Assembly (NCBI RefSeq): GCF_004010195.1
Contig: NC_057755.1
Coordinates: 5,149,643-5,213,642, forward strand
Direction of reading: 5' to 3'
Length of the DNA stretch: 64,000 nt
Source of the DNA: Chiloscyllium plagiosum
Lineage: Eukaryota
A program made the translations under genes and the position numbers. The notes under the pieces were generated by a model. That model had not been told where the DNA came from and did not search any database. It saw only the letters and a program-made list of their open reading frames with translations. The stretch's first letter is position 1. Each line of letters opens with the position of its first letter. Shown piece after piece: positions 1 through 64,000 of this stretch.

Positions 1-1046
1 GACTGTCAGTTCTGTGTTAACCTCGTCAATTTCTCTTCCAGAAATATCGCTTGCAATAAAATATTTGCCAATTTCACTTCGAGATGTGTTTTGTGAATCT
101 CTAACCTCTTGGGCAAATTTCTCCAACAATAACCAACACATTTTGTTTTTAAATGTATCAGATCTCCAGCGATTTCTATTTTTATTTCTTCTTTCGTATG
201 TGCAGCAGTTTCTACATTTTGTTGTTTCAGAACTGCAGAAATGTCTGTTTTTGTTCAGATTAGCTCTTCAGCATCCGCAATTCTTTGCTTTATTTTTCTA
301 CCTGTCTCCCAACGAAATGTCTTGAAGCAAGATGTTATTTTGTCTGTAAGGATTCTTGTTCACAAATAGATGAAGAAATAAAAGAGCAGGTGTTGAGTAA
401 CTGGGAGAAAGCACAATACTGCAGACGATGGAACCAATTCGAGTAAAGTGCTGAAACTTTGACAGAGAATGTTCCAACACAATCTGAATGTCTTCACGAA
501 ATCAGGACAATGTTGGGTCTAAGTAAGGAAATGAGCTGCTTTTCAGTGCACTGTGAGTATGATATAAACAACTTGGTTTGGGTTTTCGAAATAAGATAGT
601 GAAACGCGTAAAGTCGTGCTAATTAGAAGATAAGATTCACCTTGAAGATAACTGAGTCAGAATACCACAATAATAGGTGAGGAACTGTGGATGTTAGAAT
701 TCTCAAACAAGATCAGAATTAGCTGGAGAAACTCTGCAGGTTTGACGGCATCAGCAGAAAGAAAGCAGAGTCACAGGACCCGAAACTAAGACATTGACAA
801 ATTTGAAGATTCAACTTTGAATTGAATTTCAATATGATTTGGGATATTTTTTGCCATGGTGAACGTTGGAATTTTCTCTGTACGTGAGAAACCTACACGG
901 AGTTTCTTGTGAACAAACATAAAAGCGCTTAAAATATTAGAGTTATTTCCTGGATATCATTGTAACATTAAGCATGGCACCTATTTGGTTCCAATCTTCC
1001 CATTCCTTCCAACATTTTTTTTGCTTCAAATTACTAAGAAACGTAC

Positions 1047-1173
1047 CGAAAAAACTGCTCCACCAATGAATCCCAAATATCCTTGCTCTGGGTAGCGTGT
1101 TGTGAAATACTGGCATCCAATTCAATATGTACCAATAGAGTATTGTCAGTACTCCCAAGCCAACCTGAATAAG
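1047..1173 (-). other. Candidate MS4A/CD20-like TM1-TM2 exon (possibly pseudogenic)
   Basis: Acceptor ttttgtgtcctttag|CTT ATT CAG and donor G|gtacgt. Translates LIQVGLGVLTILYWYILNWMPVFHNTLPRARIFGIHWWSSFF, resembling the MS4A pattern xxQI..G.......GxPxWxx. At 127 nt it is one base off a symmetric exon. Confidence 0.35.
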
Positions 1174-4100
1174 CTAAAGGACACAAAATTAAGGTTGAGG
1201 AAAGAGTGTACATTCAAAGACGGAGTCAACTGCTTGTAGGAATGAGCTGAGTCGAAGAGCCCTTGAATAGAGAATGAGTCAAATGCAACTCACTGAATTC
1301 GATTAGATTATCGACCAGGGCAAAGAGGCATTCCCTGCAACTTTTTGTCACATATCAGAGGCAATGATTCGCATTACACAATCAGCGGGAGATGAGCATC
1401 TCCAACAACAACAAAAAATCAGTCCAGATTTTCCATCCTGCAGTCGACCAGTCTTCACATTCTGAGAATATCATTATGAAGAAACTGGACTGAACCATTC
1501 CCATTGATACCATGCCTGGCAGAGCAGGTGAGTGCGGCTCAGAATCGCTCACACCCTCTCTCTGTAGTCCAACATCTTCAAGGTCAGCTAAGGAGTGTCG
1601 TGGATGTCTCTCGAATTTCTCGGATGAGCGCTACTCCAACAACACGCGAGACAATCGGCACATACACAGATATTTAAGCCTCCATGATTGGCATCTGAAC
1701 AGCTAAATTCAAAATTCACTGCCTTCACCACTGATGCACAGAGACCCAACCGAGTAGCATTTGCAAGATGCCCTGCTGTTACCGACCCAGATTTTACTCC
1801 ATCGCTTATAATTTGATGGGTATGGACATCTCTGGCTAACCCAGCAATCTGCACTAAAAAAAAGCAAAATGGGAGAAAGCAGAATTCTGTGGACAATGAG
1901 CAGAAATGCATTACGTGCTGTGTTTCTGACAGAAAAAGTTCGAGCCGCAGCATGAAGTGTTGGACAGGACTAAATGTTTTTCGTGTGAAAAGCAGCTAGT
2001 TTTCGATCAGAAAATTCCACAGCTCATTTTGCGGAATAAAGAATTAGGAAACCACGAACAAGAGAGGAGCAGAATAATGCAGGATACATTCCAAGGAATA
2101 ACCTGCCTCTCAGTTTACCGTGAACACGACATAAGTACATTGATTTGTTTTCTCGTAGCAAAATGTTGGTAGAAACAAGTACAGGGCAAGGTCGTTCGAG
2201 CCTGTACCACCTTTCTGCCACAGCTGATCCGAAATTCCCAACATGCACCTTACCGCCCTTTCCACATAACCTTTGATTCCCCTGTTTATCGAAACTCTAT
2301 CTCGGCCTTAAATATATGCATGGGCACTAATCCCACAGCATTCTGTGGCAAGGAGTTGGAAAGACTTATAGGTATCAGAGAGAAGAAATTCCTCTTCATC
2401 TCAGTTTAAATTGGTGCCCCTTTATTCTGAGGTTATGCTCTCTGATACTTGGCTCTCCCGTGAGGGGAACCATCCTCTCAACATTTGTCTTTAAGAATCT
2501 TAGACGTTTCAAATAGTGATAGTGAACACCTTTGTAAAACTGCTGAGATTCTTTCCTGTCGGTACACACATACAGTGCGGGTATTAAGGGGTCCCCATCA
2601 TCTTGAGCCAGCTACGATTAAACGAAAAAGGAAGTGGTGATATACATTCAAGTAGAGATGGTGTGTGAGACTCGGGGCAGAACTGGGACGTGCTGGTCCT
2701 CCCGTGTCTCGTCTATCCTCGTCCTTTGAGTTGCTGGACAAGGAGTGTTGTTAAGATCCTGTCAAAGGATCCTTGATGTTTATTATTGTCCTCCATCTCC
2801 GCTGGATATTAACCACCAGATGAAATGGTAACATTTTGGTGGGATCATTCACACTGGATTTGTAGAGGTCCAAGATGAAACCCCATCTCGATATTCTCAA
2901 AGGGACCATTGGGAATGAACGTTTAATATTGAGCTCATCGAAGATCGCCAGTATTGTCTGAGAAAGGAACAAAATATATTTGTTCACATATTTTCTGCAT
3001 TGTTGGCAATATTTAAATTATACCTGCCAGATTTGTAGCGATAATGAATGGAGCAAATTTTCATATACTACTTTAATGAGTTTTTAATGAGCTTCATTGC
3101 AGCTCAGTTTTGATCATAATGATCGCACAGGGGATAGCTGCCGATTCTCTCAGTCATCTATTTAAATAGGATTAAATTAATAACAAAAATGATTCAATCT
3201 TTCACCCAGCATTTTCAAATGTGCCATTTTGTATCTTCCAAATAATGATGGAACAACTCCTGCAATCAATTCCAGAGTGTCTTCCACTTTGCTGTACTGA
3301 TGGTTTATGAAAAATCCAGCTTCCTTGTTCCTTCGATTGACAATGTTCCAAATATTGGCTGGTAAATACACCTTTAGCGAAAAAAAAAGTTCCATTGATT
3401 TTAGGAGGTGATCATTTTCTGCAATATTTTTTGTGCAATTAAGCAACACAGCTTGTAATGTGCCAGACTGGTAACCACGTTCATGAAATTACAAGCATTT
3501 TACAGTGAACGCTGAAATATGTGTTTTGGGTATTAATTAATTTGAGTGCACTTAATGTAACATTTTATGTAACATCCTGTGCGTCATAATTCTGTTCTTC
3601 CATGTTTTCACAAAATGATATCGCTGAGTTTGGTATTTCCATCCTCTAAAACAGATACTATTTTTTAAACTAACTATTCCACACCTGACTGGATTTGAGG
3701 CTAATCGATTACATCCGTTCCCAATGTGTTAGTTTTTCCAACTCTCTGACAATTTTCGAGAAATTGTAAGCTTGCATTCTAAAACATTACCTTTTTGTTG
3801 CAATTATAGAACTCCCCGAGACTTGCACGACATTTTGCCAAACCAGTTCAGACGGAAATGCCAGTGGAATTTTATGTGTTTGCTTTATTATGGAACAGCC
3901 AAAGCTAATCACACTGATGCGATATATAAGCGTAGTTTCATTATTTCCGATTCTTGTGTACTTTGTACCAACGCACGTCTAACTGTTTTGATGAAAGAAA
4001 CAAAGACAGAAACTGCAGGGCAAACTCAACATATCTGGAAAGATAACAGAACAGAAGAAGGATAATTGAAACGCTAACTCTGTTTTTCTCTCTCCACTGA

Positions 4101-5184
4101 TGCTGCCAGACCTGCTGTTTTTCTAAAATCCCTAATTTCTTTTAACAGACCTTCAGCATCGAATTTCTTTGTTTTATTTCAACGTGAGGACTACCGATTA
4201 GATCTTGAACACATGCCAAGTATTCTATTCCTTTTAGTCAACATCATATTTACTGCAAGGTCAGTACTTACACTTTAAAACAAAACTGACTGGGTATAGC
4301 CCTGCTTGCAGTGCAGATACGGAGCATGTTCAAAACAAAGTCTCAAAAATAAATGATGACCAAAGAACAATACAGCACAGGAACAGGCCCTTCGGCCCTC
4401 AAAGCGTGCTCTTAAACATTTTGCCCTTCCATATTTAAACTCAACTCCTCCAGCCTGGACAAAAGCCTCATACTTCCCACTCTGTCCACAGCATTAACAA
4501 TCTTCTATCCATCTATCCAGTAGCCCCTCAACCTCTTGCATTCCAGTGAAAACAAACCCAGACTATCCAACCTTTCTTCACAGTTAAAATCACTGTACCA
4601 GACAACATTCCAGCAAACTTTTCTGTACTCTCTACAAAGCATCCATATTTTTCTGGTAGTGTTGCCATCAGAACTGTCTTTAATATTCTAAGTGTAGTCA
4701 AATTAAAATCCCATGAAATCGCAGCATAACATATCGATATGTCTCGTCAGTGCCCCTTCCAATGAAGGCAGCAATGCAAGTCTATGTGGCTAAGGAAATA
4801 AAAAACAGAAATTGCAGATTTGGAAATCAAAATGCACATAGGAGATAAAATTCAAAATAAAATAGCTCATTCAGGCATGCCTGTCATTCGTGGCTTCAGT
4901 TGACAAAACGTACAGATAGCACATTGCAGACGAAAGCACTTTTGCAAACCTATGGCCAGGCATTCAATACGTAACAAAAATAGAATTTCTGGGGAAACTC
5001 AGCAGCACGGGCAACAACTCTGGAGAGAGAAACAAAGTCAATGTTTTGAGTCTAATTATTTTACTTTAATGTGTAGCTTGTATATCTCGTGATGGGTGCT
5101 GGAGGAGTCAACTGCAACGTGCAGTTTCTGCACGGATGGCACAGCACAGAAATGCCTTAGTGTAACGGAAGGGAACGAGAATGA

Positions 5185-5625
5185 ATAAAATAAAGCAAAA
5201 CACTGTGATGCTGGCTATCTGAAATAAGCAGAAATTCCAGGAGATCGGAAACTGCAGGATGTAATAAAGCAAAGTACTGTGGATACTGGGAATCTGTAAC
5301 AAACAGCCATTGCAGTATCGTTAAAACAAACAAAATCAAAAATCGCGGAATCTCTGCAAAAAAGGCAGAAATGTCTGGTGATCAGAAACAAACAAAATCA
5401 AAAATCGCTGAAGTTCGGAAACAAATAAAATCAGACGTTGCTGGAGATCTAAAACAAATAAAAGCACTATGGAGCTGGAAATCCGAAATAGATAAGAACA
5501 GATATTATTGAAGATCTGAAACAAACAAAAACGGAAAGCGTTTTTAAAATTCAAGCGGTCTGGCAGCATCTGTGGAGAAAGAAGCAGTGTTAATATTTTT
5601 GAGTCCAGCGACCCTTCTTCAGAAC
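5185..5625. repeat. Degenerate ~30-35 bp tandem array derived from a PLE terminus
   Basis: Repeated (g)aaacaaa(c/t)aaaatca..a..gctggagatct units run into ggtctggcagcatctgtggagaaag and a minus-strand hammerhead remnant. Confidence 0.6.
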
Positions 5626-5979
5626 GCATCTCATATTAATCAATATTCACTCAGATCCCTGGTGGAAATTGTCCTGTTGACCCCAAGATGAAAATTTGAA
5701 CTGTGACAAAAGAATTAAATAAACAATATGAAGAATGTAAAATTTTATCTTAGGTTGCAGATCACTGAAGTTCTACTCTGGGTCAGGTTGCATTCCGGTT
5801 TTGTTCAACCTCACACAGTCTCGTGGGGGTGTGGGCACATCTATTGCAAATAAGAGATTGGCTCATAAACCTCTTCTGTCTTGTTGACTGACGTAAACGT
5901 GGATTCATTGAGCAGACGAGGTTTATAACGATAGAGTGTTCATCACTGACATATATCGCAAAATACAGAGTTTAGAATT

Positions 5980-6325
5980 TGGCCTTGCGGTGTATTTATG
6001 GAGTATTAATACAGAGACACAGATAATATTTTGTGGTTATCGTTTGAAATCCCTCAAAGGCGGATGGAGGCAGTTGAAATCAACTTAAACCCATCTGAAA
6101 AGTCAATCTAAATTTAAGAGATGAATGATGACTACCACTCGATTGTCATAAAAACGACTCTGGATCATTGATGTCCTTTAGGGAAGTTAATGTCCATCAG
6201 TACCTCGTCTGGCCTACATGCAACTCCAAGCACTGATGGTTGTGATTGTTCCTTAGTTGCTTTCTGTGCAATTAGGAATGGGTAATAAATGCTGATTACA
6301 CTTGAGACACCTGCATCCCATAAAG
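5980..6325 (+). mobile_element. Old SINE sharing its 3' tail with the LINE family at 16.3-19.1 kb
   Basis: Degenerate tRNA-like head, and tail caattaggaatgggtaataaatgctg..catcccat matching the LINE 3' end. Confidence 0.55.
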
Positions 6326-7770
6326 GATTTTGACAAAATCTATTCGCTTAATCAATACCGGGGAACTACTTTTCAATTGGATATAGAGAGGGAGAATAGA
6401 GATAATATTAAATGTCATAGTAATTATCGCCTGTCTTCAGTCTCGAATTTCTTTTTTGTGTGCTCAGGAAATAATATACGATATGTATGTAAATATATTT
6501 TCGTATTCCAGACCAAACCTCTTCAAATATATTCAGATAGCATAGTCCCTAACATTTTCTTATTTTAAAAGTAGATGAAAGTTTTACATTCCAGATGCCA
6601 TACGATTGATCCAACTATTAACATTACATGAATCATCCTTTAAACTGAAACTACAGTTAAAATGCATACAAAATCAATAGAAAAAAATGGCTTAAGTGTA
6701 ACTATTGAAATGCTTAGTAAAATAGTACGTACTTTGATTCGAAACAATTAAATGTTTGAATATGGTAGTATAGTGTAGACACATCTCTGGCAAAGCCAAA
6801 TTCAGGAAAATACCTTGTGTCACTTTCAATGCAGGTAACAGGGAAGGTTCTCTCGTTTTTCAGCTGTAACAAAAACAGGAATATGAGTTTCTTGTCCAGC
6901 TTTCAGAAACTGCAGAATGTTAATACTAAGTTTCCTGTTTCAGTGGAAGCTTGACTCCACCCATTCAGACTGCTTTTATTGTTCCAACTTTGAAAAAGGA
7001 AATCCAAGGCCTCAAAAACCGTCTAGTCCATTGGCTTTGAACAGACTGCCAAATAACTTTGTCTCAGACATTCTTCATAAAAACAAGAACAAAATTAAAG
7101 ACGTAAAGCCACAGTACAGTCACATTATAATGCAAGACTGTGGCATATGGAAGTTCCTGAAAACATGTTCACAAAGAGTACTTGAAGTTCAAACATCTTC
7201 CCTCAGAATCTTTATGCTGGATGCTAAACCCTATACCATGGTGAGGTACAAGTGTATGTGTGAATGACAAGTTCCTTTTCTTCGGATAGGGGAGTTTAAC
7301 ACGAGGAAGCATATCTTTCAGGTGAGAGTTGGAAGAATCAAAAATGAGATAGGGTAATGCTTTTACACAGGGAATGGTTCTTGAGTGAAATCAACTACCA
7401 GAGAAAGTCGTGTGTGCAGGTACCGTTACAATCTTCAAAAGTCACTTGGGTAAGTTCATAAATATGAAAGCGTTGGAGGGATACATGCCAAGGCCAGGCA
7501 GGTGGTGCAATTTAGATTGGGATTATGGTCGCTTTGGACTGGTTCGACAGAAGGGTCTGTTTCTATATTGTGTGACTCTGTGGGTCTTTGTCCAGAAACA
7601 TGCTGAGGTCTTTATTACAGTCAGTCACATGACTCAGGAAGTAGAGATGTAAAGTCATATACAAACAAAGCGGGGGAATGTGAGAAATGTTTTCACTGTG
7701 CTAGTTGTTAGGGCATGCAATGCACTTCCTGGTGGAGGCAGGTTCAGTTGAAGTTGCCTATCCATATTGC

Positions 7771-7871
7771 AGAGAGAGAGAGAGGCGGGGGGAGAGAGAA
7801 TGAGAGAGAGAGAAAGAGAGAGAAAGAGGGTGTGTGTGCGAGAGAGATAGAGGGTGTGATAGAGAGAGAGA
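7771..7871. repeat. (GA)n/(GT)n microsatellite
   Basis: Directly visible. Confidence 0.9.
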
Positions 7872-8559
7872 AAAAATAAATTAAAAGGTTGGTATCGGAC
7901 TGAAAATTAGAAGTCCACCGCACAGTTCAGAACTGGGATGACCACGTTATTCGAAGGCCTCAGTTAAAACCTTTTATTTTCCCTTTTTGAACATCGACAT
8001 CTCTTCTTGACGACTTTTATTGCTGAAACCTGCTCATTTCTTTGACATCTTCTCCAAAACTGAAAACGAATCCTCAAACTCGGACAAGGGGATCAGAACT
8101 TACCTCTGAGTTTTAACATGTGGACAGCTAGTTACTAACTGTTGAAACTAAGTTATAACTTACTTCAACAAACAGCAGAACACATACGCAACCGTGACCA
8201 CAACTATGGGCTCTCTTTACAAAAACTATTTCTCGTCTCTGTAAACTTCTTTCAGCTTCGATAAGACACACGGAGCTGTGCAAGTTGTAGTATATCTGAC
8301 GATGCATCTGTGCTCAAGAGATGTACAGTCTGACCAGACAACCCTTCATTTTAATAGCACACAGTATGCGATTTCTTCAATGAAGAAATCATACTTTTTT
8401 TTCTGATAGCAGAGTTGAAACAATCAGTCCCTGGACACTAACAGAAATAGATTTTATTTTATTTCACGTTAAAACAAAATTAGATATTCATGCCAGCATT
8501 GGACCAATGAAGCAAATAGACATCTTCTAAGCCGGAAATATTGCATAGAGGTATCCTCT

Positions 8560-9085
8560 CCATACCTGAGAAGAGATGAAGTTACATTGGAGATAGTTCA
8601 CCGGAGACTCCCTCCGTTGTTTGCAGAGATGATTGATTTGTCATGAAGAGAGATTGAATAGTTTGGGTCGATATACACTGGAGTTCAGAAGATTGGGAGG
8701 TGATTTAATTGAGGTTTCTAATATGTTAAAGAGGATTAAGAAAGTCGATATAGAGAGGATACTTCCTCATTTCGGAAATCCTTGAATGAGCGGTTATCGT
8801 TCAGATTAAGTGGTAGCAGACATAAAACTGAGAAGAGGAGAAATTGTGACTCTCAAACAGTCGTGAATCCGTGAAGTTTGCTTTCCCAGAGACTACTGCT
8901 TAGATATTAAATAAATTTGAGGAGGAGATAGGCAGGTTTTCAATTAGTAACAGGCTAAAGGCTTTTTGAGAGTGGGCAGGGAAGTGGGGTTGAGGGACGA
9001 GATGAGATCAGCCATGGTCGTCTTGAATGGCAGAAGAGGCTGCAGGGGCTGAATGGCCTATGCCTGTTCCCAATTCTTGCTTATT
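8560..9085 (+). mobile_element. CR1 LINE 3' fragment
   Basis: Degenerate LGxYTLEFRR.GGDLIEV coding tail, and the 3' UTR gagatcagccatgg...ggctgaatggccta. Confidence 0.75.
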
Positions 9086-10999
9086 TTCTACTCAGTCAAC
9101 ACAACAAAGGTCTGATCTGATTAAATAAACATGGCAATCTTCGAATCATAGAAGTTTCAAACCAATTTACAATTTCAGCACAAATATTGATGGGCTGATT
9201 GAGCGGAAGCAAATGTTCAGAGTGACAGCAGGATGTTCATTCACCCCATATATTGAAGATGTGCAGTTTTTTTAAAAAAAAGAGTTGTGGTTTTGTTGAC
9301 TATGGCAATAGGTTTAATCTAACTACGCACATGGAATACATTGTCATGGCCAACTTTTGAACAAATGAGGTTCATTTACGAATATTTCCTGTTTTTGGTT
9401 AATCTTGATGGGTTAAAGTCTCCACTGAAGCAGAGTGAAGCTGACAACAGGAAGCAGATTGGGGACATCTGCTCTCTATCATTCTCACAATCAGACACTT
9501 ATTTTGTGACAATAATTATTAAACTATTTATCACAAGTACACTGTGCAACATTACACCTCAAACTAAACAGAAAGTTCGGAAAAACTTTCTGAAGAGCAC
9601 CGGACAACAAAACAAAACCTCAACAAACTTCATTGTTAGAATACCGAGACATTTGCTCAGCTCGTCTCAATTAAATTGAATTATTTGGAGCTCCTCAGTT
9701 AAAGTATAAGGAAGAGTGTGTTTTGTGATGCAGTACTACGGGCCCTACTGAGACCATGAGATCATAAAAATTGCGAACAGAAGCAGTCCATTCGGTCCCT
9801 CGAGTCTGCTGCACCATTCGATAGGGTCAGAGACGATCTGACATTTCTCATGTTTACATTTCTGCGTTTTACTTAGAACCCTTGATTCCCCCTCTGCTCA
9901 TTCAGCTGTCTCAGCACTATTTACACACAAGGACTTTGCCCCCATAGCGTTCCCTGTGGATTCTAACGACTCACAATCCTCTGATAGAAGAACATCCTCC
10001 TTATCTCAGTCGTAAATTGATGCCCCTGTTTTCGGACTCTATGTCTCCTGGTCCTAGACTCTGAAAAGGGCGAAGCATCTCTCAACATCGACCCTGTATA
10101 GCCCCTTAATCCTTCACGTTTCAGTGAGACCACTTCCCATTATTCCCCATTAACTAAAGTATTAATGTCCTTTTCTATTTTCATGTTATACTGCTTATAG
10201 TGCTGTCTCTCTGGCATTCGCATTCTCGGTATAGCTTGAACTCATTGATATGTCTTGACTCCAAATTTAACAACACCTGCGTTTGATAATTCTCCTTCCT
10301 GTGTTTCCAAATCCCTCTGTCTGCTTCAAACTCTTCCGTCTCTTCATCAATCAACCATTTTAGGTTTCTTCACTGTATATGTCCAGTACACTACAGGTAA
10401 CAGAGAATTAGGCACTCTCATCTGCTGTTGTACAGCTCATCTGTGTCTTAGAGAGAGTCATGAAACATCTTCAGCTCATTAAACATAAGGTTATTTTTGT
10501 AAGAAACAACATTTTAGTTGTGTAATACACAGGAATTCACTTGAACAATAAACGTGTGCAGGTTAGTGTCATAACTGGCTGTTATGTTTGATTATAAAAG
10601 TGCATTCACTTGGGGAATAACTGTGTTAATTTTTCTGCAATACATGTATGGTCATTAATGGAATAGAGATGCATTCGTTAATATTATAGAAGTGTGGAGA
10701 TTTGTGTAACACGCTTATGTATGTTTTGGTTCACACGTTCTTGTTTCAGATTTCCAACATCCACAGTTCTCGGTTTTACACAATATATTGACCATATCAC
10801 GCAGTGCATTCTGTCTAAATCTGTAAAGATACGAGTCCCTCAATAGAGTCCCAAAAAGGGGTCGATTCTAATGAGTATCCCCTCAATGTGTACACAACTG
10901 TACATTCTGCTCCTCCAGATAAATCATTTTATGCTGGAATACATTCGAAACTTTTAAGTCCTTCCTCAGAGAATTGAATATGTGACAATCTATAAAATA

Positions 11000-11752
11000 C
11001 ATAGAAAGAATGCGGAGCTGGGCTGAGAAATGGCAGATGGAGTTCAATCTGGATAAATGCGAAGTGATGCACTTGGAAGGTCGGAAGTGAATGCTGAATA
11101 TCGGATTAAAGACAGAATTTTTGGCAGTGTGGAAAAACAGAGGGATCTTGGGTTCAAGTGCACAAATCCCTCAAAATTGCCAGCCAAGTGGATAGGGTTG
11201 TTAAGATAGCAATGGTATTTTGGCTTTCATTATCATGGATCGAGTTCAAGAGCTGGTAGATTTTACTGCAGCTCTACAAGACTCTGGTGAGACCAACCTT
11301 GGAATGTTGTGCCCAGTTCGCCAGACTATAGGAAAGATACAGAGGTTTTGGAGAGAGTGCAAGAAGTTTTAACAGAATGCTGCCTGGACTGGAGGGCTTG
11401 TCCTACGAAGAGATGTTGACGAAGCTTAGACTTTTCTCTCTGGAGTGAAGGAGGAAGAGAGGTGACCTGATCGAGGTGTACAGGTAATAAAAGGCATGGA
11501 TAGAGTCAATTGCCAGAGACTGTTCCCCAGGGCACGATAGACTGGCACGAGAGGTAAGAGTGTTAAGATATTAGGAGGAAGGTGTAGAGGAGACGTCAGA
11601 GTTAGGTTCTTTATGGAGAGAGTTGTGAGTGCGTGGAATGCGATTTAAACGACAGCTGAACATGCACATGGACAGCAGTGCATTGAGGGGTGCGTAGGCC
11701 ACATCGTGGGCCAAAGGGCCTGTGCTGAGCTCTACTTTTCTATGGTCTATGT
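11000..11752 (+). mobile_element. CR1 LINE 3' fragment (same subfamily as 19708-22293)
   Basis: WAEKWQMEFN and LYKTLVRP-type sequence, with the 3' UTR gggccaaagggcctgtgctg and tail tatggtctatg. Confidence 0.85.
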
Positions 11753-11899
11753 TTAACATTCGAATATAATTACCAATAAGCAGCAGGTTCTGACGTCGAT
11801 GATGAGTCAGAATGCTTTTTTTAAATAATCGGTTATTGCATTCACTGTGCTTTCAAAAACAAAATGATAGTTATCCCTGAGCAATAGTCACCACTGGCC

Positions 11900-12478
11900 G
11901 GTACAAGGTTCACTGAGAGTGGTGTCACATTTCGACAGGGTGATGATGAAAGTGCTTAGCACACTTGTCTTCATAGGTGGCACTTTTGAGGGCAGGAGCG
12001 GGGATTTAAAGCAGATTTACAAGGATGTCAACGGGATTGGAGGGTTTAGTGATAAGGTTCGGCTGGGACTTTTCTCTTTGCAACGTCGAAGGCTGCGGGC
12101 TGACCTTACAGAAGTTTATAAGATCATGAGTGGCATGGATAGGGTGAATCGCCAAAGTTTTTTTCCGCAGGGCAGGGAGTCCAAAACTGGAGGACATTGG
12201 TGTATGGTAATGGGGAGAATATTTTTAAAAATACCTGAGGGTGAATGCTTTCACATAGAATGTGGGTGGTTATTCAATGAACTGCCAGAGGATATGGTGG
12301 ATTCTGGAGAAATTATAATATTTTAAAAATATTTTGACAGGTGCCGGGATAGAAAATGTTTAGCAGATTATCGGAGAAATGCAGGCAACTAGGATTAGTT
12401 CAGTTCAGGAGATCTGATCGGCATGGGCAAATTTGTCCAAAGCGTCTGCTTCCAGGTTGTATGACTCTCTGACTCTAT
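11900..12478 (+). mobile_element. CR1 LINE 3' fragment
   Basis: LGLFSLQRRRLRADLTEVYKIM..NELPE, with tail gactctctgactctatg. Confidence 0.85.
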
Positions 12479-12889
12479 GTATGAAACTACGGAAACTTCG
12501 GCAACAATGCCCACATTCAGTCTAATAGAAGAGTTACATTTCAGTCAATGAGTGAAATGTACTTGTGAAAAGTCAAGGCAGTTCCCACCTTAAATACTGA
12601 TGGACAGCTCTGAGACATACGTTCTCACTCAGAATAAACTGTCTCGATTCTTCATCAATTGAAGTAATTTGTGGGATGGATCTCATGGTGTATGAGTGGA
12701 CAGCATTATTGCTGGCAGATTCCAGATTCTGCTTTTGTTGTTGCATTATGATGTATGAACAGCAACGCTCCTCCATATTTGTGATTAAAATTGATAATTT
12801 AATTAAGTTGTTTTTTTTTACAGAAATCTGAAAAAAACAGCAACAAAGCCGATCAATTCTGTAACTCGACCTTCTGAAGGATCTTCCAC

Positions 12890-15389
12890 GCTGTATAAGG
12901 CAGCGTCTCTGTGAATGCATCAGCTCAGAGTTTTAAACAAAGAGCTTGTCAACTGCCTGAACGGACAGATCACCGCAAACGGAGATTAGTGTTAATCGGC
13001 TGCTGATTTGCTCTCTGTCTTTACCATTTGAACAATAATATTTCCAGCTCACTGAATGGTCAGCCTTACCCCGACGCTGGAACTTTGATAGTAATTCACT
13101 GAGCAGCATTCTCGGTACAATTCTCCACTGATTGACGCTCCAAATTTCACGGCTGCTGCAGCATTTTCTGATCTCAGTGTTCTGTCAGATTTGCTGGTTT
13201 CTTGTGATTTGAAGATATGAGAAGGTATCATGCCAGTTAGTTCTGAGGAAGGATCACTGGAATCGAAACGTTTACCCTGCTTTCCCTCTCACAGTCGTTG
13301 CCAGTCCAGCTGAGCAATTGCTGATTTTGTTATGCAGATGAGGCCAGTTTTCGGGAGAATGTCAAAGGTTAAGAAATGATCTGAGCGTTCTCCTGCAAAA
13401 TACTACCAAGCAAAGTCAGAGCAGATCGAGATAAACTATTTCCACTGGTTCGAGATTCTACGACAAGTAGAGTTTGAGAATTCGGGTCCACTACGTTCAG
13501 AAGAGATGTTAGGAAACGCATTGTCACACAAAGGGTGGGAAAGGATCGGAAGTCTCTTCTGCCGAAGGCAGTGGATGCCGGATCAGTCATTAATTTGAAA
13601 TATGAGGTAGACTTTATTGTGTTAAGAAAAGCAACAGAGGTATATAATTTTGGTTCCCCTCCTGGAATGCTCTCCTCCTCACCTTGTCTGTTCAGGGAGT
13701 TCTAATCTTGACAGATTTCCCACTTGATCCCTGCACATCGATACATTTGTCACGTACAGATTTGTAAATTATCAGTGTAAATATCACAGCAATGCTGGCA
13801 CTCACACTTGTCACCGAGAGAACCTTGCCTAAGCTCTGTCGTGCTGCACTTGAGGAAGACACATAGAGTAGTCATATTTGAAATCAAATGTACGTTCTGA
13901 TTACCGGTGTCCTGAATAAAATCCAAAAAGTAAAAAGAAAACTGCGGGTGCTGTAAATTGGAAAAGTAAACAGAATTCTCTGGAAAATCTCTGCTGATTT
14001 GGGTTAACGTTTCGGATCTGGTTCTGACGAAGGGTTACTGGACCTGAAACATTAACAGTGATTTATCTTGACTGATGCTGCCAGATCTGCTGAGCTTTTC
14101 CAAATAATTCTGATTTTGCTTTTGACCTGATTTCTGTTGCGGTTGCTGCTCTGATCAGGATTTGGGCCAATGCAGGAGATGACTTGAATCACGAAGTAGG
14201 GGACAGTCTGGTTCATTGACAGCACAATCGCCAGTCGTATGAATAGTTAGTTGTGAGATTGATAATGGAGTTCACCATCTGCCTGATTTGGACCTGAGAA
14301 ATGTAGGAATCTACTGAAATAGTAAAATTGCAACCAAACAAAATTGTAGACTTGCTTCTGCACTCCTAAAAGGGGCGTGAGCTCAATCTCTGGTTACACT
14401 CTGTAATCTCATGAGTTATTGTCTTGGAGGACAATGTGAGGATGGTGTGGAAGTCTTAAAATTCAAGCTCACTCAAATCCAATCACTTGCACTGACAGCT
14501 GCCGATCTGCTGGTTATTATCACTGATATTATACTAACGTGTTTTCGCTTTTATTATTACACACGGTCTTTCCTGGACACTAGTCCAGTGAGTAGTGTTA
14601 TTGGGGCCTTGTTTCGTGCAGCAAAGGACTGTTCTGTCGGTTCACTGTCACTTTCTCCTTTGACCGATTTATGACCTTCTGCTGTCAGAAGCTGTAAAAG
14701 ATATTGCACTGAGAAAACTGCGACATTGGTTCAAGCAACATCTTGCACCCTGTTCTGTTTGAGAAATGTCCCCTTCTGCTTTGCATATGAACCTTGCGTG
14801 ACAATCAACAATGTGCCATTCTACTGTGAAACAAAGTCAAGCTACAATACTGAGATATGGTGGGTGGCATTAGATTCGCTTGATGTGGTTTTAACCGCTT
14901 TACTGCCATTCGCTTTCATTCTCTTGCTCAACACTGTGACACTTAGACACATTTTCACGATCCCCCCAGACCTCCCCTTCACTGAGGACGAACGATAAGT
15001 TCTCAGCAAAGGCCTACCACGGACGCATTTTAGTGACAAGTCGAGTCTGGAAGAGACTGAAGGGTGCGAGCCAGAGATAGAATTGCAGAGACCCAAAGAT
15101 GGACAGCAGAATGAAATCTATGATTTTTCTCCTCACCATATCGGGAATTTTCGTCCTCCTGTACTTAACTAATGTTGCAGATTTATTATGTTATGTCATT
15201 CAAGGAATCAGTCCTGATGATTTCCTGCCCTTTCTGAATCACTTTGGTATTATTGGTTTCATGCTTTAGATGTGAAGTTGTTGCACAAACACATTTACTT
15301 ATGCAACAGCATCGTCTCGGTTCAGAGTGAAGATCACTCATGCAGTAACATACCTGTTTACAAGAATTCATTGTGATATGAACAAATAA
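12890..15389 (+). pseudogene. GPR139-like pseudogene, inverted paralog of gene A
   Basis: Exon-2 remnant at ~14485-15389 (LTAADLLVIITDIILT..RSFLDTSPV..; YEPCVTINNVPFYCETKSSYNTEIWWVALDSLDVVLTALLPF; ends MNK* like gene A). It has a frameshift near 14638 (TGG lost a base), stops, and an insertion at 14956-15020. Promoter and intron start are retained, but coding exon 1 is absent at ~12985. Confidence 0.9.
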
Positions 15390-16329
15390 AACTTCTCAGT
15401 GATGCAACAGGAGGGTTGTATTTTTTTTTTCCAGACCTCCGAATGAGTTTTCAAAATTCACTCTGGAATATGGGCATCGCGGTCTGGGTCAACATTTATT
15501 ACCCACCCCAACGTGCCCTCTCTTGCGAAGTTGGTGGTGAGCTGCTTTCTTGAAATGCTGCAGTGCTGTAGGTAGACCCACAATGTTGATAGGGAGAAAA
15601 TTCTTGCAACTTGACGCTGCAATAGTCAGTCATGGCGATGGTGAGTGGCACAGAGGGGAATTTACAGTGGTGTGGTGTTCACATGTTACTGCTGCCCTTG
15701 CCCTTCGAGACGGAAGTAGTCTTGGGTTCAGAATTGCCGTCTAAGGATATTTGCAGAGTACCTGCACTGCGTCGCGTAGACAGTATGCACCGCTGCCCCT
15801 GTGTGTCTGTGGTGGAAGGAGGGGATGTTTGTGGATGTGGGCCCCATCAAGTGGAGATGCTTTGCCTTGGATGATTTCGAGTTTCATGAATATTATTGGA
15901 GCTGCCCCTATTCAGGGCAAATGGAAAGTATGTATTCACACTCTTGACAGAGGCCACTTATTCCAGCGCAGAGCGAGAGTGAGCTGTGAACCTGTGGATA
16001 ACTCATCGTGGCACAAGCCAAAGAAATTGTCCAGGGAAATACAATTTCCCACTGGATTCTTACTTTTAACTTCTATAAATTTCAACCAAAATCAATGACT
16101 TACGAGGTACAAAATGAAACTAAATAAAATGTTTTTTTGTGTTTGTGCCCTACAATGAAATGCATAGGTTAAGAGTAGAAGTTAAGGGTACGAACATTAT
16201 CAGTATCAATCAGGGCCCATGGTGTTAGATGTAAAGTGCTCGCATGGCTAGATGATTGGCTGTCTGACAGAAAGCAGAGAGTTGGAGTAAAAGGTCCTTC
16301 TCAGGATGGTAGCTGGTGAGTAGTGAGTT

Positions 16330-19090
16330 TCTTTTATTCATTTGTGGGACTTGAGCATGGATGGCTGGTCAGCATTGATTGCCCATCCCTATTTTCCCTT
16401 GAGAATGTGATGGTGCGCTGCCATCTTGAATCGCTGCAGTCCATTTGCTGTGGGTTCACCCATAATGCCGGTAGGGAGGAAATTCTAAGACTTTGACCCA
16501 ACAACTGTGAATGAACGGCGGTACATTTCCAAGTCAGAGTGGTGAGGGACTTGGAAGGAAACTTGCAGGTGGTGGTGTTCCCAAGTACCTGCTGCCCTTG
16601 TCCTTCTAGCTGGAAGTGCTCATGGGTTTGGGGGGTGCTTTCGGAGGATCTGTGGTGAATTTCTGCAGTGCACCTTGTTTATTGTACACACTGCTACTAC
16701 TGAGTGTCGGTGGTGGAGGGGTTGAATATTCGTAGAAGTTGTGACAATCAAGCGGGTTGCATTGTCTGACAGGTGTCAAACTCCTTGAGTGTTGTTGGAG
16801 CTGCACCCATCCACGGAGGTGAGGAGTATTCCATCACACTCCTGAGTTGTGCCTTATAGATGGTGGATAAAGGTGAGTTACTCTTCACAGTATCCCAGGT
16901 CTCTAACTTGCTGTTGTAGTCACTGTGTTTATATGGTGAGTCCAGTTGAATTTCTGTTCAATGTTAACTGCAAGAGTGTTGACAGTGGGGGACTCAGTGA
17001 TGGAAACATCATTGAGTGTCAAGGGGTTGAGAGTAGAGTGTCTCTTATTGCTGATAGTCATTGTCTGGCATTTGTGTGGCGCGAGTGTGACTCGCCACTT
17101 GTAGGCCAAAGCCTGGATATTGTCCAGAACTTGTTGCATTTGAGCACTGACTGCTTCACTATTTCTGGAGTTACGAATGGTGCTGAATACTGTGCAATCA
17201 TTGCTGAACATTCCCACTTCTGACCTTATGACAGAGGGCAGGTCATTGATGAAGCATCTGAAGATTCTTGGGCATAGGACACTACCCTGGGGGATTTCTG
17301 CAGAAATGTCCTGGAGCTGACCGTCCACAACAACAACCATATTCCTTTGTGCCAGGTATGACTCTAACCAGCGGAGTGTTTGCCCCCTGATGTCCATTGA
17401 TTCCAGTTTTTCCAGGGCTCCGTGATGCCATACACATTCAAATGCGGCCTTGATGTCGAGGGCTGTCACTATCACCTCACCTCTGGAATTCAGCTCTTTT
17501 GTCCATGTTCAATAAGGCTGCAATGGGGCCAGCAGCTGAGTGATCCAAATGAAACCCAAACATGGCATCACTGAGCAGGTTATTGCTGAGCAGCTGTTGC
17601 TTGATAACAGTGTTGATGACACCTTCCATTACTTTACTGATTTTCAAGGATACACTGATTGGGCAGTCATTGTCCATTTGGATATGTCAGACATTGGTTT
17701 GTGCAGAGCAGACCTGGGCAATCTTTCACATTGTCAGTAGATGTCTCTGTTGTAACTGTACGGGAGGAGCTAGGCGAGGGGAGCAGCAAGTTCTGAGCAG
17801 CTGTCTGCAGTACTATTGTGGTATCCACTGCCTACAGCCGTTTCATATGGAATGGATTGAATTGGCTGGTCACTGGTATTTGTGATGCTGGGGACGACTA
17901 GAGAAGTTTCAGATGGATCAACCACTTGACGCTTCTGGCTGGGAATACATCAGCCTTATCTATTGCACTGATGTGCTGGGCTCCTCCATCACTGAGGAAG
18001 AGGATATTTCTGGACCCTCCTACTCCAGTGTGTTGCTTGATTATTCACCACCATTCACGACGGGATGTGGAAGGACTGCAGAGCGTAGAACTGGTCGGTT
18101 GGTTGTGGGATCGCTTGACTCTGTCTACCAATTGCTGTTTATGCCGTTCGGCACGCAGGTAGTCCTGCTTTGTCACTTCACCAGGTTGACATCTCATTTT
18201 TCGGTAAGTCAGATGCTGGTCCTGGCATACGCTTCCGCACTCTCCATTGAACCAGGGTTGATGGTAATGGTTGAGTGGGGTATATGCCAGGCCACGAAGT
18301 TACGGATTGTGTGGAGTACAATTCTGGTCCTGTTGTTTGGGCCACAGCGCCTCATGGATGCCCAGACTTGAGCTACAAGATCGGTTCGAAGTGTGTCCCA
18401 ATTTCCGCAGTGATGGTGCCACACAAGATAATGGAGGTTATTCTCAATGTGAAAGCAGGCCCTCGTCTCCACAAGGACAGTGAAGTGGTCACTTTTGCCA
18501 ATACTGTCATTGACAGATGCTTCTGCAGCCGGCAGATTCGTGAGGATGAGTTCAAGTATGCTTTTTTCCACTTGTTGGTTCCTTCACTAACTGCCACTAA
18601 CCCGGTCATATTGGACCCCATGAGCTCGTTCAGCAACACTGCCACCGAGCCACTCTTGCTGGTGGACATTGAAATCCCCCACCAAAAGTGCAATTTATGT
18701 CCTTGCCACCCTCAGTGCTTCCTCTAAGTGGTGTTCAACATGAAGGAGAACAGTACGTGGTAAACAGTAAGAGGTTTCCTTTCCCATGTTTAACCTGAAG
18801 CCATGAGATTTCCTGGGGTCCAGAGTCGATGTCAAGGACTCCCAGGGCAATTCCCTTCTTCGAGTATGCCACTGTGCCGCCACCTCCACTAGTTCTGTCC
18901 TACCAGTTAAACAGGACACATCCAGGAATGGGAATGGTGGCGTTTGGGGTATTATCTCTAAGGTGATTCCATTAAATGACAATGTAGGGCTGTTGCTGGA
19001 CTAATTTGCGAGACAGCTCTCTCAATTTTGGCACGAGCCCCAGATGTTGGTAAGGAGGACGTTTCAGGGTCGACAGAGCTGTTTGTGATT
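16330..19090 (-). mobile_element. Degraded non-LTR retrotransposon of the CR1/L2 supergroup (APE endonuclease + RT + 3' UTR)
   Basis: ALDIKAAFECVWHHG..RWLESYL..IPQGSVLCP..FINDL (RT) and ILELILTN..IGKSDHFTV (endonuclease), with many frameshifts. The 3' tail is gggcaatcaatgctg...aatgaataaaag. Related fragments lie at 1.4-1.8, 15.45-15.95 and 39.3-39.85 kb. Confidence 0.88.
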
Positions 19091-19169
19091 TTCTGGTTGT
19101 ATTTTCCGGTTCTGAGTTCGATTCCAGGGGTCCACAAGGTTCACTGTTGCGATCACCACGTTTCATTCT

Positions 19170-22100
19170 ATACACTGATGATCTAATTGTAGGACTGAGG
19201 GCATTCTGGCTAAGATTGCAGACGACATAAATATAGGTAGAGTGACAAGTAGAATTGCGGAGGTGGGGAGCCTGCAGGCAGATTTGGACAGGTTCAGAGA
19301 TTGGTCAAATTAGTGGCAGATGGTTTATAGTGTGGGATAGTTTGAAGTCATTCAGTTTGGTAGGAAGAATAGAGGCACGGACTATTTTCTAAATAGTGAG
19401 AAAAATCAGAAGTCTGAATTGCAAAGAGACTTGCGAGATCTTGCCCAGGATTCTCTCAAGGCAAACGTGGAGGTTGAGTCAGTAGTTTGGAAGGCAAATG
19501 CAGGATTCGCATTTATTTTAGAGTCCTAGAATATAAAAGCAGTGATGCTTTATAAGGCACTGGTCAGACCGCATTTGGAGTATTCTGCGCAGGTTTGGGC
19601 CCCATTTCACATGAAGAATGTACCGGACCTGGAGCGTGTTCATAGGAGGTTCATGAGAATGGTTCCAGGAATGAAAATCTTCACATATGAGGAACGTTTG
19701 AGGACTACCTGGGGCTAAGAGGCTATTACCATGATGGAGACGTGGGTTTCACAGGGGCAGGAATGGTTGCTTGATGTTCCGGGGTTTAGAACATTTATAA
19801 ATAACAGGGAGGGTGGAAAATGAGGAGGAGGTGTAGCATTGCTAATCAGAGAGTGCATCACAGCTACAGAAACGAAGGTTTGTGAGGAAAGTTTGTCTAC
19901 TGAATCAGTATGGGTGGAAGTTAGGAACAGCAAGGGAACAGCAAGGGAACAGCATTGGGGGTTTTTCTACAGTCCCCCTAATAGCAGTAGAGAGAGCGAA
20001 GAACTCGTAGGCGTGCAGATTTTGGAAAAATGTAGACGGAGAAGGGTTGTTATTATGGGTGACTTCAACATACCCAATATCGACTGGAACCTCCTTAGTG
20101 CAGATGGTTTGAATGGAGCCGTTTTTGTCCGTTGTTTTCAGGAGGGTTTCCTTACTCAGTAAGTAGACAGGCCGACGGGGGAGAGGATATTTTGAATTTG
20201 GTGCTCGGCAAAGACCGAGCAGGTGTCGGATCTTGCGGTGAGAGAACACTTTGGTGACAGTGACCACAACAGCCTCACACTTAACAACCTTGGAGAGGGC
20301 AAGGAGCAGTTAACAAGGTAAGATATTTAATTGGGGAAAATGAAACTATGACGCTATCAGACAGGAATTGGGAAATACAGGGTGGGAGGAATTGCTCCAC
20401 AGGAAAGGCACAGCAGACATGTGGTGACTGTCCAAGGAGTCGTCGTTGCGAGTGATGCACGAATTTGTCCCTCTGAGACAGGTAAGAAAGGATAAGGTTA
20501 AGGAGCCTTGGATGACGAGAACAGAGGAGTATATCGTCAAAAGGAAGAAGGCAGCTTACGTAAGGTAGAAGAAAGAAGGAATTAGCACAGATTTAGACAA
20601 TTACAGACTTGTTCAAAAGGCGCTCAGACATGGACTGAGGAGAACCAGGAGTGGGGAAGAAAAAGGCTTGGCAGGAAGGATTAGGGAGAACACAAAGGCA
20701 TTTTACTCATACGTGAGGAATAAGAGAATGTTCAGGGAGAAGGTAGGGTTGATCAGGGATATTACTAGGCTATTCTGGGAAGTGAGAAAGAAGGTTGCTA
20801 AGCTGCTGGCGAAGTTCTTTGTTTCCTCAATTTCCACGGGAGTCATATCGGAAGATTGGAAGGAAACAAATGTTCTTCCTCTTTTTATGAAAACAAATGG
20901 GGAAATCCCTGGCAATTACACACCAGTCAGACTTACATCTTGGTCAGCACAGTTTTGGAAAGAATTCTGAGGGATCGGATTTATGATAATTTGGAGAAAC
21001 ATAGCATGATGAAAGGTAGTCAGCATGGCTTTGTGAGGGGCAGGTCATGCCTGAGTAACGTTATTGAATTCTTTGAGTTGGTGACTAGACAGGTCAGTGA
21101 AGGTCGAGAGGTGGATGTGGTGTATCTGGACTTCAGAAAGGCATTTGATAAGGTTCCCCATGGTAGGTTCATTCATAAAGTCAGGAGGTATGGGATACAG
21201 GGACATTTTGTTTTCTGGATTCAGAACTGATTGGCCGACAGAAGGCAGAAATGGTTGTAGATGGAAAGTATTCTACCTGGACGTCAGTTTTGAGTGGTAT
21301 CCCACAGGGTTCTGTTCTTGGGCCTCTGCCCTTTGTAGTGTTTTTCATAAATAACTTGGATGAGGAGGTTGAGAAGTGGGTTCGTAAATTTGCAGATGAC
21401 CCAAAGGTTGGAGGTGCTGTTGATAGTATCGAGGGCAATTGCTGTCTGTAGTGTGACATAGATAGGCTGCAGAGCTAGGCTGAGAAATTGCAAATGGAGT
21501 TCAACCTGGATTAATGCGAAGTTTGCAAGTTCGATCTCGAATGTTTAATATCGGGTTAAAGACAGGATTCTTGGCAGAAGGGAGAAATAGAGGGATCTTG
21601 GTGTTCAAATACATAAATTCCTCAAAGTTGCCATCCAAGTGAATTGGGTTTTAAGAAAGCATATGATGTTTTGGCTTGCATTAATAGGGGCATCGAGTTT
21701 AAGATCTGCGAGGTTTTTCTACAGTTCTACAAGTCCCTGGTGACACTACACTTGGAATATTGTGTACAGTTCTTGTCGCCCTACTATATGAAATATACAG
21801 AGTCTTTGGAGCGGGTACAAAAGAAGGCTTACCAGCATGCTGCCTGGACTGGAGGGCTTGTATTATGAAGAGTAGTTGAGTAAGCTCGGACATTTCTCTC
21901 TGGAGAGAAGGAGGAAGAGAGGTGACCTGATAGAGGTACACATGATAATGCGAAGCATGGATATTCAATAGCCAGAGACTTTTCTCCAGGGCAGGACTTA
22001 CTGGCACGAGGGGTCATAGCTTTAGGATATTAGAAGAAAGGTATAGAGGAGACGTCAGAGGTAGGTTATTTGTGCAGACAGTTGTAAATGCATGGAATGC

Positions 22101-22715
22101 GTTGCCAGAGGTGTTGGTAGAATCAGAGTCATTAGAGCCATTTAAGCGACTGCTGGACATGCACATGCACAGCAGTAAATTGAGGGATGTGTAGGTGAAG
22201 TTATTTTATTTTACATTAGGATTAATCCTCGGCACAACATCGTGGGCTGAAGTGACTGTTCTGCGCTGTATTTTTGTATGTTCTATGTTCTATGACTCTG
22301 AGTTCGTACTCGATAGAGTTTAGAAGGATGATGGAAGATCTAATTGAAACTCACAGAATACCGAATGGCCTGGACAGAGTAGATGTGCGAGCATGTTTCC
22401 TTTGGTAGGAGAGACTATGACCCATGACCATAGTCTTAGAGTAAAGGGAAGACCTTTTTGAACAGAGATAAGAAGCAACTGCATCAGTCAGAGAGTGGTG
22501 AATGTATGGAATGAATTGCCACCGAAGGCTGTGGAAGCCAGGTCATTGAGTGTATGCAAGACGGAGATTGATAGGCTTTTGAGTATCAAGGGGATCAAAG
22601 GTTATGGGAGACAAAGGGAAAATGGTGTTCATAAACTCCTCTGCCATGATTGAATAGCAGAGTAGACTAGTTGAGCCGAATGACCTAATTTCTAGGCCTA
22701 TGGTTTTATGGTCTT
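19170..22715 (+). mobile_element. Nested CR1 LINEs: an older copy (19170-19707, resuming 22294-22715) interrupted by a second CR1 (~19708-22293)
   Basis: The outer copy breaks at YEERLRT and resumes with ctgagttcgtactcgatagagtttagaagg. The inner copy has ESVWVEVRN, MGDFNIPNIDW, SQHGFVRGRSC, YLDFRKAFDKVPH and PQGSVLGP, and ends in (TTCTATG)n. Confidence 0.88.
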
Positions 22716-22814
22716 TTGTTAAATGATGCTGCAGGCTTCATGGGCCTTATAGACTACTGACGCTCCTGTGTCACATGGTCCTTATGGAGAATGATGCCGA
22801 TGGCTCAGTGGACC

Positions 22815-25800
22815 TGTGAAATATTGTGAACCAGATACCTGCATGATGGGAAAATTGGCCAACTCCTGATTGAAACATACTCTTTGACTACCCTTTATAC
22901 GACCCCAGACGTGCCTGACACAACACAAATTAAGACTATAACAAAGGTCAATGCATTTCTAACTTCAGCAGGACTTAGCGTAGGCTTAACCCACGTAAAT
23001 ACTGAATTCTTCGTAGACCTCTGCAGAACTTGGTCAAGCTGGCTCCACATAAATTCTGGGATAATGACCAACCCAAATAAAGATACTCCACAAAATCTTT
23101 TCAACACCAACAAGGATGAGATTATGAGATGACGTATGTTGCACCAGGTTATGGGAGGTCAATATGATAGACCTCTGAAGTAATAACACAGATCATAATT
23201 CAAAGTACCAGTCTAATGGATGACTAACCTCTAGTGATATGTATTGCTAGCGATTGATCAGTTTTAAGTATAAATATTCCTGCTATTCTCTCTGTAAGTG
23301 CGAACTTTTGAGAGACTCAGAGTTGTGGTCAACTCTCTCTTTCCAAATTCAGTCACTCTACATGCAGTTTCCCTGTTAATAAGGACCGATTGTTTAGTCG
23401 GAATAAGGTTTGTTGAACTTTTGTTGAGTGTTGTAGAGTTTAGCTCTGACAGTCTTGTGGCTATTTTTAATCCATTTCTACATTTGGCACTGCTGAGCAA
23501 AAACCAATTACTCTGAGGAAATTCTGTGAGGTACTGAAGAAACCATACACACACGACCCAGAGGCGAGAGACGGACGAGCGCCACAAAGTAAGCTTTAGC
23601 CTTTGTCTCCTTCTTTCTCTTGGCATGGTGCTGCGACCCCTCGTCCCTTGTAGAGGACACAAACAGGTGACAGTTTCCGAATCTAAATTCTAAGTTTTTT
23701 TTTCTTCAGTCGACTGCGATTAAAGTGCAATGGAACAGCATCCAGTTGTTGGCTAACCAGGAAGTGTGCACAGGATTTTTTTTGATTTAACATCAGAGGA
23801 AGTGTTACTTTTCCGATTGGGTCTGGGACACTGGTTGCTTTTTGGTATCACGAGTAACGAAGTGCTGTAGAGTATTGTGTGGGACAAGCCTTAAACAAGA
23901 CAAAGCGTAATTCACTCTTGTAATTTATATGCTCTGAATTTCCTGAGCAGGGACGTAATTTTCACTGTCTTTCCGCAGCATTCAACAATAAATTGGGTAG
24001 AGACATTGGCTACTAGGGGCAGTTGGAATGTTGAAAATTGCAAAACTGCTGAAAATGCAATCTGGATGCAAAATGCAGATTCCAAATGGAAAACGCTAAT
24101 TTGAAATTGGGCAAAGGAATTGACTAGCCTCCTCGAGCACACGCGATTAATTAGTTGGCGGGATAATTCTCATATACAGGGAACTGACGAATGCACAAAT
24201 GGTAAAATGAAGGATTGGGAAACATTAAATTTTGAGTGCGCACGATTGAGAAATCAGGACCTGAAACAAGCAGTTGCAAGTAACAGTTAGGCAGGACGAG
24301 CCCAGAAGATTCAAGTGAACGAGGAACCTCCCAGTTGCTCTGGAATGGTGATATTACCCGATTCCGTTCATATGGGCGAGGAAGAGGCTCTTCGACTCGC
24401 TGTTATCCCCATGGCCCAACTGCAACCTCCTACTCATTATTCAGCTCCCATGGACCCTCTTGCTTCCCGCAGTAGAAACTCTCGGCGACACAAAAGCCCT
24501 GCGCCTTCCTTGATCAGTCTTTCCATAATATTTCTCTTCACTCTCAGACGAGACGCACTTAACCTCCGCCGCCATCCCCAGTCAATTTTCCACCTAGGGC
24601 TGTGAACAATCCTCGAGCTGCTCGTCACGACCAAATGCATTAGTCCGTTGAGTTCTGGCAGGTCTTCAATCCCAGTGGCTGTGATTAATCATGACACACT
24701 GTCCAATCTGCAGGGATGACCCAGAAGTGTTAATTAAATAGTTAAGACACATTGCAAGCATGCACAATGCTGCCACTCAGGACTAATATTCCCTTATTTA
24801 TGCCTCTCTTCCGGCTGAATGGGGGGAAATGTGGAAGGCTGATTTGGGAGCAAACGGGGACACGTGTTATGTTTTGTGCTGCGCACCACAATGAGAATGA
24901 TCAGCATAAGCTGATGTTCACATCATTGAAATGTCCACTCCGTAAATCCGTGATAATCTCCAAACTCCTTAACTGTCGACCCATCCCAAGGGACAACAGT
25001 ATTTCATTTTATAATGTTTCAGTGGCAGTTAAGCCCTGTCTTCTGGAGATGCAACTTTTCCCGAAGGGAGACAGTCTCCTCAGTTCAATGTAATGCTAAC
25101 GCTGGTTTTGCATAATCGGGTAGCATCCTGTGTATGAATGGTCAGATAATTCAGAATCCCAGATACGACGTGCAGAATCATACTATTTGAGCAATGGCCA
25201 TGACTGCTTACCAGGACACGACATTATGTCGTGACCCAATTTTGAGTTCATACAAAGACCTGCTCATTGCCGTTCTCCGAGCCCCACTATGAAACGGAGA
25301 CACCAGCCTGACCGGCACATATACAGATAATTTCCTACTGACCCCTGCGCTACACCACGATATCCCTTACCTCTACTGCTTGATTTCGCAATGGGCAAGT
25401 GGGCCATTATACCAGAGCTTGACCGCTTCCTCACAAATGGGACCATGGTTCTCATTGTAAACAGACATCCTTCACTACCTTTTTGAACAGCCAGAACTAA
25501 CTTGCTGGTCTCTCACGAGACCACGCTGACCATCCCACAGCTGCAATTAATGGTGAAGTTGCCCCTCTTCCCTTTCTGACTGACAGTGGCGTGACTCATT
25601 CTCGACTGGCTTTGTCTTTGTTCAAAGGTATAAACTTCCACTTTCTGATAAGCATGTCAGGTTTCTGGTTTCATGTGTGAATGTTTGGTTTACCTACAAA
25701 AGCAGCTGCTCACTGTCCAGGTTGAGGACCGTGACTGATGTATCCCCTTCACTGTCACTCAGGACTTAGGTGTTAACCTGGCCAGAAGCGATTTACTCTG

Positions 25801-27712
25801 CCCTTTGCGCGTGGACATGACTAGATAGAGGCTTACCAACATCTGTTGTCCCTCAAACACGCCCTCGCAACCACCCCGTCCTGAGTGTGTTCTTGGGATT
25901 AGTGAATATTTGCAGGCACCGACCTCCAAATGGTACATGATACAATACAGCAAATGTCGCATTCCTCTCTCAATCCCCCCCCCCCCACGACACCCACCTC
26001 TATGAAGCAATCATTTTCTGCCCTCAATTATAGCTTGGCTACCGCCCCAGCGCTAGCTGTACGACAGACCCGTTAATGTACTGGATGAATGTGCCTAACT
26101 CAGATCGTGGTGACCTTCGTTGCTCGCTGGCCTATTATTGCAACAAATTGGATCCTGTTCCCTACGGCACCCTGCACCCTGCACCCAATCCCGACTGGTC
26201 TCCAATTATTAGTGTAGGTGGCTTCTAATCTAACCCTCCACCAGCCCATAAAGGTGTGCAACTCCCTCTCAGTCGTGGACCTCCTAAACTCTCAACAGAC
26301 CAAGCACCTGAGCCAAGCTCATCTGAGCCACTACGAGGTCTCACTGTAACAGAACCCATCCCCCGCTTTTCATGATTGCTCCACTTTAAATCATGTTCCG
26401 TCCCTTGAGCAGCCCCCTGACGACCTCACCGACCCTTTGCATCACTATTTGCTCAGGAATCATTTCCTCACTACACCTCGCCCAGATTTGATGGACCTGA
26501 CAATTGTGAACGCTGACCTTATATTTTATGTTGATGATAGTTCCGTTGTTAACCTGGACGGTATCCTGCAGTCATGTCATGTTATTGTAACAGATACTGC
26601 TGGTCAGGAGTCTGCTGTCTTCAGACCCTTGTCTCTGTATAGAAAGTTGAGCTTTTTGTCCTCACCAGAATTTGTGTTCGGGCCACAGATGGAATTGCCA
26701 ACATTTACACTGATCGCAGATACACATTTGGTTTTGCCCGTAATTTTAGCTGCCTCTGTTAGCAACGAGGCTTCCTTACTTTTGCAGGGACTCCCATTGA
26801 AGACAGTTTTCGAGTTAAATATCTCCTCGATGACATTCTGCTTCCTCATCAATTGGTTGTTATTAAATGCACTGCGCACACAAAGAGGGACACTCCGATA
26901 CAATTACAATATGCCCGTGCTGATTTGGCTACTAAGGAGCTGGCTGCATCGGCCATGTTATTTGTTCCAACTGAGAGAAATCAGGCTCCAAATCAAGTAG
27001 CTCCTTTAGGAGCGAAGGTAATGCCAGATCTAAGTACGATTCACACTTGACAGTGGGGTTGCCACTTAATCTGAACAGGCACTTTGGAATTTGATGGAGT
27101 GTTTGCACTTCTCGACACGTGACCTCTGGTGAACCCCAATATATCAAGCTTGTATTCTTGACCTTTTATTGCCAGTGCTTATTGATTACTTGCATGCTTA
27201 TACGCATCTTGGCAAAGATGGAATGGCGCAGCTACTTTAAAAAAAAACTGATGGCACTCGGATTTGAATACAGCAGCTCAAATGCAGCTTGATATAGGTG
27301 TTATGTGAATGAAAAATAACAAGGGTAAGGGCATTAAATGAGAAGTTTCTGAAGAAGGGCTTATGCCCAATACGTCGATTCTCCTGCTTCTCGGATGCTG
27401 CCTGGCCTGCTGTGTTTTTCCAGCATCACACTTTTCAACTCTTGTCTCCAGCATCTGCAGTCCTCACTTTCTATTAAGAGCATTAACTTCCCTTTCGGAA
27501 TTACCCCCTGCCACATGGTCCTTTTGTCTGCATACAGCTGTATTTCATTGAATTATCTAAGGTATAATTTTATAAATACTACTTTGTGATGATCGATTCC
27601 TTTCGAAAAAGGACTGAAGCCTTTTCCACCACTAACAGTACTGCACACACAGTGGTGAAAATATTGTTGATTGAAGTTATTTTCTGCACTTGGTTGCCTA
27701 AAATGATAAGCT
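22815..27712 (+). mobile_element. Degraded class I (epsilon/gamma-like) endogenous retrovirus: 5' LTR, gag, pro, deleted RT, RNase H, partial integrase
   Basis: Putative LTR ~22815-23482 (TG...CA, TATAAA at 23269), followed by a tRNA-Ser-like PBS tggcactgctgagca at 23485. Protease-like PFLTDSGVTHS ~25570-25605, KLDPV tether ~26145, PRPDL..NADLIFYVDDSS plus frameshifted NIYTD and VVIKCTAH RNase H motifs (26475-26880), and integrase-like EAFSTTNSTAHTVVKILL ~27617-27670. Confidence 0.8.
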
Positions 27713-27715
27713 GAG

Positions 27716-28432
27716 TGTTACGGAGTTGAAAGCATATACTATTCCTTTAAGAGAGAGTGAAAGCCGGCAAACACCTGTGATGTCACAGAATGTGCTGGAA
27801 AATTTGAACATGTAACTTAGATACTGAGTTGTTTTCACAGTAATTCGAATTTAACCAACTAGTTTAAATTATGCCCCAAGTTACTAAACCCAATCGAATT
27901 TGAATGTGACAGTTTTGACAACATTGAACCAATGAGATGATCCGATGGTTTGGGGTATAAAAAGTTGGACAAATTTTGGACAAATAACCTGGGTAGAGAA
28001 CGTTTTGTCATGGACAGACAGCCTGCACTCTCTCTACAAGATGTTTTTTTCATAGGAAACATCTATGCAGTAGAATACCGAAGGTGATTAAGGGAGATCT
28101 ACAAACATACGAAGTTCGACACCAGGGACAACAGCTGCTGTCTGGTTTTGAAAATTAATTTGCTGTAATTTTAATAGGAGTGTTGTTGAATCACCTACTT
28201 GTTATAGAGTGGGAGGTGGATAACACTTCTTTAAGAGAAAGGAGGCTTAGAGTTGTAAATAGTTGTTGTATAACATTCACTTTTGTATTTAAAGAATAAA
28301 AGTATTATTTTTTCTTTAAATACTGGAATTTGGTTCGTTCTCTGTCACTCATACTTTAACAGAATACGAGGCGACATGAGCTTTTCTGAGTGTGTGGTTT
28401 AATTAACAGAAGGGTTTACATTATTTTGTAAC
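27716..28432 (+). mobile_element. Gypsy-type LTR (5' LTR) that truncates the ERV
   Basis: Begins TGTTA and ends TGTAACA, with internal TATAAA and AATAAA. It is followed by gtttgggg, a PBS that continues after the CR1 insertion at ~29951. Similar to the LTRs at 31.2-31.8 kb and 36.9-37.6 kb. Confidence 0.65.
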
Positions 28433-28439
28433 AGTTTGG

Positions 28440-29952
28440 GGACAATGAACCAGACTTTATAAAAAATCTTAAAGTAAGGGAACACTTAGGAAGCAGCGAT
28501 CATAATATGGTAGAGTTCAGTCTGCAGTTTGAAAGAGAGAAGGTAAAATCGGATGTAATGGCGTTACAGTTAAATAAAGGTAATTATGAGGGCATGAGAG
28601 AGGAACTGATGAAGATAGACTGGAAGCAGAGCCTAGCGGGGAAGACAGTAGAGCAAAACTGACAGGAGTTTGTGGGTAAAATTGAGGACACTGTACAGGT
28701 NNNNNNNNNNNNNNNNNNNNNNNNNNNNNNNNNNNNNNNNNNNNNNNNNNNNNNNNNNNNNNNNNNNNNNNNNNNNNNNNNNNNNNNNNNNNNNNCTACA
28801 AAAACAAACAGAGGATAACAAAGAGAGAAATAAGGAAGGAGAGGATTAAATATGAAGGTAGGATAGCCAGTAATATTCGAAATGATAGTAAAAGTTTCTT
28901 TCAATACATAAGAAACAAGCGACAGGCAAGCGTAGGCTTTGGGCCACTTCAAACTGATGCTGGAAGCCTAGTGATGGGCGATAAGGAAATAGCAAGAGAA
29001 CTTAATAAGTACTTTGGGTCAGTCTTCACAGTGGAAGACATGAGTAATATCCCAACAATTAAAGGGAGTCAGGGGGCTGAGTTGAGTATGGTTGCCATTA
29101 CAAAAGAGAAAGTGCTAGAAAAGCTAAAAAGTCTTAAAATTGATAAATCTCCTGGCCCTGATGGGTTACATCCTAGAGTTCTGAGGGAGGTGGCTGAGGA
29201 AATAGCGAAGGCGTTGGTTGAGATCTTTCAAAAGTCACTAGAGTCAGGGAAAGTCCCGGATGATTGGAAGATCACTGTTGTAACCCTCTTGTTCAAAAAA
29301 GGATCAAGGCAAAAGATGGAAAATTATAGGCCAATTATAAAAGCACTGTTGTGCTACTGAGACTTTATAAAGCTCTGGTTAGGCCCCATTTGGAGTACTG
29401 TGTACAGTTTTGGTCCCCACACTTCAGGAAGGACATACTGGCACTGGAGCGTGCCCAGCGGAGATTCAGACAGATGATCCATGGAATGGTAGGTCTAACA
29501 TATGAAGAACGGCTGAGGATCCTGGGATTGTATTCATTGGACTTTAGAAGATTAAGGGGAGATCTAATAGAAACTTACAAGATAATACATGGCTTGGAGA
29601 GGGTGGACGCTAGGAAATTGTTTCCGTTAGGCGAGGAGACTAGGACCCGTGGACACAGCCTTAGAATTAGAGTGGGTAAATTCAGAACAGAAATGCGAAG
29701 ACATTTCTTTAGCCAGAGAGTGGTGGGCCTATGGAATTCATTGCCACAGAGTGCAGTGGAGGCTGGGACGCTAAATGTCTTCAAGGCAGAAATTGATAAA
29801 TTCTTGATGTCACAAGGAATTCAGGGCTACGGGGAGAATGCGGGTAAGTGGATTTGAAATGCACATCAGCCATGATTGAATGGCGGAGTGGACTCGATGG
29901 GCCGAATGGCCTTACTTACGCTCCTATGTCTTATGGTCTTATGGTCTTATGG
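28440..29952 (+). mobile_element. Young CR1-family LINE, 5'-truncated, with an internal RT deletion
   Basis: LGSSDHNMVEF, KSPGPDGLHPRVLRE, ENYRPI joined directly to LYKALVRPHLEYCVQFWSP, and FSQRVVGLWNSLP. The 3' tail is (TCTTATGG)n. Confidence 0.92.
28701..28795. other. Assembly gap (95 N)
   Basis: Run of N inside the young CR1 copy. Confidence 0.99.
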
Positions 29953-30465
29953 ACACGGGTCCAGGCTTTGGATAGGTTTAGACTGTTCCAGCCTGAGATA
30001 TTGACAGATTTGAACAGATTTAGTTTACGCAAGATCCCAGCAAATTTAAACACTTGTGGATAAGTGTCCTAGATCATCAAATGAAATGTAAGTGAAACAA
30101 TCTGCTTAACTTTGGTTGGTTAAATTAAAAGTTTGAAAAGTGGCTCTTAATTTTGCCGAAGAGGTTCGAGGGTTGAAGATGATTCCTAAATTTGCTCAAA
30201 AGACGAGAAGGCAAGAAAAAGGCCTGTCTTTTCGAATTAGCAAAGAGTTTGGAATTGGATGTAACCAAGGACAAAAGTAAAGCTGAAATTGCAAGTGAGT
30301 TACTCAAACCGTTAGGTATATCAGGGAAGCAATCAAGTGCAGTAGAGTTTAAAAAAACTTCAATTGTAATTGTGGAAAATCGAGTCGAAGATAAACAAAG
30401 AGAGAGTCACGAAAAATGCAGAGAGAAAGCGAAAGATAGAGATTTTAAAAGACTTAGAGCTCAGG
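29951..30465 (+). mobile_element. Gypsy internal leader and gag N-terminus (continuation of the 27716 LTR element)
   Basis: KKACLFELAKSLELDVTKDKSKAEIASELLKPLG followed by a charged coiled-coil stretch, which resembles Gypsy gag N-termini. A similar remnant lies at ~20-135 on the minus strand. Confidence 0.5.
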
Positions 30466-31240
30466 TTGAGGATCTGGATGTAGGTTTGGGCGCTGAGCTG
30501 GAAGGTTCATTTTCAGAAGTTTCGTCACCATACTAGGAAACATCATCAGTCAGCCTCTAGATGAAGAACCGCTGATGATTCTTGCTTTTTATTTATATGT
30601 GCGGTTTCTTTGGGTTGGTGGTGTCATTTGCTGTGTCGATGTCATTTCCAATCGAGATGTCATTTCCTGTTTTTGTTTCCTCTCAGGGTTCATAAATGGA
30701 GTCCAATCAATGTGTTCATTGATAGAATTCCGGTTGGAACGCCATGTTTCTAGGAATTCCCGTACATGTCTCTGCTTGGCTTGTCCTAGGATGTATGTGT
30801 TGTCGCAGTCGAAGTGGTAGCCTTCCTTATCTGTGTGTCAGGATACTAGACAGACAGTGTCATGTCATTTTTTGGCTAGTTGATTTCATATGTCCTGGTG
30901 GCTAGTTTTCTGCCCGTTTGTTCAATATCGTGTTGTTACAGTTCTTGTACGGTATTTTGGAAAATACATTAATTTTGTTTTGTTGTCTGTATAAGGATTT
31001 CATATGTCCTGGTGGCTAGTTTTCTGCCCGTTTGTTCAATATCGTGTTTGTTACAGTTCTTGTACGGTATTTTGGAAAATACATTAATTTTGTTTTGTTG
31101 TCTGTATAAGGGTCTTTCAAGTTCGTTAGCTGCTATTTTAGTGTGTTGGTAAACTACCGTGATGCCAAGGGGTCTGAGTAGTCTAGCAGTCGTTTCCGAG
31201 ATTTCTTTGATGTAGGGGAGAATGGCTGGGCTTCTGGACG
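30466..31240 (-). mobile_element. Penelope-like element 3' part (GIY-YIG region and pLTR)
   Basis: The minus strand reads NVFSKIPYKNC..HFDCDNTYILGQAKQRHVREFLETW..INEHIDW. Hammerhead core ctgatga tgtttcc..gtgac gaaa at 30551-30520. Confidence 0.85.
30882..31110. repeat. Near-perfect 114-bp tandem duplication
   Basis: gatttcatatgtcctggtggctag...tctgtataag starts at 30882 and again at 30996. The copies differ by a 1-nt indel. Confidence 0.95.
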
Positions 31241-31831
31241 ATTTAATGTAAAAATTATCAATTTTCTTTCTTGAAGTATACCAGAGAATAATTAACTAAC
31301 TACCATTTTCAGTTAATTCCCCGATACAATGCACATCCTATAAAAAATCCCTGATTAAGATTTACAAAAAAGTTATTTCCTCCAAACCAGACAGCTTTCG
31401 TTCCCGTCTGTAGTTTGGTCTGTTTCACTTCTCCTTGGGATACTATTTCACAGGTTACTGATCGACAAAGGTACATTTTCAGAGAACTATTTTTTCTGGG
31501 CAGAGTGCAGATGTCATTGGCATCGTAGTTCTCCTCTCAACTGTTCAATTTTCACCGGTCTTATATCTCCAAAGTTTTGGATTGTGTGATTGGTTTTAAG
31601 ATTGTCAATATACAAACTTCTAACTGGATTGGAACTGGTTATTTTTCGGGGGGAAATGTAAACTGATTGGTCTAATTTGAATCTGTTTAGTCATTTCCAG
31701 GAAATCAGCTATCCCAGTAGCTGGAGCACATGTTACATTGTATTTTCTTTTTCAGAAAATTTAGTTTTGTCAGGTTTCTATGTTGTTTTTAACTTTCTTA
31801 AAGGTAGAATATACACCACATTTTCATAACA
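31240..31831 (-). mobile_element. LTR remnant (Gypsy-type)
   Basis: The minus strand starts TGTTATG. It shares acagattcaaatt..aatcagttt..tataaga..aaaattgaacagttg with 36.9-37.56 kb. Confidence 0.6.
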
Positions 31832-31870
31832 CGCCGTTCTCAAAAGTCAAAGAATATCCCAATACACAAC

Positions 31871-34800
31871 AAACCTATTAGGTTGTCATTTATAGTGTGA
31901 AACCTGATGGAAAAGGTGAGTGTACACTAAAAAAAAAGGAAGTTAATATTAGACAGCCAGAAAGGACACTGTCACGGGCAGGTGATGTCTGTCAAATTTG
32001 ACTGTGTTCATTGACAAGATCAGGCAGTAAGTGAGTGAGGGTTGTGCTGTGGATGTTTTCTATTCAGACGTTCAGGAAGTATGTGATACAGTATCTCATG
32101 ACAGGTTGGTTAGAATATTAGATATGTTTGGGATTGATAGATCATTGGCAACATGGATTAGAAGTTGGCTAAAGGACAGAAAAAGGAGGGTAGGTGTGGA
32201 ATTGCATTTCTTACATTGGATATGAGTTGAAAGTGATTTTCCCTGGAGACTAGTGTTGCGACACTTGCTTTTTTTAATGTACATGAATGATGTGTAGATG
32301 CGTGTTGATGGCAAAACCATTAAATTTGCAGAGGATACTAATCTTGGAAGACAGTGACCTGTAGGATGATGCTGACCGACTTCTCAGTGACATTGAGAAG
32401 TTGGCTAAATCGTCAGATACCAGGCAGATAAATTTCATTGCCAAGAAATGTGAGGTGAAGCAATTTGTTAGAAGTAACAAGGAGAGACAATTTAGACTCG
32501 ATAGTCCAACTTTGAGGGGTGTACAGCAGCCGAGCGACCTCATAGTGTACGTGCATAATTCTCTGACGGTGCACAGACAAGTTGAAACAGTTGTTAAGAC
32601 GTCGTCTATGGTCCTGAGGTCTATACATAGATGCATAGAGTAGCAAAGCAAGGTAGTGTTGTTTCACCTCGCCAAAATCATTGAACAGACCACATTTGCT
32701 GCAGTTCTGCGCTCTTTATTTAAACAAGGATGTTAATGCCCTGGAGAGAGTTCAGAGTGATGGAGACAAACTTTATCGGAGGTTTTAAAAGACAGGAGGA
32801 TGCGTATTTAAAGGTGATGTCTCCCTGGATGATCATTAAGGTAATGGTATTTAAGGATGGTCCATTCCCGGGATATTTCTTACACATGGTACGCATTCTG
32901 GTTAGCTAAATTGGTGGAGGAGTGATTTATTCATTGCAGGATTCCTCGACATTGACAGAAACTGGGGCCCTCCAAATTTATATTGCGTGGATTTGAGTTC
33001 AAGCTAAGATTTGCTGAGATTGTACTGAATGGAGGAGTGATCTCAGAAGAACTGACTTCATGCCCCCGTTTTGTCAATTCTTACAGAACTAAGTGGTTCT
33101 TTGTGATGGGAGATGAATGCATTTGTGCCGAGGTTACGTTGGTAGCCATTAGCTGATTGGTTCGCCGCCAATTGTTGATGACATTGTGCCTGCCCACAGG
33201 ACCGTGCAATAACGAAGGGGCCCTTCAACCCATTATACCTATCCCAACAAGCATACCCTACAGCCTATACCAGTCGCACTGTCCCTCACCAGACCGATAG
33301 GCTGGAATGTTGTGACACCCCAAGTGCTCATCCAAGTATATCTTTAAGGTTGTGACGTTTACTGCCTCAACGCCCCTCCCACGAGTGCATTCCAGGCACC
33401 CACCAAACTCCGACAGTGCGAAAACCCGTCCTCAAATCAGCTCCAAACCTCCTGCATTTCAGTTTAGACTCATATATATTTGTTGCTGACACTTTGACTG
33501 AGGGGAAAACCTGATTCCTAACACCTGTCAATTCCTCTTAGAATCTTACACGCCTCCAACTTTTTCTCCCCCGAACAAAACGGATCCAGCATCTCTCTGT
33601 TGTTGAAATGTCCCATCGCAGAGCAACATTCTGGGGCATCTCCGTGTGAACGCTACCCCCAGTACAACCTCATCCTTCCCAAAGTGTGTGGACAAGAACT
33701 AAACACAGTCCTCCAGTTGTGGACTCACCAAAGTCTTGTCCAGCTCCAACATCTCCTTCCTCCACTCGCAATCTATTCCAGGCTTTTGTCCCATATTCCT
33801 TCTTAAATCCTGCATTACCCTGTCCTTTTACCTTCAGAGAACTGTCGGCTATAATACATCAAGATCCATCTGTTGCTCTCACCTTCCTCGTCTCCTGCTA
33901 TTCACTGAGTAATCACTTGTATCATTCCTTTTCCCAAACTGCATCCCTTCCATTTCTCAGTGTTCATCTCCAACTGTCACTGATCTACCCATTTTAACAA
34001 TCCGTGCCTTTCCACCTGTAACGGAATAACTTTCTCCTCACTGTCCACACACCGGATAAACTTTGTGTCATCCCAAACATACTGATCACCGCCCCACATT
34101 CCCAGCTCATCGTTTATGAACATCACCAACACTAAGGGTTCCGCATTGATTGTTGTGGAACATCACTTCACACCGGGGTCCTGTCACACACACACAGCCT
34201 TGTGCTTCCAAACTCACTTCAGTCCTCAAGATTATTCTGGGTTCATCGTTCCACGTAACTCTGGATCCCGTCAGGTTTTACCTGCTTTATCAGTCTGCCA
34301 TGTGGCACCCCTGTGAAAGGTCTTCCTGAAATGTAGACCCACCAATACTACCTATGGAATTCACGAGCTCAGGGTATAGAGCATGTGGGGACATTGAGAA
34401 AGTTGGAGAATGTACGCAGATATTTTAAAGGAATGACGTGTTGATGATGTTGTGGAGAACGGACAGGAAAGTGGATTTGAGACCAAGACGAGATCAGCCA
34501 TGACCATAGTAATGGGTGTAGCTGAATCGAGGGACTGAATGATCTACTTCTCCTTCTACCTCTTGTGTGATTGGTTCCCATGTTGCTGAATAGACCGTGG
34601 GTGTGAATAGTTCAGGAGGGAGCCATTTGGCTCCTTTATGTTCAAGGAGCTCCCTCTGTGCTCTGCAGTAAAAAGGAAACTCGAACTTGAAAAGAACGAG
34701 CTTCTTTCAGAACAGCAGTTACTACCTTCCCTCAGCACATCAGAGACTTTGTATCTGTGTACCAGTCTCCCTGTGCCTCCCACAAGCAAGTCACATACTC

Positions 34801-35098
34801 TTGGGAAGGAGGAAGATTAAGGACCAGCAGATCCTGACCATTCAAAAGAAATATCCCTTCAGACTATGCTGTGAAGCAAATATATACTGCCTTCCCTGTC
34901 TTTCCCTCCATCCACAATACCCTTTTCCCCTGTATTTATCTACAGCAGAGATTTATAAGGATGTTTTTATTTTATTTGATTGCATTCCATATTCATGATC
35001 TTGAGTCTAGCTTTCTATTCAACACTGGTTTGTATTCAGGACAGGAACCTGCTCTGTGCTTTCGAACAATCTCCCTCCTAGTTGCAGTTAAGCAGTGG
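31871..35098 (+). repeat. Old direct segmental duplication, copy 1
   Basis: Collinear with 43017-46741 across several different repeat remnants and their junctions. Confidence 0.85.
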
Positions 35099-36929
35099 AA
35101 TATTCGGCTTTTCTTGAATCATTACCTTTTTGGATGACTCCGTGAATAATGGATCTTGTTTCCGATATGCTTCCCCAGAAAGGTGCAGCAATTGACTGGA
35201 TAATTAAATATATAATTGAACAAAATAATCTGCATTAGATAAACTTGATGTGCAGAGGACTATACAGCATTTTTATCAGTTTTGTCAACAGAGATTTAAT
35301 CTCCACATCTTTCCCTGATCATCGGCTGCTGTCTCACAGAAATACAATTGGTGTTTGGTTAACCAGAGTCACAATGCATCAGGTGAGGGGAGAGTCACAC
35401 GGCACAGAACGAAACCCTTTCGGGCCAACCTGTCAATGCCGACCAGACATCTCAAATTAATCTCGTCCCATTTGCCAGCATTTCGCCCATATCTCTCTCA
35501 AACCTTCCTATTCATGCACACATCCAGTGAGATTGACTTTTATGGTAATCTCAGCTGGTGTGGGAATCGAAGCCCCGCTGCTGGTGTTAGTCAGCTGTCA
35601 AAACGGGCCACTGAGCTAATCATCCTCTCATCAATACCTTCAGTGCATGACGAAATCAAAGACAGAAGAGTTCGGCATAATCTCCAGAGATAGCCGAAAG
35701 TAGATGGATCACGCGAGCTTTGTATAGATTACAGAAAGACAAATTTCCATCAATCTACATAGTTTGAAGTCCTCATTGATCAGGTTGCTGGTGTCCTATT
35801 CCTATTCAGGGAATGTTGATGGGAAACCGTGAACTGTCACTAATACTAAACACAGAAGGGATTTCGATCAAAAGGCCATAAGATATAGGAGTGGGAGTAA
35901 GACCATTCGGCCCATATCTCCTCATTTCAGTTCTAAATTGACCCCCTCTAATTCTTAGGGTGTGCCCACGGCTTCTAGATTCCCGCCTCGCAGAAACAAC
36001 TTCCCAGCATCCACCCTTTCTAAGGTATGCATTATCTTGGAAGTTTCTATTAGAGCTCCCCTCAACCTTTTAAACTCTCATGAATTCAATCCCACGCTCC
36101 TCAGCCATTCATCGTATGTTCGGCCTACCATTTCAAGGATCATCGCTGTGAATCGCCGCTGGACACCCTCCAGTGCGTGTTTCCAGTGCATACCAATTTC
36201 TGTTTTTGCTACACAAAGGAAATGATAAACATATTGTGTTTCAGAAAATCTTCACCACATTTGAAAGATTCACGAATCAAGGTGTCACTGATGCGCAGAA
36301 CTATATGACTCATTCAGATTATTCCCTGTAATGCATTAGCTGTTTGATGTTCCACTGCATTTCATTTACAGTAGGCATCAATCCCTTCTGTATCCCAGCA
36401 ACGTCATTACCGACGATAAATTGTGTTTCTGGGGGAGGCTGACGTGGCTGGGGTTGTTTTCTCTGGACTGCTAGAGGCTGAGGGGTTACCTTAAGAGGTT
36501 TATAAAATATTGTTTGAGGTGGATAAGGTGAATAGACAATGTCTTTTCCATGAAAGAGTGAGTTTGAGAGTCGAGGAGCGTAGGTTTATGGTAAGAGGAG
36601 CAAGACTTAAATGGGTCTGCAGGGGAAATGTTTTCACGCAGACGGTAGCGCATGTATGTAATTAGCTGCCAGAGGAAGTTATGGAGGCTGGTACATTTTC
36701 AGCATTTAAAAGGTATTTAGATGGGAGTATGAATACAACGGGTTCAGAGGAATACAGGCAAAGTGCTGGCACATGGGACTCGATTAATTTCGGATGTCTG
36801 GTTGGCATGGATAAGTTGCACAGAAGGATCTGATTCTGTGCTCTACGTCTCTATGATTCTATGTGTATGCAATACTGATGTGTTGTGAGGATGTGAGGTG
36901 TAATGACAGCACCATGCGTTATCAATAAG

Positions 36930-37561
36930 GTAGCAATGTAACACTTGTTCGAAAGCTAAATTTGCTGGTTGCCTGGAAAAGAACAAAACAGATTCAAATT
37001 ATGCTAATCAGTTTAAATCGTACCCCGAAAAATATCAAACTCCAGTCCAGATTGAATTCATTATATTGACAAGCTTAAAAGCCATCGACGGAATCTAATG
37101 TTTTGGTGGTATAAGATCGGGTAAAATTGAACAGTTGGGAGAAGAACTGCCAAACCTCCAGCATGTAAAAAGACTGCCTGAAAAATAACGCTTAAAAAAA
37201 GTGCCTTATCGTTCAATAACCTGTGAAGCAGAAATCCGTAAGAAGAAGAAGAAAATAAATCCCCAATTCAGAGAAAACAAAAGTTGCTTGGTTTTGAGAG
37301 AAGAAGTTTTGTTTTGTAAATTGTGATCGAGACTCTCATCAGACTAGAATTGTAGAATTGAAGGTAAAGGACAGGTGCGAGTACAGTCTTGTAAATCGTC
37401 GTTAGTTAATTATTGTCTGCCATACTTTAAGAAGCAATATGTTAAATTTTACTTTAACTAGTTCTTGGCCTATTGCATTTTCAGAGATTATTGCACAGGA
37501 TAAATCTTTTCTGTGTTGCTGATTTAAAATTAAGCAGAAGAGTTTACCCAGTGTCCTAACA
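36930..37561 (+). mobile_element. LTR remnant (Gypsy-type, same family)
   Basis: Similar to 31240-31831 and 27716-28432. Ends ..cctaaca followed by gttgg. Confidence 0.6.
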
Positions 37562-39906
37562 GTTGGAGGATGTTTTCAACTCAAATTAAGACAGTAAGAT
37601 TTACACTTCCAAAGTCAGCGGCATTTTCTCACTGGTTACTGTCAAATTTCAGCACGAAGGTGTTACCATTTACAGTCCACAGCAGTGGGAGTTCAGTGAC
37701 TGTCTGTACCTGTGTGTGTTTGTTTGTGTTTGTATGTGTATATGCATGTAGCCTGTGTGTCAATCTCTGCCTGAGATGGGAATCCCTTTTTCCTCACGGA
37801 AGTTGGAATGAATGAGTGAAAATGTGATGTATTAAAATCTCAGTCTATATTTCCTGCTCTCTCTCGGTCACTATCTCTTCCACTTTCTCTCTCGCCCTCT
37901 CTCTGTATTCCGTTTGTCTTTAAAGTGATACGATGTGCTGGACTCTACACACCACTAAACGAGCAGCAGTTCATTTTTTTGAAGAAAGCATCAATGTCGA
38001 TGAATCTCTCACATTACACGTTTGTTTCTTTCTTCAAAAAGTGTCTTCAGTGCCACGAAGCAATCGTATTCGATTCCTTACAATGTTGTCTCTGAAGGAG
38101 AAGGAGAAGTACATGCCCAATGTTGGTCTCATTCACCTCCCACCTTCCCCGAGTTTTGAAATCTCTCACTTTGAATTTGTGATAGTATATCGGAAGACGT
38201 TATAAACGTGCAATAAAATTCACTCTGTCTCTTCATGAAGAGTTTCAGTCAGAGCTACCTGGATACAATTTTAGCTGAAACACTCTATTTAATGAGTAAT
38301 GTCAGCAACACTCCTCAAAGACATATCATTAAATCATTTCCACGTTGCAGAGAAAGTACAATATTTGACCATTGAGTTAAAAATCACACAAAGCCAAGTT
38401 ATAGTTCAACATTTGGAAGGTCTAAATTTCAGAGCGTTGCTCCTTCATCAAGTGGTTGTGGACATTAAGGTAGTCCTTCTGAATAGGTCTGTTGGAGTAT
38501 AACCTGGAGTTGTGTGCTTTTTAACTTTGACATCACAACCCAACAATGGCTCCTCCACATTACTTGTCCACTGAGTGTTTTCCGCGCTGAGGGATGTCAG
38601 TACAATTGTGATCCTCTCCACACGAGGCTTGTGTGTAATTATTGATTTGACTGTGTATGTGTGTGTGTGCGCAAGTGTGTGTATGTGTGTGTGTAAATAT
38701 GTATTTGCTGTCAGTTTGGATGTTGATGTGAGTTGATATGCTCCCCCTCACTCTGACCAAATCCCTGAGGGTGTTCACCCTCAATCAATTGTGGTGGCGC
38801 AAGGAGGCTAGCAGGGGGTGCCATTGTGTCACTTTCAGCACACTGAGTGTTGATTGTATGATTTTCGTTCTGGAACCATAAACAGGGAGTTTCTGGTTAG
38901 ACTGCATTGGAGTAGTAGCCCACGGGAATTGGGAAGCTTGATCTGAAAAGTACAGAGCTCAGCCATTTATTGCCATGTGATGGTGGGTGGGTTCTGATAA
39001 TGTCCTGTCATCACATGTCACAATTTTTCACAACGAAATTTCTCAGTTCGGTGTTTGAGTTATCAAATTTGAGGCTGCTGATTTTTCCTTGAGCAGTGAG
39101 ACCACGCAGATAATAGTGAAACATTTTCTGATGAGCTATCCTATTTAATTTAATGAGAACCCTCCTCAGGAATTAATTTGATGGAAACTCACATGATAGG
39201 TGTTAGTCAGTAGGAAATTCCATTTCCTTGGCAAATTCCTTTGGTTTGTTCCACGATAGTGAACCCGTATATTCCCAGCTCAACTCTCTTCCTGCACTGG
39301 ATACAGGAGTCTCTGCCAGGACTGTGATGGAATACACACCATTTGCCTCGGATGGGGGCAGCTCCAACAACACTCAAGAATTTCGACACCATCCAGAGAT
39401 CATCTAGAGATAATGCAGCTACCGCTTGATTTGCACCACAGTCAAAAACAAATACCGTCTACCCCAGCGACGCTCAGTAGCAGCAGTGTATACCAGTTAC
39501 AAGATACACTGCAGGAGCTCAGCAAAGATCCTCAAGCAGCACCTTCCAAACACACAGCCACTTCCATCGAGAAGGACAAGGCGCTCACATCCATGGGGTC
39601 CACAACAGCTGCAAGTTCCGCTCCAAGCCCCTCACCATTCTGACTTGGAAATCTATGGCCATTCCTTCCTGGGTCAGAATCCTGGAATGCCCTCCCTTAG
39701 GGACATTATCAGTCTAACCTACAGCACATGACCTACAGCAGTACAAAATGACAGCTCCTGCCCACCTTCTCAAGGTGGGGGCAACTAGGAATGAGGCAAT
39801 AAATGCATAGACCACTAGCGATGTCCGCATCTCAAGAGGGAACATTAAAATGTCATTCCATGGTCTGTAAATGATAGAAACTTCCTTATGGTTTCACTGA
39901 GGAGTT

Positions 39907-40808
39907 TTATTTATTCATAATGCAAGGAATTTTTGTAACCAGGTATTTCACTGAATTGCTGATCTTCGCTCTAAACCTGGACAATGTTGCTGCATAAATG
40001 AATGTGTTTGTGCAACAGCTTAGGTTCTGCAGCATGTAACCGATAATACTGAGATGATTCATAAAAGGCGTGTAAGTGTCAGGATCGATTCCTTGAGTGA
40101 CACCATATACGAAGTCTGCAACAGCGATTAACCACAGGAGGATGAAGCTTCCAGAGATGGTGAAGAGCAGAATCACAGACTTCCTTCTGCTCTCCATCTC
40201 TGGGTCTCTACAATTCTCTCCTTTGCTCTCACCCTTCAGTCTCTTCCGGACTCTACTTGTCACCAAAATGTGTCTGACTGTCAGGGCATTGAGCAACAGA
40301 ATTAAAGCGAACGGCAGTAAAGGCGTTAAAACAATGTCAAACCAATCTAATGCCACCCACCAAGTCTCAGTATAGTAGCTTGATTTTGTATCACAGTAAA
40401 ATGGCACATTGTTTATTATCATCAAAGGTTCATATTCAAAATAGAAGCGGATGTTTTTGAAACACAACAGGATGCAAGTTGTTCCTAGAACTATAGTCGC
40501 AGTTTTCTTAGTGCAATATTTTGTTTTCAGCTTCTGATAGCAAATGGTCACAAATCGGTCAAAGGAGAAAGTAACGGTGAACCAGACAGAGCAGTCAGTG
40601 GCAGCACGGGCCAGGACCTCAGTAACAATACACACAGGAGTGATGTCCAGGAAAGAACGAGGGTAATAATTAAAGCGAGAACTCGTCAGTATAATACCAG
40701 TGAAAATTACCATCAGATCGGCAGCGGCCATAACCACCAGGTAGCGAGTCGTGCAAGGGGTAACACCACATTTCCCCTGGGAAAGGATAATGATCGCCAG
40801 CAAGTTAA
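39907..40808 (-). CDS. GPR139-like class A GPCR gene A, coding exon 2 (TM1-TM7; spliced protein 322 aa)
   Basis: Pyrimidine-rich acceptor tcttttttatttatgttcacag|TT AAC TTG, open to TAA at 39907. Seven hydrophobic segments with YLVVMAAADL (TM2), CSVWFTVTFSFDRFV (TM3, DRF), LTPLLPFALILLLN (TM5), FILLWL (TM6) and SCCTNTFIY..LSRFR (TM7/helix 8). This motif pattern resembles the GPR139/GPR142 group. Confidence 0.92.
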
Positions 40809-41676
40809 CTGTGAACATAAATAAAAAAGACGCTGTGAGTTTCGAGGGAATCAACAAAGAAGTTGACTCCTAAAACCAGCACACCCTGTGAGTGGAATTG
40901 TTTGGGATTGACTGATTCTGAATTTTAAATTTTTTATACTCATCTCAGATAGGCCCCAGCCCAGTTACTCCAGAGATTATGAAATTTAGACACATATTTA
41001 ACTCATTCTCACTCACCGTAGTTAGATGAAGCTTTCAAACTTAATACGAGACACATATTTTTCATAAAACTGAAAGAACCTCACATGTTGTAAAGGGTGA
41101 GAACTCGCTTCCAAAATGGTATGGATGCTGGGTCATTTGTGAATTTTAAATGTGTGAAAGAGTTTCTTTAATTATCCAAAGGAATTGAAGAATAGGCACC
41201 AGAAAATCGGGAGCTGCTGCAAAGCTCAGCAGGTCTGGCAGGATCTGTGAAGAGAAATTACAGTTAACATTTCTGATCCATTCTGAGGAAGGGTCGCGAG
41301 ACCAGAAAAGTTAACTTTGACTTCACTATACATGTTTTGGAAGGCCTGCTGAGCTTTCCAAGGAGAGGTAACGTTTAGGGTCCAGTAACCTTCGTTCAGA
41401 ACTTACTTTCCAGATTTCACTTCATACCTTCAAACCGTATGGAACCGGGACAGATGACAGAACATAGGATCAGAAAAAGTTGCAGCAGCAGTGACGTTGG
41501 GAGTATCTGACAGTGGAGAATTGGTCCGAGAATGCTGCTCAGTTACCTGCTATGATTTGTCCCATATCTTGACAACGCTGACCAGTCAGTGAGCTGGAAA
41601 CGTTACTCTTGAAAAGATAAAACGAGAGAGCATATCAACAGCAGATTAAACAAGTTCAATTGTCATAATGCCATAC

Positions 41677-41743
41677 CAGGGATGCCAATGAGAGCAAGGA
41701 TGGTGCAGAACACTCTCTCCACGTGATCAATCGGTGTAAGCAT
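41677..41743 (-). CDS. GPR139-like GPCR gene A, coding exon 1 (67 nt: MLTPIDHVERVFCTILALIGIP + G)
   Basis: The ATG is at 41743-41741, followed by 22 codons and a phase-1 donor CCT G|gtatgg. It splices in frame to the acceptor at 40808 to give ...IGIP-V-NLLAIIILS (TM1). A TATA-like box lies ~88 nt upstream. Confidence 0.88.
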
Positions 41744-41830
41744 CTTTCTGCGCGATGTGATGTGTCCCTTTAGGCAGCTGACAAGCTCGTTTTTTGAATC
41801 TCTGAGCTGATGTAGTCCCAGAGATGCTGC

Positions 41831-41847
41831 CTTATACTGTGTGGAAG
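41831..41847 (-). promoter_or_regulatory. TATA-like core promoter of gene A (CTTCCACACAGTATAAG)
   Basis: Lies ~88 nt upstream of the ATG. Conserved in the pseudogene (cttccacgctgtataag, 12883-12899) and resembles gene B (cttcccgcagatataaa). Confidence 0.6.
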
Positions 41848-43016
41848 CTCCTTGGGGACATTGAGGTAACAGCATTAAGCTTTGTTATTGTTTTTTTTAA
41901 TTTCGGGCAATGAACAAAGTAATTGCAACAATGAGTTTAATCCCAGTTATGAACCATGATGCTGCTGAGAACATCGCAATGAAATAACAAAAACAGAATC
42001 TGGAATCTCCCAGCAATAACACTGTCCACTCAAACACCATGATCCCCTTCCTGAGGTGACAAATTATTTCAATCAATGCGGCATTTTGACTGTTTATTCC
42101 AAGTGTGAAAATATCTCTCAAAGCTGTCTTTCTGTACTCGAATGTTGGAGCTGCCCTCTTTCAACAAACATCTTCACTCACTGATTGAAATGCCATTCTT
42201 CTCACACAGTGAACATGTGCATGGTTAGCTGAGATCAGCAATGATCTCAATTGCCCAGGATCTGGAGCTACATGAAGGATGAAGTGAGGAAAACATCCAG
42301 CCTTTCCTGGGAGAAGTGGAATCATTGATTAAGATGGCTTCCAGAAATGTGTGCATCATTGACCTCACTGTTATTGTCGCTATCCATCCAAATACATCAC
42401 TGACCTTACTTTTCGGCTCAGACTTTCTTCAAATATGGGACGGACATCACTCGAAGTGTCGCTCTGCGACACTGACCTCACTCTTGTTATCACTGTTTCT
42501 TCAGGAATACCACTCACCTCACTGTTACTGCCAATCCTAAACTAGGTACATCCCTGACTTCACTCTTATTGTCATTCTCCACCCGTTTTCTGAATGATAT
42601 TGGGATTAATGGTTCAGGAAATGATGATCTAATACCCTTCAGTTTTAATTAAATAGTAAGAGTTTAATCTTTATCAATAAGTGGGGATTAATGCAAGACA
42701 CATTCGAAACGAGCACTGAACCTAACGATATGGCAGAAATACTGAATGAATATTTTTCATTTTTCTTTTATGCATTGAAGTTGAACATTTGAGTAGAACA
42801 GTGATCGATAAAGTAGTGATGATAAAAAAGCAGGCAGCACTCCAGGTAAAGACGTCACCATACCCCGATAGGATTGGTCCTAGGTTACTAAGAGAGCAGA
42901 GGGAGCAAGTTGCAAAGTTCTTGACAGAAATTCTCAGGCCTCTCTGAATGCATGAACAGTCCTGGTGCAATGGGGGATTCCAAATGTGACTACGTTCTTG
43001 AATGTCAATGCAGTAC

Positions 43017-46000
43017 AGACCTGTTAGGTTGTTGTCAAGAGTGGAGGCCTTCCTTGGTGGAGATCATCGTACAGGACAAGATGAATATACACTTAGAAAT
43101 AAAGAAGTTAATACTAGACGGCTAAAAATGGCACTGTCAACAGCGGCTCCTGTCTGACAAATTTGATTGAGTGCTTTGTCGATATCAGACTATCAGTAAG
43201 TGAGGGTTGTACTGTGGATATTGTCTATTCAGACGTTCAGAAAATATGTGATGCAGTGCCCCATGAGAGCTTGGTTAGAAAATGAGATATGTTTGGGATT
43301 GAGTGTTCCTTGGCAACATAGATTAGATGTTCGGTATAGAATGGCATTTCTTACTTTGGGGATGAGATGAAGGCAACTTTCTGTACGGACTGGTGCTTGG
43401 ACTGTTGCTTTTTCTGATTTGGAGCTGCCTGTTGACGGCAAAATGAATTAATTTGTAGATGATGCTCGATGGGGAAGATAGTGAACTGTGAGGATGATGC
43501 CGACTGACTTCACAGGAACATTGCAAAAGGGTCCAAATCGTCAGATACTGGGCAGATTTCTTTTTGCCAAGAAACGTGAGGTGAAGCATTTTGTTAGAAG
43601 TAACACGGAGGCACAATACAGGTTTGATAGTCCAACTTCGACGGGAGTAGAGCAGGCGAGGGACTTCAGTGTGAGTGTGCATGGTTCTCTGATGGTGGCC
43701 AGGCAAGTTGAAACGGTTGTGAAGAAGACAGCTATGATCCTGAGGTCGATAAATATACGCTTAAAATATCAAAACAAGGCAGTGTTGCTTCACTACTCTC
43801 AATCATTGGACTGACTATGTTTGCTTCAGTTCTGAGCGCCTTGTTTAAGCAAGGACATTCGTGCCCCAGAGAGAGTACATTGGAATTCAGATACAATGAA
43901 GTGTTGTTCACCTTGGAGCAAGGAAGGGTTCGAGATGACCTTTCAAAATATCCAAACAAGGATTGTTTGTTTCCACTAGTTGATTTGTCAGTAACTTGGG
44001 GTCACAACTTCAACATGGTCAGCAAGAAAGCTCAGAAAGAGATGAGGCAAAACGTCTTTAATCAGAGGGATGTTATGATTTGGAATGCACTGCCTGGGAG
44101 GATGGTGAAGGCAGATTCTGTCAGAGGTTTGAAAACACAGCAGGATGCATATTTGAATGTGATGTCTCCCAGGATGGTCATTACCATGATTAAGATAATG
44201 CTGTTTAAGGGTGGTCCATTCCAGCATTGTCTCTTGTACATGGTTCCCCTATGCTGTATTGGTGGTGGAGTGATTTACTCATTGCAGGATTCCTCGACAT
44301 TGGCAAATTCAGATGCCCTGAAAACTTACATGTCGTACATTTGAGAACAACCTGAGATTTGCTAAGACTATATTGAATGGGGGAGCGGTCTTGGAAGAGT
44401 TAAATTCGTGCTCTTGCTTTGTAAATTCTTACAGGATACAATGATTCGTTGTAATGGTAGATAATGCACTTGTACCCTGGTTATGATTAGATTAGATTCC
44501 CTACAGTGTGGAAACAGGGCCTTTGGTCCACACCGACCCTCCAAAGAGAAACCAATCCAGATCCAGTTCCCTCTGACTGTATGGGCACCTAACACTATGG
44601 GCAATTTCGCACGGCCAATCCACCTGACCTGCACGTCTTCAGACTGTGGGAGGAAATCGGAGCACCCAGAGGAAACCCACGCAGACACGGGGAGAATTTG
44701 CAAACTTCACACAGACAGTCACCTGAGGGCGGAATCAAACTCGGGACTCAGTGACGCAGCACTGCGAACCACTGAGCCACTGTGCCGCCGCAGCAGCAAG
44801 TAGGTAATTGGTTCGTGGACAATTGCTGATGACTATGTGCCTGCCCACAGAATCTTACAGCACTGAAGGGAGGAGAGGGCCCTTCAGCTAATTGAGGCCA
44901 TCCCACCAAGCATGCACTACGGCCTACATCAGTCACCCTGTCACATACCAGACACATAGCCTGGAAAGTTGTGACACCTCAAATGCTCATCCAAGGTTAT
45001 GCACTTTACTACCTCAAATCGCTTCCCACGAGTGCATTCCAGACACCCACCAACCTCCGACAGTGTGTTAACCTGCCCTCAAATCCCCTCCAAACCTCCT
45101 GCATTTCGGTTTAAACTTTTATCTCCTCGTTATTGAGCCTTTGACTGAGGGGAACAGTTGATTCCAAACACCTGTCTACCCCCCCTTCAGAATCTTATGC
45201 ATCTCCAAATTTTTCTGCGCCACACAAAACCTATCCAGCCTCTCTCTGTTGCTGCAATGCCCCATCCAGCGCTAACATTCTGGGGCATATGCGTCTGAAG
45301 ACTTCCCCAAGTACAACTCATGTTTCTCAGTGTGCAAACTAAAACTGCTCACAGTCCTCCAGCTGTGGACTCACCAACGTCCTGTCCAACTCCAACATCA
45401 CCTCCCTCCTCTCACAATCTATGCCAGGCATGCATCCCATATTCCCTCTTAACTCCTGCATTAACCTGCTCTGTCACATTCAGGGATCTGTAGGCTATCA
45501 TATCTAAATTACACTCTTTCCCTTTCACCTTTCTAGTCTCCTGCTATTCACTGAGTTATCACTTGTATTGTTCTTTTGGCCAAATTGCACCCTCCAACTC
45601 CCCAGTCTTCATCTCCACCTGCCACTGATCCGCCTATATGAACAATCTGTTCCGATCCTCCAGTAACTGAACACCTTGCTCCTCACTGTCGATTCACGGA
45701 TAATCTTTGTGTCATCTCCAAACATCACCAACAATAAGCATTCCGCTTTGATTGCTGTGGAACATCACATCGCATCAGGCCCCTGTTTCTCTATCTCTCT
45801 CCCACATACACACTCACATAGCCTTCTGCTTACAAACTCTGCCCCCTTTTCACGGAGATAATTCTGGATTCATCTTGCCAGGTCATTATGGATCCGTCAG
45901 CGTTTACCTGCATTTTCAAACTGCCATGTGGCACCCCGTCAAAAGTTTTCATGAAATGTCGACCCAGCCACATTACATGTGGAACCCACTAGCCCAGGGT

Positions 46001-46741
46001 ATGCAGCACCTGGGGACATTGACAAAGATGAAGGAGGTCTGCAATGATTTTGAAGGAACGACGTGTTGAAGGAATTATGGAGAACGGACGGGAAAGTGGA
46101 TTTGAGACCAAGGCAAGATCTGCCATGATCAGAGTCAAGGGTGCAGCAGGTTCGAGGGACTCAACGGTCTCCTGCCGCTTCTGGCTCTTGTGTGATTGGT
46201 TCCCAGGTTGCTGAATAGCCCGTGGGTGTGAATAGTTCAAGGGGAAGCAGTTTGCCCCCTTTGTGTTGAAGGAGCTACCTCTGTTCTCTGCAGTAAAAAA
46301 AAGCTCGAGCTTGAAAAGAGAGAGTTTCTTTCAGTACAGCGGTTAATACCTTCCCACAGCACCTCAGAGACTTTGTAACTGTGTATCAGTCACTCTGTAA
46401 CTCCCACAAAAAACTACCATAGCCGGGGAAGAGGGAGGATCAAAGGCCAGCAGATCCTTACCAGCCAAAAGTAATATCCCTTCGGACCGTGCTGACAAGG
46501 ATTAATATGCTCACTTCCCAGTCTTTCCCTCCATCTGCAACATCCATTTTCCTTTGTGTCTTTCTACAGCAGACGATTCTTCAATGGTGTTCTAATGTAT
46601 TTAATGACATTACATATTCTTGGCTCATATTTGCTTGAGTCTAGCTTTTACCTATTCCTAATGGACATTGACTCGTATTCAGGACAGGATCCTGATCTGT
46701 GCATTCTAACAATCTGCGTCTTAATTGTAGCTGCGCTGTGG
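43017..46741 (+). repeat. Old direct segmental duplication, copy 2
   Basis: Collinear with 31871-35098. Carries an extra HE1 SINE at 44483-44790. Confidence 0.85.
44483..44790 (-). mobile_element. HE1-type tRNA-derived SINE
   Basis: Minus-strand head cggcggcacagtggctcagtggtt..gtttgattcc (A/B boxes), central gtgtgaagtttgcaaattctccccgtgtctgcgtgggtttcc, and tail aatctaatctaatc. Confidence 0.9.
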
Positions 46742-46779
46742 GTCTGAAATAGGATCAGGATTGGTACCTGAATCCGCAA

Positions 46780-49745
46780 GGATATCCATCCTATTGAAAA
46801 CAAAGACAGATGAGCTGAGGGGCAGTGTAACCTTATCAGTAAGAAATTAAATAAAATCAATAGTAAGAAATAAAGTACGGTCAGATGGTGTAGAATCTGC
46901 GTGGGTAGATTTGAGGAATAGCAATGGTTAGAAAAAAAAACATAATTGGAATTATGAACAGACTTCCAAACAATAGTCATGAGATGTGACGCAAGATACA
47001 CCAAAAGATAGAAGAGAGTCGAATTTGTAAGAGTGTCCAAGAATTTGTTCTGATTCAGTATGTGCATATATCTCCGAGAGAAGGTGGAAAACTTTACCGT
47101 CTCTTGGGGATTAAGGCAGGGCAGATGAGTAAGGTGTCAGTGAGGGAGCATTTTGGGGCTAGCGACCATAATACTATTAGATTTAAAATAGTGATGCAAA
47201 AGGATAAACCAGATCAAAAATTGAAGTTCCAATTTGGGGAAAGGACAAATTAAAGGTACTAGGCAAAAACTTTCAAAAGCTGATTGGGGGCAAATGTTCG
47301 CAGGTAAAGGGATGGCTGGGAAATGGGAAGCATTCGGAAATGAGATAACGAGAATCCAGTGAAAGCATATTCCTGTTAGGGTGAAAGGAAAGGCTGGTAG
47401 ACATAAGGAATGTTGGATGACTAAAGAAATTGTGGGTTGGTTAAGAAAAAAGAAGGAAGAATAAGTAAGATATGGACAGGAGAGATCGAGTGAATCCTGA
47501 GAAGAATATAAAGGCATAGGAGTATACTGGAGACGGAAATCAGGAGGGCAAAAAGGGGATATGAGATAGGTTTGGCAAATAGAATGAAGGAGAATCCAAA
47601 GGGGTTTTCCAAATGCATTGAGAACAAAAGGGTAACTGGGGAGAGAATAGGACCCCTCAAAGATCAGCAAGGTGGCTTTCGTGGAGCCGCAGAAAATGGG
47701 GGAGATACTAAACAAACATTTTGTATCAGTATTTACTGTAGAAAAGGACATGGAAGATATAGAATGTCGGGCAATAGATGGTGACAGCTTGGAAATATCC
47801 ACATTACAGAGGAGGAAGTTCTGGATGCCTTGAAACGGTTAAAGGTGAATGAATTCCCAGGACCTTATCAGGTGTTCCCTAGAACTCGGTGGGAAACGAG
47901 GGAAGTGATTGCTGGGCCTGTTGCTGAGATACTTATATCATCGATAGTCACAGGTGAGGTGCCAGAAGACCGGAGGTTGACTAACGTGGTGACACTGTTT
48001 ATGAAGGGTAGTAAGGAAAAGCCAAGAATCGATAGACCAGTGAGTCTGAAGTCGGTTATGGGCACTTGTTCGAGGGAATCCTAAGGAACAGGATGTATAT
48101 GCATTTGGAAAGGCAAGGATTGATGAGGGATAGTCAACATGGCTTTGTGCATGGGAAGTCATGTCGCACAAACTTGATTGAGTTTTTTGAAGATGTAGCA
48201 AAGATAATTGATAAGGGAATGTACATGTGACCTATATGAACTTTAGTAATGATTTCGACAAGGTTCCTCATGGAAAACTGGTTAGCAAGGTTAGATGTAA
48301 TGGAATACAGGGAAAATTAGCCATTTGGATACTGAACTGGTTCAAATGTAGAAGACAGAGAGTGGTTGTGGAGTGTAGTTTTTCAGCCTGGAGGCGTGTG
48401 ACCAGTGGATTGCCACAAGGATCGGTGCTATGTCCTCTACTTTTCAACATTTACATAAATGATTTGGATGTGAGCAGAAGAAGTATGGTTAGCAACTTTG
48501 TAGACAACATTAAAATTGGAGGTGTAGTGGACAGGGAAGAAGGTTACCTCGGATTACAATTGGATCTTGATCAGATGGGCGAATAGGCTGAGAAGTGGCA
48601 GATGGAGTTTAATTCAGATAAATGCGAGGTGCTGCATTTTGAGAAAGCAAACCTTAGCAGGACTTATACGGTTAATGGTAAGGTCCGAGGGAGTGTTGCT
48701 GAACATTAGAGTTCGGGTTTATAGCTCCTTGAAAATTTGGTCGAAGGTAGATAGGATAGTGAAGAAGACGCTTGGTTTGCTTTCCTGTATTGGTCAGAGT
48801 ATTGAGTACAGAAGTTTCGGCTGTACAGGACATTGATTAGGTCACTGTTGGAATATTGTGTGCAATTCCTGTCTCCTTCCTTTTGGTAAGATGTTGTGAA
48901 ACTTGAAAGGGTTCGGAAAAGATTTACAAGGATGTTGTCAGCGTTCAAGGATTTGAATTATAGGAGGAGGCTGAACAGACTGGGGCTGTTTTCCCTGGAG
49001 CGTCGGAGGCTGAGGGATGACTTTAGAGTGGTTTGTAAAATTATGAGTGGCAGGGATAGGATAAATAAATAAAGTCGTTTCTTTGGGGTGGGGGAGTCCA
49101 CAACTAGACGGCAAAGGTTTAGGGTGAGAGGGGAAAGATATAAAAGAGACCTGAGGGGAAACCTTTTCACACAGAGGGTGGTACGTGTATGGAATGAGCT
49201 GCCAGAGGAAGTGGTGGAGGCTGAAGCAATTGCAATTTTTAAAAGGCATTTGGATGGGTATATCAAAAGGAAGGGTTTGGAGGGATATGGACCAGGTGCT
49301 GGCATGTAGAAACAGGTTGGGATATCTAGTTGGTATGTACGGATTGAACCCGAATGGTCTGTTTCCATTCTGTACAACTCTATGACTCTGTGGGATGTGC
49401 AGGAAAAGCAAAGTTACAATATTCATGGGGGATTTCAATATACAAGTGGACCAGGAAAATTAGTTTGGTAGTGGTTTGGAAGAAATCGAATTCGTAGAAT
49501 GTCTACAATATGGAACAGCTTCTGGTGGACCTCATTAGTGACAGGCAACTCTCGATGTAGTGTTTTGCAATGAGGTAGACTTTATAAGGGACATTAAGGT
49601 GAAGGCATCTTTAGGTGACAGTGATCATAAAATGATTGAATTTACTGCGTAGTTTGTGGGGGAGAAGATAGAATCAGAGGTAACGGCATTACAGCTGAAC
49701 AAAATCAATGCCAGAGACATTAGGAAGGAGCTGGGTAGAATTGAC
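46780..49745 (+). mobile_element. Nested CR1 LINEs: inner copy ~47015-49390 within the endonuclease region of an older CR1
   Basis: The inner copy has FGASDHN, FDKVPHGKL, LPQGSVLCP and FTQRVVRVWNELP, with tail ctctatgactct. The outer copy has ESAWVDLRN before the insertion and MGDFNIQVD after it. Confidence 0.85.
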
Positions 49746-50159
49746 TGCGAGTATGTGTATGCGTGTGTGAGTGTGTGTATGTGTGTCTGTCTGTGCACAT
49801 GTGGTTGTGCTGATGGTGCTGTCATTTTGGATGTTGTCATGTGTTGCAGGGGGACCTCTCTCTCAACCTGAGCGTTTTCACATATCACCACCCCATGTCC
49901 AGATGTGTGGGGACGCCATCAGATGGTGAAAATATATCACTATCAACACAAGGACGTTTGTTTGAATTATTCTGACGCTGTATCCATTGACAGGACGTTT
50001 CTGATTGGTGTGTTGCTGCTTTCTGTTTTCATCCTTTTTAGGTCAAATCTAGTTATTTCTCGTTGTCCAATCGTTCTGTTGCATGCTGTTTTTTCAACGG
50101 TCTGGCTATGGCATGGTGTCTCACACGCTGTGAAAGTAGGTGTCAATATCTGCAAGTAG

Positions 50160-51250
50160 TTTCTCTGCTTTCTGAATATATTCGGTCTTGACCACAAACA
50201 GCAGTACTACAAATCCAACCCAAACTCATGATCAGATACGTGGATGACACATTTTTTATCACGAAGAGAACAGAAATCGAAAAAGCACATAGAATAATCA
50301 ATACCATACTCACAGGCATCAGGATTACGAGAGGGAAGGATACCAACAATCGACTCCCATTCCTGGATGTGATGGCACAAAGAACACAGAACGGTGCACG
50401 CAACACAATAATAGACAGGAAAGCAGCACACACCGACCAGGTCCAGAATTACAACAAAAATAACCAAATACACACAAGTGAGGCTGCATCATGACCCTCT
50501 TCAAAAAGCCTACAACACTTTAGCACTGGCTACCTCTGAAGGGAAGAAAAAGAACACCTCTACAGAGGCTTCACCAAGAACGGATATCTCTGCAACTTCA
50601 ACTACAGACAAACGTAATAAGGACATGCCATGACCAAACTTACTAACCATGCTAACTGACATAGAACAAAAGTCTTGGAACGAACAGCCACACTTTTCTG
50701 ACCAATGGGATTCATGACAGCTCAGACAACAACTCACCAGAACAAAAGATGCTCTCCCCGTCATGTGCAAAACAAACATAATTTACAAGATTCCATGCAA
50801 AGATTGCACGCTCCACCAGAAAGGAGAAGCAGGCAGCAAACTCACAAACCGCATCCCCCAACAGCAATCAGCCACTAAATGCCACGACCAGCTGTCTCTC
50901 GTCGAACGCAGATGAAATGAGCACAAATTCGACTGGAACAACACAAGGATCAAAGGACAAGATAAACAGAGGGCAGCCAGACAATTTCTACAAGCATGGC
51001 ACACATCTACGGACTCCAGCAACAAACACATTGACCTCGACTCAATATACCAGTCACTACAACGAACGACCGAAACCAGCAACTGGAAGCAGCAGTAACG
51101 GAACTAAATACATTCCAGAAGACACAGTACTGCAGCGGTCAGGGCTCCAAAGACTGAACATGTCACCGAGACAGGGGACGAAATATCTGCAAATCGCCTT
51201 CCCAGTTCGGCAAACCACAATATGACAACTGACACCCGAGCGACAAATCT
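50160..51250 (+). mobile_element. Penelope-like element (RT C-terminus, GIY-YIG endonuclease, pLTR with hammerhead-like motif)
   Basis: RYVDDTF..LPFLDV..RKAAHTDQ, then NIIYKIPCKDC and HKFDWNNT. ctgaacatgtcacc..ggggacgaaa at 51153-51183. Confidence 0.9.
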
Positions 51251-51489
51251 TGATTGTTACACACTGCTGGTTGTTTGCGGTGGTGGTGGAGGGATTTACT
51301 CACTGCAGGATTCCTAAAATGAGACATGTTCTAATACCTCCATTCTTAGACGAGATAACTAAAGTTAATTTCAATCTGAGATCAGCCACTCATTGCATTG
51401 AATGGGGGAACAGGCTGGAGTAGCTGAATTCCCTGTTCCTGCTCGCGGTTTGTGTGTTCTTAAAGATGGCTATAATTTTGCTTTTTTAA

Positions 51490-51765
51490 CTTAGATTACT
51501 TACAGTGTTGAAACAGGCCCGTGGGCCCAAAAAGTCCAGAGCAACCCTCCAAAGCACAGCCCACTCAAACCCATTCCCCTACACCTAACACTATGTGCAA
51601 TTTAGCATGGCCAATTCACCTAATCTGCACATTTTGGACTGTGAGAGGAAGCCCACGAAAACACTGAGCGAATGTGCAAATTCCACACAGTCAGTTGCCC
51701 GAGGCGGGAATTGAACGCGGGCCTCTAGCACTGTAAGGCAGCAGTGCTAACCACTGTGCTGCCCA
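51490..51765 (-). mobile_element. HE1-type SINE
   Basis: Head gggcagcacagtggttagcactgctgcc..gttcaattcc and tail gggcctgtttcaacactgtaagtaatctaa. Confidence 0.85.
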
Positions 51766-52064
51766 TTTGCTGTGACTGAGGTCCTTACATTTGCATCGGG
51801 GTTGTGTTTTAGGTTTCTTTTTCGTTGCTGAGACCGCCGCTGTTGTCCCTCCAAAGGGAAGCTCAAATACACCGTGTTGCTGTGGGTCTGGAGTCGCATG
51901 TCGGGAACATCAATAAAAGATGGTAGATGTCTTTCCCTGGACCAGACTGAACGATTAACGAGGTCAGATTTACAAATCATGTGAATGTCATAATCTGCTA
52001 TGGCGGAATTCAAAGCCAATTTTATTCTTTACAAGTTAAGATAGAAAAAAGTAAAGACAAATAA

Positions 52065-52805
52065 CAACACCCTCACCTGCCCTACTGGAACCTTCCACTG
52101 CCACTGCAGGAATTGCAAAATCTGCACCCACTCTCCTCCCTCACCTCCACCCAAGGCCCCAAAGCAGCTTTTATAGCTATGAAAGTTTCACCTGCACTTC
52201 CACACGTCATTTACTGTGTCAGTTGCTCCAAAAGCAGTCTCCTCTATTTTGGGGAGACAGGAGGCCTACCCGCACAGCGCTCTGGAGAACATCTCCGTGA
52301 TTCCCGCACCAACAACCCGACCGCCACATGACCAAACACCTCAGCTGCCCCTCCCACTCTGCCGACGACATTCAGGTCCTGGGCCTACTGTATCATCAAT
52401 CCCTCACCACATGATGCCTGGAGGAAGAAAGCCTCATCTTCTGCCTCGGGATCCTCCAAACACAGAGCATCAATGTGGATTTCACCATTTCCCTCATTCT
52501 CCCACACTCCACCTTACTACAGTTCTAATCTTCCAGCTCAGCACCACCCTCATGACCTGTCCCACATGTCGATCTTCATTCCCACCTAACCACTCTACCC
52601 TTGTCTCCGACATATCACTTTTTATCTCACCTCCATCCACTATCGCACTCTCAGCTATCATCTCCACGTCCCCACACGCCTCCTATTTATGTTCCCACCC
52701 CGAGGCTCCCAGCTTCATTCCTGATGAATCGTTCCTACACAAAACGTCGATTCTCGTGCTTCTCGGATGGTGCCTGAACTGCTGTGTTTTTCCAGCACCA
52801 CACTC
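52065..52805 (+). mobile_element. Penelope-like element remnant (second family): GIY-YIG region and 3' pLTR
   Basis: HVIYCVSCSKSSLLYFGETGGLPAQRSGEHLR (GIY-YIG), followed by attcctgatgaa...aaacgtcgatt...gctgtgtttttccagcaccac. Confidence 0.85.
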
Positions 52806-53467
52806 TCTACATAAATAACAACCATACTAATTACAAACCAACAGCAACAGTGTTGCGTTTGCTGTCATACATAATGTAAACCTTCTTGCTGGTGCTGATC
52901 AGATTGTGAACAGGATATCTTCAACTTCAAGATAAGAAGCAGACTCCCTGAGATCCTTTTATATGTCCACGTGATGAGGTAGATTACAGGCAAAAGACAT
53001 ATAGCAGAAACAAAGTTGACCACAATTGTTTAAAAATTCCAAATATGATGAATTAGTATGGACTGGTCATCAACGATAAATCGTCAATGAAAAAGGAAGC
53101 TGGTGATAATGGCTCAGCAGGAAATGTAGCTGTTGAGCAATTCATCAGTGTCATGTTAGATGAAGAACTCATTCTACAAAGACTGTAGGGACTGTATGTA
53201 GAGAAATCGCCAGGTCCAGATAGGATGCATTCTAGATTGCTGAGAGGTAAAGGAGTTTAATTGTGAGGCCATTTACAGAAATTTTCTCTGTTTCACTGAA
53301 AACAGGATTAATCCCGTCGAATCGGATGATTGTGAATGTGACACTGTTGTTTAAGAGAAAGACAAATGATAACCCAGGAAACTACAGAAGTCTCAGCTTG
53401 ATATCAATACCGGAGAAACAGCTACAGTGCATAATACAGGATAAGCTAAAAATACAGGTCAAGAAAA

Positions 53468-53760
53468 GGGCGGCACAGTGGCTCGGTAGTTAGCACTGCT
53501 GCCTACAGCACCAGGGTCGCAGGCTCGATTCCAGCCTTGGTGACTGTCTTTGTGGAGTTTGCACATTCGCCCTGTTTACTCCGGTTTCTTTCCACAGTCC
53601 AAAGATGTGCAAGTCAGTTGGATTAGCCATACTAAATTGCCCGTAGTGTCAGGTGTATTACTTAGTGGGAAATGGATATGGGTGGGTTACTCTTTGGAGT
53701 GTCGGCGTGGACTAGTTGGGCAAAAGGGCCTGTTTCCATACTGTAGGAAATCTAATCAAA
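53468..53760 (+). mobile_element. HE1-type SINE
   Basis: gggcggcacagtggctcggtagttagcactgctgcc..gctcgattcc, with tail gggcctgtttccatactgtaggaaatctaatc. Confidence 0.9.
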
Positions 53761-53983
53761 AATAGATTAATAGTAGACTGTCAAAAGACTAGCATGGTGG
53801 CTCAGTGGTGAACACTGCTGTCTCCCAGGGCCAGAGATGCGGGTTTGATTCCATCCTCGGGCAACCTCCTGTGTGTAGTTTGCACGTTTTCCCCGTATCT
53901 GTGTGGGTTTCCTCTGGGTGCCCCGCTTTCCTCCCACAGTCCAAAGATGAGTATATTAGGGTGGATTGGTTTTGCTAAATGAT

Positions 53984-54165
53984 TCTGGATCAGTGGTGCT
54001 GGAAGAGCACAGCAATTCAGGCAGCATACTTTATTCCTGATGAAGGGCTTTTGCCTGAAACGTCGATTTCGAAGCTCCTCGGATGCTGCCTGAATTGCTG
54101 TGCTCTTCCAGCACCACTGATCCAAAATCTGGTTTCCAGCATCTGCAGTCATTTTTTTTACCTCG
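53984..54165 (+). mobile_element. Short palindromic PLE-derived insertion with a 13-bp target-site duplication
   Basis: A perfect 42-bp inverted repeat (53986-54027 / 54083-54124) surrounds a hammerhead core. TTTGCTAAATGAT flanks it at 53971-53983 and 54166-54178. Confidence 0.85.
54033..54068 (+). ncRNA. Minimal hammerhead ribozyme motif (PLE type)
   Basis: ATTC-CTGATGA-A-GGGC-TTTT-GCCT-GAAA-CG-TC-GATT. Confidence 0.65.
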
Positions 54166-56414
54166 TTTGCTAAATGATGCCTTTCGTGTTCAGGAATGAG
54201 TAGATCAGGTGCATTCATCAGGGGTTAATATGAGATGATAAGGAATGGGTCTGCGTGATTGCTTTTCAGACTGTTGTTGTGGACTTGTTGTGCCGAATGG
54301 CCTGTTACACCCTGTAGGGATTCTATCAAAGATGTGTCAATGTCTGTCATTTCTGCCCTATGTAATTTCATTTTTAAGCAGGTTGACACAGGCGTTAGAT
54401 GAGGGTCATGCTGTGAATGTGATATGGTTGAACTTTCAGAAAGCGCTTAAAATGGGCCTCATGGCAGTTTGGTTCGTAAATTATACTTGTTTGTTACAGA
54501 TTATACCCTGGCAGCATGGATGAGCAGTTGGCAAAAATATAGGAAACACGGGGTTAGGGGTGTGGATTCGCCATTCTCAGACTGCAGATGAGTTGATAAT
54601 AGCATTCCATGGGGTTTGGTGTTGGAACCCTTGCTTTTTCTGATTTAGATAAATGATTTGGAGATAGTTATGGAGGACGAATTGGCAGATGGCACTAAGC
54701 TGGGAGAATAGTGAATTGCGAAGATGATGGGGGGAAGCGTCAGAGATCAGGAAACACATGACAGCTGAATTTCAATGCAAAGAAATGTGAAGTGATACAT
54801 TTTTGGAGAATAAAGAGAGAGAGACAATACAGGCTGAATAGTACCATCTTGAGGGGAGTACAGGAGCAGAGGAACATCTGGAGTCAAGTGCATAATTCTC
54901 TGGTAGACAGGAGGCAAGTTTTAACAGCTGTTAAGAAGACTTATTAGCTCCTGGCGTTTATGAATAGGGGTAGAAAGTAAAAAATAGCCAGCCAGTGATG
55001 CTACATCTCTACAAACCAATGGTCAGACAACATTTGGGGTAGTATATTCAGTTATAGGCACCTTCGTTAAGCAATGATGTTAAAACCCCAAAAAGAGTTC
55101 AAAGGAGATTCACGAGAATGAGGTCAGGAATGAGGGTTTTTCCGTAAAAGATGAGAGAGGCTGAGCACATTCTCCTTGGAGCAGAGAACATTAAGAGAGT
55201 AAGATATTGTGGTGTTCAAACCTACGAACAATTTTAACTGGGTCAAGAATGATATTCTGTCTCCACGGGCTGGTATGTCAGTAACTCCGCGTCACAATTT
55301 GAAGATTGTAAACAAGGTAGTGAGATGAGGAGAAACGTCTTTGTTCAGACAATTATTTGGATTTGGAGTGCGATGCCTGGGAGAGTGGTGGAGGGAAATT
55401 CCATATGGGATTTCGAAAAAGAGTAGGGTATATATTTCAAAGTGATGAATTTTGAAGGCCAAAAAGAGGGGGTTGGAGAGTGGAACAACCTGGGCAGTTC
55501 TTTCTGGAGCTGGTACAGTCACAATGGGTTCAATACCTCCTTCTGCACTGTAAAGTTCTTTGCTTTTGTTGGAATGTCTGAGGCCCTAAAGAGAACACTT
55601 TTCAAATTAGGCAGACATGATCAGTTGTAACAGTGAGAAACGCAAAATTGATTTATGGAACGTGTTGCCACTGATTTGGTTCCCAGTTCTTTCGCAGAGT
55701 TAAATCTTCAGGGATGCCAACAAGCAGGAAATTATTCATAACTCTTGACTGTGTGGATTATGGAGACGAATGCGCAGGGTCTGAAAATTTTTATAAGTAA
55801 AAGCTCAGTTGTGGGTTTTACAGATATTCTATGGGATTCAGTACCATTCCTTTTTCAATCACTAATCCGGACAATTAGTTAACTGACCTCGGGATATCCA
55901 TGCAGAAATGTACGTGACTATGGGGAAGTGGGCAGTCAACTCGTGCTCTGGCTTCCAGTCTATGACTGTTGATTAAACATTGGCCAACCGTTCATTTCGA
56001 ATTTCCTAATCGATTGAGTCACTGACCCCACTGGAAAAAAAAACGGTTTTTGAAAACGCTCATTTAGGATGCACAAAAAATGTAGCTCATGCCCCAGTAG
56101 TAAGTATTGCAACAATCAGTCAGTAAGGCTGTTTATTCCCAAACATCGCTTCTGTCCCGTTCTGACTCGGCCCTGCATTCCCCGTCACCACCATCCACAA
56201 CTGGTGTAAAGCTCATTTTGTTCATCAGGACACCAATGCCGATGGTGAATCGTTGATGAAGGTTTATGGTAAATGCACAGGAATCACTCGGACTCACTAC
56301 AGGTCTGCGCTCTGGTACCTTTTCTTCTGACATTTATGATGTGACTAGATAATTCTGCAGAAGGTTGGATTGATGCTCGGGCTCCTTTCTCAGAGCTAGT
56401 GCCACAAGAGGCCT

Positions 56415-57313
56415 TTAGCATAATTTCTGTCGATTAATTAACAGAATAATTGGCGTGAACATATATTTCACAGTGCACTGCAAACGGTCTCTGAACTTGG
56501 ATTGAGTTGCCATGTAAATAAAAGTGTTTGTGCAGCAATTGATGTTCTGCAGCAGAAATCCAACGTGTTCAAAGATATAAGATGAATTACCGTGCAAGTA
56601 ATATACAGCGTCAAAGAAATATAAGACATATACAAGCCACAAAAGTATGAAGCTTACGGAAATAGCGAAGAGCAAAATCACAGATTTCAATCTGTTCTGC
56701 ATTTCTGGGTCACTGGGATTATTGCCCTTATTGACACTTCTCAGTCCTCTGCGGACTCGACTTGTCAATAAAATGTGTCTAACTGTCAGTGCGTTGAACA
56801 GTATCATTAACACAAACGGGGGTATTGGCGTTAAAATTGTATTGAATAGATCAAATGCCACCCACGCGGGTTCAGTGTAATAACAAGGCTTTACAGAACA
56901 GAACCATGGTATATTGTCAATTAATTCTTCAGGTTCATATACAAAGTAGAAAGGAATGTTTTTCATTAACAGTAGAATGAACGTAATTGCTAGAATCAAA
57001 GCTGCGGTTTTCTGATTACAATATTTAATTTTCATCTTCTGGCAGCAGATGAATACAAATCGATCAAAGCAGAAAGTGACAGTGAACCAGACTGAACAAT
57101 CTGTGGCTGCACAACTGAGGACACTGAGAATGCTACAGACAGGAGTGATGTCCAAAAAACATAACGGGAAATAATAAAAATTAATTTCTCTCAGTATGAC
57201 CTCGATAATAATGAGCAGTAGATCCGCCACTGCCATAGCGACGAGATAACACGTGATGCAGTTGCTCAGTCCACACTTTCGCCGAGACAAGATTATAATT
57301 GCTATGACATTGA
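56415..57313 (-). CDS. GPR139-like class A GPCR gene B, coding exon 2 (spliced protein 321 aa)
   Basis: Acceptor ttttgtctccccttcttgcag|TC AAT GTC. Intact ORF with YLVAMAVADL, CSVWFTVTFCFDRFV, LTPIPPF, FILLWL and NCCTNTFIY..QSKFR. Clearly paralogous to gene A. The intron 57314-63720 is 6407 nt and full of repeats. Confidence 0.92.
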
Positions 57314-57648
57314 CTGCAAGAAGGGGAGACAAAATTAAAGAAATTAGTCACAAAGGAATTTCTATTCACAAGCCTACATATTTTGTGTTGCCTTTAGCAC
57401 CTATGACTAGAGGCTTAATATAACCAGATATTTAGAAATATTAGTCACAGTTTCAAATCTTCTCAATAGGCTCTGTTTCGGTTATGAACTGTATCAGGAG
57501 AGGAAAGGAGCAGCAGCGTCTCAACATGCAGATAAACATTATGATTAGGTCGGCCTTATTCTAATAATTGTCATATTAAAAACATTTAAGTCACGATAGT
57601 CCCTTCAGATAATGGAGCTGATTTCTTGTTAGAGAAAGATACAATAGA

Positions 57649-57998
57649 GTTGAAACTTTATTGCTGGAACAGCACAGCAGGTCAGGCAGCATCCAGGGAA
57701 CAGGAGATTCGACGTTTCGGGCACAGGCCTTTCTTCAGGAGGGCCTGAAGAAGGGCCTGTGCCCGAAACGTCGAATCTCCTGTGCCCTGGATGCTGCCTG
57801 ACCTGCTGTGCTATAATGGAGCTGATTTCTTGTTAGAGAAAGATACAATAGAGTTGAAACTTCAGGAGGGCCTGAAGAAGGGCCTGTGCCCGAAACGTCG
57901 AATCTCCTGTTCGCTGGATGCTGCCTGACCTGCTGTGCTGTTCCAGCAATAAAGTTTCAACTTTGATCTCCAGCATCTGCAGACCTCACTTTCTCCTC
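57649..57998 (+). mobile_element. Compound palindromic PLE-derived insertion with a 14-bp target-site duplication
   Basis: AAAGATACAATAGA at 57635-57648 and 57999-58012. Contains one inverted and two direct copies of the pLTR/hammerhead segment, plus a duplicated flank. Confidence 0.85.
57745..57776 (+). ncRNA. Minimal hammerhead ribozyme motif (PLE type)
   Basis: CTGAAGA-A-GGGC-CTGT-GCCC-GAAA-CG-TC matches the CUGANGA / stem II / GAAA / NUH core. An identical core lies at 57872-57899 and a near-identical minus-strand copy at 57711-57738. Confidence 0.7.
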
Positions 57999-58003
57999 AA
58001 AGA

Positions 58004-58226
58004 TACAATAGACCCTCCTTACCCGTGGGGGATACATTCCATGACCTACCGCGACAATCCAAAACCACAGATAAGAAGGAACCCATTCATTTAAATGAGA
58101 AATGTACCTTCCTGACAGCCCCCGGTCCCTTGTTCCAGAAGGTTCCCGATAATATGTTTGGGCCGCAGTAAATCACGGGTAACTGAAACCGCAGAAAATG
58201 ATTCTGCAGATATGGGAGTCGCACTC
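58004..58226. mobile_element. Tc1/mariner (Tigger-like) MITE
   Basis: Imperfect terminal inverted repeats ta-caatagaccctccttacccgtgg ... ctgcagatatgggagtcgcactc. About 220 bp and non-coding. Confidence 0.5.
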
Positions 58227-58559
58227 GGCTGGTGGTGATTTAACCTGAGAGCCACTACACCTCAGGGAGGTGGATAGATTGTGAAGGTGAGTCCTTCATG
58301 TTAATCTCAACCCGTGATGGGCATTACACTGCTTCACAAACTACCGTTTCAGCCAACTAAATTAAACCTACACCCAACAATGGCATTCAGTTTTACCTGG
58401 TGTCAAGTTTTCACATTGACCTCTGGGGACTCAAGACACACAGCAAGTGGCAACTAAAGGGAAACAAATTCAGGGTTCTTACCAAACTCTTGAGTGGCAT
58501 GAGGAAATGGGTTGGTGAAGATTCTCAAACGCTTTCTGAATACCATGACGTGTATAAAG

Positions 58560-59170
58560 TCATAGAGTCAGAGAGTTGACACCATAGTAACAGACTCTTC
58601 TTTTCAACACATCCACGCCGACAAAATATCCCAACCCAATCTAGTGACACCCGCCAGCACCCAGCCCATATCCCTCCAAAATCTTCCTATTCGCATTACC
58701 ATCCAGATGCCTTTTATATGTTGCAATTGTGCTAGCCTCCACCACTTCCTCTGTCAGCTCATACCATGCTCTGCGTGAGATAGTTGCCCCTCAGGTCCCT
58801 TTTATATATTTCCTTTCCCACTCAAAACCTACGCCCTCCATTTCCGGACTCTCCTACCACAAGGGGAAAAGTCTTTGGTTATTTATCCGATCCATGTCCC
58901 TCATGATTTTATAAACCTCTCAACGGTCATGCCTCAGCCTCTGACGCTCCAGGGAAAACAGCCATAGCCTCTTCAACATCTCCCTATTGCTAAAACTCTC
59001 CAATATTGGCAACATCCTTGTAAATCTTTTCTGTACCCTTTCAAGGTTCACATCCTTCCGATAAGATGGAGACCAAAATTGCACGCAATATTGCAGGAGT
59101 AGCCGAACCATTGTCCGCTACAGCCCCGATATGACCCCCCCAAAACCTGTACTCAATACTGTGACCAAAA
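58560..59170 (-). mobile_element. CR1 LINE 3' fragment in the intron of gene B
   Basis: VRLLLQYCVQFWSPSYRKDV..LFSLERQRLR. Further CR1 pieces lie at ~59620-60000 (-), 60220-60800 (-) and 61300-61800 (+). Confidence 0.8.
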
Positions 59171-62100
59171 ACATTATCCAACGATTGGAGATCTCTCCCA
59201 TTCCTGGATTGCTGTTAAATTAGTTGCTTCTGGAACAGTCCATTCTTGTTCTGTGACCTTCCTCAGCGACCTGCCAATCAGACTATTGGTCAAAACTGGC
59301 AACCAACATGACTTCCTGAAGGAAAAACTTTCACGTTGAAAAGAATAGTTCCAAGAAAGTTTCGATCCACAGTGTGTGGACAACGTGAGTTTCAGAATTT
59401 CCTGCCAATCCCTGCACAAATAATCAGAAATCAATTTTGATCTGCCAGATACCATCTGTGGACAGAGAGATCGAGTTATAGCCTCAGTTTGATGCATTTT
59501 GTTCAGAATGCAAACCTTTGAAAGGTCCAAATATTTAAAGAAACAGTGAAAGCTAAAAGGTGGATATCAGTTACGTGGGGGCAGGGTGATGAGGAGGCAA
59601 CAGAAGGAAAGTAAGACAAAAATATTAGGACCAGGTTTTGTTAATTGATCCCTTCCAGAATGCTCGGCCAAACCCTAATATCAGGGATGGTTACACATTT
59701 CAGTCTCCTTTTCCTGTTTATCCCCACATATCCTTTGGCTCCTTCGACTCCAAGGACTATAATCCAATTTTTCCTGAAATCACACAATGTTTTCATATTG
59801 ACTGCTTTCTCTGCCGCGAATGCCACAGGTTCTGGATGAAGAAATTTCTCCTCATCTCAGTTCCGTATGTCATATTGTGAATCCTTAAATTTGGACCCCT
59901 GGATTCGCTGGAAACGGCCGTTCTGTGTATACCCTGAACAGGCCTGGTGGAATTTTGCAGGGCGCTATGAGACTTTCCTCTCATTCATCTCAACTCTAGC
60001 AAATACACTATTAACTGATTCTGTTATATAGTGGAACGCATCATTGATTTAACAATAAACGTTATCAGGAGTATGAAAAGTCGAATAAATTATGAACGCG
60101 CAGTTGGGCTGAAATGATGGAGAAAATTTTAGAGCAGAGCGATCGGGAGATGGGGCCTTTAGATGATCGGACCTTATGGGAAAATCTCCAGTGCGCGAAA
60201 AGACATTTATACACCCACGTGTGGACCATAGCTATATAGGAACAGGAATAAGCCATTCAGCCCTTCAAGTCTGTTCTAGTATTCAATAGGGTCATGGTTA
60301 ATCTATGGCCTATCTCCATTTATATTTTTTAGCCCATATAACTTCAAAATATTTTTAAATCAAATATATGTTTAATTTAGAACTCTCATTTGTTTTAGAG
60401 AATTCCAAAGCTCTACCACCCATTGTGTGCAGAAGTGTGTCTGAATATCCCTTCTTAATGGTCCGGCCTAATTCAGCCACGATAACATCATCCTAATCCC
60501 GAACGTGGAAGAAGTTTATCTTTATCCATTTCGTCTTTTCCCGTTAATTTCTTGAACACATTGATCAGATCATGCCTTCACCTTCTAAATTCCAGAGGAA
60601 AGGATTAAGTTTGTATAATCTCTCCGCGTAACTGAACCCAGAAGTCCAGGTATTATTCTTGTAAACCTACATTGCACTCCTTCGAAAGACAATCTAACTT
60701 TCCTAACATCTGGTATCCAGATCTGCCTGTAGTGCTCCAAATAGGGTCTAAGCACTCTGTCTACTTGCAACAGCTCACGTCACAACTAGTTCTATGTTTT
60801 CCAATCACTGCCCAGATACACAAGAACCTCTCCACACGCCATCAACATCTACTGCCTCTGGATTAGTTCTTTCCTTGCATATATTCTCTTCCAAAAAATG
60901 GGGTCTGGGATTAAGATCCCAAACAAAAATCTCAGAATGCGACAGGAATTATAAAAAGGCTGATGTCCTCCATTCAGGTTTCTAGTGGAAGTTTGGAGTA
61001 ACCTGACAGCAAGCCTATACATTCGACACAACAGAAGCAACAGATGTTGACTATTGACCATGTAAGACCCTGAGCCAATGGAAAAGATGGGAATTGGAGA
61101 GTGAGCAGTGAATGAAGGAATCAAAGCAAATAAGAGTCAGTTCGTGAGTGGGCCAGTGGAATGCGATAAGTGGTAACTGATAGAGTAATGGCCTTTTGCT
61201 GTCTGTGAGGAGACAATGGGACATAGGAAGAGAAAGGAAATGTTCTGAAGGGATAATATAGGATTTGAAAACGTAAGCCCTCAAAGGTACCTAAAACGTC
61301 ATGACTCCGTATGCCACAATCTCATGAGAGTGGGAATACAAGATTTGCACAGATGAATTAGTGACTGAGGCTTTCGAGGTGCAGTGGAGAAGGATTCATA
61401 TTTCTGCATTATTGGAATCTCTGCTGGAGCAAAGGTCACCTGAACAAGAAGGACGGATTGGACCCGAATTGGAACAGAACCAATATCCTGGTGGGGAGAT
61501 TTGCTCGAGCTGCTCAGGAGGATTTAAACTTAGTAATCGGAGGGGGGAGTGTGAGCAATTTGCTAAGTCTGAGGCTGATACCGTTTAGAAGAGGAGCACA
61601 TCAAATACTGAAGGCAGGAAGGAAAAAAACAAACAACGAGGTAGGACTGATAAACCAAATGTATTTTAGTGCAATGTAAGAAGCCTGACAGGTAAGGCAG
61701 ATGGACTCCGGGCATGACTGGAGACATGGGACAGGGACATCATAGCTATTATAGAAACATGGTTCAAGGGGGTTGGCGTGCAGGACTGGCAGGGTTCTAT
61801 GATTATTTATTAAGCAGTGCTAGTCGTGCTCACAGGACTCTTGGATTTTCAAGGTGGGGTATTCATTACTGTTATTGACTCATATCCATTGTCATTTTAC
61901 CACGATTACATCGACATTGTGTTGCACATCTCCTCGAGTCACCCTAGTCAGTCATCAGAACTGAATGCAACGATATTTGGTCAGTGAATACTTCCAATGA
62001 GTGGCCAATGGGTCAAGTGATCCAGTTAGTGAATGAACTTTGCAAGATTGCACATTGATAGCGGATCTGTGTAATACATGGAGTCCTCTCAATGTAATGA

Positions 62101-62569
62101 TCCACACACAGTATTCTTTTATATTGCATTGGATTCCTCCTTCTTCCGGATTGATCTTCCTACTCAAATCAGAATCGATAGCCCGCAGTGCTGCCAGATA
62201 TCAAAGATTCGGAGAACTGGCTAAGTGCATGAGACACAGGGGTGGTGCTCAGGAAGCAAATGAACGACGTCGTAGCAAAGGGTCAAACATTCAGGATTCA
62301 GGAAAAAAGTTCCGATGTTGGGGATCTAAAACAAAAAAAGACAGAATCTGTGGGAAAAACTGAGCAGGTTTGGCAGCATGTGTGGACGAAGATAAAAGTA
62401 ATTAAAGTTTCAAGCCTAGTGATCCTTGTCCAGAACTCAAAGAAAGATTTCGAAGAAGGGTCACTGACCACAAAACGTTAACTCTGCTTTCTCTCTCTCT
62501 CCACAGATCCTGCGAGACCATCTGAGTTTCTTCACAATTTCTGTTTTTGTTACTTATTTAGGAAGCTTG

Positions 62570-62790
62570 GCTGAGCTAAGTGTTCAACTAGGCTGTGTTG
62601 ACTCAAGAGCTGCAACGAAACACCAAACATGTGGATTCAATTCCCGACATCGGCAGAAGTTACCCTGAAGGGTTCTCCTTCTCACTCTTTCTTCTCACCT
62701 GTTACATAGTTAGCCTTCGGTTGAACCACCTCTAATAATCTCTCTCGTAAGTGAAACAGCAGCCCTGTTATTTGGTGAGAGCATTGTGAC
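62570..62790 (+). mobile_element. Old tRNA-derived SINE (related pieces at 58225-58370 and 35525-35620, minus strand)
   Basis: B-box-like ggattcaattcc followed by gttaccctgaagg..ttctca..ggttgaaccacc. Matches the reverse complement of 58225-58370. Confidence 0.5.
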
Positions 62791-62967
62791 GATTGCTGAA
62801 CATCACAAAAGGATAATAGATCAGTATGTAAATGGCAATCAATCCCTCAACAAGGGCAGTAAGCAAATAAATCTGATATAACTGCAATTGCTGTATACCG
62901 AAAAGTTGAACATAAGTGGCTAGAAACGCTCAGCAGCTCTGGGAGCATCTGTTTAGAGAAATCAGTG

Positions 62968-63586
62968 TGTTATGGACCACGTCAGACACCCTTAAAACAT
63001 TTCAAGAAAGTAGCCCAGACCCTAACTTTGCCAATTATTTTAAGCATGTGAAACATGCATATTCCAGAAGAAATGCAGCTGGTGAAACCAATTAGTTTTG
63101 AACAAAACATACTTTATTCACAAGATTACCGAATGACACACAAAGAAAAGAGAAGAGTGGATGGAATAACTTACCTTTTTTCTAAAGCACAACAGACTAA
63201 CCAAATTAATGATGCTGTTCTGAACACGAGCAACAATCCCCACAAATGGTCCTTAGCACAAAAGTTAAAATCAAATCCAGGGTCTTACAGGAAGTATGTC
63301 AGAGAGAGTGAGGAGGATCAACGTGGAACTGCTTCTTTCGGGTCCAGTAGCATTTTATACAAACCAGACCAAACTAGGGTAAAGCTGACCTGGGAGAACT
63401 GACACTCCCCTTTCTTTGTACAAGTAACTTTTTAAAACTTAAAAGACTTTTCCCTGAGGTATACGTTGGCTATATTCAAATTGGCCCTATAACTCTTCAA
63501 CATAGACTTCATGGATTTTGTGTCCTTCAGAAAATCTCTGAAAAAACAACAAGGATAACGTAACTTAAAGGAGTACCATCGCCACA
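62968..63586 (-). mobile_element. Probable solo LTR inserted into a PLE remnant in the gene B intron
   Basis: TG...CA termini (tgtggcga...cataaca on the minus strand), ~620 bp, flanked on both sides by PLE-tail sequence. Confidence 0.5.
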
Positions 63587-63720
63587 CGGGGAAACATTAA
63601 TTTGAATTCTGGCACAGATGCTGTCTATATTTACAGGTTTTCCAGCAATTTCTGTTTTAGTAAAACCAATAACCAATTCGCAAACAGATTCGCGAACCTT
63701 AATTAGTTATTGTCACTTAC

Positions 63721-63787
63721 CAGGAACACCAATGATGGCAATGAATACGTACACTATTTTAGAAATATTGTGGAATACGTCAAGCAT
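63721..63787 (-). CDS. GPR139-like GPCR gene B, coding exon 1 (67 nt: MLDVFHNISKIVYVFIAIIGVP + G)
   Basis: aaaATG at 63787, 22 codons, then a consensus donor CCT G|gtaagt. Same length and phase as gene A exon 1, and in frame with the acceptor at 57313. TATAAA at 63869-63864. Not in the ORF track. Confidence 0.88.
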
Positions 63788-63863
63788 TTTACTCCGTGAA
63801 TTGGTCTGTAGTGTCGCATCCTAATGCGTTAAAATTGAGGCACGAAATTAATGCAGCCTGGGA

Positions 63864-63880
63864 TTTATATCTGCGGGAAG
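63864..63880 (-). promoter_or_regulatory. TATA box of gene B (CTTCCCGCAGATATAAA)
   Basis: Canonical TATAAA 77 nt upstream of the ATG, at a position equivalent to gene A. A CCAAT lies further upstream (~63941-63945). Confidence 0.6.
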
Positions 63881-64000
63881 TCTATAGAGATTTTAAGGCT
63901 GTAACACGTCTGTGATTTCAATCCAAGAACCAGCATACGTATTGGTTAAAAATATTTAAAAAACTTGAGGATTGGGAGCAGTTTAGTTTTCAGCAAGGGA

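Follow-up and report, generated by a model that had tools for sequence, protein, structure and literature searches.

A large birth-and-death family of GPR139-related class A receptors in the shark Chiloscyllium plagiosum, a candidate chemical-sensing repertoire

The genome of the shark Chiloscyllium plagiosum contains at least 433 distinct loci of a single GPCR family, assigned to class A (rhodopsin-like) from the Pfam 7tm_1 match, a seven-helix model and the activation motifs. The family has the many clustered paralogues with pseudogenes that are a trait of birth-and-death repertoires. From its sequence patterns, we put the probability that it is a birth-and-death repertoire for chemical sensing, probably external chemosensation, at about one half. 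The first-pass annotation had proposed a lineage-expanded, uncharacterised birth-and-death family, and the number of loci, the diversified pocket and purifying selection all support this; the outcome named against it, only a few copies genome-wide, disagrees with the count.

The window, by which we mean the whole 64,000-nt stretch analysed, was said to hold three paralogous 7TM loci. This is confirmed: two are intact two-exon class A genes (B and C) and the third is a pseudogene (A), see Table 1. The 67-nt coding exon 1, the phase-1 intron in TM1 and the TATA box 82-93 nt before the ATG are likewise confirmed in B and C, with splice sites read off the sequence alone.

Table 1. Coordinates of the two receptor genes and the pseudogene in the window.
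Feature	Position	Strand	Details
Pseudogene A promoter/5' block	12503..12973	+	73% identity to block upstream of gene B
Pseudogene A TATAAG	12894-12899	+	within kept promoter block
Pseudogene A exon-2 remnant	14493..15389	+	80% nt identity to B over 821 aligned nt; tblastn
Gene B exon 2 (TM1 end to stop)	39907..40808	-	open frame; Pfam 7tm_1 E 1.3e-19
Gene B phase-1 intron in TM1	40809..41676	-	868 nt, GT..AG
Gene B coding exon 1	41677-41743	-	67 nt = 22 codons + 1 nt; exon-1 profile match
Gene B ATG	41743	-	product 322 aa
Gene B TATA-like box (TATAA)	41832..41836	-	93 nt upstream of ATG
Gene C exon 2 (TM1 end to stop)	56415..57313	-	open frame; Pfam 7tm_1 E 1.7e-16
Gene C phase-1 intron	57314..63720	-	6407 nt, GT..AG; contains repeats
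Gene C coding exon 1	63721-63787	-	67 nt; exon-1 profile match
Gene C ATG	63787	-	product 321 aa
Gene C TATA-like box (TATAA)	63865..63869	-	82 nt upstream of ATG

Over exon 2, genes B and C share 56% identity, and 7tm_1 is the only Pfam family that either matches above the cut-off. The AlphaFold model of gene C has seven helices (pLDDT 89), and the best matches in a structural search with it are class A receptors (Z 23-26); GPR139 is found at rank 9 with Z 24.4 (top row 25.7), so the fold does not single it out. In pseudogene A, coding exon 1 has been deleted directly 3' of the kept promoter block, and the block of gene B that this promoter matches stops 14 nt short of B's ATG. Exon 2 of the pseudogene lacks its first 78 nt and carries frameshifting deletions of 1 nt and 2 nt, a 76-nt insertion and in-frame stops, three of them clear and one adjoining a gap.

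Of 57 testable loci, 55 share the phase-1 position of the acceptor AG (60 were taken, and three were left out for want of the landmark Asn). The first segment is 22 codons long in 33 of 45 homologues, either annotated or from the window. In the 464 kb around the window, a TATAA is present 82-106 nt upstream in six of seven exon-1 matches. Further, promoter and exon 1 blocks have been duplicated along with the genes: the block of B matches seven other places and that of C four. The genes have spread by the copying of DNA segments that include promoter and intron, and retroposition as the mode of spread is ruled out because acceptors, exon 1 and promoters accompany the copies. The label of olfactory-receptor-like architecture, used in the first-pass annotation, is not apt: the coding regions of olfactory receptors (ORs) are intronless, and here an intron interrupts the coding region. 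The short N-terminus and the acceptor position are common to single-copy relatives; they are ancestral, GPR139-related features rather than OR-like ones. Membership in the OR family is ruled out by the phase-1 intron in TM1 and by the lack of a PF13853 (7tm_4) match in B and C.

The 433 loci come from five genome searches and are a minimum, the fifth search still giving 59 new loci out of 127. Among them, 366 have no stop in any match, and 327 lie on 33 large contigs. Estimates of the total size are about 700-1,100 loci. A systematic sample, consisting of 40 of 60 planned 9-kb stretches, leads to approximately 1,070 loci (95% interval 390-2,320) for 67.7 Mb of cluster spans. Only one of the six loci in this sample is intact, and therefore the projected number of intact genes, about 180 (interval 4-990), is below what the homology searches imply. 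Pairwise capture-recapture gave 220 to 7,900 depending on the relatedness of the queries and was not relied on. The 464 kb around the window hold 22 substantial loci, of which 10 have an open exon 2 and 12 are broken; no other Pfam-recognisable host gene was found there among the long low-copy ORFs tested.

To describe variability we compared 58 paralogues. The mean entropy is 2.30 bits at 25 pocket positions, which are generic class A positions set by motifs and not by a bound ligand, and 1.15 at 127 other TM positions (p 1e-6). The outer half is more variable than the inner half (1.84 vs 0.81), and over the eight variable pocket positions compared all 58 paralogues differ from each other. 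In 21 amphibian orthologues the entropy pattern is reversed (0.03 vs 0.41). The cytoplasmic half is conserved: D3.49, N7.49 and Y7.53 are present in all 58 paralogues and R3.50 in 56. The TM3-ECL2 cysteines are also generally kept (C3.25 in 56, the ECL2 Cys in 55), while P6.50 is kept in only four.

Fourteen close pairs have dN/dS values of 0.17-0.49 (pooled 0.28), with 0.39 in the pocket and 0.15 in the inner TM half in pairwise comparison. The family is under purifying selection, and its variability is concentrated in the outer half and the predicted pocket. No site class in the pairwise comparison has a dN/dS above 1, so that positive selection is not seen in it. These values bear on the least probable of the readings we considered, in which the expansion is largely a side effect of segmental duplication on small, repeat-rich chromosomes, with few copies that matter and most of them drifting. 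Broken loci are indeed frequent (12 of 22 near the window and five of six in the sample), and recent block duplications are visible. However, none of the 14 pairs comes near a dN/dS of 1, the inner and outer halves are constrained to different degrees, the subfamilies are common to sharks and rays, and the 366 loci without a stop also argue against drift.

If the family is a chemical-sensing repertoire, each receptor would bind, via its own pocket, water-borne small molecules or peptides other than those of its paralogues, pocket diversity being taken to mean ligand diversity, and signalling would run through the shared, conserved cytoplasmic face. By analogy with GPR139, the common G protein may be of the Gq/11 type. 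The receptors would be expected in external sensory cells, such as olfactory microvillous neurons, taste cells or solitary chemosensory cells, probably with one or few members per cell.

Family members are present in sharks, rays and a chimaera. Shark and ray sequences are interleaved in the tree, and this, together with the chimaera member, indicates that the subfamilies are old and have been maintained. The shark family forms one clade with a gene of amphibians, sturgeon and reedfish, with a support of 99/100 in an LG+G4 tree of 36 rows, 27 of them on one side of the branch, and 91 SH-aLRT in a 95-row quick tree. No canonical GPR139 or GPR142 gene was found in this genome, where homology searches fill with the expanded family, and both are therefore absent from the trees, as is TRHR. 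By these trees the shark family is co-orthologous, many-to-one, with the orphan gene of amphibians, sturgeon and reedfish, with other GPR139-like subtypes outside. Direct orthology to a conserved vertebrate receptor, which would have counted against the first proposal, holds in part, in this many-to-one form, and does not extend to GPR139. A one-to-one shark copy of the amphibian-type orphan was not seen, the best of 119 matches being 37% identical.

The constant pocket of the amphibian gene bears on a further reading, that the family consists of diverse peptide or pheromone receptors, or of cell-identity labels, with neuronal or reproductive rather than environmental roles. GPR139 is a brain receptor according to the available part of PMC7318219, and in what is available of PMC8514136 the relatives it has in invertebrates serve as receptors for neuropeptides and sex peptide. 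However, endogenous ligands should hold the pocket constant, as is seen in the amphibian single-copy gene, and ligands that stay fixed fit poorly with rapid gain and loss. We regard this reading as improbable.

GPR139 and GPR142, both class A orphan receptors, respond to L-Trp and L-Phe. By profile, GPR139 is the nearest characterised relative, being the top PDB match at 83.6 bits against 57.5 for the next, 26 bits ahead, which places the family in the wider GPR139/GPR142 clade. A closeness to GPR139 in function, suggested by the initial description of the genes as GPR139-like, is not supported: human GPR139 is a distant sequence match only (E 1.6e-5). The residues of GPR139 that bind Trp and Phe are F3.33, H5.43, W6.48, R6.51 and N7.38/39 (PMC5430874). 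Among the 58 paralogues, F3.33 is found in seven, H5.43 in three, R/K6.51 in four and N7.39 in three; none has F3.33, W6.48, R/K6.51 and N7.39 together, and B and C keep only W6.48 of the residues tested. Direct orthology to GPR139 is ruled out by the E-value, an identity of about 20%, the lost pocket residues and the number of copies; for comparison, human and zebrafish GPR139 are 70% identical (PMC7318219, available part).

This genome holds three classical OR loci (109 of 109 candidates scored), on contigs other than those of B and C, in line with the earlier statement that cartilaginous fishes have few. The mean number of known olfactory receptor genes in cartilaginous fishes is 43.8, although their olfactory neurons are many (PMC10869828, in part), and a relative paucity of GPCRs is stated for them in the available part of PMC8455134. 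A shark genome preprint suggests non-traditional mechanisms (10.1101/2025.02.19.638963). Against the chemosensory reading, the shark nose has been described as V2R-based (PMC10116579, in part). It is possible, and here we are more tentative, that the family is the cartilaginous fishes' own main chemoreceptor family, with many hundreds of members, independent of OR, TAAR, V1R, V2R and taste receptors. Its source would be one GPR139-related gene, kept single-copy or lost in bony vertebrates.

It should be kept in mind that the repertoire signatures (size, pocket and selection) would fit an immune or internal-sensing repertoire equally well. By analogy with formyl-peptide receptors or MRGPRs, such receptors would sit on granulocytes, mast-like cells, gut endocrine cells or sensory ganglia and detect peptides and metabolites of microbial or endogenous origin. 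Clustering and turnover are the same in the immune and somatosensory families FPR and MRGPR, which counts against the chemosensory reading. Further, the ancestral clade has peptide receptors among its relatives (PMC8514136, in part), and MAS1-related receptors are lacking in cartilaginous fishes according to the available part of PMC8455134, so that such a niche would stand open. An Ig V-set ORF (L108) is present in a sampled stretch on a cluster-rich contig, but this is one stretch out of 40. In addition, no immune GPCR family is known to reach hundreds of genes. We consider an immune or internal role somewhat unlikely.

In one single-cell run from an unlabelled tissue, sampled at 2 in 100, exon 2 of gene B has a depth of 0.1-0.3 and gene C has none; no RNA match is listed for exon 2 of gene C. 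On positions 38800-58000, four RNA runs are dominated by repeats, one of them placing no reads, and give no evidence either way; among the rows shown, mostly repeats, there is no splice joint for B or C. In the available part of PMC11979771, the 50 genes most specific to a catshark brain and olfactory library include no GPCR, which is weak evidence because single genes of a repertoire are expected to be rare. Databases label genes of the family 'probable GPR139'. No description of the shark family was found among the matches listed in the literature searched, mostly without subscription papers, and the supplements of PMC10116579, PMC10620051 and PMC8455134 have no mention beyond one orthogroup label, GPR142.

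If the family is indeed the main chemoreceptor family, it would exceed the known olfactory receptors of cartilaginous fishes in number by a factor of about ten or more, and the idea that a few dozen receptors serve the sense of smell in sharks would no longer stand. A count of about 44 olfactory receptor genes and a paucity of GPCRs are hard to reconcile with large olfactory organs, and with a family of hundreds hidden under 'probable GPR139' the question can be put directly to the test on tissue and single-cell RNA data that already exist. Were its role immune or internal, this would still be a very large orphan GPCR expansion, and its ancestral ligand could be approached in a tractable way through the single-copy amphibian relative.

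Among known systems, GPR139 and GPR142 resemble the family in being two-exon genes (PMC7318219, available part), and GPR139 also in W6.48, kept in 51 of the 58 paralogues, and in P7.50, mostly absent in both. In contrast, the shark family has hundreds of copies, about 20% identical to GPR139 by structural alignment, and has cysteines in TM3 and ECL2, while GPR139 has a residue other than Cys at the aligned position in TM3. GPR210A/GPR210B (PMC6504862) and 'Orphan 139-like' (PMC5207463) belong to the same wider clade but are single or few in number and lie outside the expanded clade; PMC6504862, on non-mammalian GPR139/142 subtypes, does not mention sharks. Two single-copy relatives in this genome, L071 (63% identical to a protein of the coelacanth) and L072 (45% identical to one of an anchovy), have the acceptor position of the expanded family and are grouped with these published subtypes as a set, not name by name. 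The single-copy orphan of amphibians, sturgeon and reedfish (e.g. XP_069092602.1) has an equally short N-terminus and the two cysteines. It differs in forming about one cluster per species, with 66-74% identity, and its amphibian orthologues have an invariant pocket that keeps F3.33, W6.48, K6.51 and N7.39.

The nematode srw chemoreceptors (PF10324) also expanded out of this wider branch of peptide receptors. Some Atlas clusters near gene C have PF10324 in 16-74% of their members, but the two expansions are separate; in this genome PF10324 has five matches, two of them family loci and three in other exons that we read as galanin-receptor-like. Finally, the family shares clusters, pseudogenes and a short N-terminus with the OR, TAAR, V1R, T2R, FPR and MRGPR repertoires, as well as a hypervariable pocket, here a predicted one, and a conserved cytoplasmic face. 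It differs from ORs in its coding-region intron, in the missing 7tm_4 match and in its apparently independent origin from the GPR139/142 branch.

The receptor family that includes the intact genes B and C and the pseudogene at locus A is real and large. In the genome of Chiloscyllium plagiosum (3.56 Gb) at least 433 distinct loci were found when five own-genome searches were pooled; each search scored only about 120-130 of 5,500-8,400 candidates, all of which passed. The count leaves out two single-copy relatives as well as a short fragment that was a duplicate. In 366 of the 433 every match is stop-free, which is not proof of an intact gene. Of the loci, 327 (280 of them stop-free) sit on 33 large contigs; the other 106 are spread over 100 small ones, where duplicate haplotypes are possible. 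The first-pass annotation suggested a lineage-expanded family, and this number, far from only a few copies genome-wide, bears it out. The same genome has three classical OR loci, with all 109 candidates scored.

In the fifth search 59 of 127 loci were still new, and the Chao estimate of family size is 720. The 464 kb surrounding the window contain 22 substantial loci, ten with an open exon 2; only four of these ten are in the pooled list, i.e. the two queries and two close B paralogues. Forty 9-kb stretches, sampled systematically from nine cluster-rich contigs, gave six loci, projecting to about 1,070 (390-2,320) across 67.7 Mb; only one of the six is intact, which counts against the higher size estimates. 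Probably, the family has 700-1,100 loci or more, including pseudogenes.

Re-deriving the structures in the window showed that the earlier description, two intact genes and one pseudogene, was accurate. The introns of B and C are GT-AG, phase-1 and located immediately 5' of the TM1 asparagine codon, with splice sites placed by sequence conservation and not by reads. Pfam 7tm_1 is the sole domain match of both products, and the gene C exon-2 product is modelled with seven helices (pLDDT 89). Locus A has suffered frameshifts, stops and an insertion of 76 nt. When exon 2 is duplicated, promoter and exon 1 go with it, indicating that the family spreads by DNA duplication.

Features in the window and elsewhere in the genome (window positions unless a contig or stretch is named)
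Feature	Position	Strand	Description
Window	G000:C46:5149643-5213642		
Gene B	39907-41743	-	intact, two exons; 322 aa; coding exon 1 of 67 nt; TATAA 93 nt before ATG
Gene C	56415-63787	-	intact, two exons; 321 aa; coding exon 1 of 67 nt; TATAA 82 nt before ATG
Locus A	12503-15389	+	inverted broken copy of B type; promoter block kept; exon 1 and start of exon 2 lost
Duplicated block, copy 1	31909-35098		~3.2 kb, non-coding; downstream of B
Duplicated block, copy 2	43074-46741		downstream of C; ~74% identity to copy 1
Interspersed repeats	57648-57962		C intron, just upstream of acceptor; near-identical copies of one short repeat, inverted and direct, 94-98% alike
115-bp unit	30882-31111		head-to-tail duplicate, 99% identity
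High summed depth	39441-40722		B exon 2; sequencing run X1
Two-gene block, copy 1	G000:C46:5033371-5041721		broken B-type copy and divergent member
Two-gene block, copy 2	G000:C46:5221258-5229528		~188 kb from copy 1
L071	G000:C26:36600769-36601743		single-copy; coelacanth type, 63% identity to coelacanth protein
L072	G000:C98156:21305-22210		single-copy; anchovy type, 45% identity to anchovy protein
L108, sampled stretch	L108:4059-4529 (G000:C44, ~13.50 Mb)		Ig V-set ORF inside receptor-cluster span; small contig
L124, sampled stretch	L124:6757-8400 (G000:C45, ~11.41 Mb)		548-aa C2H2 zinc-finger array inside receptor-cluster span; small contig

A dispersed repeat makes up the first 0.8 kb of the ~3.2 kb block, which may be the trace of an old tandem duplication unit. 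The 115-bp unit either stems from recent duplication or is an artefact of assembly. In run X1 the summed contig depth on B exon 2 is ~23,000, against tens to hundreds at single-copy flanks, hinting at many close B relatives, although depth does not equal copy number. The divergent member of the two-gene block has a stingray protein as its nearest tree neighbour.

The label given automatically to the family proteins in public databases is 'probable G-protein coupled receptor 139'. In the P0166 cluster, a bamboo shark member groups with a protein that bears the label RING-type domain-containing; this is probably due to gene-model fusion beside a TRIM-like gene. The best 120 listed relatives of the window proteins, among 1,355 found, are all from sharks. 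Human GPR139 is the best, but weak, solved-structure match of gene C (E 1.6e-5), and a 46-sequence family profile ranks GPR139 first among solved structures (83.6 bits versus 57.5 for the next). Identity to GPR139 is 20%, against the 70% given for human and zebrafish GPR139 (PMC7318219), and this excludes orthology. The earlier reading of closeness to GPR139 in function is not supported.

Among ten distant matches examined, the nearest relatives outside cartilaginous fishes come from salamander, coelacanth, teleosts and amphioxus, all of them GPR139-like orphans. L071 and L072 represent, in this shark, two further GPR139-like subtypes of non-mammals; a one-to-one copy of the salamander-type gene was not found in this genome among 119 matches listed (best 37% identity). 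In a 36-row tree, 22 chondrichthyan family rows and five amphibian/sturgeon rows form a single clade (support 99/100), which recurs in a 95-row quick tree (support 91); both trees are without canonical GPR139, GPR142 and TRHR. Within amphibians, sturgeon and reedfish, the salamander-type lineage amounts to about one cluster in each species. Word-based searches, which do not prove loss, listed no amniote members and one distant teleost match (26% identity). Three supported pairs in the 36-row tree mix shark with ray members, so the expansion began before the shark-ray split, and a chimaera member (49% identity to C) places the lineage in chimaeras. The short N-terminus and the TM1 intron acceptor, earlier read as OR-like architecture, also occur in L071 and L072 as well as in the proteins from amphibians and coelacanth; they are thus ancestral and no sign of OR-like function.

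Variation was studied in an alignment of 58 open frames of this shark. The pocket was represented by 25 positions of the generic class A Ballesteros-Weinstein set, located with the help of motifs. Entropy averages 2.30 bits there, compared with 1.15 at 127 further positions in TM2, 3, 5, 6 and 7 (p 1e-6); for the outer half the mean is 1.84 bits, for the inner half 0.81. The 21 amphibian orthologues show the opposite, with 0.03 bits in the pocket against 0.41 elsewhere; this reversal can be compared between the two sets, the absolute values cannot. The amphibian single-copy gene (P0227 and relatives) keeps F3.33, W6.48, K6.51 and N7.39 in an almost invariant pocket, resembling GPR139 residues shown to be important for Trp and Phe (PMC5430874); not one of the 58 paralogues in the shark has all four. 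The amphibian gene is a candidate amino-acid receptor and might give a handle on the ancestral ligand.

For 14 close pairs, dN/dS spans 0.17-0.49 and is 0.28 when pooled; the inner half gives 0.15 and the pocket 0.39. Judged from these ratios, the genes are maintained by selection, with the pocket changing fastest but at a dN/dS still below 1; mostly neutral growth of the family is the least probable reading we consider.

One ancestral orphan receptor, its ligand perhaps an aromatic amino acid or similar, may have multiplied in cartilaginous fishes. The copies would have retained the signalling face while their pockets diverged, resulting in a panel of receptors for different ligands whose genes are constantly gained and lost. 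External chemosensation is the most likely use, with a probability of roughly one half, favoured by the family's scale and turnover and by a known chondrichthyan repertoire that is very small. The latter has a mean of 43.8 olfactory genes (PMC10869828) and is V2R-dominated (PMC10116579). Weak evidence against this use is that the top-50 list of a catshark olfactory library contains no GPCR (PMC11979771). An immune or internal role is a less likely, tentative alternative, and a neural or reproductive role is quite improbable, only slightly ahead of neutral growth. The role is directly testable.

As a family, the expansion appears to have gone undescribed. Subtypes of GPR139/142 outside mammals already have names (PMC6504862; PMC5207463), with the shark expansion unmentioned in the parts examined. 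No description was found among the papers listed on GPR139 or GPR139-like genes in sharks or on their expansion and phylogeny in fish, where subscription papers and supplements may mention it, nor by term search in the searchable parts of the shark genome papers PMC10620051, PMC8455134, PMC7677710 and 10.1101/2025.02.19.638963. By its sequence features, the family seems to work like a chemoreceptor repertoire, and is neither an OR family nor GPR139.
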